Source: a virus. Taken from it: a DNA stretch of 64,000 bases. Of this stretch, positions 1-64,000 are shown piece after piece. Position numbers and translations under genes: made by a program. Under the pieces are notes generated by a model. The model had not been told where the DNA came from, did no database searches, and was given only the letters and a program-made list of their open reading frames with translations. Location of the stretch: positions 1 through 64,000 of the IMG/VR virus record IMGVR_UViG_3300005537_000002. One strand, written 5' to 3'. The stretch's first letter is position 1. Each line of letters starts with the position of its first letter.

Positions 1-395
1 ATAAACTGACGAGAGCTTTAGATGGTATCAACGTAAAAGGGTTGCAGAGTAGCGTGCAAGAAGCTCAACAGACTCTAGCGAGTATACAGTTAGAGGTCGC
101 TGAACTTCAGACTCGCATGGATAGTATTAAGCACACGGGGCTAGGTCGGCCGACTAACTTCACGTCGCGTAATACACATCCAGAATCCGTACAAGTGACA
201 GAAACATCAACGACTAGCACAGCTAGGGTGGTACATATTCCTGGAGTTGGTCAGTGCAAACACTGGTTAGCTGGGGATGTCACACCACGACCTGTGCTAA
301 CGTCTGATCAGATGTCACTTATGCATCCCTACCAGATACTAGCGTATCGCGAAGGTGGAGAAGCTTTCGTGCCTATCATCGAAAGTGAAGTGTAA
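1..395 (+). CDS. 5'-truncated ORF; probable C-terminus of a capsid scaffolding/prohead-protease protein
   Basis: The frame of ORF 42..395 stays open to the window edge (aaa ctg acg aga... from nt 3). Coiled-coil segment (SSVQEAQQTLASIQLEVAELQTRM), located just upstream of the capsid gene. Confidence 0.45.
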   Translation, partial: KLTRALDGINVKGLQSSVQEAQQTLASIQLEVAELQTRMDSIKHTGLGRPTNFTSRNTHPESVQVTETSTTSTARVVHIPGVGQCKHWLAGDVTPRPVLTSDQMSLMHPYQILAYREGGEAFVPIIESEV

Positions 396-397
396 GT

Positions 398-742
398 GTG
401 AGGACGTTCAAATTGGTTCGTCACGAAGACGTGACTGGAATTTCCGGGACGGGTGTTATCGCTGAAGGCACTCAGTACGAGAGTGGGAAGTGCACACTTG
501 CTTGGTTGACTGAGTATAAATCCATTGGGGTGTACGACTCAATGGAGGAGCTGAAAGCGATACACTGTCACGGAGGTAAGACAGACGTGGTATTCGAACC
601 CGTTGTGAGTTGGCATATGGAGACGTCACCGAATCTAACCTTGACTTCCGTCAATGGTATACCCTACAACTATTGGTCATCTACTACGAGTGCTTCTAAC
701 GTGTTGCATAACGTAGTAGACAGCGATACAAACAAGAAGTAG
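398..742 (+). CDS. Conserved phage hypothetical protein
   Basis: N-terminus RTFKLVRHEDVTGISGTGVIAEG resembles a small protein family I recall from actinophages. Abuts the upstream stop. Confidence 0.6.
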   Translation: MRTFKLVRHEDVTGISGTGVIAEGTQYESGKCTLAWLTEYKSIGVYDSMEELKAIHCHGGKTDVVFEPVVSWHMETSPNLTLTSVNGIPYNYWSSTTSASNVLHNVVDSDTNKK

Positions 743-846
743 TGCGCAGCACGCTTAGTGCGAGTCTGCGGCAGCTAACTGCTCAGACGGATACAATATA
801 GCGAGCCACGGCACGAGCATCAAACACATGAAAGGATGCCCGAACA

Positions 847-3657
847 GTGGCAGATACATTTACAGAATTTCAGCATCCGAACGATGCGACTTACCAGATC
901 AAACGTGACAAGATGGTAGGAGAGCTGCTAAAGATGAATCCAGTCCAGCTGGATCGTCAACTGCAGTACATGATGCGTCAGGCACCTCCTAAAGACGACA
1001 GTGGCATGACAAAGGAACTGCTACGCGAAATGCGTAACGCCCCCTTCGCACCAGACGCTGTCAAAGGTATCCTAGACTCAACGTCAGGAACTACAGGCAA
1101 CGTATTAATCCGGCAAGACCTGGAACCTACCCTCTATGCGCTGTTTGTGAAGGTGTTCCCTGCATTTGAGCGGCTCGCTAAGGGACCAGCTAATGGTCTC
1201 GTCCATGCGGCTGGAGCGTAAGCTGTTGGCCCTGCGAAGTAGGATACTGCTTCGTAAGCAAAGAGCGCTGTATCGGTGAAAGCGCAGCAGTGCGTAACGC
1301 CGAGGCAACCTGACCTTTGTCAGAGAGTCCGTAACGAACATACGCGCTCCCCGAAAGGGATGACATGTTCTGAACCCTAGCTATAACTAGTTCGAATGAA
1401 ACTAGGGAGACAAGCAGAAATGACTTGTCCGACGCTTCGGCGTAGGTAACAGACTGAATCAAATTACAACTCCCGACAGTAACTCTCTCGGTTCGACCAT
1501 CATTACTGAGCTTGGTACCGTCAGCTATACCGCCTCGACCTACGTAAGGGCTACGTTCCCGATCGCCGTCTTTGGCGTTGGTAGAGGCGTGAGTTTCAAG
1601 GAGATGGCCGCTGTAGCCCAGGGTGGAGCTCCGTTAGCAGCATAGCGGCTTCAGCAAGTGATTGCTGTCGAATAACTCTCTCTGATATCGGTGGAGGCCT
1701 TCACTTCTCTAGTCTTTAGAAGAAAGGTAATACCGAGGGAAGTCGGCTATGTAGTCGACGCCCGTAACGACTAAGCGAGAGAGCTCTAATGCATATGGTG
1801 TTCACTTGTTTTTATACCTCTTTATATACTATAATTAAAATAGTAGTTAATATAAAGGGGATAAGAACTGTGAGTAATGAGAGACCGTCAAAGGAACAGT
1901 TATATCAGATGTACGTCGTTGAAGGTTTGACACCGATACAAATAGCAAGAAAGTTTGGCTATACAGCATCGGAATCTATACGCTACTGGCTTAATAAGTA
2001 TAGTATCCCCAAACGTACTGTAACGCCGAATAACGCTGTGAGGTCGGTAGCAACTCGAGAGCAACTGTACCAGTGGCACGTAGTTGAAGGGCTTACCGCT
2101 GTAAAGATAGCGTCTGCGCTTGGGTGCAACCAAACAACGATTTCGGGTCTGATAAAAGAGTACGGACTAGATCCCGGACGAGCGCTTGTTAATCGTCCGA
2201 TAGAGTGTCCCGTAACTCGAGATGAGTTGTGGTATATGTATATAGTCGAAGGTATGGGCTTTACTTCTATAGGACAACTACTAGGAGTAGGAGATCAGGC
2301 AGTGGAGCGTTGGGTTAGAGCATTCGGTTTTGAGGTCCACTCTAACGGCAGATACACTCCACAAGTAAAGCGTACTCTAGAGGACTCAACTTATACGACG
2401 TACGGTTTTGACGATACTACGAAACTAGTTATACTATCTCGAGACAGTTGGGTGTGTCAGATGCCTAACTGTGACTGTTCCGAGAAATGGAAGCTTCAAG
2501 TACACCATATCCTACCACTGTACCGAGGAGGTACAAACGACTCTGAGAACGGTATTACTCTCTGCGAAGATTGCCATCGAGCCATTCGCGGAGTGGAAGA
2601 TGAGTGGGTCGAGTACTTTCTGAGTGTAGTGCAAGAGTATTAGATGATGCTATAGTCTGACCTTTACAGAAATGTAAAGAAGTAGGCAGAAATGACCTAC
2701 TCCGACCGAAAGGTCGAGTAACACACGTGATGACCCTCAGAAGACCGAATTAGCTAACGGAATGGTCAAACTGGCTACGGACCTGCAGTACACCATAATG
2801 CAGGGGAATGCGACTAATTCTTCCGGGACTGCGACTCAAGAAGCGGGTCTGTACAATGCGAACGCCTTCGATGGCTTCCGAGGTGTGCTAGGAAGTGTCG
2901 GTTCGTTCTCTGCAAACTCTGCGACACAGGCAGATATTAGCTCGCTGAACATACTCGAGAGTCTCCAGTTCGTTGCAGCGAAGCTAGCTAATGCCGGTGG
3001 TATGCCGAGTGCTGTCTACATGTCGATGAACTCCAAACAAGCTCTCGATACTGAGCAGCAGACCAACCAACGTTATAACAACGACTTCAACGAAATTATA
3101 CCCGGAGTCAAGGTTAACAGCGTACAGTGGGCGAACGGTCAATTAGCCATCATTCCTGTGCCTGGCAACATGATAGGGACGTACAACCGTACGAGCGACA
3201 ACGCTCTAGTCGAGGACATGTACATCTTGGACGAGAGTACCGCAACTTTACGCTGGCTATTCTCTCCAAACTTTACGGTCCTCCAAATTCCGTCGGGAGT
3301 AGACGGAATCCTCAGCGAACGCTACATCGTCTTTGCGATGGACATACACGTCGCCTTCCAGCGTAAGCTGGTCGACTAAACTTCTCTGACATCGGGGAAA
3401 CTCCCAACTGAGATAAGTGGACAATCCCGAGGCAAGCAAGTAGCAAACTACTGTGCAGCCGTAGAGACTGAGTGAGAAGCTCCGAGAGTTCGAACTCTCG
3501 GATGAAGCGACAGTCCGGACTCGCTAGGAATAGCGAGAAGGTAGCAGAAATGACTACCTCACGTAGGTAATGAGTTACCTACGGGGTAACATACCGGTGG
3601 GGCTTAGAATTAGCCGGGCCTATCTTCTGTGGCAAGGTCCGAAGATTGGCTAGCTAG
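847..3657 (+). CDS. Major capsid protein, spliced: join(847..1212,1457..1634,2730..3339,3597..3657), 404 aa
   Basis: Exon lengths 366+178+610+61=1215 nt give 405 codons with no internal stop. Junctions read GLVHAA|NQIT, GGAP-Y-DPQKTEL and YIVFAM-WGLELAGP. RBS (GAAAGGA) precedes the start; the gene lies between the putative scaffold and head-completion genes; HK97-like capsid size; strong terminator follows. Confidence 0.85.
1213..1456 (+). ncRNA. Group I intron 1 (ORF-less, 244 nt) in the capsid gene
   Basis: P7 GAACA(1336-40):TGTTC(1366-70); shared GCAGAAATGAC hairpin; ends TAAC-AGACTG. The exon ends in U, and GGCT pairs with GGCC(1228-31) via a U.G pair. Its 5' splice site is the least certain of the four. 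Confidence 0.8.
1806..1835 (+). promoter_or_regulatory. Sigma70-type promoter inside intron 2 driving the homing endonuclease
   Basis: TTGTTT-N18-TATAAT, same consensus as the other promoters in the window. Confidence 0.7.
1870..2643 (+). CDS. Intron-encoded HNH homing endonuclease with three N-terminal HTH-like repeats
   Basis: C-terminal CQMPNC...LQVHHI...GGTN...NGITLCEDCH HNH motif; three repeats of the form (K/R)(E/D)xL(Y/W)xxxxVEG. GTG at 1870 follows AAGGGG (ORF track start 1789). Confidence 0.9.
   Translation: MSNERPSKEQLYQMYVVEGLTPIQIARKFGYTASESIRYWLNKYSIPKRTVTPNNAVRSVATREQLYQWHVVEGLTAVKIASALGCNQTTISGLIKEYGLDPGRALVNRPIECPVTRDELWYMYIVEGMGFTSIGQLLGVGDQAVERWVRAFGFEVHSNGRYTPQVKRTLEDSTYTTYGFDDTTKLVILSRDSWVCQMPNCDCSEKWKLQVHHILPLYRGGTNDSENGITLCEDCHRAIRGVEDEWVEYFLSVVQEY
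3340..3596 (+). ncRNA. Group I intron 3 (ORF-less, 257 nt) in the capsid gene
   Basis: P1: exon GCGAT with GTCGC(3350-54), U.G at the splice site. P10: GTG with CAC(3347-49). P7 GACTG(3466-70):CAGTC(3511-15). Ends TAAC-ATACCG. Splicing restores ATG-TGG-GGC. Confidence 0.9.
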
Positions 3658-3708
3658 TCGAGGTAAAGGTTCGTGATGTGTGAGAGCTCGCGAATTCAAC
3701 CATGAGTT

Positions 3709-3748
3709 ATACAAGGGGAGCATTCCGGAATGCTCCCCTTGTATTTTT
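3709..3748 (+). terminator. Intrinsic terminator after the capsid gene
   Basis: Perfect 36-bp palindrome ATACAAGGGGAGCATTCC|GGAATGCTCCCCTTGTAT followed by a T run. Confidence 0.8.
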
Positions 3749-3763
3749 GGGCTTTTGAACCTC

Positions 3764-3793
3764 TTGTAAACAGCCAATCGTTTATATTATAAT
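3764..3793 (+). promoter_or_regulatory. Sigma70-type promoter
   Basis: CTC-TTGTAA-N18-TATAAT followed by an AT-rich tract. Confidence 0.75.
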
Positions 3794-3834
3794 ATATTTA
3801 TATAAAGTTGTAATATAAACGAAAGGTTACCTGC

Positions 3835-4587
3835 ATGTTTAACCCAAAGATCGCTGAGGAAGAGATCGTACAGCGTACTATCGAGTTCATTCATGAGTTC
3901 CACGACGCTCACTTACAAGACTACGCGGAATGTTACCGACTTGACACGAGCACCGAACTTGCTCGTTGGTGGTTCGAGAAGCATCTCTTTACTGTTATGG
4001 ACGGGTTTAACTACCACGACCGTTGGATTAATATGGTCGCGTCTGCTTCAACGCCCGATTATGATACAGAGTCTTGGGAGAGAGACTTAAGAGCGAATTG
4101 GCATACACCGTCAAATCAGCCTCTTATGGAAACGAAGTTTGAGCTGGGTTTGTGCGAGCTGAATGATAGATGTCACGTACTAGACAACCGTAAGTGGGCT
4201 AGTGCTACTGAAGCTCAAATCGCGGAGGCGAACGAGTTGGTGGACGTCCACCAACTATCCTATAGTGGGGATATAGCTTTTGAGTTGGAAGTGGAGTTCA
4301 TTAAAGCGTTCGAAGCTCTCGTTCGGCAATTTATTACGAACTATAAAGTTGGTTTTGACAGTCTGACGGCTGAAGAGCGACTTGCCTTACACGAAACTTA
4401 CGAGTATGGTACGTTCGAGGAGTTTACCTGTGGGTTCTGGATTGAGAGCATTGTCAGTAAGCGTCACTATCGGTTTTTGCAAGCGATGCATCAAGGGATA
4501 CAGCGTGCGTACCCAGTCGAGATTGGAGACCGTTGGTTGTACTGGGACGAGAAAGACATCGACCGTGGCGGATGCGGATTCGCCTAG
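3835..4587 (+). CDS. Hypothetical protein
   Basis: 250-aa ORF with RBS (GAAAGG) and its own promoter; no family recognised. Confidence 0.65.
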   Translation: MFNPKIAEEEIVQRTIEFIHEFHDAHLQDYAECYRLDTSTELARWWFEKHLFTVMDGFNYHDRWINMVASASTPDYDTESWERDLRANWHTPSNQPLMETKFELGLCELNDRCHVLDNRKWASATEAQIAEANELVDVHQLSYSGDIAFELEVEFIKAFEALVRQFITNYKVGFDSLTAEERLALHETYEYGTFEEFTCGFWIESIVSKRHYRFLQAMHQGIQRAYPVEIGDRWLYWDEKDIDRGGCGFA

Positions 4588-4605
4588 ACTCTAAAGGGTA
4601 CTAGT

Positions 4606-4665
4606 ACAAGTAGGTCATATACGTATATGACCTACTTGTTTATGCCTCACTTTTTATATTATAAT
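4606..4665 (+). promoter_or_regulatory. 34-bp perfect palindrome overlapping the -35 of a sigma70-type promoter
   Basis: ACAAGTAGGTCATATAC|GTATATGACCTACTTGT (4606-4639); TTGTTT(4636-41)-N18-TATAAT(4660-65). Confidence 0.7.
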
Positions 4666-4682
4666 ATATTATATAAAGTATA

Positions 4683-5540
4683 TTGCGATACGAAAGCGAG
4701 TGTACTATGTTTCTTGACCCCGTAGAGTACGACGAGTGCGGAAGACCGACGTACGAGTGGCTATACGATGCCTATGTCGTGAAGAGGGTTCGTATAGCTG
4801 TCTTATATGAGATACTTGAGTTATCCTCACCATATATGTACGCTTTGATACGAGCGTACAACCTACCGATGCGTATACCTCGTCGAGTTAAGGCACGTCA
4901 ACCGAGTAAAGAAGACGTCGAATATGTGTACACTGACCTAAGTATCCCCTTAGGAGATGCTCTAGCATTACTAGACCTACATTCTCACGTGGAACTGTCC
5001 GCTTGGTGTTATGCGTACGGTATCCCCTACAGATACCGCCACTTACTGACTGATACTGACATAGAAGACATCGTCAACCTCATAGACGATGGAGAGACTA
5101 TGACTGCTATTAGTGCTAGTTACCACACGTCTCCCTCTACGATAAGGGCCGCTCTAGCTACCGTCGGGTATGCTCCTCCTAGTAGACGTTGGTTACGCAA
5201 ACGTCCTACGGCAGAGGCCGAGTTGAGGAACGCAGCCTCTCGACCGGGTGCAACCGTTAGCAGTATCCGCGATGAAGTCGGAGGGTCGATAATAACTGTG
5301 GAGAAGATGCTACAAGAGTTCGGCATACCCTACGCAAAGTGTTATAGAGGTGTGAAAACCGGATGGTTACGCAAAGTAACCACTCCGAGCGAACTACAGG
5401 CAATGCTAGACAGCAAACGTTCACTTACTGACATTGCATCCGCTTATGGTAAGAGTATTTCTACCATAAGTAAGACAGTTAGGCGTTGGGGACTATCAAT
5501 CCCCAAAGATGAGGATATAGTCGATGAGGACTGTGGGTAA
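4683..5540 (+). CDS. Multi-HTH repeat DNA-binding protein (no nuclease domain)
   Basis: Several HTH-like units (PTYEWLYDAYVVKRV; GETMTAISASYHTSPSTIRAAL; KRSLTDIASAYGKSISTISKTV). Likely start ATG 4707. Confidence 0.6.
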   Translation: MRYESECTMFLDPVEYDECGRPTYEWLYDAYVVKRVRIAVLYEILELSSPYMYALIRAYNLPMRIPRRVKARQPSKEDVEYVYTDLSIPLGDALALLDLHSHVELSAWCYAYGIPYRYRHLLTDTDIEDIVNLIDDGETMTAISASYHTSPSTIRAALATVGYAPPSRRWLRKRPTAEAELRNAASRPGATVSSIRDEVGGSIITVEKMLQEFGIPYAKCYRGVKTGWLRKVTTPSELQAMLDSKRSLTDIASAYGKSISTISKTVRRWGLSIPKDEDIVDEDCG

Positions 5541-5547
5541 CCTCCTA

Positions 5548-5606
5548 TTGATTTACGTTACATAATACCTTATAATACTTAGGACAGTGAAGTCTCACTG
5601 TCCTAA
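5548..5606 (+). promoter_or_regulatory. Promoter plus 12-bp leader hairpin of the DUF7873-like/ncRNA unit
   Basis: TTGATT-N17-TATAAT (5548-5576); hairpin TTAGGACAGTGA-AGTC-TCACTGTCCTAA (5579-5606). Confidence 0.7.
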
Positions 5607-5626
5607 AAATATCGTAGGTGGTCAGC

Positions 5627-6355
5627 ATGAGATTGAATCAGGTAATCGCCGTAGAGAAAGGCGTAAAGTCGAGCGCTCTGCAGGAGGTTACAGCCGCATA
5701 CCATATCTTACAGAAACCCCCTCTGTTTACTGGAATCAGCCGTACGTACCGACCTAAAGATGAAGAGGGGGAGACTCTTCCTCCAGAGCACACTAAGGTG
5801 CAGATGAACGTAGATGACATCATTCGGTCTACGTCAGGGACGCTCGTGAAGTTGTTTGACGTTGTAGCGTCAAAGGATTGGGCTAACTGTAGGGCAAGAG
5901 CTGATGTCGTCGTAGACGGTAAGGTACTACTTACTGGAGTACCTGCAACGTACCTGTTGTTTCTCGAGAAACAACTCATCGATCTGCACACGCTTATAGG
6001 CAAGCTACCTGTGCTAGATCCAGCGGAGACTTGGCTCTGGGATGCGACAGTTGACTGTTGGGCGACGGAGCCAGCACAGACTGTACGGACTAAGAAGGTT
6101 CCACGCAACCATGTGAAGGCCGAGGCTACAGAGAAGCACCCAGCACAGGTGGAAGTGTACTACGAGGACGTCTCTGTAGGTACTTGGCGTACAGTAAGGT
6201 TCTCTGGTATGGTGCCGGCTTCTAGAGTAAGGGAACTGTCTGCTAGGGTAGTGAAGTTGCAAGAAGCCGTAAAGGTTGCTCGAGAAGAGGCTAACAACCT
6301 CGAGATCGAGGAACACAAAGTCGGCGACGCTGTTTTGCGATATGTATTCGGATAG
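5627..6355 (+). CDS. Conserved coiled-coil protein (DUF7873-like)
   Basis: MRLNQVIAVEKGVKS...GISRTYRPKDEEGETLPPE...VPATYLLFLEKQL...KVPRNHVKAEATEKHPAQVEVYYED matches, from memory, a well-conserved bacterial/phage family of unknown function. RBS AGGTGG. Confidence 0.7.
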   Translation: MRLNQVIAVEKGVKSSALQEVTAAYHILQKPPLFTGISRTYRPKDEEGETLPPEHTKVQMNVDDIIRSTSGTLVKLFDVVASKDWANCRARADVVVDGKVLLTGVPATYLLFLEKQLIDLHTLIGKLPVLDPAETWLWDATVDCWATEPAQTVRTKKVPRNHVKAEATEKHPAQVEVYYEDVSVGTWRTVRFSGMVPASRVRELSARVVKLQEAVKVAREEANNLEIEEHKVGDAVLRYVFG

Positions 6356-6704
6356 TATCCGGTATATATAATTTGGGGTTCTACACTCAAACTTATACTC
6401 ATGTATAATGAAGAGGTATCAAGTGTGGGTTCAAGTCCCACTCGCGTTTCGTGACGCGATAGCCCAACTTGGTAGAGGCAGTACCTCGACTGGTAAGGCT
6501 TAGGTTATTACCCCTAACTTAAGCATTTTCGTCGAACGCCAAATCGAATGCTAGGAGACTAAACTCACGTATGCAGGTGCAGCTCCTGCTCCGCCGTCCA
6601 ATTCATCGGCGGATAGTTTAAGAGTAGAACGCGCGAGTGTAACGACTGAACTCCCAGCTTAAACGCCGTTGGTGTGCGCAAATGGACGATCAGAACGGGA
6701 CTAG
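6353..6704 (+). ncRNA. Structured ncRNA with two circularly permuted tRNA-like modules (YrlA/Y-RNA-type fold)
   Basis: Module 1 (6413-6487): T-arm GTGGG-TTCAAGT-CCCAC, 7-bp closed acceptor stem TCGCGTT/GACGCGA, TA, D-arm GCC-CAACTTGGTAGA-GGC, closing stem GAGGTAT/GTACCTC. Module 2 (6563-6638): GCAGG-TGCAGCT-CCTGC, TCCGCCG/CGGCGGA, TA, GTTT-AAGAGTA-GAAC, closing stem ACTCACG/CGCGAGT. Confidence 0.8.
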
Positions 6705-6716
6705 GAACTTAGGGTA

Positions 6717-7508
6717 TTGTTCCTAGTCCCACTTTTTATGTATGGGCAACGAACTATGAACACGATTGACGATTTCAACCAACAACCAACCAAGCCTAGT
6801 AAAGCAGTGCGAAAGCGTAATAGGCAGCGTACGCTACGAGACGCTATTGGAGCTGCAGTATCCATATGTATCATTGCTATTAGCATCGGCTTCATGATAG
6901 CGAAGCTTACACCGACTACTTCAGCCGCAACTTCTAGCTCTACCCCTACGGTTGCAGTAGTACATACAGCTCTACCTAACGAACAAGGCAAAACTGCTAG
7001 GGACAAACCAAACACAGTCCCCGGTACAACCCCCACAGCAACTCCGATACCTGTGGTCGCTATCGTAACATCCACACCTGTACCAGTCGCTGCACAGCCG
7101 ATCGTTCCTACCGCAGCTCCCACGCAACGCTCTGTAGTGTACCCAACTCCTACACCACAGCCTATCCCAGTAGTACTACCTACAGCTACACCCACTACTC
7201 CGAAGCCAACACCAGTACCAGTCACGTCTACACCCACGTCTGTAGTAGTCCCTACAGCTACACCTGGCATCACTCCTACAGCTACACCCATGCCTATAGT
7301 ACCCACTGCTACACCTGTACCTACACCTGTACCTACACCTGTACCTACACCTGTACCTACACCTGTACCTACAGTAGTGGTGATACCCACACCTACACCA
7401 GCAGGGGTAAGGATAGGTGCTATATGTAGGGATGGTACTAGGTCCACTGCTACTGGGTCTGGTGCATGTTCACACCATGGTGGTGTACAGAGTTGGATCT
7501 ATGGGTAG
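6717..7508 (+). CDS. Membrane-anchored Pro/Thr-rich protein with C-terminal DUF3761-like domain
   Basis: Basic N-terminus, one TM (IGAAVSICIIAISIGFMIA), long PT-rich linker, C-terminal GAICRDGTRSTATGSGACSHHGGV. Confidence 0.7.
   Translation: MFLVPLFMYGQRTMNTIDDFNQQPTKPSKAVRKRNRQRTLRDAIGAAVSICIIAISIGFMIAKLTPTTSAATSSSTPTVAVVHTALPNEQGKTARDKPNTVPGTTPTATPIPVVAIVTSTPVPVAAQPIVPTAAPTQRSVVYPTPTPQPIPVVLPTATPTTPKPTPVPVTSTPTSVVVPTATPGITPTATPMPIVPTATPVPTPVPTPVPTPVPTPVPTVVVIPTPTPAGVRIGAICRDGTRSTATGSGACSHHGGVQSWIYG
7311..7370 (+). repeat. Coding tandem repeat, 5 x ACACCTGTACCT (TPVP)
   Basis: Read directly from the sequence. Confidence 0.9.
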
Positions 7509-7511
7509 TGT

Positions 7512-8675
7512 ATGAGAGTGACGTGTGCGTTAACTGGTTGCGATAGTGTCGTACGTAGTTCGGGTAAGTTCTGCTCTAACGCATGTAAGCAGAAGGCATA
7601 CCGAAGACGTATACACGGCATCTCACAACATCCTGATATCCAGTTGTACTGTGGACTCAGCGAAAGGGACTGGAACCATCACAGCGCCGAAACTGGTACT
7701 CATGTATGCATATCGCCTGTCAACGTTCGGACGAGAGGCGGAGTTAAGAGCGGTCGGGAGACTAACCTGTACGTAGATACGTCCAAGGTCACCCACATAC
7801 TACTAGACAGTGGAGCATTCTGTGACAGCATCGAGATAGCACAGGGTGAGATCGTTCGGGATGGTAGGTTGTCGTTTCCTCATGCGTTGGATAGACAAAT
7901 AGCACATGCTTTTAAGTACCACTACTGGAGGCAGGTAGAGACTATCGTCAGCTACGACCTGCTTATCGACGAGACCTGGACCGATGGCGAGAGGCATAAA
8001 CTGAGATGGTCGTCTGAAGCTGCCGAGTATGCTGTACGTGAAACCATTGAAGCAGCAGAGTATCTAGTTCGGCAGCGTAGACGTATAGACAGAGTGTTCG
8101 GTCACCACGTACCTCTGTGCTTACCTGCGCAGGGTGTAGATGCCCACCAGTACGTACGCTGCACTCAAGGGATTGTACCGCTGATGGAGCAGGGTGACAT
8201 CTTCGGTCTAGGAGGCTGGTGTATCTCAGGTAAGATGCGCAGCAGTATGCTGCATGCTGCGTCTGAGATACTACCCCATACATTCAGGGTACTCAGTACA
8301 GGAGGGGTTACACGAGTACATGTGTTCGGTGTCATACTACCTGCACTACTAGGTTACCTACTGTACCTGTGTGACTCCTACGGTATGTCCCTATCGACAG
8401 ATAGTGCAGGACCTCATGTAGAGCCAGCGGCTCATGGTACTTGGGGATACGGCTCATGGTATGATCCCTACTATACCATACCGCCTGTACTAGATACTTG
8501 CAGGGTGGTAGATAGTACCGGGAGGAAAGCCCCCACCTGTGCTATACACGGGGGCTGCAGAGGGTTAGAACGTTGTAGACATGTGCAACTAACACGGAAC
8601 TACCTGGCGAACTTTAGGGAAAGGGAGCCTCAACTGTACGGACCTCTTGATAAGCCGTATGTGATTCCATTATAA
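7512..8675 (+). CDS. tRNA-guanine transglycosylase (TGT/DpdA)-like protein with N-terminal zinc finger
   Basis: TIM-barrel TGT-like motifs LLDSGAF, SYDLLID, LPAQG, FGLGG, HVFGV, STDSAG; N-terminal CALTGC...FCSNACKQKAYRRR. Confidence 0.65.
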   Translation: MRVTCALTGCDSVVRSSGKFCSNACKQKAYRRRIHGISQHPDIQLYCGLSERDWNHHSAETGTHVCISPVNVRTRGGVKSGRETNLYVDTSKVTHILLDSGAFCDSIEIAQGEIVRDGRLSFPHALDRQIAHAFKYHYWRQVETIVSYDLLIDETWTDGERHKLRWSSEAAEYAVRETIEAAEYLVRQRRRIDRVFGHHVPLCLPAQGVDAHQYVRCTQGIVPLMEQGDIFGLGGWCISGKMRSSMLHAASEILPHTFRVLSTGGVTRVHVFGVILPALLGYLLYLCDSYGMSLSTDSAGPHVEPAAHGTWGYGSWYDPYYTIPPVLDTCRVVDSTGRKAPTCAIHGGCRGLERCRHVQLTRNYLANFREREPQLYGPLDKPYVIPL

Positions 8676-8676
8676 T
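8647..8676 (+). promoter_or_regulatory. Sigma70-type promoter
   Basis: CTC-TTGATA-N18-TATAAT. Confidence 0.7.
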
Positions 8677-8711
8677 ATAATTATATAATCGTATTATAAT
8701 GGAGGTCTAGC

Positions 8712-9527
8712 GTGCAGATACCCCTAATTACCTACGAGTCTACAGGAGCTCCTTCGTATGAGTGGACATACGAAGTGTTCATTCGAAGAGGAGTACGTCT
8801 AAAGGAGCTGTCGTCTATATTAGAGTGGTCACACGAAGCGGCTTGTTTACTTGTCTGGTATCACGGTCTGCAGTACGGACGACAACGCCAACGTACTAGG
8901 AGTGAATTCACTCGAGTAGACGGTGTACGGCTACGACAAATCTACTCGGAAGATTTGTGGCGTATAGAGGATGTCATATCCGAGTTAGGACTTCGTGACC
9001 CCCAAGAGATGTATAACTGGTTACAACTCTTTAACATACCTCGGAGAAGAAGGCAAGTGCTACTTCAAGTCAGTGACGACGAGTGGATCGCAGCAGCTGA
9101 AAGTGACATGACTGTTTCGGAAATATGCAGACAGTTCGGGGTAACCGCGGACTACCTGTACAGACAGTGGCGCAGACTAGGTATACGTAGTCTGGATCAG
9201 CGGAGAAAAGCCGTGCAAGAGTTTAGAGAGGTTGCTACTTACGATCTCTTATACAAGTGGGTGCACGTACACGGTTTCTCCCCTCGAGAACTGGCTAGTA
9301 AGTTTGGCATAGCAGTATCTACAGTTAGTAGACATATGAAGTTACTAGGTGTACCTCGGAATACGCAAGATACGTATCGGCCTAGGGGAGGAAGTACGGT
9401 ACACGCAGATACTCTTAGGTACTGGTACGTGACCGAACGCAGAACTTTAGAGTGGATTGCAGATAAAGTAGGTGGAGAACCCTCCGGAGTATACAGAGCG
9501 TTGGTGCGACTCGGTATTATAGAATAG
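8712..9527 (+). CDS. Multi-HTH repeat DNA-binding protein (no nuclease domain)
   Basis: Repeats such as ATYDLLYKWVHVHGFSPRELASKFGIAVSTV and ADTLRYWYVTERRTLEWIADKVG resemble the N-terminal repeats of the intron HNH. RBS GGAGG. Confidence 0.65.
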   Translation: MQIPLITYESTGAPSYEWTYEVFIRRGVRLKELSSILEWSHEAACLLVWYHGLQYGRQRQRTRSEFTRVDGVRLRQIYSEDLWRIEDVISELGLRDPQEMYNWLQLFNIPRRRRQVLLQVSDDEWIAAAESDMTVSEICRQFGVTADYLYRQWRRLGIRSLDQRRKAVQEFREVATYDLLYKWVHVHGFSPRELASKFGIAVSTVSRHMKLLGVPRNTQDTYRPRGGSTVHADTLRYWYVTERRTLEWIADKVGGEPSGVYRALVRLGIIE

Positions 9528-9534
9528 TCCGCTC

Positions 9535-9564
9535 TTGATTTTCTCATACTGACACTCTTATAAT
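9535..9564 (+). promoter_or_regulatory. Sigma70-type promoter
   Basis: CTC-TTGATT-N18-TATAAT. Confidence 0.7.
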
Positions 9565-9583
9565 TATTGAAACTGATAAAGGA

Positions 9584-9961
9584 GTGTCAATGTCCCACGC
9601 CTTATACCACGCAAAATCCTCCGCTAAGCGTTTCGGTGGCGAGCCAGAAGACTACATGGCTCTGCATGAATGGTTAGATCATACTAAAGCACACTTCGCA
9701 GACGCTAGACACAGACTCTTACTACATAACTCCTGGGGTATTTTTCTAGCCGAACAGGTACTTGGTAAAGTGTTAGTGAGAGCTTCAGACGGTAAGGAAG
9801 TCCCTACTCGCACTGTGCTAGAACGTCATGTGTTAGAGGACTTAGGTCGCATCCCGACACTCGAACAGTGCTTATCCCAGGTGTCGCTAAAGCCTTGGAT
9901 GTATAAGAATGCCGAACAGTTGAGTACTAAGGGGGAAGAGTACCTTGAACACACTAACTAG
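9584..9961 (+). CDS. DUF6915-like protein
   Basis: SHALYHAKSSAKRFGG...LHEWLDHTK...RHRLLLHNSWGIF...ERHVLEDLGRIP, a His-rich signature recalled for DUF6915. Confidence 0.7.
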   Translation: MSMSHALYHAKSSAKRFGGEPEDYMALHEWLDHTKAHFADARHRLLLHNSWGIFLAEQVLGKVLVRASDGKEVPTRTVLERHVLEDLGRIPTLEQCLSQVSLKPWMYKNAEQLSTKGEEYLEHTN

Positions 9962-10421
9962 AACCCAACTGGAGCAGCTATCTGTAGAATCTGTTCGACT
10001 CTACAACTGGACCGTCGCTAGAGACTTCATCTACCAGATGTACGGAGACAAAGCTGTAACAGTACACTTCGACGTACACGGAGAGTCTGACGACGAAGGT
10101 GGATTAGTTTACAGTATAGACAACCTAATCGTACGTGATGAAGAGGATACCGAGCTGTATCCGGATACTACGCTACCTTTCTATCAGCTGTCTGAAGTGT
10201 ACACGGTTATGCGTACACTTACAGGTGAAGACGGATACTCAACCTATACTTGGGGTACAGCTACGTTTACCGGTGGGGATGTGATAGCTCTATTCGGTGA
10301 ACTGTACTTTACTGCCAATGACAAGGCTGACTGGGTAATGCTGGAAGATATCTCCGTAGAGGATGCCGACTACGACTTTCGAGCTCAACCCGTACTATCG
10401 TTTGAGGTTACGCCGATCTAG
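9945..10421 (+). CDS. Acidic hypothetical protein (partner of DUF6915-like gene)
   Basis: Overlaps the upstream stop; RBS GGGGAAG. Confidence 0.6.
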   Translation: MNTLTRTQLEQLSVESVRLYNWTVARDFIYQMYGDKAVTVHFDVHGESDDEGGLVYSIDNLIVRDEEDTELYPDTTLPFYQLSEVYTVMRTLTGEDGYSTYTWGTATFTGGDVIALFGELYFTANDKADWVMLEDISVEDADYDFRAQPVLSFEVTPI

Positions 10422-10442
10422 ACTTTAGTAAGTCCTACCCAC

Positions 10443-10471
10443 TTGATTTTAAGGTCAATGTCACATATAAT
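10443..10471 (+). promoter_or_regulatory. Sigma70-type promoter
   Basis: TTGATT-N17-TATAAT. Confidence 0.7.
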
Positions 10472-10542
10472 CTATATAGTGACAGAACTTGCTGACGAAT
10501 AGGTCATATCCCGTACAATACAGAACTGCTGACTGCCCCTCG

Positions 10543-10575
10543 AAAGACTCTGGTTTACTAACCAGAGTCTTTTTT
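10543..10575 (+). terminator. Intrinsic terminator
   Basis: AAAGACTCTGGT-TTACTA-ACCAGAGTCTTT-TTT. Confidence 0.8.
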
Positions 10576-10604
10576 GATGGTCGATATAGAAAGAAGTTTC
10601 CCTA

Positions 10605-11024
10605 ATGGCAACCGCTACAACAGTCTCAACCACAAAAGAGACCCAAGCATTTAGCGATGAAGATGTAGTCACTGTGCTACATGGTTGGGGTGTCGTAAGG
10701 CACAATGACAGACATTACATTGACAATATCCTCTTTGAAGGTGGAGTCGCGAGGAACGTTCCGTATACAATCGCTAAGCACTGGAAAGCCGGTACTAGAC
10801 CTGATGGCAAACCCGCTATTGGTCGTGTGAAGGTGCATCTGCTACCTAACGACGCTAACGAAGTCGAGTTTGCTAGAGCTACTGGCATTCAGCCTATGAA
10901 GACTAATGAACTGGCCGCTATGATACTGGCGACTGACAAGCAGGAGCTACTGAAGTCGTTAGGACCCCAACGTATGCTAGAACTGTCTCAAGAACTTAGC
11001 AAACTCGCTAAAGCTCAACTATAA
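10605..11024 (+). CDS. Hypothetical protein, start of the head-completion cluster
   Basis: 139-aa ORF; positional assignment only. Confidence 0.6.
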   Translation: MATATTVSTTKETQAFSDEDVVTVLHGWGVVRHNDRHYIDNILFEGGVARNVPYTIAKHWKAGTRPDGKPAIGRVKVHLLPNDANEVEFARATGIQPMKTNELAAMILATDKQELLKSLGPQRMLELSQELSKLAKAQL

Positions 11025-11105
11025 ACCCGCCCGCATGAAACAGCTAGGAGGAATATTCCTCCTTGTCGGTTGTGGTGCTACCACAACGGAAAGAGAGTAT
11101 GCATA

Positions 11106-12023
11106 ATGGCACGTTTAGCCCCCTCACTTGGACGAAGACGCGATTGGCCCCAAGTAGAGTCTATTAACGTCTCTAGCGTGGCAGCCGGATCTGCTACTGA
11201 CTATGAAAAGTGTATCTTTACCGTTCCGGATCTTACGAAGGTTAACCCAGCAGTTTCCGGTACTGCTGGTGATGTACCCATCAACTCTGTTGCAGTTCGT
11301 ATGATGTACATCATACCTGACACGACGATTACCGGGCAGGCTACAAACTTCTTCACGTTTAACTTCCTGCAAAGACGTAACCTAGCGGTCAACACGACTG
11401 GTCCATCGACTATCGCCTCTGGTTCACGTACGATCACCCCAGCTAGTATGAATAATATCAATCTTAACTCCGTACTAGTCATCGATACAGTCGCAAGCGG
11501 TGTACAAGAAACTGTGACAGTCTCCGCCGTTACAGCGACAACGTTCACAGCTACCTTCTCCAATGCTCACACGGGACCATTTCCGATCGTAAACGGTAAC
11601 CTAGCGTCATTCCCAGTAACAACGTCTTCTGCCACGACTGTGACTGCAGGTACGATGGCGGTTACACCACTAAGTATGTCTAATATCGCTATTGGCACCA
11701 CACTACGTTTCAGTGGAGGTACTGGTGCTACTGAAGACGTTATTGTAAATGCGGTAACTGCGACAACGTTCACAGCAACGTTCGCTAACGGTCACTCCGG
11801 TGCGTATACTATTACTAGTTCTCCAATTGGGTCAATCGTATTCAGTGCAGCTACTGTCGTAGCTACATCTTTGCTACCAACGCAGCTTAGCTTGATCGTA
11901 CCTCTAGGTACGTCTCCCCTGATCGCTGGGGACGTACTTACGCTGCAAAGAGTGTCGTCTAACGCTACTGGACTTGCTACTCCGGCTACGACAGCAATTG
12001 CGGAGTGGGTACCAATCAGATAA
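11106..12023 (+). CDS. Probable virion structural/decoration protein with two ~55-aa beta-rich repeats
   Basis: Thr/Ala/Val-rich; repeats ending VTATTFTATFxNxHxG (ORF track start 11070). Confidence 0.6.
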   Translation: MARLAPSLGRRRDWPQVESINVSSVAAGSATDYEKCIFTVPDLTKVNPAVSGTAGDVPINSVAVRMMYIIPDTTITGQATNFFTFNFLQRRNLAVNTTGPSTIASGSRTITPASMNNINLNSVLVIDTVASGVQETVTVSAVTATTFTATFSNAHTGPFPIVNGNLASFPVTTSSATTVTAGTMAVTPLSMSNIAIGTTLRFSGGTGATEDVIVNAVTATTFTATFANGHSGAYTITSSPIGSIVFSAATVVATSLLPTQLSLIVPLGTSPLIAGDVLTLQRVSSNATGLATPATTAIAEWVPIR

Positions 12024-12038
12024 GGTAGGTAGCTACAT

Positions 12039-12569
12039 ATGGCGACTAGACACGTAAGATACTCTCCAATTGGAGAGTATCAACCACTCCATATAACAGC
12101 GACTGGTACTCTCGTACCAGTCGGTAAGACTGTGAACACTACTGCATCCGCTGTCCTGTCAGGTAGTGGGGTAACTGTGACACCCGCATCGATGTCGAAC
12201 ATTACCGTTGGCATGTCGCTTAACTTTGCCAACGGTACTGGCACTGCGGAGAACGTTACTGTGCTTTCGACCACTGCGACGACGTTTACGGCTAACTTCG
12301 TAAACGGACATAGCGGTTCTTACAACATTACGTCCCTTAGCGGTACGTTTCTGGGGAGCATCGTAGTAGGAGCCGCAGGTACTGGAGTTGCGATTACACT
12401 CTACAACGGGTCACCTAATACCTTACCAAGTGCGGGTACAGCCTTTGCTGTCATTACGCCAACTGCAGGAACGTATACATTTAACTGCACACTCGACAAA
12501 GGACTATTCTACACCCTTACAGGCACAGCGGGTGACTACACGTTAATGTATTTAGATCACAGTGTATAA
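12039..12569 (+). CDS. Probable virion structural protein sharing the same repeat
   Basis: VTVTPASMSNITVG...TTATTFTANFVNGHSGSY. Confidence 0.6.
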   Translation: MATRHVRYSPIGEYQPLHITATGTLVPVGKTVNTTASAVLSGSGVTVTPASMSNITVGMSLNFANGTGTAENVTVLSTTATTFTANFVNGHSGSYNITSLSGTFLGSIVVGAAGTGVAITLYNGSPNTLPSAGTAFAVITPTAGTYTFNCTLDKGLFYTLTGTAGDYTLMYLDHSV

Positions 12570-12658
12570 AGAGACAGACCACTAACGGTCTCAAGCGATA
12601 GTGGTCTGTATCGTAATAGACCCTTCAGGATTCCACTGCAAAAGGTTTCTACATGTAT

Positions 12659-12688
12659 ATTATAAGGTAGTTTGATATGTAGAAACAA
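12659..12688 (-). promoter_or_regulatory. Antisense sigma70-type promoter within the structural operon
   Basis: Minus strand reads CCC-TTGTTT-N18-TATAAT. Confidence 0.6.
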
Positions 12689-12712
12689 GGGTACCCAAAC
12701 GGATGGTGTCGC

Positions 12713-13636
12713 ATGAATTTGTATGCTAGCGTGTTCGACTTCTACGGTAAGTCTGCGGGTCCGTTAGGATTGGAAGTCAACTCTCTAGTGGGAAACGTTG
12801 CTAGGCTATCGGGCAGTCACATACTAGGTGCTACTTCCCTTACGGTAGCACCTAGCACCACCGTACAACTCGAAGCCTACGACGACATCACCATCTTCGA
12901 CGGTGCACTGAGCGAGAGTGTAGTAGTCGCTAGCACAGTGCAAGTCGGTTCTTCCAGCATCCCACTGCAGTCCGGTCTACAAAACCCACACTCTTCCGGT
13001 ACAGCTTGGTGCTCCGACGGTATAATGGGGTCTCTTGCGGATTGCATCATCGACGGCTCAGCAGAACTCGAGAACATTATCCAGCAGTCGCTATGGGAAG
13101 CGACTCATAGCGAAACCATTCGTATGCCTTCTATGCGCGCATCTATTGACGAGGAGCAAAGACTAGTTATTATACCTAACTGGCAGCCTGTAAACTCAGT
13201 TTCAGCCATCTCTGTGAAGGCGTACAGCACACTGTCAGCTATTTATAACGTGCTACCGGTCATTTTTGATCCCACTCAAGTTATTTATGATATACGTAAG
13301 CAGATCATCTATGTACCGTGGCTCATCGCTGGCTTTGCTTACGGCGAAACATACTACAGTTTGCTGCCAACCGTTCTGCGCACTACGAAGCTGTTTCTGA
13401 CTGTCACTTACGATGCCGGCTACTCAGTATCGACTATGCCAGGAGCGATACGTCAGGCTGCTGTGCTATTAGCGAGTGACTATTTATCGAAGCGGTTGAA
13501 TCCTAGTGGCGCAGCGGACATTAGTTCTGGTGCAAGGCGACTCTCACCCGTAATCCGTACCGACCTTGCGGGTGAGAGTTTGCTCTACAAACGTGCGTTA
13601 CGACTGCTAAGCCACTACACCAACGTGTCATTCTAA
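12713..13636 (+). CDS. Head-tail connector/adaptor protein
   Basis: C-terminal VTYDAGY...MPGAIRQAAVLLASDYL, typical of gp15/gp6-like adaptors; position. Confidence 0.65.
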   Translation: MNLYASVFDFYGKSAGPLGLEVNSLVGNVARLSGSHILGATSLTVAPSTTVQLEAYDDITIFDGALSESVVVASTVQVGSSSIPLQSGLQNPHSSGTAWCSDGIMGSLADCIIDGSAELENIIQQSLWEATHSETIRMPSMRASIDEEQRLVIIPNWQPVNSVSAISVKAYSTLSAIYNVLPVIFDPTQVIYDIRKQIIYVPWLIAGFAYGETYYSLLPTVLRTTKLFLTVTYDAGYSVSTMPGAIRQAAVLLASDYLSKRLNPSGAADISSGARRLSPVIRTDLAGESLLYKRALRLLSHYTNVSF

Positions 13637-13646
13637 AGGGAGACTT

Positions 13647-13973
13647 ATGTCTGAGGATATCCGTGTAAACATCACGAGAGCGGGTGTAGATAATCCGATA
13701 GTGACTAATATACCTGTGCAACTAGACAAGTTAGGTGCACACGAGATCGTCACGTTTCAAGGTGCGGATCCTCACTTCACGTATAGGGCTATTACAGTTA
13801 TGCTACCGTTGAATAACTCGCAACTCATACTCTATAGGGATCATATGATCGATCAGGTAGTAGTAGACGCAGTTACTGGTAGCCTACGTAAGTATCTCAT
13901 TATAAGCGACCCCCAAATGCACATCTTTGCTGGTCACTGGGAGTGGATCTGTACTAGACAGAGAGGCAAATAA
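13647..13973 (+). CDS. Probable head-closure protein
   Basis: 108 aa, beta-rich, follows the adaptor. Confidence 0.5.
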   Translation: MSEDIRVNITRAGVDNPIVTNIPVQLDKLGAHEIVTFQGADPHFTYRAITVMLPLNNSQLILYRDHMIDQVVVDAVTGSLRKYLIISDPQMHIFAGHWEWICTRQRGK

Positions 13974-13974
13974 T

Positions 13975-14403
13975 ATGGGAGAACTGTCCATCAGCATAGC
14001 GTACGAACCAACGTCGTTGAAACGTTTGGGGAATATGCTAAAGGTGCATAGCTTCCTCGCGCCTGAACTATCGTCAACTATGCAGCAAATTGGAGATATC
14101 ATAGTAGCTGCTGCCGTTGCTAACACGTGGGCGGTCTTCGACGAACCAACTGGTACACTAGCGGACACGATAAAAGCTGTACTAAGTGGACCGTACGAAG
14201 TGACTATTGGTACTGACAGTCCGTATGGACTGCGTCGAGAGTATGGCTTTATGGGTATGACTGACTCGCTAGGTAGAGGACCCTACAACGATCCGGCGAA
14301 GCCTTATATGCAACCCGCGTTAGACGACAATGTAGATCAAATTAATGCTTTAATTAACGCCGCCGTTGCTAGAGGACTAGCTAACATGGGGCTAGCTATA
14401 TGA
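13975..14403 (+). CDS. HK97 gp10-like neck/tail-completion protein
   Basis: PTGTLADTI...VTIGTDSPYGLRREYG...PAKPYMQPAL motif (ORF track start 13927). Confidence 0.7.
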   Translation: MGELSISIAYEPTSLKRLGNMLKVHSFLAPELSSTMQQIGDIIVAAAVANTWAVFDEPTGTLADTIKAVLSGPYEVTIGTDSPYGLRREYGFMGMTDSLGRGPYNDPAKPYMQPALDDNVDQINALINAAVARGLANMGLAI

Positions 14404-14882
14404 GTAACTCACCAAATACTATAGCTATCATGACCGCCATTCAGGGTTATATGACCTCCCTTACGTGGGGTATCAACCAGAGTTTCGCTCAAGTACAGAT
14501 TGAGGAAATTAAAGACGTCACGGAGTCTGTAGCACAGGGGTCAGCGTGCCTAGAAATCTACGGAGCTTCCGACGATAGTCAGCACTTCACGTTTGGGGGT
14601 AAAGTGCGGGATGAGCAATCGTTTATCTTAATGGCGCTTGTCAGTAAGGATACTCCAGCTTATGCCCAACAAATCTATACTATTCGGGACGCTTTAATCG
14701 TCCCCTTCCAGACACACGCAACGCTAGGTAATGCCGGAACTGTGTATCATGCTCAAATTAAACCTGGGACTGGAGCGTATTTAGACGTCTTACGTAACAA
14801 CCAATGGCTACGTGGATATCGAGTACACATTATGACTAGACAAGAGTGGTTTGTTCCAACACCACCGGGAGTTATCTCATGA
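14400..14882 (+). CDS. Probable tail terminator protein
   Basis: Size and position between the gp10-like gene and the tail tube; ATGA overlap. Confidence 0.55.
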   Translation: MSNSPNTIAIMTAIQGYMTSLTWGINQSFAQVQIEEIKDVTESVAQGSACLEIYGASDDSQHFTFGGKVRDEQSFILMALVSKDTPAYAQQIYTIRDALIVPFQTHATLGNAGTVYHAQIKPGTGAYLDVLRNNQWLRGYRVHIMTRQEWFVPTPPGVIS

Positions 14883-15178
14883 GTACGCAAACATACGTCT
14901 TCTACGGTGCGGGAGGGGTCATTCCGGGAGTTGTGGGTCAGTTTAGCGCTAACACATACGTAACGATCGACACTACGACCATGCAAGTCGTCGGACAAGG
15001 TTTCCTACCTGTTGCAATGCCTATTACCGGGAGTGATGTAGACGCTACGTACATTGACTATGGAGAAGCCGGTGTCGTCCCGGACGTCGCAAATCAAGTT
15101 ATAGACATTGGTCAAGAGGAAGTGGTAGATGTTACCACTGACACTGTGCTCCAAGACAAGTTTCTATCGTCTCAATAA
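14879..15178 (+). CDS. Small hypothetical structural protein
   Basis: ATGA overlap with the upstream stop (ORF track start 14846). Confidence 0.55.
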   Translation: MSTQTYVFYGAGGVIPGVVGQFSANTYVTIDTTTMQVVGQGFLPVAMPITGSDVDATYIDYGEAGVVPDVANQVIDIGQEEVVDVTTDTVLQDKFLSSQ

Positions 15179-15201
15179 CGTATAAAAAGGGGATGTAGTT
15201 T

Positions 15202-16809
15202 ATGCCAATCTCCGCAACAGCGGCAAAAGGTGTAGTCAACATCATGTTGGAGGCAGCAAACGGCGAACAGCTTCTACTGTCCACCACTGCTGTTGCTGCT
15301 ACTATTACTGGTATTACCGCTCCAACTGGCAGTACCGGTATGAGATTCCACGTAAGAGTTACCAACTGGACGACATCTGGGACACTCACCATTAACGGTA
15401 CGGGTATTCCGGGTAACACAGAAACGTTTACCGTCGCTGCACCTACTGCACAGCAGACACAATCAGCACAGATGGCTAGCTTCGACATCGTGTCTCTGAA
15501 TGCGTACAGTGCTGTTACCAATATTACTACTACAGGTATGGCTAACGGTCTCATTACGGTCTGGGGGATATACGCAGGTAAGTTTCAGGTTCCCTCGATC
15601 TTGAAGTCAAAGCGCAAGCCTAAAGTGTACAGCCCGAACGAACACAATACGTTTATCGAGCGAGATAAGAAACTCCTGCAACTCATCAACGAGACCACTA
15701 TCGACGAGTTGAAGCAAGACGTATACGCAGACCTCTCACTCTGGTGGCCTTACATGATGATGGGAGCTCCTACTGCTACAGCGACTGTACCAGCTACGCC
15801 AACGTCGTTGAAGTCTTCTGCAGCTATTACTTCTTCGATGACGCTTACGACCCAACCGAGTGCCCCCGGTATGAAGTTGATACTCACTATTACTTCGTTC
15901 ACGCTTGCCGGGACGCTTACTATCAACGGGGTAGCGTTTGGTTCGACTGCCTCAGTATCAGAGACTATTAACGTTACTGCTGCTGGTACTTACTACAGTT
16001 CGAATGTGTACACGAGTGTAACTACCATTACCAACGTTACTACTGCTGCTTCACTGGCGGTTACTGGTGTGTTCGGCTGGTCGCTTACTTTCCTTTCTAG
16101 TGCCAACCAATACACGGCAGCTATCGAGTGGTATGACGGTGCAGGTTCTTGGGTTCACCCATTTTCGTTCTTTACTGAAGGTGACTTCGATATTAAGGTC
16201 TTGACTGAAGCTACTATTACCGCTAAGGGAGTAGCACAGGATAAATATCCTATCGGCGACCGAACCGTGACGCCGTTGAGTGGTACAAATCGCATATCCT
16301 CAATCGGGTCCAGCCTTTCGGATCTACCTATTGTAGGTTGGCAAACAGTAGTATACATGGATGCCATCACTGGTACTCCACTTACGACTGTCTATATCGA
16401 CGTGCAAGAGTTGAAGGTTAGTCTTAAGACGCCGAATGAGCACCACTACACTTTTACGAACTCTCAAAACTTTAATAGGGCGTACTTAGGTAAGCGAGAG
16501 TGTGTAGCTGACTGTACACTCAACTTTATTGACTTCCTGCAGTGGGAACAGTTTAGGCAGAACCTGAAACAGTATCTAGCCTTTCAGTTCTTAGGCCAGT
16601 ATATTGGTAACGACGGTACTACACCGTACTACAAGTCGTGGACTTGGACTTTACCGATCCGATCTGATGGAGACTTCGACATCACAAGTGACCCAGCTAA
16701 GGCTATTGTCACTGCTAAGGCGATGTGGAGATGCGAGTACGACAGTGGTATCGGTGGAAGTTACAAATTAGTCGTAGTTACTCAGATGCCGCCGACCTAC
16801 CCTAACTAA
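15202..16809 (+). CDS. Major tail tube protein with two inserted beta-sandwich repeats
   Basis: Precedes the tail chaperone and tape measure; Thr-rich repeats containing GTLTING; C-terminal tube-like core. Confidence 0.7.
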   Translation: MPISATAAKGVVNIMLEAANGEQLLLSTTAVAATITGITAPTGSTGMRFHVRVTNWTTSGTLTINGTGIPGNTETFTVAAPTAQQTQSAQMASFDIVSLNAYSAVTNITTTGMANGLITVWGIYAGKFQVPSILKSKRKPKVYSPNEHNTFIERDKKLLQLINETTIDELKQDVYADLSLWWPYMMMGAPTATATVPATPTSLKSSAAITSSMTLTTQPSAPGMKLILTITSFTLAGTLTINGVAFGSTASVSETINVTAAGTYYSSNVYTSVTTITNVTTAASLAVTGVFGWSLTFLSSANQYTAAIEWYDGAGSWVHPFSFFTEGDFDIKVLTEATITAKGVAQDKYPIGDRTVTPLSGTNRISSIGSSLSDLPIVGWQTVVYMDAITGTPLTTVYIDVQELKVSLKTPNEHHYTFTNSQNFNRAYLGKRECVADCTLNFIDFLQWEQFRQNLKQYLAFQFLGQYIGNDGTTPYYKSWTWTLPIRSDGDFDITSDPAKAIVTAKAMWRCEYDSGIGGSYKLVVVTQMPPTYPN

Positions 16810-16828
16810 TAGAAAGAGACATATCTCA

Positions 16829-17281
16829 ATGGGAGCTTTCGACGTAAAGCCACCGATTACCATACCGGACCCTAGCGATCCGGAAAGTGCTACCACCTTC
16901 CGTAAGAAGTGGGGTTGGGATCCGCATGAACAAGTACTCATCAAGGGTACTATCGACGTAGCTGATCAAGAGTACGTCACCAACCTTACAGCTAAGTCTA
17001 GTAAACGAGGAGAGTTCGAGCTGCAAGCAGGTACTGGAAGGTACGCACTACTTGACCGCATGATTCAAGACTGGACTCTGTTACAAGATGGACATAGGGT
17101 GCCAGTCAGCAAAGTCAACATTCGGCGACTGCCAGCTAACTACGCTAACCCCATTTTGGAGGAGATCGACAAATTAGCTGCCGGAATGACGGAGGAAGAA
17201 CAAGACGATTTTTTGCCCTCTGCAAACGGGTATATAGTGGACAGCTCCGAGAGGATGACATCGTCCCTCCAGAGATCCTAG
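16829..17281 (+). CDS. Tail assembly chaperone (G)
   Basis: Between tail tube and tape measure; contains a slippery heptamer. Confidence 0.75.
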   Translation: MGAFDVKPPITIPDPSDPESATTFRKKWGWDPHEQVLIKGTIDVADQEYVTNLTAKSSKRGEFELQAGTGRYALLDRMIQDWTLLQDGHRVPVSKVNIRRLPANYANPILEEIDKLAAGMTEEEQDDFLPSANGYIVDSSERMTSSLQRS

Positions 17282-17445
17282 AAGAAGTAATGTACCCGTT
17301 ATTCGGCGGCTACCACGAATATGAAGCTGCACCTGTCATCAAAGTTATGCGACACCAATTAAGACACGCCGCGAAGATGCAGGTTACACAAGAGCAGCAA
17401 GAAGACCAGGAGCGTGAGTACCGCCGACAACAGCTACTAGGTTAA
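17209..17445 (+). CDS. -1 frameshift extension of the tail chaperone (G-T fusion)
   Basis: T TTT TTG at 17209-15; the -1 frame is open for 78 codons to TAA 17443-45, just before the tape measure. Confidence 0.8.
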   Translation, partial: FFALCKRVYSGQLREDDIVPPEILEEVMYPLFGGYHEYEAAPVIKVMRHQLRHAAKMQVTQEQQEDQEREYRRQQLLG

Positions 17446-17455
17446 GGACTAGCGT

Positions 17456-20400
17456 ATGGCAGCCGGAGATACAGCACTCAATATCATTATAGGCGCAACT
17501 GACAATGCGTCCAGCGTCATAATGGGCCTTGGGAACGCACTCCAGCAACTCGCAAGCGGTAACGTAATGGGTGCTATCGGTACTGCGGCTGGCGCAGTCG
17601 CTGGGGGTATAGCACAGGCTACTACTGCTGCCGGCGACTTCCAGCAGCAGCTGACGCTACTCGTAACCTCAGCTAACGAGTCCTCAAATAACCTAAAGGC
17701 CGTGGGAGATGGTATACTACAAATCTCTACTGACACCGGTACAGCTACGGACCAGCTAACGTCCGGTATGTACATGATCGAGTCCGCAGGTTACCACGGA
17801 CAGCAAGGACTCGACGTACTAAGGATCGCAGCAGAGGGAGCAAAGGCAGAGAACGCGGACCTTACGGGAGTCGCTAAAGCTCTAACGTCCGTCATGCACG
17901 ATTACAACATTCCCTTCGATCAGGCTGCCGCTGCTATGAACACGATGACTCAAACTGTTGCTGACGGTAAGTTGAAGTTGAATGATCTTGCAACCTCTCT
18001 TGGGTACGTGCTACCTATCGCTTCCGAACTGCATGTATCCCTACCCCAAGTAACGGCAGCCCTCGCTACTATGACTAACGCTGGTATGTCTTCATTCCAC
18101 GCCTCTCAAAACCTAGCATTCTCGCTACGTGCTCTATCCTCGCCAAGTAGTGTTGCAGTCACTCAGCTCAAAGACATTGGGTTAACCGCGCAGCAATTAA
18201 AGGACGCTCTGTCTACTCAAGGCTTGAGTGGTGCATTACAGCTAGTCGAAGACCACATCTCTAAGAAGTTCCCTGCTGGGTCGGTACAGGCACAGACCGC
18301 ACTCAAAGATATTATGGGTGGTGCTGCCGGCTTAAATACAGCACTTGCTCTGAGTGGTGATAAAGCGAAGTACTTCGCAGGTAGCATTACAGACATTACT
18401 GCAGCACTACGCAACGGCACCGGTGAGGTGATGAACTGGTCTCTAGTTCAGGACACTCTCAACTTCCAAATGGACCGAGTTAAGGCGTCCTTCGATGCAA
18501 TGATGATCTCGATAGGCACGGAATTCTTACCTATCATGACCAAATTAATGGATAACGTCGCTAATGCTGTTGTAGGCTTCACCCACTGGGAGGAACAGAC
18601 ACACTTCGTAGCAGACGCCGTGCAAGTCGCTGTAACGGTTATTGAATGGTTAGTAACTGCTATAGGTAAAGTTGTAGATGTGCTATCTCAACTATGGAGT
18701 CTGATCGAACCTACGTTCAACCAACTCATCGCATCCGCAGAAGTTTGGGGCAAGAACTTTATGGTGTCGTTCGGCAATGGTATCATAGCGGTAGCTAACG
18801 ACATCATTGCTATAGTTGAACAGATAGCGCAGGAGATTGAGAACTATCTCGGCTTCGCTTCACCCGCAAAGAAAGGTCCTGGTTCGAAACTAGCCAGTTG
18901 GGGTCCAGGTCTCATACAGGGGTTCGCTGATGGCATCACTAGCAGTATACCACTCGTAACGGATGCTGTAACTGGTATCGTAAGTCAATTCCAAGCGTTA
19001 AGCGATCCTGCATCGATGCAAGCAGCCGGAGGACCGAATATCACGAACTTTACTGACGCCCTTACAGGCGACTCTCGTAAAGTTACCGTAACCCAAGATA
19101 AGATGCCTGACCAAAAGACTAACACACCAGCCGCTCACGCGGCTGCAGCAGGTCAACATATATCTAATGTAGGTACTGCCATCGCTGGTGGTGCTGGTAA
19201 AGTAGCGTCCGCTACAAGTCAAGTTACTAAAGCTCTATCTACCGTCTGTGACCACGCTAAGGCAGTCAGTAAGTGTGCTGCAGATCACTTAACGACACAT
19301 CTCGCATCCAAGATAACTGCTCAGTCTCCCGCAGCTCAAGCTGCAGCCGCTAAACATGCCGCTGCAGTCGCAGCCGCTGCAGCAAAGGCTCAAGACACGG
19401 CAAACGCTAAAGCTGCCAACCTAAATACCGACTGGCAGAAAGCTATTTCAACGTCGTCTACTCAAGCTGTACAGGACCTAGTTAACAAGAGTAAGGCAGA
19501 GTTCGCCAAAGGCAACACAGCAATGGCGACCTTCTATGCACAGCAAGCTATACAACTAGCCAACCAACAGGCAGCAGCAGCGAAAAAGACTCAAGCGGCA
19601 CTAGCAAAACTAGGTCCTGCACCCGTAGCGGGAGCTCAAGCGCCTGACCTGACCATACCCGGTAAAGACGTTATGCCGGACAACCCTATTACGAAAGCAT
19701 CCAACGCGGTTAAGGCAGCCTCAGTTCAGTTAGGTCCAGCGGCGACTGCTGTTAAGAATGCTTGGATGAGTGTGCTACAAGTTTTCAGTCAAGTAGCCGC
19801 GGTTATGAATCAGGTAGCTAAAGCTATGACACCCGGACTCCAGGATATTTGGCGAGTCATCCAAACCGAGTTAGTCCCTTCACTCAAGTCTTTGTGGGAT
19901 GCTGTTAAACCCGGCGTCGTTGCACTAGGGCAGTTAATGGGTGCTATCGTAGTAGGTACTGCAGCCTTTGCGAAGTGGATGGTGACTAGCGGTACACTTA
20001 AGGCTATTTGGGATGGTCTAGTAGTAGTCATTAAGGTTGTCATTGCAACCGTCTCCACTCTCATCGGTGCACTATCTGCTGCATTGGGACCGACTATCGC
20101 AATGCTAGTCGGTACGTTTAACGACAGCCTAAAACCAGCCCTCACAAACTTGTGGGAAGCACTTAAGGCCGGCGCTCCAGTATTCAAGTTTGTGGGTGGC
20201 GTCATCGGAGTAGCATTCATCGCTGTGCTAGGAGTCGTAGTAGGTCTGCTTGGTGGTATCATGAAGGGGTTAGGTAACTTCCTACAGGGTGTCATTATAG
20301 CACTTGGAGGCATCATCCAGTTTGTCAGTGGCTTCGTACAAGTCTTTATAGGGTGGTGGCAATTAGTCTACGACGTACTCACGGGCAATTGGAAGAAGGT

Positions 20401-22189
20401 GGGTAAGGATCTAGATGTCATTTGGCACGGTATCCAAGACATGTGGAACGGCTTCTGGAAGTTTGTTTGGGGCGTCATTTGGGCAGTTGGAGGAGCTATC
20501 ATCGGATTCTTCGATGGCTTCGTCCATACCATTATTGGGTTCTTCCAAAACCTCTACAATGCACTCGTAGGTCACTCTATTATTCCTGACCTTGTCAATG
20601 GCATCATGAGTTGGTTCAAGAATCTTTGGAACTTTCTCGAGGGTATTGTCAATACCATTGTGACTTGGATAGTTAACCAATTTATCACTTTTAGGGATAA
20701 GACTATCGCGTACTGGACGGCCGTCTACACTGGTATCGTGCAGGTACTCAAGCAAATACAGTCGGGTGTTCAGACTGCTATCACCTTCGTCATCAACTGG
20801 CTGCAGAAGCAGTGGCAAACGTTCCAAACTAACGTACAGACAGCTTGGACGGCTGTGCAAACAATTATCCAAAAGACTGCTAACGGTATTTCCACGTGGC
20901 TAGGCGGTTGGATTGCCGGACTTATCACTGCCGCTGTGCAGTGGGGTCTCAACCTTATGAAATCATTCGCAAACTCGATTACACAAGGAGTAGCCAATGT
21001 AACTGCTGCAGTCACTGGAGTCGCAGCTAAGATTAAGTCGTTTCTAGGCATTGCCTCTCCAGCACAGCAGGGGCCGCTCTCAACAGCAGATCAGTGGATG
21101 CCTAACTTTATGACCATGCTTGCGAACGGCATCAAGATTAACACACCGAAAGTGACGATTGCGGTTACTGGGGTCGCCAACCAATTTACACTACTGACGA
21201 CGAATGTCAATACGTCTGTCAACAACATCAACACGAAGATCGGAACTCTTGGAAACACACTCCCAACTGCGAGTAACAAGATCACGTCGAACCTGAACTT
21301 GCTGACAACACAAGTTAAAACGTCAGCTGACAACATTAACACGTCGATGAACGGTGTAGGAACGAACTCGGCGAACGTAAGTAACCAGGTTGGTAATAGT
21401 TGGCACTATATCGGTTGGACTGTAACTACCTCCAGTACGCTATCTCAGCAAGCGGCTAAAGACTTGGATACGTGTTGCCAAAACGTCTCTAATAACGTCT
21501 GTACTTCAAACACAAAGATGACTCAGAATACCCAGACGACTGCACAGACTATGGGTCAGTCGTTCAATAGTATCGGTCAGCAAGCAAGTGATGCTTGGAA
21601 TAACTTCAATGACACTATGACCAAGTGGGGCGACGGGATGAAAACCTGGACTAACGACCTACAGACTAAGCTGAATAACTTTTTTAGGTCGCTCTTTGAC
21701 CCTAACAGCTCTCTCAACAAGCAGATCTTCGGTTGGATTGACTCCACAACAAGGGCTGTGGGAGACTTTCTTAAAGAGTTAGGGAAAAACATCGGTGACT
21801 CCTTTAGTGGTTTCATCACTTCATCTCAGAACTTCATCGGCCAAGCGATCACTATGGCGCAATCTGCCGCCCAACAGATTGCGGCCATTCTTGGTCATAG
21901 TACACCGACCTCAGGTCCACTCAAAGACGATGACCAGTGGGGCAAGCACATGATGCAAAACATTGCGAGTGGTATGCGAGCTGGTATGCCGGAACTGACT
22001 GCGGCGGCGAATCAAGCGGCAGGTATTATGCAGAGCAAACTCTCACCGTCGTTCGCTCTATCCGGAGGATCGAAGCTAGCTAGTCCTATGGTTATTTACA
22101 TGTCGCTAGACGGTAAAACGATAGGTAAGGTCGTTACCAAGTATCAGGTAGGCGAACTACACGTACAGGGCGGGATACGGAGTATATAA
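17456..22189 (+). CDS. Tape measure protein (TP901-type core)
   Basis: 1577 aa, Ala/Gln-rich; PhageMin_Tail-like N-terminal core; Trp/Phe periodic repeats. Confidence 0.92.
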   Translation: MAAGDTALNIIIGATDNASSVIMGLGNALQQLASGNVMGAIGTAAGAVAGGIAQATTAAGDFQQQLTLLVTSANESSNNLKAVGDGILQISTDTGTATDQLTSGMYMIESAGYHGQQGLDVLRIAAEGAKAENADLTGVAKALTSVMHDYNIPFDQAAAAMNTMTQTVADGKLKLNDLATSLGYVLPIASELHVSLPQVTAALATMTNAGMSSFHASQNLAFSLRALSSPSSVAVTQLKDIGLTAQQLKDALSTQGLSGALQLVEDHISKKFPAGSVQAQTALKDIMGGAAGLNTALALSGDKAKYFAGSITDITAALRNGTGEVMNWSLVQDTLNFQMDRVKASFDAMMISIGTEFLPIMTKLMDNVANAVVGFTHWEEQTHFVADAVQVAVTVIEWLVTAIGKVVDVLSQLWSLIEPTFNQLIASAEVWGKNFMVSFGNGIIAVANDIIAIVEQIAQEIENYLGFASPAKKGPGSKLASWGPGLIQGFADGITSSIPLVTDAVTGIVSQFQALSDPASMQAAGGPNITNFTDALTGDSRKVTVTQDKMPDQKTNTPAAHAAAAGQHISNVGTAIAGGAGKVASATSQVTKALSTVCDHAKAVSKCAADHLTTHLASKITAQSPAAQAAAAKHAAAVAAAAAKAQDTANAKAANLNTDWQKAISTSSTQAVQDLVNKSKAEFAKGNTAMATFYAQQAIQLANQQAAAAKKTQAALAKLGPAPVAGAQAPDLTIPGKDVMPDNPITKASNAVKAASVQLGPAATAVKNAWMSVLQVFSQVAAVMNQVAKAMTPGLQDIWRVIQTELVPSLKSLWDAVKPGVVALGQLMGAIVVGTAAFAKWMVTSGTLKAIWDGLVVVIKVVIATVSTLIGALSAALGPTIAMLVGTFNDSLKPALTNLWEALKAGAPVFKFVGGVIGVAFIAVLGVVVGLLGGIMKGLGNFLQGVIIALGGIIQFVSGFVQVFIGWWQLVYDVLTGNWKKVGKDLDVIWHGIQDMWNGFWKFVWGVIWAVGGAIIGFFDGFVHTIIGFFQNLYNALVGHSIIPDLVNGIMSWFKNLWNFLEGIVNTIVTWIVNQFITFRDKTIAYWTAVYTGIVQVLKQIQSGVQTAITFVINWLQKQWQTFQTNVQTAWTAVQTIIQKTANGISTWLGGWIAGLITAAVQWGLNLMKSFANSITQGVANVTAAVTGVAAKIKSFLGIASPAQQGPLSTADQWMPNFMTMLANGIKINTPKVTIAVTGVANQFTLLTTNVNTSVNNINTKIGTLGNTLPTASNKITSNLNLLTTQVKTSADNINTSMNGVGTNSANVSNQVGNSWHYIGWTVTTSSTLSQQAAKDLDTCCQNVSNNVCTSNTKMTQNTQTTAQTMGQSFNSIGQQASDAWNNFNDTMTKWGDGMKTWTNDLQTKLNNFFRSLFDPNSSLNKQIFGWIDSTTRAVGDFLKELGKNIGDSFSGFITSSQNFIGQAITMAQSAAQQIAAILGHSTPTSGPLKDDDQWGKHMMQNIASGMRAGMPELTAAANQAAGIMQSKLSPSFALSGGSKLASPMVIYMSLDGKTIGKVVTKYQVGELHVQGGIRSI

Positions 22190-22204
22190 CAGAAAGGAGG
22201 TTCT

Positions 22205-25200
22205 ATGGCTGCTCTCTGCACGATAGGTGGCGTACAGTATATCATGATCGAGGATCAGCATGACTTGACGAACGCGCTTGACGAGCGTCAACGGTTCAAG
22301 TGTGACATCATCGATTATAGCGGTACAGCACACTTTGTGAGAGGGGAGCAGGTTGTAGTCTCCGACCCAGCATTAGGAGTCTTCTTTACCGGATTTATCA
22401 ATAGCGACAAGGAAGTACCTCAATACCCTTCCGGTGCTATCCTACACACCATTGACTGCATAGACCTACATTACTTAGCAGACAAGCGAACGTATACCAG
22501 AACCTATCCTAACCCCACACTTGCTGGGAAGGTTGCCGTCGATATGTTAGACGACGTACTAGTAGCCGAGGGTATTTCTCCAAACTTTGCGTTAGCAGAC
22601 AATATTACGCAAACCGACTGGAGCACAGGTACACTAGTCAATACGCAAGGTTCTGACGACGTAGGAGATGGAGATCTAGAACTACTACCCGCAGGCGTAG
22701 ACGTTACTATCGTCGAAGGCACGACAGCACAGTTTGCTACTGGTACTCTCGTCAATATGCAAGCCACCAGTAACTCACTTCAACCGACTACTGTCAGTGC
22801 TGTACGCCTGCAATCAACTCTCTCATTTGCTTATGGTATTGAGTTTGCACAAAACTTTCAGACTGCTAGCGGTAGTGCGTCAGGTAGCGTAAGTGGAAAT
22901 GCGGCTGGTACAGTTACTGGCAGTCCAACTGGTACAGCAAGTGGATCTATTAACGTGAGTGGGGGACTCACACCATCAGGTACGATAAGTATATCTGGAG
23001 GCGCTCCTGGAGAGTCAGCATCATTTAGTGGGTTTTTTGTCAGTGTTAGTTCATCCGGTTCAGCAAGTCTTTCAACCAGTGATTCATTTACGACGTTCGC
23101 TAGTCTTCCATTTAGTACTTCAGCTACGTTTCCGCTGACTGCGAGTGTTACGCAACTCTATCAGCCAAAGACGAAGAGTAAGGTGAAAGTTACCGACAGT
23201 CACTATCACGTCGTAACAGTCGACAAAGCAGTAGCTGACAACCGTGCGGACGCTATGATTTGGACAGGAAGTATGACCGTTGGTAGTGGGGATACTCTTA
23301 ACTACGACATCTGGATTGCTTCTACGTCACCGTCTGAAGAAGGTGGAGTGGATCTCTACTTTAGTGATGGAACAGCACTCACTCAATACCTAGGTACTCT
23401 ACAATCAAACTTCGACGTTGGCATATGGGACCAGAACCAACTGTCGGTATCACCTATTCAGGACCTCTCCAACTTTGCTAGGGACGCTTGGTGTACTAGA
23501 CAGGTCGATCTTTCATCTCTTTCAGGCAAGACTATTATTGGAGTATCCATCTTCAACGCAGCGAACATCGCGGGTACGTTTGATATCTATATTAAGAATG
23601 CCTACCTCGGAAGTCACAGCGGCTCTCCATTCTTTAGCACCACTCAAACGTCAACTACACTCAATCCACCAACGTATGCTTCGATCGGAGCGTATATTAC
23701 AGCAGCTACTATCGCTTCAGTCGCTACTGTATACACACCCGCTACGAGTTCTAGGACCTCTTCAGCCTACAACATCGACCCTGCAAAACTTGTACAAAAC
23801 TCAATCATTACATGGTCCGCTGCCCTACCAGTAACTGGACCAACCGTTATTACGAGTGCTCCGGGTGCTGCTACGGTTGCAGGAATTTCCAACGTATACG
23901 TAAGTTACGATGCTACCACTTGGCTGCCTTGCGTAAGTGGTCAAGCCCTTCCAGGTCTTCCTGTAGGCGCAAACTGCTCTGGAATGTCTCTCTACTTGCT
24001 AGAGACATTTTCCGGTGGACAAGACCCCTCAGCTATTCCTGCACTACTGCAAGTGAATATTACGATCAACTCCGCGCCTAAAGCTACTACTACAGATATT
24101 GTAAGCTCATTCGGTACTACAGCAACCTGGAACTCCGGAACGGAGTTAGGGACCGCTCCTAACAGTAACGGAGATCTAGTCCTAGGTATGACTTCCTATA
24201 GCTGGTCAAACCTCAACAATATGAGTTACTCTCCAGGAAGTGATACTTCTGGACACAATCCAACGCAGTCCACGTCGTCTGGAACCTACGTTATCTCCTC
24301 GCCAGGGTACTCTGGAGGAGCGTCTTGGTCAACGTCTCGATTTAACTTTATCGCTGCTGTACAGGACTTTACAGCAGAGGCTGACTTCACCCTCAACTCC
24401 TCTAGCGAGATCCAAAATGAGGTAGGATTTCTCTACCGACAGACATACTGGGGATCTCCGAATAATAGCTTCGCCTACTACATACGAGTGATGAGGAACC
24501 CAGGAGGACTTGCTGGGGGTACATCGGTCACATTGGGATATGGTACTAATAATCCCCCATCTAACGTTGGCGGAGGTCCGTCGTCGGGTGCATTCACTAC
24601 AATAGTCCAGATAGCGGAGACGATCAACAATAATACAGCCTACCATGTTAAGCTCGTCGTCGGTCAGAACAGGCACACGGTGTATTGGAACCACGGTTCC
24701 TCACCCATTATCGACGTACTAGATAACACCTATACAGCCGCCGGAAACATCGGCCTACGTACGTATCACTACAGTACCAATTCCGGAACGGGTAAGATAG
24801 CTAACTTTACAGTCACTAATACGTATGCTGGCATTTGGACCTCACCTTCGATCAACCTTAACAGTTTAGGAACGTGCGGTAGTACGCAAGTCTCTTGGTC
24901 TGAAATCGAAGCCGCAGGTAACCAACAGTCGACCATTCTTACTATGGCCTCACTTGACGGTGGCACGACTTGGCAGCAGTGCACAAACGGTTCAGCGTCT
25001 CCTACAGCTATCATTCCTGGTTTGCCAGTTGGAACTAGCGTTACTGGCAAGTCTCTAAAGATCCAACTTATCCTCTCTGCGACCTCTCTCCTCTCTAGTC
25101 CGATCATTACGGGTCTCTACATAAGGGTATGTGGAGCATATCCAGGAGCGTCCGGTACTAGATCTACAGCTCCGCTGGGCAACGATCGTATGATACGGGC

Positions 25201-25681
25201 TAACCAGAGTGGCTGGGGTACAGCCTTTGACAGCCAGACTTGGACCAAAGTCGGTACCGGTACTGACGCTATTACAAGCAACGAAGGTACGATAGCTAAC
25301 ACAACTGGTGACGTACACGAAGTTTTAGGCAGTAACACTTGGACTGACCTCGATGGCACAGTTCGGTTTCAGCTGTCTGCAGCAACTATCTCCGCGGGCA
25401 TCGAACTACGTTACACGGACGCTAACAACTTCTACAGGTTACAAGCGACGACGACGACCGTCAGCATCATTAAAAAGGAGTTAGGCGTATCTACGACGCT
25501 TGCAAGCGTCGGTATGACTATCCCAACTGGTACTTGGTATCGCATGAGGTTTCGAGTGGTAGGGTCAAGCCAGCCTGTGCTAAGAGGCAACGCTTGGCTT
25601 GACGGTACTCTCGAACCTACTATCAGCTCGACGACCGGACTTTGGAACGACGCATTATGGACTATTGTAGCTACAGACTAA
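22205..25681 (+). CDS. Large tail protein: baseplate-hub N-terminal region plus carbohydrate-binding-like beta-sandwich domains
   Basis: Directly follows the tape measure; N-terminal ...CIDLHYLADKR...AGKVAVDML..VLVAEGI; Ser/Thr/Gly-rich inserts. Confidence 0.7.
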   Translation: MAALCTIGGVQYIMIEDQHDLTNALDERQRFKCDIIDYSGTAHFVRGEQVVVSDPALGVFFTGFINSDKEVPQYPSGAILHTIDCIDLHYLADKRTYTRTYPNPTLAGKVAVDMLDDVLVAEGISPNFALADNITQTDWSTGTLVNTQGSDDVGDGDLELLPAGVDVTIVEGTTAQFATGTLVNMQATSNSLQPTTVSAVRLQSTLSFAYGIEFAQNFQTASGSASGSVSGNAAGTVTGSPTGTASGSINVSGGLTPSGTISISGGAPGESASFSGFFVSVSSSGSASLSTSDSFTTFASLPFSTSATFPLTASVTQLYQPKTKSKVKVTDSHYHVVTVDKAVADNRADAMIWTGSMTVGSGDTLNYDIWIASTSPSEEGGVDLYFSDGTALTQYLGTLQSNFDVGIWDQNQLSVSPIQDLSNFARDAWCTRQVDLSSLSGKTIIGVSIFNAANIAGTFDIYIKNAYLGSHSGSPFFSTTQTSTTLNPPTYASIGAYITAATIASVATVYTPATSSRTSSAYNIDPAKLVQNSIITWSAALPVTGPTVITSAPGAATVAGISNVYVSYDATTWLPCVSGQALPGLPVGANCSGMSLYLLETFSGGQDPSAIPALLQVNITINSAPKATTTDIVSSFGTTATWNSGTELGTAPNSNGDLVLGMTSYSWSNLNNMSYSPGSDTSGHNPTQSTSSGTYVISSPGYSGGASWSTSRFNFIAAVQDFTAEADFTLNSSSEIQNEVGFLYRQTYWGSPNNSFAYYIRVMRNPGGLAGGTSVTLGYGTNNPPSNVGGGPSSGAFTTIVQIAETINNNTAYHVKLVVGQNRHTVYWNHGSSPIIDVLDNTYTAAGNIGLRTYHYSTNSGTGKIANFTVTNTYAGIWTSPSINLNSLGTCGSTQVSWSEIEAAGNQQSTILTMASLDGGTTWQQCTNGSASPTAIIPGLPVGTSVTGKSLKIQLILSATSLLSSPIITGLYIRVCGAYPGASGTRSTAPLGNDRMIRANQSGWGTAFDSQTWTKVGTGTDAITSNEGTIANTTGDVHEVLGSNTWTDLDGTVRFQLSAATISAGIELRYTDANNFYRLQATTTTVSIIKKELGVSTTLASVGMTIPTGTWYRMRFRVVGSSQPVLRGNAWLDGTLEPTISSTTGLWNDALWTIVATD

Positions 25682-25693
25682 TAAGGAGCCTCT

Positions 25694-26452
25694 ATGGCGG
25701 ACTACACTACTATCAATATGCAATACAATACTGGTACTGACGCTTCTCCAACGTGGACTGGAACCGCCATCGCGCTTTCTGGTTCAGCTGGCGCTAACGA
25801 GTTCAGAATGGCTATTACTGGCGGAGGAACATCGATCGCTTCCGCTTCCTGGCCATTCATGGCAAAACCGACGTCGGGTACATCAGCGGTGACTTCTCTG
25901 TACGCTTACACGGCAGACACAACCGGGTCTCAGGTCGCAACGTACACTGGCGACAACACAAAAGCACGTGTGCTAAGATGGAACTTTGACAATACAGGCA
26001 ACCCAGTAACGGTTATGCAGGTGGGTTTCTTCGCTAATAGTACGCACACTGCACCTTCTGCTGGAACACAACCTCCAGGAACAAATAACGATGCATTTAC
26101 GAACGGGCAGTCGTCGGATACGTCTAGCACCAGCTATATTAAGTTCAATCTGTACGGTTCCGGGTTAACGGCTGGAGGATCTCAAGAAACTCCATCAGCT
26201 GGAACCGTAGGGACGAATCCTAGTGCAACAACTGGCACAGCGGGTAGTGTCACGACTACCGCAGGAAACTGGTTGAACACCAACGCTGCTTGGCAATCTG
26301 GCCAAGGCTTTACGCAGTACATCACAGGGGTAGCGATTCCACAGACAGCGACTGCATTCAACTGGTATATGACTTGGGTCATTTTCATTGGGGCTAACAT
26401 TACTGCAGGTACATGGACTCCAGTTTGCACGCTGCAGTACTCTTACTCCTAA
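25694..26452 (+). CDS. Thr/Gly-rich virion structural protein
   Basis: RBS AAGGAG; composition and position. Confidence 0.6.
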   Translation: MADYTTINMQYNTGTDASPTWTGTAIALSGSAGANEFRMAITGGGTSIASASWPFMAKPTSGTSAVTSLYAYTADTTGSQVATYTGDNTKARVLRWNFDNTGNPVTVMQVGFFANSTHTAPSAGTQPPGTNNDAFTNGQSSDTSSTSYIKFNLYGSGLTAGGSQETPSAGTVGTNPSATTGTAGSVTTTAGNWLNTNAAWQSGQGFTQYITGVAIPQTATAFNWYMTWVIFIGANITAGTWTPVCTLQYSYS

Positions 26453-26466
26453 AGGTAGGTGAAGGT

Positions 26467-27051
26467 ATGGGGCTTGTCGAAGAACTGCTTGGTTGCTCTC
26501 TCCTTGACATCACTAGACCGTATTGGGCTGTAAAGTTGTCTACAGGTACTTGGGTGTGCGAGGCGCACACCAAAACTGACCTACGAACAGGATCAGTTAG
26601 GTACTTCGACTGGTCTAATGACCTTGTTGCAAGCGGAGACGTACTCAAGATCGCTCAACTCTGGCTCCTATGCCCTTCAAGCAAGCGTTCGCCCCTTGGA
26701 AACACCGCTTGGCTGCAGATTACTGAGTCGGGTACAGCCTTTCAGTTTAAGGTTAGCACAGTGGACAGCATAGTCGTCGAGAGTGTCAGGAGCCTGCAAG
26801 CGCACATTATCGGGAAGGTTACTAATAAAGAAACTGGCGACTGTGAAGTCTTTATTTGGGATACCTACCAACAAGGACTGATTACGCCAACCACACGTAT
26901 TTACGACTCACTTACCAACAGTTATAGAAAAGACTCGAATGGTAACCCTGTTTACGCTGGCAAGGCAAACGTGTACAACTTTCATTCGTGGAGAGAGGGT
27001 ATAGCACCGCTCGGTAGGTTAGAGCTGAGTACAGTAGGGGTAAGGATTTGA
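26467..27051 (+). CDS. Hypothetical protein
   Basis: RBS GAAGGT before ATG 26467 (ORF track start 26413). Confidence 0.6.
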   Translation: MGLVEELLGCSLLDITRPYWAVKLSTGTWVCEAHTKTDLRTGSVRYFDWSNDLVASGDVLKIAQLWLLCPSSKRSPLGNTAWLQITESGTAFQFKVSTVDSIVVESVRSLQAHIIGKVTNKETGDCEVFIWDTYQQGLITPTTRIYDSLTNSYRKDSNGNPVYAGKANVYNFHSWREGIAPLGRLELSTVGVRI

Positions 27052-29975
27052 CAGCACTCACAGTCTATCTCACTAACTTTGCTGCGACGACCGTCACAAC
27101 CTCGAATACCCTTATCGAAAATGCTACTACTGGTGCTAGCCTTACTAACAAAAATACCAATCTGACGTCCGGTACAACAGGTTGGGTCGAGATTCTTTCG
27201 CAAGGTGGTACGTTCGGTGCAGGTGTCGGATCGGAACCATCTCCATCTGGCAAAGGGTGGATCGACGACGGTACTACACTTGAGGGATTTCACTTTGCGT
27301 CCGGCACATGGACGTTCAATCTTGGCTTCGAGTGTACTACGACAGGCACGTTCACAGCAGACGTTCACTTCCGAGCGTACCAGCGATCATCCGGTGGTAC
27401 GTATACCCTTATTGGAGAGGCAACTGCTTCCGGTCAGACAATCATCTCCACTAGTTATACAGTTGTTTCAGCTTCCGGTAGCTTCTCCGCATCCGCGACG
27501 TTTGCGACAGGCGATAAACTCTACATCGACTGTCTGATGAACATCACGACGAACTCGACTACTGGCAACATGCGTATGCAGCAGTCGAGTAGTGCGACTA
27601 CGGGTTCTACTAGCGCGGATGCAGTAACTCCCGGGTATATTTCAAGCACCCAAGTCGATAAAGATGTTGTCGTTCGTGCACGTATTCAGGCACTAGTAGA
27701 CAAAGACGTTCGAATCCGAGGCCGGCTCAAGCAGCTAGTTAACAAAGACGTTGCACTTCGCGGTAACGTAGGTCTGCAAGCTACCAAAGATGTCGTCGTT
27801 CGTGCACGTATCCAACAGCTAATCAATAAAGACGTCGGACTACGCGGTAGGATTAGTGCCCTTGTCGTAAAAGATGTAGGACTACGCGGTCGTATAAACA
27901 TACTCAGCACGAAGGACGTTCGTGTCAGGGGTATAGTAGCAGCATCTGGCATAAAGGATGTCAGACTACGAGGCCGAATCAATATACTCGTAGATAAGGA
28001 TATCGGACTACGGGGTAAACCTGCTAACACCGTCACTAAAGATATAGTCATTCGTGCTAACGTAACCTCTCCTCCATTAGCGAGTGGAGGATTTACGCTT
28101 TGGGCCAACGGTACCGGGACTGCGTCATTTGACCACTTTAGAGTAACCCAATTTCCTGACCCCTCCCTATCACTCTCGACTATTACACCCAGAGTAGGAA
28201 CGACTCTAGTCTCTTGGAACTCTATAACGCCAGCTAGCACGACGCTTGGAGTCGATATATCACTAGACGGTGTCAACTGGACGGACGTAACTTCGGGTAA
28301 TAACGGTAGTCTACCGGGTATCTATTCGCAAACTGACCCAGTTGTAGATGGCTTCGATATAGTCTCAACTGCTAACTACACTAATACTTTCCGAACTGGT
28401 GGAGCTACTGCTACTTGGACGTATAATACCGGAAGTAGTCAGCTTACAGCGACTAGCGGTACTAACGCACTATATTTATACTCCGCTATCTCAAAGTCTG
28501 ACGTCGACTTCTTTGTAGATATGGATCAGTCGGATGCCGGGGGAATGGTATGGCGATATGTAGACGGTAGCAACTTCTACTATCTACTTATAAGTGACAG
28601 CCTTTCTAGCACAGGGGTAGTTAACGCCGTTACTCTATATAAAGTTGCAAGCAACGTCAGAACCCAACTAGGTACGTCACTCATCACCTATACGGTTGGT
28701 GACAGCTTCAACGGATACACAGCGTCGTTCATTAGGGGTACGTACCACAGATTTAGGGTCACGATGTTAGGTGGTGTCATTACAGTCTATGCTGACGGCA
28801 ATGTGCTTATCACCTACACGGACGGTTCTCCATTAGGTGCAGGACTAATGGGTCTATACAACAATGGAGGAACAGTAGGTTCTAGGTACTACCAACTATG
28901 GATGCAGCCACTAGGTGACTACGTTACGGGTACCCCACAGTTCGACATTGTCACTGGAGACTTTGTCTATACTAGGTGTAGGTTAGCCACTACAAGCGTT
29001 GCAGTGTCTCCACAAGTACTAGACTTGACGACGATGGCTACTACACCCTCGATAGGAGCGGGTGCTATCTTACCGAACGTCGCGTATACCTCAACTACGG
29101 TTGCTAAGAACATTGACGACCTAGCCAAGAAGAGTAACTACTCCTGGTTTATAGACCCTAGTACACGTACATTAGTCTTTAGATCTAGGGGGGCTACTGC
29201 CTCTCCATGGATACTACAGTCTGTACCATACGGGCTTGCGTCTGTATCGGATATAGAGATAGACACCAACTTGGAGTTAGACGTCGGTAATGACCTATAT
29301 CGTAATCGACAGACTATATTAGGAGCCTTCGACACAGCTAACTTTGTAGACTCTCTCATTGGGGATGGAAGCACACGTACATTCCCAATCGGTTACATAC
29401 CAGCTTCAGCACCGACTGTTACTCTTAACGGATACACACAGACAGTAGGTCTGAAGGGTTCGTCAGGATTCTCCTTCTACTACAACTTAACCGACCCAAA
29501 TATCGTACAGGACTCAAGTCTCGCTGTGCTACAACCGTCGGATAAGTTGGTGGTAACCTATGTAGGGCAGTTCCCTGTGACTATTGTAGTTGATGATCTC
29601 ACTAAGCAAGCAGCGCAAGCGGCTATTGAGGGTGGAACTGGCATCGTCGAGAACGTAGTCGACGTAACTGGACAGGGAGTTAACAGAAGTGCTGCAACAT
29701 CACTAGCTAACCAGTTGATTAGTCGTTATGGTACTGCAGGTCGTACACTGATCTTTGATACGACTCGCAATGGACTTGCAGTAGGCCAGCTACTGTCCAT
29801 CTTCTTACCAGAGCACGGCATCTTCGATGGACAGTTCTTCATCACCCAAATTGAGATTACGCTCATGAAAGGGAGGGGAGACACACAAGTATGGTGGTAC
29901 AAAACAACTGCGTCGGAACTTCCGAGGCAAGCATCTTGGGCCAAACTACTAGCCAGTGGTTTAGGTCTACAATAA
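27048..29975 (+). CDS. Tail protein: N-terminal domain, 10 x 14-aa KDVxxRxRI repeats, lectin-like domains and baseplate-hub C-terminal region
   Basis: Repeats at about 27660-28067; C-terminal IDDLAKKSNYSWFID...LVFRSR...YRNRQ...GLAVGQLLSIFLPEHGI hub-like pattern. Confidence 0.7.
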   Translation: MTALTVYLTNFAATTVTTSNTLIENATTGASLTNKNTNLTSGTTGWVEILSQGGTFGAGVGSEPSPSGKGWIDDGTTLEGFHFASGTWTFNLGFECTTTGTFTADVHFRAYQRSSGGTYTLIGEATASGQTIISTSYTVVSASGSFSASATFATGDKLYIDCLMNITTNSTTGNMRMQQSSSATTGSTSADAVTPGYISSTQVDKDVVVRARIQALVDKDVRIRGRLKQLVNKDVALRGNVGLQATKDVVVRARIQQLINKDVGLRGRISALVVKDVGLRGRINILSTKDVRVRGIVAASGIKDVRLRGRINILVDKDIGLRGKPANTVTKDIVIRANVTSPPLASGGFTLWANGTGTASFDHFRVTQFPDPSLSLSTITPRVGTTLVSWNSITPASTTLGVDISLDGVNWTDVTSGNNGSLPGIYSQTDPVVDGFDIVSTANYTNTFRTGGATATWTYNTGSSQLTATSGTNALYLYSAISKSDVDFFVDMDQSDAGGMVWRYVDGSNFYYLLISDSLSSTGVVNAVTLYKVASNVRTQLGTSLITYTVGDSFNGYTASFIRGTYHRFRVTMLGGVITVYADGNVLITYTDGSPLGAGLMGLYNNGGTVGSRYYQLWMQPLGDYVTGTPQFDIVTGDFVYTRCRLATTSVAVSPQVLDLTTMATTPSIGAGAILPNVAYTSTTVAKNIDDLAKKSNYSWFIDPSTRTLVFRSRGATASPWILQSVPYGLASVSDIEIDTNLELDVGNDLYRNRQTILGAFDTANFVDSLIGDGSTRTFPIGYIPASAPTVTLNGYTQTVGLKGSSGFSFYYNLTDPNIVQDSSLAVLQPSDKLVVTYVGQFPVTIVVDDLTKQAAQAAIEGGTGIVENVVDVTGQGVNRSAATSLANQLISRYGTAGRTLIFDTTRNGLAVGQLLSIFLPEHGIFDGQFFITQIEITLMKGRGDTQVWWYKTTASELPRQASWAKLLASGLGLQ

Positions 29976-29991
29976 CTAAAGGAGTATAGCA

Positions 29992-31114
29992 TTGACTGAA
30001 TTGCATCTTGTCAATCGACCGGAGTACTGGAAACAGACATCCGTACGACCCAGAGGCTTCACCGAGTTCTGCGACATGATAGAAACCAACGGTCGCATTA
30101 CGGGCATTTGGGAGTTCAAACAGTACGACCCTAAAACGGGCGAAGTACGTAAGCGAGAGTGGAATACCAACGTCGTAACTGACCACGGTGCGGTCAACAT
30201 CCTCGCGAGTGCTATGGCTAGCGCTTCCAACTCTAGCCAATGGAATAACATTTACATCAACAACAACAGCGGTTCAACTACACTCACAACAGCTCTAACT
30301 AACGGCCAGACGGCTGTTACATCCCTTGCTGTAGCCGCTATACCGGCTGCCATTCCATTGGACTACCCGGCTCCAATCTCATCGACAGTAACACAGCTCA
30401 CTGTCGGGTATGGAACTGGTCAGACACAAACAGTCTCGATGAACGGTGCAGCTTCTCAAGCAGCGACATCACTCACAACAGTGTCTTACACCAGTAACGC
30501 TGCCTATGCGATTGGTACTAACGTCGTGCCACTACCAAACGTTGGCGAAAATCCATCGAACGCTAACCTGAAAGCCAACGCAACGTCTCCAGTTGAGACC
30601 TATAGCGGTAACCTTTCTTCAGGAGCATTCACGTACACCCCGACTACCGGTGCAGGTAACCGACTAGTCACGATCGCGTTCACGTTCGCAAACTCTACCA
30701 ACGGTGGCTCGACCTCTAACGGAACATACACCGATGCGTGGCTCGTTAACGTGACATCCGCCGCCGCGAACACTACAACGGGCAACTTCGTAGGCAACTA
30801 CGTGGCGCACGAGGTGAATACTCCGATGATCGTGAACAACAGCAACAACGTTAGAACAGTGACGCTTCAGTAGGTAACTGCTGTCGAATAACTTCTCTGG
30901 AAACGGTGAAGGTCCAGAACGGATAACGCCGTGGGAAGCATAGCAAAGACGCTAAGGCACCCGTAGAGACTAAGTGAGAAGCTCCTGTCAATGTCGACAG
31001 GATGATGCCATAGTCCGAACTGTATAGGAATATACAGAATGAGGCAGAAATGACCTCATCCGTACTGCAGTACGAGTAACATCAAAGGCTGTAAGTATTA
31101 CTATAAAGATTTAA
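29992..31114 (+). CDS. Virion structural (tail-associated) protein, spliced: join(29992..30852,31088..31114)
   Basis: Splicing replaces the intron read-through RTVTLQ with AVSITIKI-stop; NxVT..G motif near the N-terminus. Confidence 0.75.
30853..31087 (+). ncRNA. Group I intron 4 (ORF-less, 235 nt)
   Basis: P1: AACGTT with GACG(C)TT(30861-67), U.G at the splice site. P10: GCTGT with ACAGT(30856-60). P7 GACTA(30968-72):TAGTC(31011-15). Shared GCAGAAATGAC; ends TAAC-ATCAAAG. Confidence 0.9.
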
Positions 31115-31277
31115 CTGGAAGGTTCGTACCTAGTCCAACCTTTCCAGCTATCTCGTTTGCCTGTAGCAACTTCACACATATAAGCTACGTGTAGAGAATG
31201 CTCTCTACAGAACGCCTGTAAGTTATGTACAGGAGCTTATCAAGTGGTACCACACAACAGAAAGGGTTCTTTCACGC

Positions 31278-31469
31278 ATGACCAACTACATTGTAGTCAC
31301 TACCAACACTCCAGAAGTCCGAGCGACTATGCACCAGTCAGTCGAGGATGTCGAACTCGTTGCGGGCCAAACTACGTTCCTGTGCTGGCACCTTCACGAA
31401 CCTACTCCGGACGATCTGGAGAAAGCTCAGCATCTCGAGGGTTACCTAGGCATCGTTGAGATTAAATAG
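31278..31469 (+). CDS. Small hypothetical protein
   Basis: 63 aa, coherent composition, upstream AAAGGG. Confidence 0.5.
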   Translation: MTNYIVVTTNTPEVRATMHQSVEDVELVAGQTTFLCWHLHEPTPDDLEKAQHLEGYLGIVEIK

Positions 31470-31500
31470 TTTTCAGTTCACAACGACAGTGGAGTATTAG

Positions 31501-34500
31501 GTGGCATTTCCTACATTTGACGCCGTCTTCAATATCACACCGAATACGACGACGACCTGGAGTCATACTGTTTCTAATACCCAATCTAACCTCTGCCTCC
31601 TTGTCGTTGTGAACTGTATCAGCTCGACTGGTAAAACTACAACTGGTGTAACCTATGCCTCCGTCGCTATGACAAAGGTTACATCCTTCTTCTACAACGG
31701 TACTAACGACGAACTGTCACTTTGGAGACTCGTCGGTCCTACAACGGGTTCCAACACTGTAACTGTCACTCTCTCCGGGTCTGCTCTTATGACCGGAGAC
31801 TCAGTCTCATACTACAACGTCAACCAGACGACTCCAGTCGCAACCTCTAACACCTTCCATGGAACTACGGCCAACCCAAGTAACTCTCTCTCTAGTACAG
31901 ATACGACTATGCTGGTCGTTGATGCAATAGGCAACCTCGGCAATGCATCGTACGGTGCGGTAGGTTCAGGGCAAACCTCGCGTTATGGTGCAGCGCCATC
32001 GAGTGGCTTAGGCGGTTCAGATAAAACCGGAGTATCGACTAGTACTACCATGTCTCGTACTATGACTGCAGACACTTGGGGTCAGATTATCGCTGCCCTC
32101 AATTCGTCGGGTCCTACTGTTAACACGTCCACCTTCACAGACGCTCTTACCGCATCTGACGTCGGAAACATGCAGTCATGGAATGTCGACTCTCTTACTG
32201 CCAGTGATGTTCTTGGAGCAGCCACTTGGAATGTAGACAGTCTTACAGCGTCCGATGTACTAGGCGGAAGTTCTTGGAACGTTGACTCACTTACCGCTAC
32301 AGACGTCTCCGCGGGTTCGAACTGGAACGTAGATAGCCTTAGTTCGTCCACAAGTACTCTATTTACTGATACTGATCTAGCATCCGACGCCCTCACAGTT
32401 ACAGACGTCGGCAACCAGCAGGTATGGAGAGTAGACTCAAGCACCCCTACAGATGTCACACTCTCGACTGACTCTTTACTCGCAGCTGAACTTCTAAATA
32501 CAGCAGACGTAACTCTCTCAACTACTACCTTCTCGTCTACTGACGCTCTAACTCTGTCAGACTCTACTCTAGTTACTGCTAGTGTACTACCACTCGACCT
32601 GTTAAGCACAGTGGACAGCGTCCTGTTAACCGACAGTACTGTCATAGTTGACTCCCTTACCACCGCTGACAGTCTCTCAACTACGGGTACTCTCCTCCAA
32701 ACTGACTCACTATCAACTGTAGATAGCACTCTCGCGACCGACAGTACACTCGTTACAGACATCCTACCTACATCAGACAGTTTCTCCTCACCTACCAGTC
32801 CATCTCTAACGGACTCTCTATCAGTTACGGACACCCTACTTACTACGGGTTCGCTTACTGTCGCTGACTCACTATCTACTACTGACAACGTACTGGCAAC
32901 TGACACCAACGTTGTAATAGAGTTACTCACAGCCTCAGACACTGGCACCTCACAAACCTGGAATATAGACGCTCTTACAGCTACTGACTCGCTACTCACT
33001 ACAAACTCCGCATCCACAGTTGATACAAGCTCAGTTGCTGACACCACACTTGTAACGGACTCGAGTATCCTAACTGATGTACTAACCCAGTCGGATGCTG
33101 TGCTTGTAACAGACTCTGATACCGTTACTGACAGTCTTACCACTACAGACAGCCTGCTGCAATCTAATACTTACTCCCCATCGGAAGTACTTACTGAATC
33201 AGACACCGGAGGCTCACAAGTCTGGAATGTTGACCTACTCTCGGTTGCTGACTCTCTCCTACAGACTAGTACCTCTATCGTTAGTGAGTCCCTAACCTCA
33301 TCCGATACGACCCTTACTACATGCAGTTGGTTGGTAACCGAAACCCTGGCTGCCAGTGACTCCCTTACATCTCCTTATACGATTCAGTATAGCGACTTAC
33401 TAGTAGTATCTGAAAGTATATCCGTAAGTGACTCAACCCTCCTAGCTGAGTCTTTGACGGTTTCTGACCAGATTACGGCTAGCCAGTCCACTGTGCTAAT
33501 CGAGTCTAGTGTAGTGGTTGACTCTACACTAACAACTACTAACTCTGTATACACGGAGTTCTTAACGATTCCCGATATAGTTACCAATAACTATATCAGC
33601 TCTCTTACAGACCTACTTACTGCCACTGACACGAATGCCCAACAAACGTGGGGAACTGACAGCCTCCTAATAGCAGACAGTACACTCTACGCTAGCTCTA
33701 GCCTCTCTATCGAGTCTATAGCTGTTACTGACACTGAGTCCGCTATTACCACACTACTCCTAACAGACGCCCTGCCTGTTACAGATGTAGCATCAGTAAC
33801 GCTAAGCGCTAGTACTACCGATAGCGTACCGTCGGTAGACTTCTTACAGGGGTCTACTACTTACCTCGCACTCGATGCACTTACCTCGGTGGATGTAGGG
33901 TCTCTACAGCTTTGGGGTACGGACTCTCTAGTAGTTACAGACGCACTTACACTCTCAGTTCCGACTCTCGTTACAGACTCCCTATTGGCGAATGATACTA
34001 CCCTTAATACGAGTTACTTCTCATGTACGGATAGCATTCCGATAAGCGACTCTAGTACGTGGATAGATATACCCGCGGGAACAGTCACTACGACGTATAC
34101 GTTCGTAGACGTGCTAGTAGTTGGAGACGCATATCAAGTCATACTACAACCTGTACTAGTAGAAGTTAACTCAACAACTACTTCTACACTGACTACCACT
34201 TCCAGTAGTAGTACAGAGTCACTAACTGCGAGTGACTCCAGTAATAGTTATACCTGGCTTACAGAGTCACTCACTGCATCCGACAGTTCGTCTACATCAT
34301 CTACATCGCTTGCTTCTGACTCTTTAGTTGTAACGGAGTCGCTTACAACTACCTATACGTACTCACTAATAGAGTCTCTTGTCGTTACTGATACCAACTC
34401 CTCAGTAACGGCAAGTTCATTTATGGATGCGCTAACTGCATCTGACGTACACAGTGAGTATACAGTCGTAGTAGACGCACTCACAGCTACAGACGCTCTT

Positions 34501-35235
34501 ACTTGTAGTTTGATCTCACAAGTACAGGATGTTATAGTTGTCTCTGACCAGTCGACCGCGTCGAGTATCTCTAGTTCAAGTGATTCGCTCTCAGTCACTG
34601 ATACCGCATCCTACGTCGTACTCGTCAGTGGTACTGAAGCTACTGTGCTAGTCGACTCACTATTAGCAGTTGGTAGTACCTTTAGCTCGGATGGCAGTCC
34701 AATTCTAGATCAGTCAACGGATACGACCATCTACTTATCGGTAGATACTCTATCTCCATCCGACTCTATCAGTACTGGTCCTACTACCAACCTCACGTTA
34801 TTCACGGATTCGCTACTAGTAGTTGAGAGTATACTCTCCCTAAGTGGTAGTAGTGCTGTCGATGCCTTACTGTTACTAGACGTGAGTTCCACTAGTAGTT
34901 GGGTGACAGACTCATTAGCTACTAGTGAGTACGCTTCATACACTCAATTACTCGCGGGTACAGAACTATATACTGTAGGTAGTAGCACGAACATAACGAG
35001 TCGGTACTATGACACAGACTCGTTAGCTGTGCTAGACAGTGCTGAGTTTGCACCTATTATACAATCTCCGCCTACAAATGCAGAGTTTGAAGTGAGACTA
35101 GGTACAGCGGTTGCGAGCGTCCGAAAGGGTACAACTGTTGTAAGGGTTAGACTCGACAGTATCAAGGTTATCGTCAGAACTGGGGTTGCTAAAGCGAGAG
35201 TTCGTACTGGAGTTACGAGTATAACCTCTAGATAA
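31501..35235 (+). CDS. Large Ser/Thr/Asp-rich repeat virion protein (tail fibre/spike-like)
   Basis: About 200-aa globular N-terminal domain followed by dozens of D(S/A)L(T/S)xxD repeats; basic VRxG C-terminus. Confidence 0.65.
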   Translation: MAFPTFDAVFNITPNTTTTWSHTVSNTQSNLCLLVVVNCISSTGKTTTGVTYASVAMTKVTSFFYNGTNDELSLWRLVGPTTGSNTVTVTLSGSALMTGDSVSYYNVNQTTPVATSNTFHGTTANPSNSLSSTDTTMLVVDAIGNLGNASYGAVGSGQTSRYGAAPSSGLGGSDKTGVSTSTTMSRTMTADTWGQIIAALNSSGPTVNTSTFTDALTASDVGNMQSWNVDSLTASDVLGAATWNVDSLTASDVLGGSSWNVDSLTATDVSAGSNWNVDSLSSSTSTLFTDTDLASDALTVTDVGNQQVWRVDSSTPTDVTLSTDSLLAAELLNTADVTLSTTTFSSTDALTLSDSTLVTASVLPLDLLSTVDSVLLTDSTVIVDSLTTADSLSTTGTLLQTDSLSTVDSTLATDSTLVTDILPTSDSFSSPTSPSLTDSLSVTDTLLTTGSLTVADSLSTTDNVLATDTNVVIELLTASDTGTSQTWNIDALTATDSLLTTNSASTVDTSSVADTTLVTDSSILTDVLTQSDAVLVTDSDTVTDSLTTTDSLLQSNTYSPSEVLTESDTGGSQVWNVDLLSVADSLLQTSTSIVSESLTSSDTTLTTCSWLVTETLAASDSLTSPYTIQYSDLLVVSESISVSDSTLLAESLTVSDQITASQSTVLIESSVVVDSTLTTTNSVYTEFLTIPDIVTNNYISSLTDLLTATDTNAQQTWGTDSLLIADSTLYASSSLSIESIAVTDTESAITTLLLTDALPVTDVASVTLSASTTDSVPSVDFLQGSTTYLALDALTSVDVGSLQLWGTDSLVVTDALTLSVPTLVTDSLLANDTTLNTSYFSCTDSIPISDSSTWIDIPAGTVTTTYTFVDVLVVGDAYQVILQPVLVEVNSTTTSTLTTTSSSSTESLTASDSSNSYTWLTESLTASDSSSTSSTSLASDSLVVTESLTTTYTYSLIESLVVTDTNSSVTASSFMDALTASDVHSEYTVVVDALTATDALTCSLISQVQDVIVVSDQSTASSISSSSDSLSVTDTASYVVLVSGTEATVLVDSLLAVGSTFSSDGSPILDQSTDTTIYLSVDTLSPSDSISTGPTTNLTLFTDSLLVVESILSLSGSSAVDALLLLDVSSTSSWVTDSLATSEYASYTQLLAGTELYTVGSSTNITSRYYDTDSLAVLDSAEFAPIIQSPPTNAEFEVRLGTAVASVRKGTTVVRVRLDSIKVIVRTGVAKARVRTGVTSITSR

Positions 35236-35249
35236 GAAAGGAGACATAT

Positions 35250-35573
35250 GTGGCAGTTGTAGATGACTATAGTCCTATCTACGTAGGCGATACTGGGATA
35301 CCGTTCGCTCCTGTGTTTCAGCACATGGATGGCAGTACGTTTAACTTAAGCGGTGCTACCGTCACGATGAAAATGCAAGACCAGGACGGAAACTTAAAGA
35401 CATGTAATGGTACGTGGACTGTGGACGATGCCGTAAACGGCAAGGCTCACTATACGTGGCAATCCGCAGACGTCAGCACAGCCGGAGTGTGGAACTTGTA
35501 CATCACTATTACTATCGCGGGATCTCCCGTACACGCTGACATGAAACAACTACAGATTCTGAGTGCGCCATAG
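35250..35573 (+). CDS. BppU N-terminal-like (baseplate upper) protein
   Basis: IYVGDTG...FNLSGATVTMKM...DAVNGKAHYTWQSADVSTAGVW pattern. Confidence 0.7.
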   Translation: MAVVDDYSPIYVGDTGIPFAPVFQHMDGSTFNLSGATVTMKMQDQDGNLKTCNGTWTVDDAVNGKAHYTWQSADVSTAGVWNLYITITIAGSPVHADMKQLQILSAP

Positions 35574-35590
35574 ACAGTATAGAAGAAAGA

Positions 35591-35911
35591 GTGCTAGATA
35601 TGCCAGGACAATCCGACGTGTCTAGACTTATCGAGGTGCTTCAGTCCTCTATCAAACGAGCGTTGGATGAACAAGCAGTTCTAAGACCTCAAATAGACAG
35701 TTTGAAAACTACCCAAACTGCCCAACAGGAGCAAATTCGTGTAATGTCTGAAGAGCTGAAGGAACTCAAACAGGACCTGAAAGAGGCAAAGCAAGCGATT
35801 CTTGAGTCACAAGAATCGAACTACAAACGCATCATTTATGTACAAGGAACGCTTCTCCTTGCAATCTTAGGTGCAGTCATCGGTCTTGCCGTAAAGGTCT
35901 TCTTCCACTAG
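35591..35911 (+). CDS. Coiled-coil protein with C-terminal TM (XhlA/holin-like)
   Basis: Heptad region followed by TLLLAILGAVIGLAVKVFF. Confidence 0.6.
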   Translation: MLDMPGQSDVSRLIEVLQSSIKRALDEQAVLRPQIDSLKTTQTAQQEQIRVMSEELKELKQDLKEAKQAILESQESNYKRIIYVQGTLLLAILGAVIGLAVKVFFH

Positions 35912-35924
35912 CGATGGAGGTGCT

Positions 35925-36638
35925 ATGCCAAACTCCCCTATTACAAAGCAGTCCGTAAGACTGCTTGTCATTTCGTATATCAGTTCCGTTAGTATCGTCG
36001 CATTCCTACTGGTTAGCGCACAAGTCCTTATCCAACTCGTACTACTACAAGAGGTGCACACTCGTTCGATAGCCTCTACCATTAATGGTCAGGAACTTCG
36101 CACACAGCGTATGTTCTATAACATCATCCTGCTACAGTCTCCAGGTGGTGTTGCTAGTTACGCAGCCCTTACGAAAACTGTCGCAGCCGACGCCACGCTG
36201 TGGGAGCAGACTCAAAGTGCGATGTACTCCGACAGTTCGAACTACCCGGCAACTGCAATCGCAGCACTACAAAAAGGTAAGACGGACTACATTGCTATGC
36301 ACGACGCACTTACTCGCATCTTTGCCATCGAGAAAACCAATCCGCCGAACTCATTCGACCTTGTCCGACCGGATGTAGGCGTATTCTACATTCACGAGTC
36401 TCCTTACCTACAATCGCTCATCTCTACCTACACTGACCTCGCAAAGTCAGCTGACGACTACGTACAATCCGTACGAGTGCTCGAAATAGTACTCTTTGTG
36501 CTCATGATACTCACACTAGTACTAGAAGCTCGACTCGTGGCAGCTCCGGCCATTCGTCACCTTAACGATCACTTACGTACTCTAGCGCATACGTTGGAAC
36601 TAGTCGACAAAATTACCGGAGAGGAGCCCAAGACATGA
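35925..36638 (+). CDS. Two-TM membrane protein resembling the PilJ/NarX-type sensor domain of histidine kinases, with no signalling domain
   Basis: YISSVSIVAFLLVSAQVLIQ...INGQELRTQRM and VLEIVLFVLMILTLVLEARLVAAPAIRHL resemble the TM1-sensor-TM2 unit. Confidence 0.55.
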   Translation: MPNSPITKQSVRLLVISYISSVSIVAFLLVSAQVLIQLVLLQEVHTRSIASTINGQELRTQRMFYNIILLQSPGGVASYAALTKTVAADATLWEQTQSAMYSDSSNYPATAIAALQKGKTDYIAMHDALTRIFAIEKTNPPNSFDLVRPDVGVFYIHESPYLQSLISTYTDLAKSADDYVQSVRVLEIVLFVLMILTLVLEARLVAAPAIRHLNDHLRTLAHTLELVDKITGEEPKT

Positions 36639-36814
36639 TAGAGTGGTTACACAGGTGCATACAACCAACCGCTGTACTTATGCTGTTCATCGCCGCAGTC
36701 TGTATACTCGGTTACGGCTACCCCGCTTGGACAGCTAAAACCTCTTGGTGGTTGCTCTGGTTGTTCATCGGTGTACTCGCTGCCATAGCCTGGACACTAC
36801 TAGTGTTTACCTAG
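36635..36814 (+). CDS. Small two-TM membrane protein (59 aa, not in ORF track)
   Basis: MIEWLHRCIQPTAVLMLFIAAVCILGYGYPAWTAKTSWWLLWLFIGVLAAIAWTLLVFT; ATGA overlap, RBS GAGGAG. Confidence 0.7.
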   Translation: MIEWLHRCIQPTAVLMLFIAAVCILGYGYPAWTAKTSWWLLWLFIGVLAAIAWTLLVFT

Positions 36815-36829
36815 AAAGGGGTACCGCCA

Positions 36830-37351
36830 TTGAACCCTCAGACACCTCAGATCAAGGCTAAAAAGACGTTATTCTCTCACGTACTACTAGCTCACACACC
36901 CAAGAACGTCAATCTAGCTCACTCCATTGAACTTAGCACAGCCAACTTCAACGAGAGGTTCGCCGTGTGGATTACTAAAGGGTTCGGAACTGTTTGGGCG
37001 TTCTACGTGCTTGTACTTTGGATGTTGCTATGGATAGCCCTCGCCGGAGTAGGCTTTTGGCTCTTCCGATACGACCAGTACCCATTTCCCTTCCTGCTGT
37101 TCTGTAGCAACCTAGTACAGTTGTGGGCTTTACCTGTACTAGCGGTTGGTCAGTCTGTACTAGGCCGCAAACAGGAACTACTTGCGGATGAACAGTACAG
37201 GACGACTCAAAAGACCTACCATGACACCGAACAACTACTGGAGCACCTTAACGCACAGGATGAGGAACTGCTGAAACAGACAGGCATACTCTTGCAACTC
37301 TTACGTGCAGCACCAACTACCCAGCAGAAGCCACTTGACGACAGCAAGTAG
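36830..37351 (+). CDS. DUF1003-like membrane protein
   Basis: NERFAVWIT..FGT...YDQYPFPFLLF..NLVQLWALPVLAVGQ. Confidence 0.75.
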   Translation: MNPQTPQIKAKKTLFSHVLLAHTPKNVNLAHSIELSTANFNERFAVWITKGFGTVWAFYVLVLWMLLWIALAGVGFWLFRYDQYPFPFLLFCSNLVQLWALPVLAVGQSVLGRKQELLADEQYRTTQKTYHDTEQLLEHLNAQDEELLKQTGILLQLLRAAPTTQQKPLDDSK

Positions 37352-37360
37352 TAACGAGTG

Positions 37361-37443
37361 TATAGTTAGTTTTTACCCGTACTAAAAATGAAGATATATA
37401 AATCATACAAGTCCTCCTATAGTACGGGTAAAAACTAACTATA
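37361..37443. repeat. Inverted-repeat mini-element copy 1
   Basis: Perfect 24-bp arms TATAGTTAGTTTTTACCCGTACTA with core GATATATAAATCATAC. Confidence 0.8.
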
Positions 37444-37481
37444 GCTTCAAATACACGTACATTTTAACTGGAGAAAAACTC

Positions 37482-38009
37482 ATGCAACAACCAACATCTA
37501 ACGAACTTTCGCATGTCCATGAAACTACCCTCGAAGTAGCTACTGTTGAGCTTACTCCCCCACACCCTGCTAGAGAAGATACGCCAATATACGAAGCAAC
37601 ACATAAACGCATGGTGTACGACCTAGACACTCCTTGTTATGTATGTGGAGTCACTCATACTACACTTTCGGACCCAACTAAGAACCCGTTCGGTGCGAAA
37701 GCTATGGAGACTCATCACTTCCCAGTGGAGCGTAGCCTCATCGACGCTTGCGACCCAATTAGGTTGGGCATCGACTTCCCAGCAGTTACGGACGCTACTA
37801 CAGCGCAAAACTGGGTGGACAGTGAAGATAACATGCTAGTTCTATGTGACAAGCATCACAGAGACCCTGAAATCGGCATCCACCACCTATCGGCACAGGA
37901 CTTTTTCGTACAACGCTACCTAGTAGCGGGTTACCAGGTTACTGCCACTGCTAAAGATGAAGCTGCGATAGAAGCCAAAGACCAAAGTGTAGAAGCTCAA
38001 AAGTCGTAG
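37482..38009 (+). CDS. HNH-like protein
   Basis: CYVC...ETHHF...DNMLVLCDKHHR....GIHH. Confidence 0.6.
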   Translation: MQQPTSNELSHVHETTLEVATVELTPPHPAREDTPIYEATHKRMVYDLDTPCYVCGVTHTTLSDPTKNPFGAKAMETHHFPVERSLIDACDPIRLGIDFPAVTDATTAQNWVDSEDNMLVLCDKHHRDPEIGIHHLSAQDFFVQRYLVAGYQVTATAKDEAAIEAKDQSVEAQKS

Positions 38010-38695
38010 CGGTCACCATATAAGTCCTCGTACCGTTGCTTACTAACGTAGTCTGGCAAATCGGTAATCTCATCTACTCGGTGCCTGTGTATGTGTTTAC
38101 CTTCCTCAACTAGATCCTGTACATACGTAGTCGCGAACTCACCGTTACAATCTACATAAACCGGCCTGGTTTCTATACCCTTAATGTAGACTTCTACTTC
38201 CCTACCACCCGCTACTTCACAGTCTACGTGGAAGACCGCTCTCACATAAGGTTCTAGCAACACATTCCTATTGGTAGACATAGCCCTATCCAGGCAAGCA
38301 TGAGTCTCAAACCGTGCTGAACCCTCTATACGACCTGGATCTGTCACCAACTTAAACGTATGTTGGTGCCAACGTGTATGTACAGACGTGTTTTGTCCTT
38401 TATCCCAGTAGCTGACAGTACTCATACGCATATGATTGGAAGACCACAAAGACACGTAAGAGTCGGGTGCCTCTACTGCGGACATTAAGTCCTGTGCTAA
38501 CCCTAATTTCTCGATAGCACTCTTGTCATACATCTCACTCCCATTACACCACAGCATACTAGTAGTGTTATTGAAGACGTGAGTCACTACATACAGCTTC
38601 AAGTTGGGTTTAGCGGCAGTGGGTGCTGGCATTCTCATCATAGACGCTGCCATCGTTGTGAGAGGCAGTTCTACCTCGAACGTTCTCCATACCAT
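37997..38695 (-). CDS. Hypothetical protein
   Basis: 232-aa ORF co-oriented with the sigma-like gene. Confidence 0.55.
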   Translation of the reverse strand: MVWRTFEVELPLTTMAASMMRMPAPTAAKPNLKLYVVTHVFNNTTSMLWCNGSEMYDKSAIEKLGLAQDLMSAVEAPDSYVSLWSSNHMRMSTVSYWDKGQNTSVHTRWHQHTFKLVTDPGRIEGSARFETHACLDRAMSTNRNVLLEPYVRAVFHVDCEVAGGREVEVYIKGIETRPVYVDCNGEFATTYVQDLVEEGKHIHRHRVDEITDLPDYVSKQRYEDLYGDRYDF

Positions 38696-38718
38696 AACTT
38701 TGTCAACCTTCTACCTTC

Positions 38719-39378
38719 TTATCCTAAGTACAATTCAGGGTATTGCATGACGTAGTCGCGAAGTAAGCTAATGACCCCGATAAACTTTCTACGACAAGTA
38801 CGTTCTGAATACCCTACTAATTCAGCAATCTCATCCCAACCGTACTTGTCGTACACGCGTAAACGGAAGACTTCCCGCATGAGAGTGTCTTTTACAGCAG
38901 CTTCCAGCACCTCTTCCGCATATAAGTACGGTAAGTTATTCTCAATTACGTCTTCGTAGGGGTGAGGGCTAGTATCACTATCCGACTCTCTCAGTAGACG
39001 ATCTATACTCATACGAACCTTGGAAGGTACTCTATCGGGTAATGACGTATCTGCGTCATCCTCCAGACCCTCTCTTACCATAAGACGGTGATACTGCGTA
39101 TAGCAGTCCTTCTTAATAACCTGCCATGGGTTCCGAACGATATAGTCGTTGTCTGAGTATACTTCCAACAGAAACTGCACCATTACCTCTGCGTTGGTAT
39201 CTTCAGCCCACTGTGGGTTCCTCATATGCAGTCGTCGGTTGTATTTTGCGCGTGCTACTTCCATACACTGAGGTAGCACAGTTGCTAGTAGTTCGTTCGC
39301 CTGTATAAAGAGGCCTCTACTACGCAATTCCCGTACTCGTATGATGGTACTTCCGACTACTTGGTTAAAGTCCGACAT
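38719..39378 (-). CDS. Sigma70 region-4-like transcription regulator / phage sigma factor
   Basis: C-terminal VFRLRVYDKYGWDEIAELVGYSERTCRRKF HTH; size 219 aa. Confidence 0.65.
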   Translation of the reverse strand: MSDFNQVVGSTIIRVRELRSRGLFIQANELLATVLPQCMEVARAKYNRRLHMRNPQWAEDTNAEVMVQFLLEVYSDNDYIVRNPWQVIKKDCYTQYHRLMVREGLEDDADTSLPDRVPSKVRMSIDRLLRESDSDTSPHPYEDVIENNLPYLYAEEVLEAAVKDTLMREVFRLRVYDKYGWDEIAELVGYSERTCRRKFIGVISLLRDYVMQYPELYLG

Positions 39379-39417
39379 CTACAGAACCTTTCTATGGAAA
39401 ATGTATTTATATAATAT

Positions 39418-39447
39418 ATTATAATATAAACGTTTGTGTGTTTACAA
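39418..39447 (-). promoter_or_regulatory. Sigma70-type promoter for the sigma-like gene
   Basis: Minus strand reads CTC-TTGTAA-N18-TATAAT, nearly identical to the promoter at 3764. Confidence 0.75.
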
Positions 39448-39536
39448 GAGTACTTAACCCTCCGTAAGTGACCCCTTGTAAACTGCCAGTGAGTATACTA
39501 TATTTATTATATTCACCTCATAGACGGAGTACACGT

Positions 39537-39971
39537 ATGAGCTACAACATTTCCCGCTTTCACCTGCAAACAGTCTGGCTCGAGTTACCCAGAGACTTCG
39601 ACTTCTTAGCTTGGGTTCGTACCCTACCAGATCGAGATGGCCAAGGGTCTGAGAACACAGGCAAACTCTGGCTAACAGAGAAGGACGATATACTACTACA
39701 CGTCGATATGCTATCCAATACATGGGAACTCGAACTGCTTAACCAGAGTATGCGAGGACACGTTCGGCCGGACGCACTAGTAGTAACTGACCTCGATTGG
39801 AATGACGAGTTCTCCGGCATCCTATACGATGACATCCTACTTCCACTGTTCGAACAGTTTAAGGGTACTCTCACCGCTGTAGTCGTCTGGGAGAGCGGAG
39901 ACAAAATTCAGCACCTCCTTATACAAGACGGCCTAACCACAGAAAAGGACTTACTCTATGAAGAAGCATGA
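39537..39971 (+). CDS. Hypothetical protein
   Basis: RBS GGAG before ATG 39537 (ORF track start 39468). Confidence 0.55.
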   Translation: MSYNISRFHLQTVWLELPRDFDFLAWVRTLPDRDGQGSENTGKLWLTEKDDILLHVDMLSNTWELELLNQSMRGHVRPDALVVTDLDWNDEFSGILYDDILLPLFEQFKGTLTAVVVWESGDKIQHLLIQDGLTTEKDLLYEEA

Positions 39972-40131
39972 CAAAGGCATAGCCCAACTCCAACTCAAAG
40001 AACGCAAAAAACGCAAACGCCTACACAGCGACGAAGTCGTACAACCAGAAGTCGGAGGACTCATGCACGGAGCCGTACTCAAAAAGGAACAACTCAACCA
40101 ACCCACCAAAAAGCAAAAGAAACAACCTTGA
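39958..40131 (+). CDS. Small Lys/Gln-rich basic protein (57 aa, not in ORF track)
   Basis: MKKHDKGIAQLQLKERKKRKRLHSDEVVQPEVGGLMHGAVLKKEQLNQPTKKQKKQP; AAGGA upstream. Confidence 0.5.
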   Translation: MKKHDKGIAQLQLKERKKRKRLHSDEVVQPEVGGLMHGAVLKKEQLNQPTKKQKKQP

Positions 40132-40157
40132 AAACCCACTGAACAACCTTTTATACT
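40128..40157 (+). promoter_or_regulatory. Sigma70-type promoter
   Basis: TTGAAA-N18-TATACT. Confidence 0.6.
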
Positions 40158-40197
40158 ATATTATATAGAAGCAATAGTACTAAAAGGGAGTACAGTT

Positions 40198-40584
40198 ATG
40201 ACCGAGACAGATTGGTGGAAGACTACATATCCGTACGTCGTCCGTGTAAGTAATCATGTAAAGGGTGCGATGAGAGACTACCTACGTACTCATACATTAG
40301 AACAGGCCTACGAAGCTATACAGGGATACACACTCGTCAGCATATACCAACAGAAAAGTCAAGAAAACGACCTAGTCGCAACTCTATTACGTGAGTGCCA
40401 ACGTACGGTTCTAGGTAACTCCAACAAGAACTTTACGCGGGAGTACTTTACAAGAGTGTTCTCCTTTTACGACTTGGAGACTCTGCTAGAAGAAGCTTCT
40501 CTAGGGTGGATACTCACTCGAGAGAGCGACATCCGTCGGGCTATAAAGTACGGACAGCAAGCTCACTTACACGACCCGGACTAG
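40198..40584 (+). CDS. Hypothetical protein
   Basis: RBS AAGGGAG. Confidence 0.6.
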   Translation: MTETDWWKTTYPYVVRVSNHVKGAMRDYLRTHTLEQAYEAIQGYTLVSIYQQKSQENDLVATLLRECQRTVLGNSNKNFTREYFTRVFSFYDLETLLEEASLGWILTRESDIRRAIKYGQQAHLHDPD

Positions 40585-40591
40585 TACCTTT

Positions 40592-40626
40592 GTTAGTCTT
40601 ATCCGCTAAGATAAGACTAACTTTCT
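40592..40626 (+). terminator. Hairpin/terminator
   Basis: GTTAGTCTTATC-CGCTAA-GATAAGACTAAC-TTTCT. Confidence 0.6.
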
Positions 40627-40657
40627 CGACATTTTTACATAGACAGGATGTTTTAAC

Positions 40658-41647
40658 ATGGATCAGGCAGTTGCAACACGTCAAACTGGAAATGTAGTAC
40701 TATTCGTAGGAACAGAATCCGCATACTGGGGGTTGAAAGACTATGAAGTCGCCTCCCAAACCGCGAGAGCTATGGGTGTAGACTCGCTAGCGGTCAAATG
40801 CGCCGACGGTGAAAACCGGTGGTACAGAGATATTAGTCAGATACGAGAGCAGCGTAGCACTGTGCTAAGCCAGGGCTGTGGGTACATACCGTATACGTAC
40901 ATGTACGGTCCTAAGTTCGGCAACAGCCAAATAGACGGAGAAGTTGCGATACTAAAGGAGCTCATGTCAGTAAGTGACGGTATAGTTTGTGGGGACCTCG
41001 AGGTTGAGTGGAACAACCAAGTAGGAGGGGCTCAACATTTAGCACAGGTTATGTCGCATAACTCCGGTGTTTTCATCGTCACTACGTGGGCTGACCCGCT
41101 AGTACAAGGTTGGTCCGGAGTTATGGAAGCGTTGTCCGCTGTCGTTGACGTTTGGGTACCCCAACAGTACACCAATTGGCTGGCACTGCAAGAGAGTACA
41201 CTGTCTAACTTAGGTGCTCACGTCATACAACCCGCTATAGAACTAGTGTCAGAGTTCGGTGGGAACAACCCTATCGACAATGCTGTGCTAGCTAAGAGTA
41301 GAGGGCACAAGACGTTATGGATCTGGGAGTACGGTCAAGCTCGTTCCAACCCGAACCTAGTACGCTCGTGTGCTGCCATTATCGGTAAAACACTTACTAG
41401 TGCTCAGTCTGTTAACATCCAACAAAAGCACCCTACGCCAACGGTTGCTACACCAGCTACAAAGTCCTATACCATTCAGTCTGGAGACACACTAGCATCT
41501 ATCGCAGTTAAATTAGGCATTGCTAATTGGTGGCAAGACCTGTACGTCGCGAATCTCAATACGCTGTCAGTCGTGGCACATCAGCACGGGCAAGAAGTGT
41601 CGGCTAGCCTTATCTATCCCGGAACGAAGTTAACGTATAAAGTGTAA
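40658..41647 (+). CDS. Endolysin: glycoside-hydrolase-like TIM-barrel domain plus C-terminal LysM
   Basis: AVKCADG...PYTYMYG...CGDLEVEW catalytic-like region; SYTIQSGDTLASIA...LIYPGTKL LysM. Confidence 0.75.
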   Translation: MDQAVATRQTGNVVLFVGTESAYWGLKDYEVASQTARAMGVDSLAVKCADGENRWYRDISQIREQRSTVLSQGCGYIPYTYMYGPKFGNSQIDGEVAILKELMSVSDGIVCGDLEVEWNNQVGGAQHLAQVMSHNSGVFIVTTWADPLVQGWSGVMEALSAVVDVWVPQQYTNWLALQESTLSNLGAHVIQPAIELVSEFGGNNPIDNAVLAKSRGHKTLWIWEYGQARSNPNLVRSCAAIIGKTLTSAQSVNIQQKHPTPTVATPATKSYTIQSGDTLASIAVKLGIANWWQDLYVANLNTLSVVAHQHGQEVSASLIYPGTKLTYKV

Positions 41648-41662
41648 TAGAAAGAGCGAAAC

Positions 41663-41977
41663 ATGGATAACCTATTCGTTAAGGGTTGGATCAAACAGCA
41701 CCCGTTACAACCGTGGGAGCGTGCTACTCTTAAGTTCGTGGAGCAAGTCATCATAGCTGCATTCTCTACTACTATACTCGCAGTCGCTTACGACTTACCA
41801 AGTCACACAACTATCGATTGGCTGTTCTTAGCACAAGTTTCATTGCTAGTCGGTCTATTAACAGCACTTGTCCAGTACTTTCGTGCTAGAGGTGATACTC
41901 TAGTCACGAAAGCGTTGGAACAAGTTATCTCTGACGTTGAAGCTCGAGCTAGGTTACCTCTGAATCCTCCTCAATAA
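41663..41977 (+). CDS. Holin-like protein
   Basis: WERATLKFVEQVIIAAF...; two hydrophobic segments; directly after the endolysin. Confidence 0.65.
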   Translation: MDNLFVKGWIKQHPLQPWERATLKFVEQVIIAAFSTTILAVAYDLPSHTTIDWLFLAQVSLLVGLLTALVQYFRARGDTLVTKALEQVISDVEARARLPLNPPQ

Positions 41978-42260
41978 AGTAGTTATAGCACAGGTCTATT
42001 ACACTCTCCCATAACCTGCGTATACGGGCTGAGAGAGTATTCTCCTCTATAGAGGGTTGCCTCTCATACGTCCCAGAGAGCGTGTCTTCATTCGAACTAC
42101 ACCAACCATAGCGGTTCTCATACAACCAAGCTTGCACCTCGTTCGGAGAACCGCTACTGATAGGCCATACGCCTCCCTTTCGATAGATGTTGGCAAATTG
42201 ATGATCCACCAACCGTACACTCACCCATCTTGGACGACGCATACTAACCTCCGTCTTCAA
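41949..42260 (-). CDS. Hypothetical protein
   Basis: Co-oriented downstream of the primase. Confidence 0.45.
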   Translation of the reverse strand: MKTEVSMRRPRWVSVRLVDHQFANIYRKGGVWPISSGSPNEVQAWLYENRYGWCSSNEDTLSGTYERQPSIEENTLSARIRRLWESVIDLCYNYFIEEDSEVT

Positions 42261-42286
42261 TAAGGTTGCCTGAACTCGATACTAGT

Positions 42287-44620
42287 CTACAATCCGCTGG
42301 TCCCAGTAGGGGGTTTGTAGTCTTCCAAATGTAGTAGCGTTCCTCTCGAACTAGGTTCGTGAGTAACTCTTAGTCTGCGACCAATGTACACGTTGGTCTG
42401 TACTCCGTTGATAGATTTAGAACTCTCGCTCATGTTAAATGCTGGCATGAGTGACCTCATACGACTCCAGAACGTTCTGTCTGCCATGTTACCGCGAGAG
42501 ACCGAACCTACCCAACCCCTAAACGCCTGTAACAGATCGGACTTGGGGATGTAGTTGTTACTGTCTCCAGGTAGAGTCCAAGCACAGAGGAATGCGTGTA
42601 CACTGTCAAGCGCACTCTGAAATGCTGTATGCTCCTCTTTCATACTCTGACTGACGGAGAACGCATTGTTGGAGAGCAGTCTACGCAAGCCATCGCAAGC
42701 TAGATTCAACATCGCGGACAGGTTAGCTGGACTGGCAATCTGTTCGATCTTACGTAGGTCCGCTCTCCCTTCAAACGAATTCCCTGCTCTCATCACCAAC
42801 CATCGATCAAAGTACGCGTCATCCGGATCCCTAACTGGCGTAGGTCCATTCGCGCTAAAGAACTGCTTACACGTCGGATAGAACGCAAAAGCATCCTTAA
42901 ACTTACGCTCTCCCTCGATTCGGTCTCCAGCTACGTACAGCTTGAACTTACCCGGTTGGTGCACTTCCGTTGCTTCTAAGTCCGCGAAGACGTTCGCGTA
43001 CCTACCTAGCATATCAGCGGCACCGAACCTGGAGTCGCACAAGTTTTGTAGCGACATCGAGATCGTATTGTTGAGGCCCAGGAACCTAATCACCAAGTCC
43101 AGTAGGGTACTCTTACCTGACCACTTCTCACCGAAAATGATCAAGGCCTTGCGGTATCGACAGTCTGGTAACAGCGAATACCCAACAAACTCCCACCAAG
43201 CATCGATACAGTCTGACGGGAGTATCTCTCGTACAAACTGGTCTACAATCGCAGTGTTTGCATTAGGATCGTAATGTACAGGCAGCTGTGCTAACGAGTG
43301 CTGTTCGGGTATATGCCGTTGTACCTGCCCCGATGCTACGTTCAGCATACCAGTTCGGGTATTGATGACTATTTCTTCTAGCTTCCTCCTAACAGGAGGT
43401 TGCAACGTATTCATCATCGGCGCGTTATGTACAAACCACTTTACAACTTCATCTCCGTAACCCGATCGCCACTGACGACCTAAACGTTGAGCGGCCTCCT
43501 GCTGTAGAAAACGCTCCCCTCCCGGTACGTATCTACCGTCCAAGTAGTGATAGAGTACTCCACCAACTGAGATCACATTCGTACTATGCAGGATGGACTC
43601 GATCAACAACAGCGGAACGAATGTCTTCTTATCAAAAAACCGATCCGGACTACCCTCGAGTCTGGTGAGAGCACGTTGGACTGTACTCTCAACGTATCGG
43701 TAATCCTTACTCTCCCTAAACTTACTACCGCTAAACCAGGTCGGATGCTTGAGTACGGACGTAACTTGTCCTGCGGGAATACCCATTGACAATAAGAAAA
43801 TGGCAATCCTAATATCATTACGCGACCTATCCACTCGACCGGAGTTGTTTAGGTCCGCCCCAGCTGTTCGTGCTGTTGTCTCACTGAACATCAGGTTATA
43901 CGCGTGTGCGTTCTCGCGCTGCACCCTCTCCAAAAAGTCGTCTGGGAGGGGTTCGTCATTGATCGGATCAACCGGTGAAGACTTCTCGGTCTCGCTTATC
44001 GAACTAAAGTCGCTATAGTTGTAGACTCGTTGGGGGTATATACTTACAACCCCAGCATCTTTTGGCTGGTCTACAAACTTATAGTTTCGCGTTCCCGGTG
44101 TCCTCATCAATCGGGCTAAATCCACCACACCATCATCCGCCCCTAGGTACATTAATTGCGAATTCAGCCACCGAATACGACCCTTTAGGCCTTGAACGTC
44201 TTCGATGAACTCGCTTAACAACCAAAAGATTTGCAACCCATGCCCACTATTTACAGCAACGGAGGGTGGAAAGGGAAAGCTTTCAAGCTCTGTAAGTACT
44301 TCCCCCATCTGTTTACCCAGTTTGTAAAAATCTAAATCACAATAGAGTGCGCTAGCACCCCACGTATCAGATTCTTTACCCCTAGTTCCAGGTGCCGCTT
44401 CCGTCTTCATAACTGAAGCCCGAAAGTAGATGTCAGGGGCACTACGTCGCTTTAGTCTCTCAACCTCCGCTATAAGATTAGGGATCTCGTTGGGCATACG
44501 ATGATGTCCAATGTGTGTCGCGTACGCACTCGTGGGTTCAAACACTACTATATTCGTAACACTGCCCGGAGGTGAGTGCTTAAAGACCTCCTGGAAGAAC
44601 TCTAAACTGTCTGCTGCCAT
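42287..44620 (-). CDS. Primase-helicase: RepB-like AEP primase-polymerase fused to D5/P4-type SF3 helicase
   Basis: LYCDLD, VNSGHGLQIFW, RLMRTPGTRNYK; Walker A GEKWSGKSTLL; ERKFK; FDRWLV. Confidence 0.9.
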   Translation of the reverse strand: MAADSLEFFQEVFKHSPPGSVTNIVVFEPTSAYATHIGHHRMPNEIPNLIAEVERLKRRSAPDIYFRASVMKTEAAPGTRGKESDTWGASALYCDLDFYKLGKQMGEVLTELESFPFPPSVAVNSGHGLQIFWLLSEFIEDVQGLKGRIRWLNSQLMYLGADDGVVDLARLMRTPGTRNYKFVDQPKDAGVVSIYPQRVYNYSDFSSISETEKSSPVDPINDEPLPDDFLERVQRENAHAYNLMFSETTARTAGADLNNSGRVDRSRNDIRIAIFLLSMGIPAGQVTSVLKHPTWFSGSKFRESKDYRYVESTVQRALTRLEGSPDRFFDKKTFVPLLLIESILHSTNVISVGGVLYHYLDGRYVPGGERFLQQEAAQRLGRQWRSGYGDEVVKWFVHNAPMMNTLQPPVRRKLEEIVINTRTGMLNVASGQVQRHIPEQHSLAQLPVHYDPNANTAIVDQFVREILPSDCIDAWWEFVGYSLLPDCRYRKALIIFGEKWSGKSTLLDLVIRFLGLNNTISMSLQNLCDSRFGAADMLGRYANVFADLEATEVHQPGKFKLYVAGDRIEGERKFKDAFAFYPTCKQFFSANGPTPVRDPDDAYFDRWLVMRAGNSFEGRADLRKIEQIASPANLSAMLNLACDGLRRLLSNNAFSVSQSMKEEHTAFQSALDSVHAFLCAWTLPGDSNNYIPKSDLLQAFRGWVGSVSRGNMADRTFWSRMRSLMPAFNMSESSKSINGVQTNVYIGRRLRVTHEPSSRGTLLHLEDYKPPTGTSGL

Positions 44621-44681
44621 CTAATGTAACCTTCTAACAACGATGCTACGATGACCTCATTTCGATAATACTAGAGGACCC

Positions 44682-44723
44682 CTTGTAATATTATCAAAGG
44701 TCACTTATAATATTATCAAAGGT
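44682..44723. repeat. Two 20-bp direct repeats (22-bp period) that also form a plus-strand promoter
   Basis: CTT(G/A)TAATATTATCAAAGGT x2; TTGTAA(44683)-N17-TATAAT(44706). Confidence 0.7.
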
Positions 44724-44833
44724 GCGTAGCACCAGACTAGCACACCTCTGCTGGCACGGAGGGTGCAACTTCTTGCAACTACTACACGTTCGCGCAGGGG
44801 TAGAGACTGCTTCCTCCTACCCCTTTGTGAACC

Positions 44834-45220
44834 TCACGATGCCATATCGAGCTCACTATCAACCACCCCCAAGCGTTCCTTACGCCACTCTTCTACTGCT
44901 CGCTCGTAGCGAGGGAGGTAGTACTGATTCGCCCCCATCTTAGTAAGCGACAGCTGAACTCGGATCAGCCCTAACCCCACTAAGGACTCCAATACAGGCC
45001 CAAAAATTGCCCCTGTCAGTTGTAGTTGAGGCTGTAAAGTCGAGCGTGTAAAGAAGAGGCTCCGTTCCATAGTTATCAGGATCCGACGAGCGATTTCTAG
45101 TTCCGTTCGTGAAAGGGGAGCAATCCTTTCCTCTACCTCCCTACTCAATGTGTTGTGTGTCGTCTGTTGAGTCAATATGTTGTCTCCTTCTTGTTCGCGA
45201 TGTAGAAGTTCTACTCGCAT
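44834..45220 (-). CDS. Hypothetical protein, possibly winged-helix
   Basis: GAIFGPVLESLVGLGLIRV..MGANQYYL; promoter immediately upstream. Confidence 0.5.
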   Translation of the reverse strand: MRVELLHREQEGDNILTQQTTHNTLSREVEERIAPLSRTELEIARRILITMERSLFFTRSTLQPQLQLTGAIFGPVLESLVGLGLIRVQLSLTKMGANQYYLPRYERAVEEWRKERLGVVDSELDMAS

Positions 45221-45233
45221 CTGATATGTTTAT

Positions 45234-45262
45234 ATTATAAAGAATTACGTTACAAAAATCAA
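45234..45262 (-). promoter_or_regulatory. Sigma70-type promoter for the primase operon
   Basis: Minus strand reads CCC-TTGATT-N17-TATAAT. Confidence 0.75.
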
Positions 45263-45419
45263 GGGTACTCAACCTACTTGATTTTCGGTCGCCTATACCA
45301 CTATACTTATACCATACAGTCGTCTAGCACAGCTACGTAGTCCCCTTCTCCTCGACCACTCAAAACCTATACTAACGAACCTTTAGTCAACCGAGCACCT
45401 ATAGCACTGATATAAAATC

Positions 45420-45760
45420 AATGCCCCCGCGTTCAACCGGATAAGCTCAGCCATTTTATATGGGCGGGTTTCGGAATTAGGGTCGATTTCTGGATTCACT
45501 TTAAAAATCATGTGTGATTTCTGGATTCACACATGATTTTTAAAGTCGAGATCGATAGCTCTGTTATTTTTTTAGTACCCCCGCGATAAAATTATAAGAC
45601 TATATATATGGGGGGAGCTTAAAAAATTATCCGAGTTCTCGTAGCTCGTAAACAATCGCCAGGGTTTTACTTAAGAATCATAAACAATCGCGTGAGTTTA
45701 CTTATGATTCTTAAGCGCCCATATAGTATAGCTGAGCTTTGTCGATTTCGAGTTAGGTTC
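45420..45760. other. Repeat-rich non-coding region; candidate replication origin or packaging site
   Basis: 20-bp perfect IR (45498-45546), 14-bp IR (45670-45715), direct repeats GATTTCTGGATTCAC x2 and TAAACAATCGC x2, between divergent promoters. Confidence 0.5.
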
Positions 45761-45772
45761 GGGCTATGCCTC

Positions 45773-45802
45773 TTGTAAAACGTGGGTAGAATTCATTATA
45801 AT
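45773..45802 (+). promoter_or_regulatory. Sigma70-type promoter
   Basis: CTC-TTGTAA-N18-TATAAT. Confidence 0.75.
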
Positions 45803-45835
45803 ATAAACAAGTAAATAACATCGTGAGGAGGTTCG

Positions 45836-47566
45836 ATGAGTAGTTTGTCCGCGTTGTGCGACTCAAAGGGTAAAGTGAAGACGCTAGTCTTCACTCCAAG
45901 TTCGGTTGACCACAAGCATACCGTCTGTGCTCTTAACGGTGCGAGACCACAAAAGGACGACACCATTCACTTTAGTCCTGAACCACACTTCATCGGAGAG
46001 GTTCGACAGAGGTTCCCGGGTATTGAGCTAGATGCAACTGTGCTAGATTGGTACGACGAGTACCAAACAAGCCTGCAGCAACAGAGTCAGATTGTAGCTA
46101 GTTCTCACACTAACTCGACTGACTTCGGATCTCTACTATATAACAGTGAGCTGAGGCCGTATCAAAGAGCTGGCATTCAGTGGTTGAACTCACATGAAGA
46201 CGGCGCAATATTGGGAGACCCAACTGGTATGGGCAAGACCGTCCAGTTACTGTCGGTGTGCGAACTGATACAAGCTAAACGTGTGTTAGTGATCTCTCCT
46301 TCATACGTCAAGTATCAGTGGGGAGACCAAATTACACGTTGGTTGGGCATCACTCCGGTTATATGTGAAGGAGAGACTCCTAAGCGTCGTAAGCAAGTGC
46401 AAACGTTTCTTAGTAGTGATAGTAGGTACTTAGTCGTCAATATTGAAATGTTACGTACCTACCCAAATCGGTATTACGACAACAAGCATGCAAAGGCAGG
46501 ACAACAAGCCCCCTGTGCTATTCCGGAACTCTGGCAGGCACAGTGGGATGTGGTGATTGTAGACGAGGCCCACGGTATACACGACCGGAACTCGTTGCAA
46601 TCTAAGGGTGTAAAAGCTCTCAAACGGAAAAGGCTGTACCTAGCGACTGGTACTCCGGTTTGGGATATGGCTGACGACATTTGGAATTTGCTTCATATAT
46701 TAGAACCAAAGCGCTTTAGTTCATACTGGAACTTCGCCCGTATGTACTGTAAGATCGAGAAGTTGTGGAACGGCATCGAACAGGTAGTCGGACGTAGAGA
46801 AGACCGTCTAGATGCCTTTAGGGAGACTATTACTCCCTATGTACTAGCGAGAGACAAAAGAGAGTTCCTACCTGATCTACCACTACTCATACACAAACAG
46901 TGGTGGTACGACGCTAGTCCTAAGCAACGGGAACTCACGCGTACCCTAAAGAAGAAGATGAGGTTAGAACTGACCTCAGGAGACATTAAGGTCTTCGACA
47001 GCGTCGCAAGTGAGATCAGTACGTTGCGGATGCTACTTTCCGCCCCAGAAATGGTTGGAGTGGATATTGAGACTCCAAAGGACTCGCTAATGATGTCTCT
47101 GTTAGCTGACCTATTGTTGGAAACCGATCGAGTGTTGATCGCATGCTGGTTTAAGGATCACGCCAAACATATAGCACAGCTCTGTGCTAAAGAGGGCATT
47201 GCACATACCGTGGTTGATGGTGACTTGTCTCAATCTCAGCGGCGAACGGAGATACAACGCTTTAGGCAAGGCAAAGTAGCTGTGCTAATTGGGACTATCG
47301 CGTCATTCGGACAGGGTATTGATATGCAGGAATGCAACCACTGTATAGTAGCTGACGCTGACTGGACTCCTACAGTTATGACCCAGCTATACGGACGCTT
47401 AGACCGTTTTGGACAACAATTGCCGCCGGTGTTTCATAGGCTCATTTGCCGTAAATCGATTGAGCAAGCTATCTACGAAGTAGAGCGGGATAAAGGAGCG
47501 CAAGCCAACGAGATACTAGCGTTACAGGCCGTGTACGAGCACTACCTACAACTGGAGGATTTGTAG
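45836..47566 (+). CDS. SNF2-family (SF2) helicase
   Basis: LRPYQ, GDPTGMGKT, IVDEAH, ATGTPV, GQGIDMQ, QLYGRLDRFGQ. Confidence 0.9.
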   Translation: MSSLSALCDSKGKVKTLVFTPSSVDHKHTVCALNGARPQKDDTIHFSPEPHFIGEVRQRFPGIELDATVLDWYDEYQTSLQQQSQIVASSHTNSTDFGSLLYNSELRPYQRAGIQWLNSHEDGAILGDPTGMGKTVQLLSVCELIQAKRVLVISPSYVKYQWGDQITRWLGITPVICEGETPKRRKQVQTFLSSDSRYLVVNIEMLRTYPNRYYDNKHAKAGQQAPCAIPELWQAQWDVVIVDEAHGIHDRNSLQSKGVKALKRKRLYLATGTPVWDMADDIWNLLHILEPKRFSSYWNFARMYCKIEKLWNGIEQVVGRREDRLDAFRETITPYVLARDKREFLPDLPLLIHKQWWYDASPKQRELTRTLKKKMRLELTSGDIKVFDSVASEISTLRMLLSAPEMVGVDIETPKDSLMMSLLADLLLETDRVLIACWFKDHAKHIAQLCAKEGIAHTVVDGDLSQSQRRTEIQRFRQGKVAVLIGTIASFGQGIDMQECNHCIVADADWTPTVMTQLYGRLDRFGQQLPPVFHRLICRKSIEQAIYEVERDKGAQANEILALQAVYEHYLQLEDL

Positions 47567-47593
47567 TCTGTACCCCGTATGTATAGTAATAAC

Positions 47594-47679
47594 GCTATAG
47601 TTAGTTTTTACGGTGTTTGCATCTTGGATATATAAATCATACATATACACGTGCAGTCCGTGTAAAAACTAACTATAGC
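47594..47679. repeat. Inverted-repeat mini-element copy 2
   Basis: Perfect 18-bp arms GCTATAGTTAGTTTTTAC with core GATATATAAATCATAC. Confidence 0.8.
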
Positions 47680-47736
47680 ACGATTTCATAATGTTGTACA
47701 AGTGTTGTAAAACATACTTAGTAAAAGGAAGGTCAG

Positions 47737-48156
47737 TTGATGACAGGAGTACCTACCAACCTCGAGGGTATTGAGGCACCCGATTGGGTGACTGCAGAGA
47801 TATTCAATGCTTACTTGCAGTATCGTAAGCATTGTACGGATGCGTTCCACTATATGCAGAACGCATCCGACTTAGGCGAAGCTGCTCGCCTACTACACGC
47901 GTGGACCAGTAATACATTCAACGAGCGTTTCGATCAAGCGTTGTCGAGCAGATACTACTGTGCTAAAGAAGGTTTGTCTGACGGTTTGTCTGTAGGGGGT
48001 AAGCAGACCTTCTCCAATGTATTCGGGTACGTCATGCTAACCGTATTGAGGCAAGTTGACTGGGCTTGGCTAGTCAACCACTTGCAGTACGCAGTGTGGC
48101 CGTTTACGAAACCTGGTGGATCTCCCCAAACTAGTCCGGAGTACGATGACGCATGA
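47737..48156 (+). CDS. Hypothetical protein
   Basis: RBS AAGGAAGG. Confidence 0.6.
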   Translation: MMTGVPTNLEGIEAPDWVTAEIFNAYLQYRKHCTDAFHYMQNASDLGEAARLLHAWTSNTFNERFDQALSSRYYCAKEGLSDGLSVGGKQTFSNVFGYVMLTVLRQVDWAWLVNHLQYAVWPFTKPGGSPQTSPEYDDA

Positions 48157-48437
48157 ACGAGGAGGCAATGACGCTAACCGAATTTTGTAAACAGTTGCAC
48201 TCGACTGTAGAGCAGCTACTAGCTATGGAAAGCCTCGCTCTACGTGACAACCCAGAATGCGTCGTAGTTGACATTTCACTTGACACATCGAGCGGTTGGG
48301 GTTTCGATGTGTGGATCGTCGAGGTAGTCGCTCGTAACTCGGTGCACAGTAATCAACGTTGGCTGTTTCCGCTCTGTCTGAACGAACATGGGACGCCAGT
48401 CTTAGCTACAAGTCGGTTGCTCCACGCGTTTGCCTAG
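48153..48437 (+). CDS. Hypothetical protein
   Basis: ATGA overlap. Confidence 0.5.
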   Translation: MNEEAMTLTEFCKQLHSTVEQLLAMESLALRDNPECVVVDISLDTSSGWGFDVWIVEVVARNSVHSNQRWLFPLCLNEHGTPVLATSRLLHAFA

Positions 48438-48468
48438 GGTACGAGGGTCAATTTCTATGTTGACCCTC

Positions 48469-48498
48469 TTGTTTTTTGTAGTATGTTTATATTATAAT
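48469..48498 (+). promoter_or_regulatory. Sigma70-type promoter preceded by a 9-bp hairpin
   Basis: CTC-TTGTTT-N18-TATAAT; GAGGGTCAA/TTGACCCTC at 48443-48468. Confidence 0.7.
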
Positions 48499-48536
48499 CA
48501 TATTAATAAATAAAAAAAAACTAAGGGGGTACATTC

Positions 48537-48971
48537 ATGGCGGAGTTGCCAATTGGAGCGGAGACAATAGTACAGGTACTAGTAGCACTCGGTGGAGACT
48601 ATCACGGTGAAAACCAGGAGTACGGTAAAGTATGGTGCCATCACTGTTCGTGGTCTGACCCGTTTGAATGGCCTAACGTTGAAACTAGAACGATGGAGCC
48701 TCACCGGGCTTGGTGTCCAGTGCTACAAGCTAGAGAAGCACTTCGCGTGATGGGTCTACCGATGAAAGTGTGGCGTTTAGACTTTAAAGCTACACCAATA
48801 GATTCTCAAGGTCGGAGAGGGCGTCTGCAGAGACGTAGTCAAACTATTCTTCATTGCTACCGACCGTTAGCACCAGAGGTATGGAGAGAGCTACAAGATT
48901 TCCCCGAAGAGTATCGTCTAGAAGTAGTCGAGCATACTATAGAGATTAGAGAAGTAAGGGAGTTGTACTAG
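48537..48971 (+). CDS. Hypothetical Cys/His protein, paralog of 51203..51694
   Basis: CHHC...HRAWC...MGLPMKVWRLDF. Confidence 0.6.
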   Translation: MAELPIGAETIVQVLVALGGDYHGENQEYGKVWCHHCSWSDPFEWPNVETRTMEPHRAWCPVLQAREALRVMGLPMKVWRLDFKATPIDSQGRRGRLQRRSQTILHCYRPLAPEVWRELQDFPEEYRLEVVEHTIEIREVRELY

Positions 48972-50971
48972 TGAGTAGTATAGTAGAGGATGCACTGGCG
49001 TTTGCGGAAGCGAACTTTCCTGAGAGACGAGAGCCTCAACTGAAGATGATGGAGTCGGTATGCGAGTTCTTAGAAGCACAGACACCCACGCTTATAGAAG
49101 CCGGAACTGGAACAGGAAAGAGTTTCGCCTATCTAGTTCCTGCTATGTTGTGGTTGCAAGAGCATCCACTCGACAAAATTGTCGTTAGCACAGGGACAAA
49201 GGCCCTACAACGTCAACTAGTTGAGAAGGATATAAAAGCACTACAAAAGCACTTTCCAGGTGTGAAAGTAGCGATTGCAAAAAGCGCGTCCAATTACGCC
49301 TGTGCTGAGTCGATTGCACCTACGATATCAGATCTGGAAAGTACGAATGGGTCAGTTACGGATCTAAGGATCTTAAAGAAGCTAGAAGGGTACGTAACCG
49401 CTCGTTCTGGGTGGGATGGAGACCTAGATAAGATTACCGGCAATCTAGACTGGCAGGTGCGAGAGAGGATTGCGTACTCCCACGATAGCCCCGCATGTGA
49501 TAGTCCGGGTGTTTGCTACCTAAAGCGACGGTTCCAGGAGTTAGAGGAAGCCCAACTGATCATTACAAACCATGCGATGCTAATGACTAGCATGCGACAT
49601 CAACAAGGCTTACCACAATTACTATCAATGGTAATTGTCGACGAGGGGCATAAGCTTCCAGACGTAACAAGAGATGCCTTCACTGAAACTCTCCGACAGT
49701 CAAGTGTAGAACGCTTTGTAAAAAGGGTCTTGCGTGAAGAAGACTCTAACCGCTTGGAACCGTACTACCGAGCTGTGCTAGACGCCAACAATAAGTTGTG
49801 GCAAGAGATCAAGTACGAGCTCAAAAAAGCTGCTGGTAAGAGTCAGTGGGCGCAGATCGTACAAACTACAGAGAATTCTTACGGTTTGAGGCTCTCAACC
49901 GAACTGTCGTTGCTGAAGGAAGCGCTCAAGAACAAACTGTGGAAAATATACATGCAGAGCCTATACGGAGAGAGTGACTATGGACTTACCCCAGAAGAGA
50001 TAAAGGAAGCCAAGCACCGAGGTAAGCTCATCAATACTTGCAACGCACTTTCAGCGCAAGCAGCGCTTATCTTTAAGGCTGAAGAGCCTAACGAAGTCTA
50101 CGCATATGTATGGACAATGGAAGCACAGGACGTTCGTGCAGAAGCTATCCCAATAGACGTAGGAGAACTACTGCAACGTTATCTATACGAAGAGATACCT
50201 ACGTTTCTAACATCAGCGACCCTAGCACATTCAAAGGGTGCTTTAGGATTTGATAGCAAGCAGCACGTCACTGTACTTGACAGTGTCTTTGACTACGAGC
50301 GTCAATCTATCATGTACGTGCCGAAAAGTGCTGTGCTAGCTGGAGACAACAGAGATTCAGACCACTACTTTTCGGCACTAGCAAATACGATGCTGGAACT
50401 AGTGCGGATAACTAAGGGGAGAGGGTTTCTACTGTTCACATCTCGTTACGATATGGAAAAGACGTATGAACTGTTAACTCACCCACTACTAGACGAGGGG
50501 TACTATCCTATCATACAAGGTCAGAACGGTGCGGGTCCTGCTATGCACTCGTATATGACTGCGAACAGACCGCCTGTGCTATTCGGCTTGAAAAGTTTCT
50601 GGGAGGGAGTTGATATCCAAGGAGAGCAACTGTCGCTGGTGGTACTCTCCAAACTTCCGTTCGAGCAGCAGACAGTGATCGACAAAATCCTGCAAAGCGA
50701 TGCGAAGCTTGGTTTTGGTAAGTGGTGGACTGACTTATACTTACCGAGACTGATCACGAATACACAGCAGTCGTTAGGCCGTTTGATTAGGACGACTAAC
50801 GACATTGGCGTCGTAGCGTGCTTGGACGCACGCATTTTTACCAAACAAAGCAACTACGGACAGAAACTAGTAAGTTCGTTGCCATTCACGAACTTTGCTG
50901 TCCAGACTAGCCAAGTTCGTGAATGGTGGAGTACAGCTACAAAAGGAGTATTAACACATGCAGCAAAGTAG
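48971..50971 (+). CDS. DinG/YoaA-family helicase
   Basis: EAGTGTGKSFAYLVP, STGTKALQRQL, ITNHAML, VDEGH, TSATL, FWEGVDIQG, QQSLGRLIRT. Confidence 0.92.
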   Translation: MSSIVEDALAFAEANFPERREPQLKMMESVCEFLEAQTPTLIEAGTGTGKSFAYLVPAMLWLQEHPLDKIVVSTGTKALQRQLVEKDIKALQKHFPGVKVAIAKSASNYACAESIAPTISDLESTNGSVTDLRILKKLEGYVTARSGWDGDLDKITGNLDWQVRERIAYSHDSPACDSPGVCYLKRRFQELEEAQLIITNHAMLMTSMRHQQGLPQLLSMVIVDEGHKLPDVTRDAFTETLRQSSVERFVKRVLREEDSNRLEPYYRAVLDANNKLWQEIKYELKKAAGKSQWAQIVQTTENSYGLRLSTELSLLKEALKNKLWKIYMQSLYGESDYGLTPEEIKEAKHRGKLINTCNALSAQAALIFKAEEPNEVYAYVWTMEAQDVRAEAIPIDVGELLQRYLYEEIPTFLTSATLAHSKGALGFDSKQHVTVLDSVFDYERQSIMYVPKSAVLAGDNRDSDHYFSALANTMLELVRITKGRGFLLFTSRYDMEKTYELLTHPLLDEGYYPIIQGQNGAGPAMHSYMTANRPPVLFGLKSFWEGVDIQGEQLSLVVLSKLPFEQQTVIDKILQSDAKLGFGKWWTDLYLPRLITNTQQSLGRLIRTTNDIGVVACLDARIFTKQSNYGQKLVSSLPFTNFAVQTSQVREWWSTATKGVLTHAAK

Positions 50972-51188
50972 GTTGACATACACAGTAAACGTTACTCAAC
51001 CTTACTACTTATTAAGTAGTAAGTGCATAGGTACAACAGTTAAGGAAGGAGACAAGTACGAATTCGGCTCCTATGAGGGTTGTGGGACGTACGACGAATT
51101 GTCTGAGATTAGACTCATAAAGGAGAAGTATCATCCAGAACTGAGTTTTTGGATCTTTCGCACGCACGATCATGAGCCCATAAGTTAA
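50958..51188 (+). CDS. Hypothetical protein
   Basis: RBS AAGGAG. Confidence 0.55.
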   Translation: MQQSRLTYTVNVTQPYYLLSSKCIGTTVKEGDKYEFGSYEGCGTYDELSEIRLIKEKYHPELSFWIFRTHDHEPIS

Positions 51189-51202
51189 GGAGGAGTTCTT
51201 AC

Positions 51203-51694
51203 ATGACGCTAGATAGAAGCGTTCCAAAACTCACCGTTGAGGAAGAGGTTGCACTACTCGAACCCTTTGCAGGTGATGATGTAGTGTTACTCAAAGACAC
51301 CGATAGGAGTGGTAACATAGACAAGTGTTCTTGGTGTAATCTTGACCTGTCGGATGCCTATGACGAAGGGCACGAACGTGGATGCAAAATCACTGCACTT
51401 AGGAATCGACTTGCTGATTTAGGCTTTCCTATGAGGCGGTGGAAGGTGGATTTTACGCATATACACCGATACTATCCGGAGAGCGTTATGCATGCTAGTG
51501 CTTGGATACATAGTTGTAGGGAGTTGAGTACGGAACAGGCTTTGCATCTAGCTCAACATGAACTAGATACGTGGGGCGTTGGGCGTGCATGGAATGGTGA
51601 GCCTGACTACGTTGGCAACCATCGATATGTAGACCCAGACTCCATAAAGTTATATGTCTTACGTACGTTCTATAGAACAGAAGAAGGGGACTAA
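51203..51694 (+). CDS. Hypothetical Cys/His protein, paralog of 48537..48971
   Basis: CSWC...HERGC...LGFPMRRWKVDF; RBS AAGGAGGAG. Confidence 0.6.
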   Translation: MTLDRSVPKLTVEEEVALLEPFAGDDVVLLKDTDRSGNIDKCSWCNLDLSDAYDEGHERGCKITALRNRLADLGFPMRRWKVDFTHIHRYYPESVMHASAWIHSCRELSTEQALHLAQHELDTWGVGRAWNGEPDYVGNHRYVDPDSIKLYVLRTFYRTEEGD

Positions 51695-51697
51695 CAT

Positions 51698-51928
51698 ATG
51701 AAAAAGGCGCTATCAGTATTGTTACTGTCGTTGCTTATTGGGGCTACTATCGCGTGCGGTCAGTCGTCTAACTATTACTACTCTCAGCCGGTACGTAGGC
51801 AACCAGTCATTGTTGTAGGTGGTTCGTCCGGGTGTTCGTACTACACCAAAAGTAGGGCGACGACCAAGATGAAGTCCAATGGGTCCGTGACGGTAAAGTC
51901 GAAAAGCAAGACGACTTCTAGTTGCTAG
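51698..51928 (+). CDS. Small putative lipoprotein
   Basis: MKK + hydrophobic stretch + TIAC lipobox-like. Confidence 0.55.
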   Translation: MKKALSVLLLSLLIGATIACGQSSNYYYSQPVRRQPVIVVGGSSGCSYYTKSRATTKMKSNGSVTVKSKSKTTSSC

Positions 51929-51966
51929 AGTGGTTGAAAACAGAGCGTTGTATAATACGTGTATAT

Positions 51967-52016
51967 AACGCTCTAGTTAGTTTTTACCCGTTATTAGCAC
52001 GCAACTAACTAAAAAC
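51967..52016. repeat. Degenerate third copy of the inverted-repeat mini-element
   Basis: AACGCTCTAGTTAGTTTTTACCCGT, then a partial CAACTAACTAAAAAC. Confidence 0.6.
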
Positions 52017-52093
52017 TGTTGGGGAGTAGAAAACACTACATAAACCGTGCGGATGTATAGTATAATATATACATCCGAGGAGAAGGAGTCAGC

Positions 52094-52636
52094 ATGCGTT
52101 CAGAGGATCTTAGGTTGACGTTGGAGGACATCTACGGACTGGATATGATACAGAGACCATCGGCTACGCTAGTGCATGGCGTAGTGAGTATGGAGGATGA
52201 AGAAGTACTGTGTGAGGGTGATGCACTTGAGATCGTTTCAGTCGCTGTCGAGAAGTGGGTTATGGATCCATATGACCCAACAATCGTACTCTATCTACGT
52301 CCGGAGAGATCGTATTCGCCTGACGTCGAGTCTAAACGTAGGGTTGGTTTTGAGGATGTGTGTACGAAGTCTATCCTTACAGAAGAGCAGTATAAAGGTA
52401 CGTACCTGTTGAGTCTGTCTATGTGTATAGAGATGCTCGGTGTCGGAGTGAACACGTTAGGATTTCCGTGTACACTTCCAGCTAGGGTACTGTACACGGA
52501 GTACAGGCCGACTGGCATAGTGCATTGCATTACCTACACGGACGAAGCCTTATTCTTCGACTGTGTTATGATCCACACAACTAGTTGTTCCTGTAAGTAT
52601 GGCATAGCCCGCAATCAACAGCCATACCTAAACTAG
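52094..52636 (+). CDS. Hypothetical protein
   Basis: RBS AAGGAG. Confidence 0.55.
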   Translation: MRSEDLRLTLEDIYGLDMIQRPSATLVHGVVSMEDEEVLCEGDALEIVSVAVEKWVMDPYDPTIVLYLRPERSYSPDVESKRRVGFEDVCTKSILTEEQYKGTYLLSLSMCIEMLGVGVNTLGFPCTLPARVLYTEYRPTGIVHCITYTDEALFFDCVMIHTTSCSCKYGIARNQQPYLN

Positions 52637-52659
52637 CGCGGAGGAAGTAGACTACGCGA

Positions 52660-52866
52660 ATGAAAACACTATACGACGAGAACCACAGGTACACACCAGA
52701 CGCAACTGGTCTTAGCGCGAACGTAGGTAGAGCCCTTCACAGTATATTCAAGGACTACATAGAGTTGGGCTACTCCCCGATAGAAATATCCCATATTATG
52801 CATAGCGTCGTGTTCGACCTCGAGATGGAGTCGATACTTGACGCAGACGAGGATTCTAATGCCTAA
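52660..52866 (+). CDS. Hypothetical protein
   Basis: RBS GGAGG; overlaps the polA start. Confidence 0.55.
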   Translation: MKTLYDENHRYTPDATGLSANVGRALHSIFKDYIELGYSPIEISHIMHSVVFDLEMESILDADEDSNA

Positions 52867-55648
52867 ACTCGCAATAGTAGATGGCCATAGCCTTCTCTAC
52901 CGGGGATATCACGCGATGTACGGGACGACGCTGATAACTAGTTCAGGTGAGTTGACGTCAGCGACGTTTGCGTTCACGAGCATGCTGTTAAAGGCCGTGA
53001 TAGATTTGCGACCCGATTATGTCGTTGTGGCATTCGATCCTGGTGGACGTCTACGACGACACGATCTCTACAACGACTATAAGAGCAACCGAACCGCGGA
53101 AGCAGTAGACGACTTGTGGATGCAGTATCCACGTATACAGGAGATCGTACAAGCGTTCGGATTCCCAATCGTGACTTGCTTGGGGTACGAAGGGGACGAT
53201 ATTCTGGGTACTCTAGCGGTGCAGGCGACAGCACAGGGTGTAGAGACCATATTACTAACGGGAGACCACGACACTCTACAGTTAGTCAACGACTCCGTCT
53301 CAGCGTACATCTTCAAAAGAGGTGTATCCGAGATGATCCGATATGACAGCCCAGCTGTGCTAGAGAAGATGAAGGTGCGTCCCGATCAAATCCCTTGCTA
53401 TAAGGGTCTGGTTGGGGATGTAACTGACGCTATTCCCGGTGTCAGGGGATTTGGTGAAGTAACTACATCTAAACTATTAGCACAGTACGGTAGTTTGGAA
53501 GGCATCTACGAGCATCTGCCCGAACTCAAGCCTCGTATAGCACAGTTGCTTGTGGATAATCGAGACATAGCGTTTCTAAGTAGGAAGTTGGGTACGATTG
53601 ATACGAATGCTCCTATCCAGCTGTGCTTAGAGGAGGCTAGAGTAGGTCAGTACGACGTCCCCAAGTTACAAGCCTTGTTCGAAATGTTGGAGTTCAGGGG
53701 TTTTATAAAGAAGCTAGCTATACTAACGGGTACTAGCGTAGCACCGATGTACGACCCGACGACTCCAATCGGTATGGTGCAGGTACTGCCTATACCTACT
53801 AACATCTATCGGAAAGCACCTGATCCTCGACGCCAGTCGGTAGATGTAGGTCCCGAAACGTTAGTACAGGTTGTAGAGACACTAGGGGACTTACAAGCCT
53901 GTATGACAGCCATTTGGAGCTCGAAGGAGCTGTCTTTCGACACAGAGACGACTGGCTTAGATATGCCTACACTCGAACTAGTAGGCATATCGCTGTCAAC
54001 TCAAGAGGGTACTGCTTGGTACATACCAGTTGGGCACAAGCTCGAACGGGAGCGTCAGTTACCTCTGACGGATGTACTTTGCGTACTACAACCTGTGCTA
54101 GAAGACCCACACGTCCGTAAGTATATGCACAACGCTAAGTATGACATGGCAGTGATGGCAAAGTACGGTATCGAGGTACAAGGCTTAGCTATGGATACGA
54201 TGGTCGGTGCGTACTTGTTAGACCCGGGTATTTCTGGGAAGGGTCTAAAGGAGCAAACCAAAACAAGGCTTGGGATAGTGATGACTGAGATTACTGACAT
54301 TGTCAACTTCCGTAAAGGTATGACAATGGCCGACGTAGGCATTGACATCGCTGCTCCATATGCAGGTGCTGACGCTGACATGACGTTGCGTTTAGTCCAA
54401 CCGATTGTGCAAGAGCTCTCAAGATGGAAGTTGATGGACCTGTACCAGCAGATCGAACAGCCTATTATACCGATCTTACGGGACATGGAACGGGAGGGTG
54501 TGTTAGTAGATGGTGAGTTCATTCGAGAGTATGGCGTGAAGGTGTCTGCAAAGATTTCAGAATTAGAGCTAGCCATTTACGAGAGTGCTGGTCGATCGTT
54601 CAACCTATCCTCTGACCAACAGTTAGCACAGATTTTATTCGGTGACCTCAAACTTACACCCACTCGTAGAACTAAACGTGGCTATGCAGTTGGCAAATAC
54701 GAGTTAGCGAGTTTACAGGAACTGCATCCGATCATACCACTCGTACAGGAATGGAGGCAACTCACCAAGTTAAGAAGCACGTACATCGACGGTCTGCTCA
54801 AACTGATACATCCGGTGACTGGTAGAGTACACACGAGCTTCAACCAAATTGTGACTGCTAGCGGGCGACTGTCGAGTTCGCACCCGAACTTACAAAATAT
54901 CCCTATCAAGAGTGAGGTGGGCAAGCTGATACGTAGAGCTTTCATTGCTAGACCTGGTTACAAGCTGGTGAAAGCGGACTTTAGTCAAGCCGAACTGCGT
55001 ATCCTTACTCACGTTACACAAGACCCAGTCTACCTACGTTTGTTTGCAGAAGGTGTGGACGTGCATACCATTACCGCTAGTCAATTGTACCAAGTACCCG
55101 AAAGTGAAGTAACTTGGTTGCAGCGTAAGATCGCCAAAAACGTGAGTTTTGCGATCTTGTACGGTCAGTCTCCACACGGACTAGCTGAGATGTTAGGCAT
55201 CCCTGAAATAGATGCAGCTACGTTTATCAAGCGGTACCATATGACGTATAAGACCGTTAAGGGGTATATTGCCTCCGTAACGGAGCAATTACACAAGCAG
55301 GGATTCGTAAACACGTTCTTTGGAAGGAAACGTTTCTTTACGGATCTAAGTGGGGATTTAGCAGCACACGAGCGTGAGGCTATCAACAGCCCAATCCAAG
55401 GTGGGTGCGCTGACTTGATGAAGCTGTCACTGATCGCTATCAACCGAGAGTTGAAAGCTCGTAGTAGTGACGCTCGTATTGTACTGACCGTACACGACGA
55501 AGTGCTGTTAGAAGTACCTAACGAGGAGGCATTAGATATTGCTCGACTCGTATGGCGTATTATGTCGAATGTGGTCAAGTTAGATGTGCCAATGGAGTCT
55601 AGTGTATCGGTTGGTTCGAATTGGCTGGAACAGGTAGAGCTAGATTAG
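52859..55648 (+). CDS. polA: DNA polymerase I (family A) with 5'-3' exonuclease, 3'-5' exonuclease and polymerase domains
   Basis: IVDGHSLLYR, YEGDDILGT, SFDTET, HNAKYD, GRLSSSHPNLQNIP, KADFSQAELR, AKNVSFAILYG, TVHDEVLLE (ORF track start 52838). Confidence 0.95.
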   Translation: MPKLAIVDGHSLLYRGYHAMYGTTLITSSGELTSATFAFTSMLLKAVIDLRPDYVVVAFDPGGRLRRHDLYNDYKSNRTAEAVDDLWMQYPRIQEIVQAFGFPIVTCLGYEGDDILGTLAVQATAQGVETILLTGDHDTLQLVNDSVSAYIFKRGVSEMIRYDSPAVLEKMKVRPDQIPCYKGLVGDVTDAIPGVRGFGEVTTSKLLAQYGSLEGIYEHLPELKPRIAQLLVDNRDIAFLSRKLGTIDTNAPIQLCLEEARVGQYDVPKLQALFEMLEFRGFIKKLAILTGTSVAPMYDPTTPIGMVQVLPIPTNIYRKAPDPRRQSVDVGPETLVQVVETLGDLQACMTAIWSSKELSFDTETTGLDMPTLELVGISLSTQEGTAWYIPVGHKLERERQLPLTDVLCVLQPVLEDPHVRKYMHNAKYDMAVMAKYGIEVQGLAMDTMVGAYLLDPGISGKGLKEQTKTRLGIVMTEITDIVNFRKGMTMADVGIDIAAPYAGADADMTLRLVQPIVQELSRWKLMDLYQQIEQPIIPILRDMEREGVLVDGEFIREYGVKVSAKISELELAIYESAGRSFNLSSDQQLAQILFGDLKLTPTRRTKRGYAVGKYELASLQELHPIIPLVQEWRQLTKLRSTYIDGLLKLIHPVTGRVHTSFNQIVTASGRLSSSHPNLQNIPIKSEVGKLIRRAFIARPGYKLVKADFSQAELRILTHVTQDPVYLRLFAEGVDVHTITASQLYQVPESEVTWLQRKIAKNVSFAILYGQSPHGLAEMLGIPEIDAATFIKRYHMTYKTVKGYIASVTEQLHKQGFVNTFFGRKRFFTDLSGDLAAHEREAINSPIQGGCADLMKLSLIAINRELKARSSDARIVLTVHDEVLLEVPNEEALDIARLVWRIMSNVVKLDVPMESSVSVGSNWLEQVELD

Positions 55649-55863
55649 TGGCAGAACAGCTAGTAGCAGACCTATGCTTAACTTGGGGAGTATGGAGTCT
55701 GTTAGTTGGAATGTTGTGGACTTTATTGTCGACGACATCCCAAAGAGAAAGGTGGCAGTTAGCTGGTTGTATCGTTACAACCAGCTTGTTCGTAGTAGCG
55801 AGTGTAGTCACTGTGCTAAGAGTGACTGGTGTAGTAGGCCCACTACTACACGTACACTATTAA
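55648..55863 (+). CDS. Small two-TM membrane protein
   Basis: Two hydrophobic segments; GTG overlapping the polA stop. Confidence 0.5.
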   Translation: MAEQLVADLCLTWGVWSLLVGMLWTLLSTTSQRERWQLAGCIVTTSLFVVASVVTVLRVTGVVGPLLHVHY

Positions 55864-55876
55864 ACAAGGAGTATAC

Positions 55877-56953
55877 ATGTTAGACACACGTATTAAGGAA
55901 ATGGTGGTTGCTTATAGCAACTTAATCGAGTCGTACGGAGGCCCAACCGAATTTGCAAAGCAGGGTGCGTACAGTACGCCGTATTGGGGGACTCAGCAGA
56001 TTACGAGCTATCCACAAGTTGTAACCCAACTTGTGGAGATAGCTCCACAGTACGTAGACTTGACTGCTGGTGGTGGTAGGTATCCGGTGCATCGAGCACA
56101 GCAAGGTCAGCGAGTCGCTTGTAACGACCGCTGTGTATATGCTGCAGTGTCGTTGGACGCAGTGCTGTGTAGTAAAACGACGCATACACTCGGATTCGAA
56201 GAGTGGCTAGAGGCATTCGCTCAAGCTACACATCCGATCTACGTAGCTTCTCGAAAGGGTTGGCTGCATAGACGTGCAGCGAAAGGTGATGTACTAGAAG
56301 GTTTCGAGGCAACAGCCTCGTACATCGACGGGTTGGTGAGTCAATTCGAGCGAGACTCGTTAGTGCTGGCTGCTGTAGGTGCAACTTTAGTTGAGGACTG
56401 TTCGCACAACGGGCTGAGTTGGTTGCAAGATGTCAGTTCCGTAACGACGGACGTGTTTTGGCGTAGTTTTGTACGTGAAGCTGTACGTATACGCTGTACT
56501 ATTGACAGTATGCCTATGCACGGGTATGTGCATCAGGTTACGAATATGGACGCACTCGAGTCACTCGACAACCTACATATCGAAGGAGGAGCTGTCTGCT
56601 ATATCGATCCGGCTTGGCCTTGGATGAGTACAGACGGAGCTAACCCGTATACGTTCTTCAGCACTCAAATATCAGCTGTGCTAGCGCAAAGTGATCTGCA
56701 AGTACCGTTCTGGAGTAGACATGAACCCGAAGCTGTGTACGCGGAGATTGGGACCTGGATCAACCGAGCGTTCGAGAAGGGTGCGGCCTACTTTATCGTA
56801 AGCACACAGGGTACGAACTCGCCTCCGCCAAACGATCTGTACGATTGGTTGGGTACAGAGTTTGATCTTACACACGTAGAGAACGTGGTGGCGAAGAGTT
56901 CCCGCACCGGTAAAGAATTCGTAGAGTGGTATGGTATAGTGAAAGCGTCGTAG
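55877..56953 (+). CDS. SAM-dependent DNA amino-methyltransferase-like protein
   Basis: Motif-I-like YVDLTAGGG...ACND; motif-IV-like YIDPAW. Confidence 0.55.
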   Translation: MLDTRIKEMVVAYSNLIESYGGPTEFAKQGAYSTPYWGTQQITSYPQVVTQLVEIAPQYVDLTAGGGRYPVHRAQQGQRVACNDRCVYAAVSLDAVLCSKTTHTLGFEEWLEAFAQATHPIYVASRKGWLHRRAAKGDVLEGFEATASYIDGLVSQFERDSLVLAAVGATLVEDCSHNGLSWLQDVSSVTTDVFWRSFVREAVRIRCTIDSMPMHGYVHQVTNMDALESLDNLHIEGGAVCYIDPAWPWMSTDGANPYTFFSTQISAVLAQSDLQVPFWSRHEPEAVYAEIGTWINRAFEKGAAYFIVSTQGTNSPPPNDLYDWLGTEFDLTHVENVVAKSSRTGKEFVEWYGIVKAS

Positions 56954-56973
56954 CCTAATACCATATCTACGTT

Positions 56974-57001
56974 ATACTGCAGAGCTGGAGCTCTGCAGTA
57001 T
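56974..57001 (+). terminator. Hairpin after the methyltransferase-like gene
   Basis: ATACTGCAGAGC-TGGA-GCTCTGCAGTAT-TGATTT. Confidence 0.6.
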
Positions 57002-57104
57002 TGATTTGTATACATATATAACATATACTAAAGTATAGAGCGGTTCGGAGTGTTGGCTCCGATGAGTTCTCACCCAACTCATACAGCGGACCGCTCTATA
57101 CTTA
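57001..57104 (+). ncRNA. Candidate small structured RNA with its own promoter
   Basis: TTGATT-N17-TATACT, then a three-way junction: AAGTATAGAGCGGT/ACCGCTCTATACTT enclosing CGGAG/CTCCG and ATGAGTT/AACTCAT. Confidence 0.45.
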
Positions 57105-57181
57105 GGGGACACTCTTAAAAGTCACTGGCAGTACATTATAATTATTCATACTTATACTGTATACAGTGCTAGGAACTGTCA

Positions 57182-58246
57182 GTGCCTGTTCGTACTATTT
57201 CTGCTTCACAACTGCAAGAGTTCTCTACTTGCAGACGACGCTGGGGCTATAGTGCCCTAGAACATTTGGATAGCCGGAGACAGTCGTATGCTTTATGGTT
57301 CGGCATCGGGGTACACCACGCACTAGATCGATTTTATTCCTTAGGCTTCGACCCTTCTGTAAGCTTTGATACGTGGTGGTCTACTGAGACTACCAAGCAA
57401 CAGGCAGGTCAACGTTCGCTGTTGGGTGAACGGGATATTGAACAGAAGTGGCTTGAGTTACGTCAGTTAGGTATAGGCATGCTATCACACTATCGGGAAT
57501 GGGCTCGTCTGCAGGACGACTTCGAGGTACTAGCAACAGAGGCGGACTTTCGGGTACCCATTCCCGAAACCGAAGGTCACTTAGTTGGCAGGTTCGACGG
57601 CATTATACGACTATGGCGCAGACCAAACGACGTGTATTTACTCGAACACAAGAGCTACAGTATCAAACCCCCACAATACTTCCTGCTACTCGACGAACAG
57701 ACTAACGTGTATCAGTGGGCAGCTACAAAACTACTTGCAAGTGGAGATTTAGCACAGTACGGTGTACCTGAAACCGCCACTGTTAAGGGTGTGTTGTATA
57801 ACGGGTTGAGGAAAGCCGTTCCAACTACTCCCCCGCTTGCTGACGACGGTAAGAGTTTACTAAGGGACGCGCGTATTGCTACAACGTATGAGTTGTATTT
57901 AGCTTCTATACGGGAGCACGACTTTTCGCCGAGTGACTATGCTGATGTGCTAGTGAAGTTGAAACTACGTGGTAACCGCTATTTCTATCGAGAGTGGATA
58001 CAAAGGTCAGCAGAGGAGCTGACTAGACTAGAGCGGAGACTGACCTCGCAATTTAGGGCCATGTCTAACCCGGAAGTTGCCCTACTTCCGTCGCCTACGT
58101 GGGATTGCTACTGGCGGTGTCCGTACTTCTCGTTGTGTGTCGCTGAAAACACTGGGAAGGATTATGACGAGATCAAAAGGACGCAGTACGCTCCTAGGGT
58201 ATGGTCTAGAGAGAAAACACCGTCAACGACTGACGATTTCCTGTAG
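57182..58246 (+). CDS. PD-(D/E)XK exonuclease (RecB/Cas4-like), copy 1
   Basis: ISASQLQEFSTCRRRW, FGIGVHHAL, GRFDG, LLEHK, QTNVY, CYWRCPYFSLC. Confidence 0.85.
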   Translation: MPVRTISASQLQEFSTCRRRWGYSALEHLDSRRQSYALWFGIGVHHALDRFYSLGFDPSVSFDTWWSTETTKQQAGQRSLLGERDIEQKWLELRQLGIGMLSHYREWARLQDDFEVLATEADFRVPIPETEGHLVGRFDGIIRLWRRPNDVYLLEHKSYSIKPPQYFLLLDEQTNVYQWAATKLLASGDLAQYGVPETATVKGVLYNGLRKAVPTTPPLADDGKSLLRDARIATTYELYLASIREHDFSPSDYADVLVKLKLRGNRYFYREWIQRSAEELTRLERRLTSQFRAMSNPEVALLPSPTWDCYWRCPYFSLCVAENTGKDYDEIKRTQYAPRVWSREKTPSTTDDFL

Positions 58247-58275
58247 GCGCTGCCTTGGTGTTAGACTCCGCCCTC

Positions 58276-58304
58276 TTGATTTTGTTTATGTAATCCTTTA
58301 TAAT
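58276..58304 (+). promoter_or_regulatory. Sigma70-type promoter
   Basis: CTC-TTGATT-N17-TATAAT. Confidence 0.7.
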
Positions 58305-58325
58305 ATAAATAAGAAGATTTAATAA

Positions 58326-59492
58326 ATGAGGAGGCAACAAGTGACCCAAGACAACAAACGCAACCCGTTTAGAGTCGTTGCCCTACCCGTAAGACGCATA
58401 AGTGCCACTGGTATAAGCGAATTTAAGGAATGTAGGAGGAGATGGTACTACTCTAACGAGTCCCAGTTGAATTTGGAGCCTAAACGTGGGACAGTTGCGT
58501 ACGACTTTGGGAGAAAGATTCATCATGCGTTAGAGCGACACTATCGGGATGGTGTGCATGCATCCGATGCGTTTGTAGAAGTATTTGATAGTGATGTAAC
58601 TCGTATGGTAGAAGTGGGGATGATGGGAGATGACTATAGCAAGTACGAAGCTATGCGTGAATTGGGTGTGCAAATGCTGACGTATTACGAGAACTGGGCT
58701 AGCACTCACGACGACTTCAAGATGCTGCACACCGAGTTTGAATTTGAAATCCCGCTAGTCGACTATGACGGAACAGACTTAGGGGTCTATTTTGTGGGGC
58801 GTATTGACGGTATCGTCCGTACTAATGACGGCCTGTATTATTTAATCGAGTACAAGACGGCTGGTACACATTTGGCCAGTGACGTCATGCTACTAGATGA
58901 GCAGACAGCTAGATACCAGTTAGCGGCTCAGTGGTTGATACGCAATGGTAAAGTACCGGGTATACCTAGTGATGCTATACTAAGTGGGGTTATTTACACG
59001 GCACTGCTTAAAAAGATAGTTAAACCCCCACTACTACTCAAAAACGGAAAAGGGTTGAGTAAGGATATAGTCACCAACCCAACTACGTACGAGCTGTATC
59101 TGAAAGCGATACAGGACAATGGCTTTAACGAAAGCGACTATGCAGCTGTGCTAGATAAGCTGCAGAACACGTACCCAACTGGTACGATATTTGTGCGTAG
59201 AGAGTATGTGTTGAGGAGTAAGGACGAGATGCAGGGTCATGCACACAGGCTAATGTTGGAAGTGAGGGAGATGTCGAGAGAGAACCTACCTATTTATCCT
59301 AGTCCCAAATGGGACGGCTCTTGCGCGTGGAGTTGTCCGTATCATGCGCTGTGTGTGACGGAAAATATAACTGGAAATCTCGGGGGTGAGGTAGACTTCC
59401 GCATACGTAACGAGTTTGTGCAGCGTCCACCAAGGGGAGGAGTCTACCAACAGCCACGAGAAGGAGGATACGACGGCCAAGAGTTAGGCTAG
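58326..59492 (+). CDS. PD-(D/E)XK exonuclease (RecB/Cas4-like), copy 2
   Basis: ISATGISEFKECRRRW, FGRKIHHAL, GRIDG, LIEYK, QTARY, CAWSCPYHALC. Confidence 0.85.
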   Translation: MRRQQVTQDNKRNPFRVVALPVRRISATGISEFKECRRRWYYSNESQLNLEPKRGTVAYDFGRKIHHALERHYRDGVHASDAFVEVFDSDVTRMVEVGMMGDDYSKYEAMRELGVQMLTYYENWASTHDDFKMLHTEFEFEIPLVDYDGTDLGVYFVGRIDGIVRTNDGLYYLIEYKTAGTHLASDVMLLDEQTARYQLAAQWLIRNGKVPGIPSDAILSGVIYTALLKKIVKPPLLLKNGKGLSKDIVTNPTTYELYLKAIQDNGFNESDYAAVLDKLQNTYPTGTIFVRREYVLRSKDEMQGHAHRLMLEVREMSRENLPIYPSPKWDGSCAWSCPYHALCVTENITGNLGGEVDFRIRNEFVQRPPRGGVYQQPREGGYDGQELG

Positions 59493-59554
59493 CCACCTAA
59501 CATCTCGAACAAACTAAAACCTCAAAACACAAACATCTAACAAGGGAAACAGTA

Positions 59555-60391
59555 ATGGCAGTAACACAGGGGGTACAACCGACGCTCACGATACCCCCAC
59601 TACGAATTGAGAGTCCCCAACAAGCGGCGGAGTACATCAAAGTATTGGTGTACGGTATACAAGGTATGGGTAAGACCTACTTTGTAGGGACTGCCGAAGA
59701 CGTTCCGTCGATGAGGAACGTCTTCATCGCCGACTACGACAAGGGTATGATGACCCTAGCTGCTTTAGGGCGAGGTTCGCACCTAAAGACAGTTCAACTA
59801 GAGGCGTTCAGCGGTTACTGGAAGGGAACAGAGTATATTCCGGGTATAACGGACATATACAAGTTCCTAACAGAACAGCCTCACGAGTATAAGACTATCG
59901 TCATTGACGGGGTTCGAGCGATGCAGGAGCTATGTCACGAACAAGTCATGAAAGAGGCGGCAGCTCGAGAAAGGCGTGACCCTGAAGTACCCCAGCAACA
60001 AGACTACGGTCGAGTTGCTTCTCGTATGAAGTTGGTTCTGCAACGATTTGTTAGTCTGCCGATGAACGTTATCATGACGTGTCAGGAGCAGTCGATGCAG
60101 AACCAGTTGACGATGAAGATGTCAACTCGTCCTCACCTACAGGAGTCGCTTGCTCTATTGATTCCAGGTCTATTCGATGTAGTGCTACATCTAGACGTAG
60201 CTGTAAAGATGGTAGATGGTAAGTCGATAACGACTAGACTTGCTCAGTGCCAGCCAGATGGACAGTACGTAGCTAAGGATAGGTCCGGAAGGTTGGGGTC
60301 TGTTATTGAGGACCCTACAATGGGATACATTCACGATCGGGTTACAGCCGCGTTAGCGGTAAAACCCACTACTACCACCAAAGTTAAGTAA
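59555..60391 (+). CDS. Sak4-like AAA-family recombination ATPase
   Basis: VYGIQGMGKT, TIVIDG, QQQDYG, GLFDVVLHL, AKDRSG. Confidence 0.85.
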   Translation: MAVTQGVQPTLTIPPLRIESPQQAAEYIKVLVYGIQGMGKTYFVGTAEDVPSMRNVFIADYDKGMMTLAALGRGSHLKTVQLEAFSGYWKGTEYIPGITDIYKFLTEQPHEYKTIVIDGVRAMQELCHEQVMKEAAARERRDPEVPQQQDYGRVASRMKLVLQRFVSLPMNVIMTCQEQSMQNQLTMKMSTRPHLQESLALLIPGLFDVVLHLDVAVKMVDGKSITTRLAQCQPDGQYVAKDRSGRLGSVIEDPTMGYIHDRVTAALAVKPTTTTKVK

Positions 60392-60409
60392 CAGAAAGGG
60401 ACAGCAACA

Positions 60410-60901
60410 ATGGCAACATTAGATTTCAGTCAAGTCGAGGAGAGAGAAGGTTTTAATACTCTTCCTACGGGAGCTTATACGGTAGCTCTTGCTAAGGTGG
60501 AACAGAAAATGTCTAACTCTAGCGGTAAGCCAATGTATTCAGTGGAGTTCGTCATTCAAGGACCGATTTATGCACAGCGCCGGTTGTGGGATAATTTCAG
60601 TCTCCAACTGAACTCGATGTGGAAACTGCAAGCATTTCTGCAAGCACTTCACCCGGAGGAAGAGATTGGGAAGACCTACGACTGGGTCGAGAATGGGGAT
60701 CAAGGCCGACAGGTCGTAGCTTTGGTTAAGCACGAGGTCTATAACGGTAAGTTGTCTGAACGTATCGAAGCGTATTGGCCCGCTAACGAGAAAGGTCAGG
60801 AAGTGTTAGCACGTAACGTTCCTGATCCGAAGAGCGTTCCGAGCATGCCAGAGAACGGAGCACAAGCTCCGGTAGGGGCTAGCTCACTGTTTAGTATGTA
60901 G
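60410..60901 (+). CDS. DUF669-type single-stranded DNA-binding protein
   Basis: LPTGAYTV...SGKPMYSVEF...RRLWDNF; C-terminal aromatic tail; follows Sak4. Confidence 0.75.
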   Translation: MATLDFSQVEEREGFNTLPTGAYTVALAKVEQKMSNSSGKPMYSVEFVIQGPIYAQRRLWDNFSLQLNSMWKLQAFLQALHPEEEIGKTYDWVENGDQGRQVVALVKHEVYNGKLSERIEAYWPANEKGQEVLARNVPDPKSVPSMPENGAQAPVGASSLFSM

Positions 60902-60909
60902 TCGTTCCC

Positions 60910-60960
60910 ACTAATGGATGCAGAGTTAGACTCCTAACTCTGCATCCATTAGTACTATTT
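60910..60960 (+). terminator. 20-bp perfect hairpin, probable terminator
   Basis: ACTAATGGATGCAGAGTTAG-ACTC-CTAACTCTGCATCCATTAGT. Confidence 0.7.
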
Positions 60961-60994
60961 AAGACGCGCTAATACTAAACAGGAAAGGAAGCTG

Positions 60995-61405
60995 ATGGAA
61001 CAGGCATTAATTCGAAAGGCCTTCAAGTTTGAGTCTGCACATCAATTACCACATCATAGAGGTCAGTGTGCTAGACTCCATGGACATTCTTACCGGTTAG
61101 AGGTTTTTGTGTACGGTCCGATACAAGAAGTAGTCGAAGACGCACCTGACAGTAGTGAGGGCATGGTAATGGACTTTGGTGATATAAGTGCGGTAGTAAA
61201 GGAACACATTATTACTAGACTCGACCACTACAATCTGAATGACGTGGTTCCCGTTCCAGTAACGACTGCAGAGTTAGTCGCTTGCTGGATTCGAGATACA
61301 TTGCTCCCCTACGTGCCAAATTTGTTTGCCATACGTCTTTGGGAGACCGAAGACGGCTACGCTGAAGTGTACGTAGGCGGAGCAAACTTCAAGTTGTTGC
61401 CGTAG
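60995..61405 (+). CDS. queD: 6-carboxy-5,6,7,8-tetrahydropterin synthase
   Basis: FESAHQL...CARLHGHSY...MDFG...LDH..LN...TAE...LWETE. Confidence 0.92.
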   Translation: MEQALIRKAFKFESAHQLPHHRGQCARLHGHSYRLEVFVYGPIQEVVEDAPDSSEGMVMDFGDISAVVKEHIITRLDHYNLNDVVPVPVTTAELVACWIRDTLLPYVPNLFAIRLWETEDGYAEVYVGGANFKLLP

Positions 61406-61454
61406 TGCGTAACGTATAGAGAAAGGCGCCTAACATGTTGAAGGAGGAAAACCT

Positions 61455-62234
61455 TTGAGTATTGACACTCAGACAGTCTCCGAAGTTGAACCAAACGTCG
61501 TTGAACGGAAGTTTACTGTCAGTGAGATTTATGGAGACGTAGTTCAGGGGGAAGGAACTATGACTTACGTACGCACCCATTTCTTACGGATGGGTGGCTG
61601 CGACTACCAACATTGCAGTTGGTGTGATAGTTTGTACGCAGTTCTCCCAGAAGAGGTACGTAAGTTGGAACGGTTATCCGCAAAGGAGATCGTTACAAGA
61701 ATACTTAGTCTACCTAGAGCTCCATACGTTACCATTAGTGGGGGTAATCCGGTAATGCACAAACTAGATGACGTAGTTGATGCATTGCACGCTGCAAATT
61801 ATTGTGTGGCAGTCGAGACTCAGGGAACGCTTTGGAAAGACTGGGTAGGACAGTGCGAGTGTATCACTTGCTCTCCTAAACCACCTAGCTCAGGTATGAC
61901 GACCAATTGGTCGTTACTGGACAATTTCATCGCCAAGTCAAGACTTGCCAACACACAACTGTGCTTAAAGGTAGTCGTCTTCACTGATGATGACTACGAG
62001 TACGCACGGACGGTGTACCATAGATACAGATGCGATGATGGGAGTACACCATTCTACCTACAAACTGGTACGATACTGCCAACTACAGAGAATCCGAATG
62101 GGGATACAGTTTATACTCTAACCCAACGATATAGAGAGTTGACCGAACGAGTACTAGCGGACGGTGACATGCAGTATGCTAGACCTAGTTGTCAACAGCA
62201 TGTACTGATGTACGGCCACAAGAGAGGAATCTGA
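61455..62234 (+). CDS. queE: 7-carboxy-7-deazaguanine synthase (radical SAM)
   Basis: QGEG, RMGGCDYQHCSWCDS, ISGGNP, ETQG, CSPKPPSSG, QQHVLMYG. Confidence 0.92.
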   Translation: MSIDTQTVSEVEPNVVERKFTVSEIYGDVVQGEGTMTYVRTHFLRMGGCDYQHCSWCDSLYAVLPEEVRKLERLSAKEIVTRILSLPRAPYVTISGGNPVMHKLDDVVDALHAANYCVAVETQGTLWKDWVGQCECITCSPKPPSSGMTTNWSLLDNFIAKSRLANTQLCLKVVVFTDDDYEYARTVYHRYRCDDGSTPFYLQTGTILPTTENPNGDTVYTLTQRYRELTERVLADGDMQYARPSCQQHVLMYGHKRGI

Positions 62235-62236
62235 CA

Positions 62237-63028
62237 TTGACAACGCAGCGTATGCCGTTCAACTTAAGTGCGGAACTTGTTGCCGGTCTTCGTAAGCAAT
62301 CCGTACGAGCTTGTCTGCAGTGTGGCGTAACGGAAGCCCAGTCGTTGGAGTTAACGGGTAGAGGTTTGCAGACACATAGGGTTAAGAGTGGGGAAGTGAC
62401 AGAGGACATTGTAATGTGCCACGACTGTCACTTCCGCCAGCATAATGACCCGGAAGTGGACCGAGCACGATATCAAACTGTGCTAGCTTCTACTCGTAAT
62501 TGGCTGGAATCCTTAGGGGTAGACCTAACACACGGCGACTTCAGAGAAACTGCTAGGAGAGTGGCTACATACTACTTAGGACACTTTAAGTCTCCGGATT
62601 CTGTTGAGTACGAGTTAGAACAACTACGACAGGCGAAGTTCTCGACAGGATATAGTGGTATGGTAGCTGTATCCGGCATTCAAGCGGACGGTCTCTGTCC
62701 TCACCATCTGCTACCTGTACGATATACTATTAAAGTAGGGTATCTCCCCTACGAAGGTAGAGCAATCGGCCTGTCTAAGCTGCCGAGGGTAGTTGAGTTA
62801 TGTGCCAGCATACCTCGATTACAAGAAGATATCACGATGTGGATAGCGGAAGAGGTTTCGCTAGCTGCAGAAACTCCTCACGTAGCTGTGCAAATTGTGG
62901 GGAAGCACAGTTGTATGGAGATTAGGGGCGTCCGTCAACGTAAGTCGGATACTACAACTACAGTGCTTCTAGGTCACTTCCTAGAAGAAACTAATTCTCA
63001 CCGCGAATTCCTAGCGCTCACCGACTAG
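62237..63028 (+). CDS. folE: GTP cyclohydrolase I with an N-terminal Zn-finger/HNH-like extension
   Basis: ETARRVA, LCPHHLLP, IGLSKLPR, RLQE, GKHSCMEIRGV; TTG start after AGAGGA (ORF track start 62189). Confidence 0.9.
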   Translation: MTTQRMPFNLSAELVAGLRKQSVRACLQCGVTEAQSLELTGRGLQTHRVKSGEVTEDIVMCHDCHFRQHNDPEVDRARYQTVLASTRNWLESLGVDLTHGDFRETARRVATYYLGHFKSPDSVEYELEQLRQAKFSTGYSGMVAVSGIQADGLCPHHLLPVRYTIKVGYLPYEGRAIGLSKLPRVVELCASIPRLQEDITMWIAEEVSLAAETPHVAVQIVGKHSCMEIRGVRQRKSDTTTTVLLGHFLEETNSHREFLALTD

Positions 63029-63032
63029 GGAT

Positions 63033-63530
63033 GTGGTAGTGCAAGAAGAAAGGTACACTTTTGTGAATCAACCTAGACCAGCGGGTACGTTTACGTACAC
63101 AGACCACGAGTTTAATGAAGAGTTCCTGCATTTCATGCAGGAGTGTATGGAAACGTATCGAGAACGAGCTCAAGAGTACAATAACGCAGCGGCTAGTACG
63201 TCGATGTTAGAGTACTTTGAGCCGGATGTGGTGATCCCAAACCACTTTGCAGCGTGCTACATGTACGTTAAACATAAGTTCAGTCGGTTCGCAAACTGCC
63301 TGAAGAACTACATCGCAAAGGTAGAACTCGTTGCTGACACTCGAGTTAGTTACGAACGAGCGGAAGATAGCATACGAGACTTAGTCAACTACGCCGCATT
63401 TGAGGCAGTCATTCTACGACTGCACTACAAGTGGGTACAGTCCCAACTACGTACGCCTCAAGCTATCTATGATCAAGCTCCAGAGATTGACGTAGATCAA
63501 CAAGTTCCCGTTGTGAACGGACACCACTAA
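63033..63530 (+). CDS. Nucleotide-modification-associated (DUF1599/MazG-like) protein
   Basis: RAQEYN...KHKFSRF...EDSIRDLVNYA pattern within the deazaguanine cluster. Confidence 0.6.
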   Translation: MVVQEERYTFVNQPRPAGTFTYTDHEFNEEFLHFMQECMETYRERAQEYNNAAASTSMLEYFEPDVVIPNHFAACYMYVKHKFSRFANCLKNYIAKVELVADTRVSYERAEDSIRDLVNYAAFEAVILRLHYKWVQSQLRTPQAIYDQAPEIDVDQQVPVVNGHH

Positions 63531-63547
63531 ACGAAAGGTGCAGGCTG

Positions 63548-64000
63548 ATGCAAGCGTCAATCATCAGTCCTGTATCTTTACTAGATGCAGTTTCATTACG
63601 ACAGAAACTGCATCTAGTCTTAGTACAGGAGCTGGAGAGAAGCAAGGCGTATGCAGACTTCTATACGAACGTTATACGGCCTAGAGGTGACTACCTTATT
63701 CTAGATAATGGCGCGTTCGAGCTAGGAGAAGCTGCTAGTGCTGAACTACTCCTCAAATGGGTACGATTGCTGCATCCGGATGAAATTGTGTTACCGGATG
63801 TACGCGAGGATTCCTTTGCTACGCTTAGTCGCACAACCGACTTCATACAGCACGTCTTACCGTTGATAGACTACCCGATTAAGTGTATGGCAGTGCCTCA
63901 AGGGAAAAACTTGCAAGAGTGGATGATGTGCTTGCATATTATGCTGTCTATACCCCAGATTACGTGTATCGGACCTTATGAGGAAAGTGCCGACTGGTTC
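63548..64000 (+). CDS. TGT/DpdA-like deazaguanine-DNA transglycosylase, 3'-truncated (not in ORF track)
   Basis: My translation: MQASIISP...YLILDNGAFELG...PDEIVLPDV...MAVPQG...; open to the window end; follows queD-queE-folE. Confidence 0.7.
   Translation, partial: MQASIISPVSLLDAVSLRQKLHLVLVQELERSKAYADFYTNVIRPRGDYLILDNGAFELGEAASAELLLKWVRLLHPDEIVLPDVREDSFATLSRTTDFIQHVLPLIDYPIKCMAVPQGKNLQEWMMCLHIMLSIPQITCIGPYEESADWF

Follow-up and report, generated by a model that had tools for sequence, protein, structure and literature searches.

Until now, words that recur throughout a genome as signals, among them Chi, uptake sequences and KOPS, have belonged to cellular chromosomes; the word described here is a virus's own. 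Among its closest described counterparts are the template sites of primases. The pRN1 protein ORF904 recognises 5´-GTG-3´. The prim-pol of phage NrS-1 uses an 8-nt site, TTTGGTTA, with the minimal form GTG(A/G), and the primer begins at the base immediately upstream of it (PMC8718748). We analysed the first 64 kb (64,000 nucleotides, the window) of a 177,637-bp IMG/VR phage record that carries a 110-bp terminal repeat. The window is densely populated by the octamer CTGTGCTA, which reads CT-GTG-CTA and thereby also has a GTG core.

Direct search located 49 copies of CTGTGCTA in the window, in contrast to 3.3 ± 1.9 (largest 11) in dinucleotide-preserving shuffles. The 30 copies on the plus strand are at 292–299, 6009–6016, 8537–8544, 9813–9820, 10672–10679, 13461–13468, 20223–20230, 25575–25582, 29524–29531, 33491–33498, 34643–34650, 35027–35034, 38492–38499, 40860–40867, 41283–41290, 43286–43293, 46038–46045, 46513–46520, 47182–47189, 47280–47287, 47958–47965, 49773–49780, 50331–50338, 50574–50581, 53355–53362, 54093–54100, 55811–55818, 56676–56683, 59146–59153 and 62478–62485. 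The 19 copies on the minus strand are at 215–222, 7837–7844, 12931–12938, 14530–14537, 16232–16239, 17610–17617, 26754–26761, 28607–28614, 36934–36941, 39274–39281, 41040–41047, 41986–41993, 45325–45332, 47172–47179, 49186–49193, 53478–53485, 53538–53545, 54624–54631 and 57750–57757. The copy at 45325 is intergenic and lies in the 45.2–45.8 kb gap where the GC skew changes sign, and the copies at 47172 and 47182 form the two arms of an 18-bp palindrome, TAGCACAG-CT-CTGTGCTA. A first-pass annotation had listed 46 coordinates (28 plus, 18 minus), every one of which was recovered; its copies are all real, and its total had missed the three at 36934 (minus), 46513 (plus) and 50574 (plus).

The whole genome contains 125 copies (66 plus, 59 minus), while the reversed word, used as a control, occurs 2 and 6 times. 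The density is 0.70/kb, or one copy per 1.4 kb and one per 2.7–3.0 kb of each strand. The copies are mostly genic (114 of 125, 91%; 11 intergenic), with a sense to antisense ratio of 63:51, although ~87% of the genes share one strand. The enrichment persists when codons are shuffled synonymously within genes so that the amino acids are preserved, a null that yields 10.1 ± 2.9 genic copies (maximum 22 in 300 shuffles) against the 114 observed; codon permutation gives an expectation of 5.7 ± 2.4. No other 8-mer is equally enriched: CTGTGCTA has the top rank in both orientations (sense z 28.7, antisense z 20.2), its overlapping derivatives make up nearly all of the ~20 8-mers that follow under the synonymous-shuffle null, and the top unrelated 8-mer reaches z 6.2. 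The copies occupy five genic frame classes as well as intergenic DNA, in agreement with the several frames first reported: xCT-GTG-CTA (52), xxC-TGT-GCT-A (10) and CTG-TGC-TAx (1) in sense, and xTA-GCA-CAG (32) and xxT-AGC-ACA-G (19) in antisense. The word is used at 37% of [TAPS]VL, 60% of [LIV]AQ, 43% of x-C-A-x and 19% of x-S-T-x sites, where 1–6% is expected, and the tripeptides compatible with it are themselves 1.3–1.5-fold over-represented. The shuffles, the 8-mer ranking and the usage of compatible sites rule out a codon-pair or peptide artefact. CTGTGCTA is a genuine, selected DNA-level signal that overrides codon choice and slightly bends the protein sequence.

Comparison with relatives places selection on individual sites. 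In L289 (66% TerL identity), two CTGTGCTA sites are kept 8/8 at orthologous positions (joint P ~0.004), including that at 6009–6016, which encodes P-V-L (CCT GTG CTA), and at a third site the relative differs by three synonymous changes only. Where the two phages share an amino acid, just 39% of the codons agree, and synonymous sites are near saturation. Individual sites are conserved beyond protein constraint. This conservation, together with the codon shuffle, the 8-mer ranking and the peptide-site usage, bears out the original proposal of a DNA-level signal rather than a codon-pair habit. Apparent analogues elsewhere were dropped. The GTG-centred word CGTGAGCC of a relative with 48% TerL identity (G418) forms local arrays with 18/36-nt spacing, and CTGTGTC in another (G001) is strand-biased (4:16) in a genome that has only Pol I in common with the phage. 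A double-motif scan of IMG/VR returned, among the matches listed, few multi-hit contigs (G006–G008), in which strand-specific local clusters represent a different phenomenon. Enrichment of CTGTGCTA is absent from phages and contigs sharing GT2.

The word is also ignored by the likely hosts. Across 407 Chloroflexota genomes, including 8 of Ktedonobacteria as the likely host class, the maximum density is ~0.05/kb, compared with 0.70/kb in the phage. Five Ktedonobacteria genomes hold 157–340 copies per 8.9–13.7 Mb, similar to the reversed control; three further Ktedonobacteria or Chloroflexia genomes are likewise at background, as is a 401-genome Chloroflexota sample (maximum ~0.05/kb). A host-wide signal of the Chi or uptake type was rejected on these counts, which cover all the presumed hosts tested. 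A cassette protein (171752–172645 of the genome) used as a host probe has no homologues anywhere. CTGTGCTA is private to the phage lineage and phage-owned. Separately, k-mer-based host prediction could be swamped by phage-private words of this kind.

The structure of the site is asymmetric. Positions 2–7 are strict, and G5 accepts only A, weakly. Single-mismatch neighbours at internal positions are not depleted (88 observed, ~103 expected), and variants at the ends are enriched 2.5–4.6-fold. Preferences in the 5´ flank are present in every frame class and in the intergenic copies, which gives an extended site of approximately A-n-n-C-M-V-CTGTGCTA-D with the extension on the 5´ side. Apart from these frame-independent preferences the flanking bases vary, as had been remarked, and the 8-mer has no dominant extension, which excludes a longer repeat or mobile element. 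Spacing is weakly regular (CV 0.81–0.86, P 0.02–0.17); per-strand evenness and strand alternation are weak, non-significant tendencies, and only two close inverted pairs occur. Orientation shows no polarity (walk range 14, permutation P 0.65) and no strand bias with respect to the fork direction that GC skew or the one-way gene orientation suggests (~50:47 in the positive-skew arm).

Several familiar roles do not agree with this distribution. A polar translocase guide of the KOPS or SRS type is excluded by the random orientation and the lack of relation to GC skew by segment. A stoperator or operator array does not match a word with 114 of 125 copies genic and a 63:51 sense to antisense ratio. 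A promoter or terminator word is excluded since the copies spread along gene bodies, unrelated to promoters or gene ends. The genome has just one further strongly iterated word family, that of an AT-rich promoter word, and it behaves unlike CTGTGCTA: of the 46 copies of TTATAATATA, the phage's real promoter word, 41 are intergenic, and they mostly lie 20–100 nt upstream of plus-strand genes.

The selected density points to an essential process of the phage in which the word is read roughly every 1.4 kb. We infer that a phage-encoded protein is the reader, and the primase is the best guess. This first candidate is a 777-aa primase-helicase (42287–44620, minus strand) identified by profile, sequence and structure look-alikes. 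Its D5_N and DUF5906/SF3 helicase part is firmly assigned. As a lead, the N-terminus appears to be an AEP-type primase domain with a PriCT helix bundle, an assignment based on language-model and predicted-structure look-alikes with weak sequence matches. The protein matches PHROG 'DNA primase' families, and residues 51–306 match primase N-terminal profiles. In tblastn the N-domain finds 'DNA primase/polymerase' proteins of actinophages (E 4e-10 to 6e-4), and in its atlas look-alikes an AEP domain of the RepB_primase/BT4734-like type is linked to PriCT-1/2 (scores 0.93–0.95, TM 0.5–0.67). A Pfam search with the N-domain gave no match.

We tentatively propose, as a possible rather than a probable reading, that the copies of CTGTGCTA are primase start sites read by the phage's own primase-helicase. 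Priming was not among the mechanisms put forward in the first-pass annotation. Selection on the DNA itself would keep the word at high density. As a member of the AEP/PriCT class, the enzyme would bind the GTG-centred word on a single-stranded template through its helix bundle, and the primer would begin just 5´ of CTGTGCTA. The copies would then be priming sites hard-wired into both strands at the spacing of Okazaki fragments, and would serve recombination-dependent or multi-directional replication. On each strand the spacing, 2.7 and 3.0 kb, agrees with priming sites at the Okazaki scale. The location of the extra information on the 5´ side, where the NrS-1 primer starts, is counted in favour of this proposal. 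Recombination-dependent replication also fits a gene module composed of two adjacent PD-(D/E)XK (Cas4/RecB-type) exonuclease genes (57182–59492, plus strand; the 'twin exonucleases'), a downstream Sak4-like annealase (59555–60391) and an SSB-like DUF669 protein (60410–60901).

Other observations are counted against priming. The random orientation walk and the lack of any bias between strands with respect to the presumed fork direction weigh against it, as does the weak regularity of spacing. The four cultured phages with homologues of the prim-pol N-domain (25–39% identity) have no clean analogue of CTGTGCTA; the only closer primase homologue is P0123 (40%). For a primase, strict dependence on 6–8 nt would be an unusually stringent demand. 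Tests of per-strand against combined spacing do not separate a single-strand from a duplex reading, and a reader that binds duplex DNA would account just as well for the orientation independence.

One such reader would be a phage enzyme that modifies the duplex CTGTGCTA/TAGCACAG, by Dam-like adenine methylation or by TGT-fold exchange of the G in TGT, as an epigenetic self-tag. We consider this rather unlikely. Modification enzymes are encoded by the phage, and a modification-driven process was among the mechanisms suggested in the first-pass annotation. The second candidate reader is a stand-alone TGT-fold enzyme of 387 aa with an extra N-terminal domain (7512–8675, plus strand), recognised by fold match and confirmed by Foldseek (E 2e-8; the top 50 hits listed are all TGT); its family conserves DSGAF and STDSS motifs. 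The third is a DpdA-like DNA guanine transglycosylase of 267 aa (63548–64000, continuing to 64351 of the genome, plus strand) with a match to the DpdA annotated in Flavobacterium phage immuto (E 2e-6). Its gene sits in a QueD-QueE-FolE-(165-aa ORF)-DpdA-like-Gat-QueC cluster, where QueD, QueE, FolE and Gat-QueC were identified by Pfam, so that a full preQ0/G+ pathway accompanies a DNA transglycosylase. The Pfam TGT model has no match in the phage genome, and searches of the TGT-like and cluster proteins against PDB sequences and profiles and against NCBIfam gave no match. The fourth candidate is a D12 (Dam)-like protein with a methyltransferase fold and the motif IV D-P-x-W (55877–56953, plus strand), one of three paralogues (the others at 66941–68089 and 76143–77207 of the genome).

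The site itself also suits duplex recognition, being independent of orientation with a strict core and soft flanks, and CTGTGCTA holds one TGT, which is the trinucleotide that tRNA-guanine transglycosylases read. The enzymes bDpdA and DpdA2 modify <0.1% of Gs (PMC10516641), a low rate that would accord with targets being long and rare. However, known modification targets are short and not over-represented, such as the DpdA motifs GA and GGC published for phages CAjan and iggy (PMC7544227, PMC10484667). Phages immuto (160 kb) and MA9V-3 (103 kb), which have homologous DpdA, lack a private word, with top 8-mers at z 8–10 compared with z 33 in the phage. The closest annotated relative of the cluster DpdA is DpdA3, which replaces all Gs, and no selective reason is known for a 12-fold enrichment. 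In the most specific version, which we hold to be improbable, the TGT-fold enzyme (7512–8675) or a Dam-like paralogue would put a rare modified base at each of the ~125 copies; with the TGT-fold enzyme this would be 7-deazaguanine at the G of the TGT within CTGTGCTA. Phage DNA would thus be marked every ~1.4 kb, and the phage's own nucleases or translocases could tell it from host DNA. If true, a DNA base-exchange enzyme specific for a long motif would here be met for the first time, as would a genome evolved to multiply its own modification sites.

A DNA-binding protein of the phage, architectural, nucleoid-organising or global regulatory, could alternatively bind the asymmetric ~14-bp duplex site as a monomer, in line with the DNA-organising protein suggested in the first-pass annotation. 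The strict core with flank preferences independent of frame, the lack of orientation polarity, the even coverage, and the phage-private and conserved sites are all consistent with such a protein. We nevertheless find it rather doubtful, because a candidate protein is lacking, only two close inverted pairs occur, and the sites are 91% genic and unrelated to promoters or gene ends, unlike stoperators or operators.

Quite improbable, in our estimate, is a Chi-like attenuator on single-stranded DNA that acts on a helicase-nuclease of the phage or of an unsampled host and protects ends in both directions. A circularly permuted genome would need the equal strand numbers and even coverage seen here, two RecB-family nuclease genes have two helicases nearby, and it is reported that phages can enrich host Chi (PMC3784561). 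In the phage version, a DinG-type or SNF2 helicase would act with the PD-(D/E)XK exonucleases. The first-pass annotation had suggested a Chi-like signal for host RecBCD/AddAB, which is unsupported with CTGTGCTA at background in Ktedonobacteria, in the 401 Chloroflexota and in each candidate host genome tested. Its other suggestion, a Chi for the twin exonucleases, survives insofar as a phage-owned Chi is possible; the exonucleases themselves are small, ordinary Cas4/RecB-type enzymes in a Sak4 module without a RecB-type motor, no SF1 RecB/AddA-type motor was found among the phage proteins scanned, and no phage-owned Chi system is known.

A footprint of mutation or repair alone is unlikely, and we give very little credence to a neutral by-product of sequence-biased (VSP-like) mutation or repair without reader-dependent function: the phage has several enzymes of the DNA-glycosylase type (a UDG-PolA fusion, a pyrimidine-dimer glycosylase and the TGT-fold proteins), but the internal neighbours are undepleted and the end variants enriched, no single neighbour could be the source of ~100 additional copies, the amino acids used are shifted toward compatible peptides, and orthologous sites are kept across saturated synonymous divergence.

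The phage keeps CTGTGCTA denser than E. coli keeps Chi, and it pays with distorted codon use and even distorted protein sequence for a word that its likely hosts ignore. If the primase is the reader, the starting points of DNA synthesis would be hard-coded in the genome, and the priming specificity of an AEP prim-pol would be directly testable and predictable from a genomic signature. If a modification enzyme or DNA-binding protein is the reader, CTGTGCTA would be a new kind of viral self-mark. The word also provides a simple, assayable handle on an uncultured soil phage lineage with an under-studied host phylum.

Known systems each resemble this one in part. Chi (GCTGGTGG in E. coli and its equivalents in other species, read by RecBCD/AddAB) is likewise a non-palindromic 5–8-mer that is over-represented, genic, in several frames and independent of transcription. 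However, Chi is a signal of the host chromosome, where it is enriched and shares the orientation of replication, whereas CTGTGCTA is at host background and without polarity in a phage that has no RecB-type motor. The Neisseria DUS, Pasteurellaceae USS and cyanobacterial HIP1 are also short words iterated genome-wide that override codon choice. They are properties of cellular genomes that phages share secondarily, while CTGTGCTA is phage-only, and HIP1, unlike CTGTGCTA, is palindromic. Stoperators of the cluster A mycobacteriophages are phage-private, asymmetric sites in tens of copies with a phage protein as the reader; they differ in being 13–14 bp long, mostly intergenic and oriented with transcription, whereas CTGTGCTA is 91% genic, orientation-free and ~4-fold more numerous. 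DpdA targets are brought to mind by the pathway, the two TGT-superfamily enzymes and the TGT contained in CTGTGCTA, but known motifs are 2–3 nt and unenriched, and the two DpdA-bearing phages have no private word. The NrS-1 and pRN1 sites were defined biochemically, while the strong signature here is genomic and has no bias between strands with respect to the presumed fork direction; we know of no report of genome-wide over-representation or synonymous-site selection of those sites. The likeness lies in an asymmetric, GTG-centred word of up to 8 nt, in the layout of AEP domain, helix bundle and SF3 helicase, which the phage enzyme seems to share, and in the extra information on the 5´ side of CTGTGCTA, where NrS-1 begins its primer.

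Searching the window for CTGTGCTA turns up 49 perfect matches (30 on the plus strand and 19 on the minus strand), compared with 3.3 ± 1.9 after a dinucleotide-preserving shuffle of the same DNA. The 46 coordinates listed in the first-pass annotation are all correct, and three copies were overlooked there, at 36934 (minus), 46513 (plus) and 50574 (plus). The window forms the opening 64 kb of an IMG/VR phage record of 177,637 bp that carries a 110-bp terminal repeat; this whole genome contains 125 copies (66 plus and 59 minus; 0.70 per kb), while the reversed word, used as a control, occurs 2 and 6 times. The flanking bases differ between copies, as had been noticed by eye, and no longer word dominates, which rules out a dispersed repeat element. 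The octamer is genuinely enriched, the statistics are overwhelming, and it is under selection. No account of such a word, private to a phage and iterated genome-wide, turned up in literature searches.

For the codon-level analysis, genes were called crudely as the longest non-overlapping ORFs, which gives 287 genes (88% coding, 250 on the plus strand). Shuffling synonymous codons inside each gene, which preserves every protein and the per-gene codon usage, leaves 10.1 ± 2.9 copies in genes (at most 22 across 300 shuffles) versus the 114 observed, and whole-codon permutation yields 5.7 ± 2.4. When all 8-mers are ranked under the synonymous-shuffle null, CTGTGCTA is top in sense (63 observed versus 4.2 expected, z = 28.7) and its reverse complement is top in antisense (51 versus 5.2, z = 20.2); nearly all of the next ~20 words are overlapping derivatives, and the best unrelated word reaches z = 6.2. 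The enrichment therefore neither vanishes under the synonymous shuffle nor is shared by many other 8-mers, the two outcomes that the first-pass annotation had named against it. The copies lie in four of the five usable reading frames, in agreement with the several frames first seen. The word is written at 52 of 140 [T/A/P/S]-V-L tripeptides (2.5 expected), 32 of 53 [L/I/V]-A-Q tripeptides (3.3 expected), 10 of 23 x-C-A-x sites and 19 of 102 x-S-T-x sites, and octamer-compatible tripeptides are 1.3–1.5 times commoner than the amino-acid composition predicts. Because of this high occupancy and the excess of compatible tripeptides, we conclude that the pressure is exerted on the DNA, strongly enough to distort protein sequence. 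The codon landscape of the whole window is unusual for a 48% GC genome, with GTA, CTA, TAC, ACT and AGT favoured; GTAGTA, GTACTA, CTACTA and ACGTAC, which follow from these codons, are among its commonest hexamers.

Comparison of 8-mer variants under the synonymous-shuffle null reveals that positions 2–7 (TGTGCT) are strict. Position 1 prefers C, with A or G variants enriched ~3-fold, position 8 prefers A and then T (4.6-fold), and the G5-to-A variant is enriched 2-fold. In the flanks, −1 almost never carries T (8 of 125), −2 is poor in G, −3 favours C (59 copies), −6 favours A (64 copies) and +1 is poor in C. These biases are identical across all frame classes and in the 11 intergenic copies; the recognised site thus exceeds eight bases and is asymmetric, with extra information on the 5´ side.

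The genic copies are distributed over gene bodies without favouring gene ends, and 63 are sense and 51 antisense to transcription, although nearly all genes point one way. An orientation walk of the 125 copies along the genome does not depart from random (range 14, P = 0.65), and orientation shows no relation to GC skew. The combined spacing is slightly evener than random (CV 0.84 versus 0.98 ± 0.085, P = 0.03), with a largest octamer-free gap of 5.7 kb. Per strand, the CVs are 0.81 and 0.86 and the means 2.7 and 3.0 kb; the regularity tests lean weakly and non-significantly towards the per-strand arrangement. Only two close inverted pairs exist in the genome: an 18-bp perfect palindrome, TAGCACAG-CT-CTGTGCTA, within the SNF2 helicase gene (window 47172–47189), and a 22-bp intergenic inverted repeat, CTGTGCTA-TATTAT-TAGCACAG, which surrounds a promoter-like AT core (genome 132328–132349).

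A second iterated word, the AT-rich TTATAATATA(AA), behaves differently. Its 10-mer has 46 copies genome-wide (window 3787, 4659, 8670, 39419, 45796 and 58298, plus 40 more), mostly 20–100 nt upstream of plus-strand genes and with a conserved upstream TTG box (C..C.TTG), and it is evidently the main sigma-70-type promoter of the phage. In contrast to this promoter word, which is intergenic in 41 of 46 copies, the octamer is genic in 114 of 125. Iterated words of other layouts occur in other phages. One phage of 106 kb, whose TerL is 48% identical (L292/G418, IMGVR_UViG_3300021560_000014), carries CGTGAGCC in tandem-repeat arrays at 2780–7059 and 76913–77391, with 30 copies on one strand at 18/36-nt spacing. 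An unrelated 126-kb phage (G008, IMGVR_UViG_3300028805_000072) contains 12 copies of CTGTGCTA, all on one strand, in a 17-kb stretch (13794–30471), including three adjacent doublets one base apart, which looks like an operator-type array and not a genome-wide word.

No close cultured relative of the phage was found. The named cellular homologues of its GT2 glycosyltransferase are in Ktedonobacteria (56–61% identity), but CPR bacteria carry homologues of similar identity, so this gene alone does not fix the host. In five Ktedonobacteria genomes the octamer occurs 157–340 times per 8.9–13.7 Mb, which is the reversed-control level; counts in one more Ktedonobacteraceae MAG, one Chloroflexia MAG and one Saccharibacteria genome gave the same picture. 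Among 401 genomes sampled across Chloroflexota, the densest has ~0.05 octamers per kb versus 0.70 in the phage, and this aggregate stands without the six unpublished genomes included (G191, G290, G362, G056, G163 and G245). The Chi-like signal for host RecBCD/AddAB suggested at first reading is not supported by these background counts, which for Chloroflexota lead us to reject every host-wide word, be it a Chi or an uptake sequence; the host itself is inferred and not proven. The octamer belongs to the phage, not the host. The region 68922–74167 of the genome (L017:4922–10167) encodes a GH18 glycosidase and two GT2 glycosyltransferases; one, PgaC-like (70648–71994), is the GT2 with 56–61% identity to Ktedonobacteria proteins. 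It is 61–70% identical to proteins on other phage-sized contigs (e.g. 46, 124, 182 and 327 kb) and looks like a polysaccharide gene of host origin that moves between large soil phages.

The octamer is absent from phages that share only Pol I, the helicase domain of the primase or the GT2 gene. The closest accessible relative, a phage on two IMG/VR contigs (L289/L290), is 66–70% identical in TerL and 81% in portal in the best segments, and has 4 octamers in 22 kb (0.7–1.0 expected, P = 0.005–0.02), a density much below that of the present phage. Two of them occupy the exact positions of phage copies 6009 and 173236 with 8/8 bases conserved, in 90-nt flanks that are 67–70% identical. Since, in an alignment of 920 codons, identical degenerate amino acids share the same codon in only 39% of cases, the chance that all three codons are kept at both sites is ~0.004. 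At genome position 170424, the phage has GTA-GCA-CAG and the relative GTC-GCT-CAA; both encode V-A-Q, so the octamer was made or lost there via three synonymous changes. The octamer is thus a trait of the lineage that purifying selection maintains. Nearer kin exist: one 181,885-bp contig carries a GT2 gene whose product is 68% identical. One contig of the relative (L289, IMGVR_UViG_3300005436_000274) has a dense tRNA gene cluster with the T-arm-like 8-mers GGTTCGAA and GATTCGAA (11 copies each), while ARAGORN finds no tRNA genes in the window.

The octamer must be read by something phage-encoded and indispensable to the phage. Tentatively, the best-placed mechanism is priming: the phage's own primase-helicase (42287–44620, minus strand) would recognise the octamer, and the copies would be primer start sites. 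The C-terminal half of this protein combines D5_N with a DUF5906/SF3 helicase. The first ~400 aa match primase profiles of PHROG as well as proteins annotated 'DNA primase/polymerase' in actinophages and in an Oceanotoga phage, and they look like AEP domains of the RepB_primase/BT4734 type linked to PriCT helix bundles, an identity that we take as a lead.

Ranked next, and improbable in our estimate, is the octamer as target of a DNA-modifying enzyme, for which the phage encodes suitable proteins. A complete 7-deazaguanine cluster (window 60995–64000 and genome 64001–66048; QueD, QueE, FolE, a 165-aa ORF, a 267-aa DpdA-like protein and a Gat-QueC fusion) predicts dG+ or a related base in phage DNA; the nearest annotated relative of its DpdA-like protein is immuto DpdA, from the subfamily (DpdA3) that replaces every guanine (PMC10516641). 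The stretch 62478–66997 spanning the cluster (4.5 kb) is among the longest octamer-free gaps, and Gat-QueC is the sole gene above 1.5 kb without an octamer. A second TGT-superfamily enzyme with an extra N-terminal domain lies 55 kb away (window 7512–8675). It belongs to a metagenomic family of 214 members with conserved DSGAF and STDSS and without a Pfam model; in its AlphaFold model (pLDDT 91.5), the TGT fold is verified by the best 50 Foldseek PDB matches listed, all tRNA-guanine transglycosylases (E = 2e-8). Three paralogous proteins of Dam-like (D12) methyltransferase fold (window 55877–56953; genome 66941–68089 and 76143–77207) share 23–30% identity, have D-P-x-W in motif IV where DPPY is usual, and have no match in Pfam, PHROG or NCBIfam. 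However, the modification targets known so far are short words without enrichment, and a private word is missing from two phages that carry DpdA.

Equally ranked, and likewise doubtful, is a duplex-binding site of a protein, which accords with the orientation independence, although no candidate protein was found. A phage-owned Chi lacks its defining motor; the two exonucleases of the phage are of Cas4/RecB type and sit in a Sak4-SSB recombination module, and the phage also has SNF2 and DinG-type helicases. The data contradict a neutral repair drive: the neighbour words of the octamer are not depleted, and octamer sites are conserved in the relative.

The phage also encodes two family-A DNA polymerases, one a full three-domain Pol I and the second a PolA fused to an N-terminal uracil-DNA-glycosylase domain (window 52838–55648 and genome 78982–82032). 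For primase start sites, the recurrence of the octamer every 2.7–3.0 kb per strand is a point in favour; against them, the octamer favours neither strand relative to the inferred fork direction, its spacing regularity is weak, and no analogous word was found in four phages sharing the primase N-domain (25–39% identity). The (C)TGTG-core words TGTGGGCA and CCCACAG (reverse complement CTGTGGG), described for other phages, are not counted as support for this reading. A biochemical precedent for primase start sites is the NrS-1 prim-pol, which uses an 8-nt site with a minimal GTG(A/G) site, bound by its helix bundle, and begins the primer at the first base that lies upstream of this site (PMC8718748). 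Like that site, the octamer is centred on GTG; its own flank information lies on the 5´ side.
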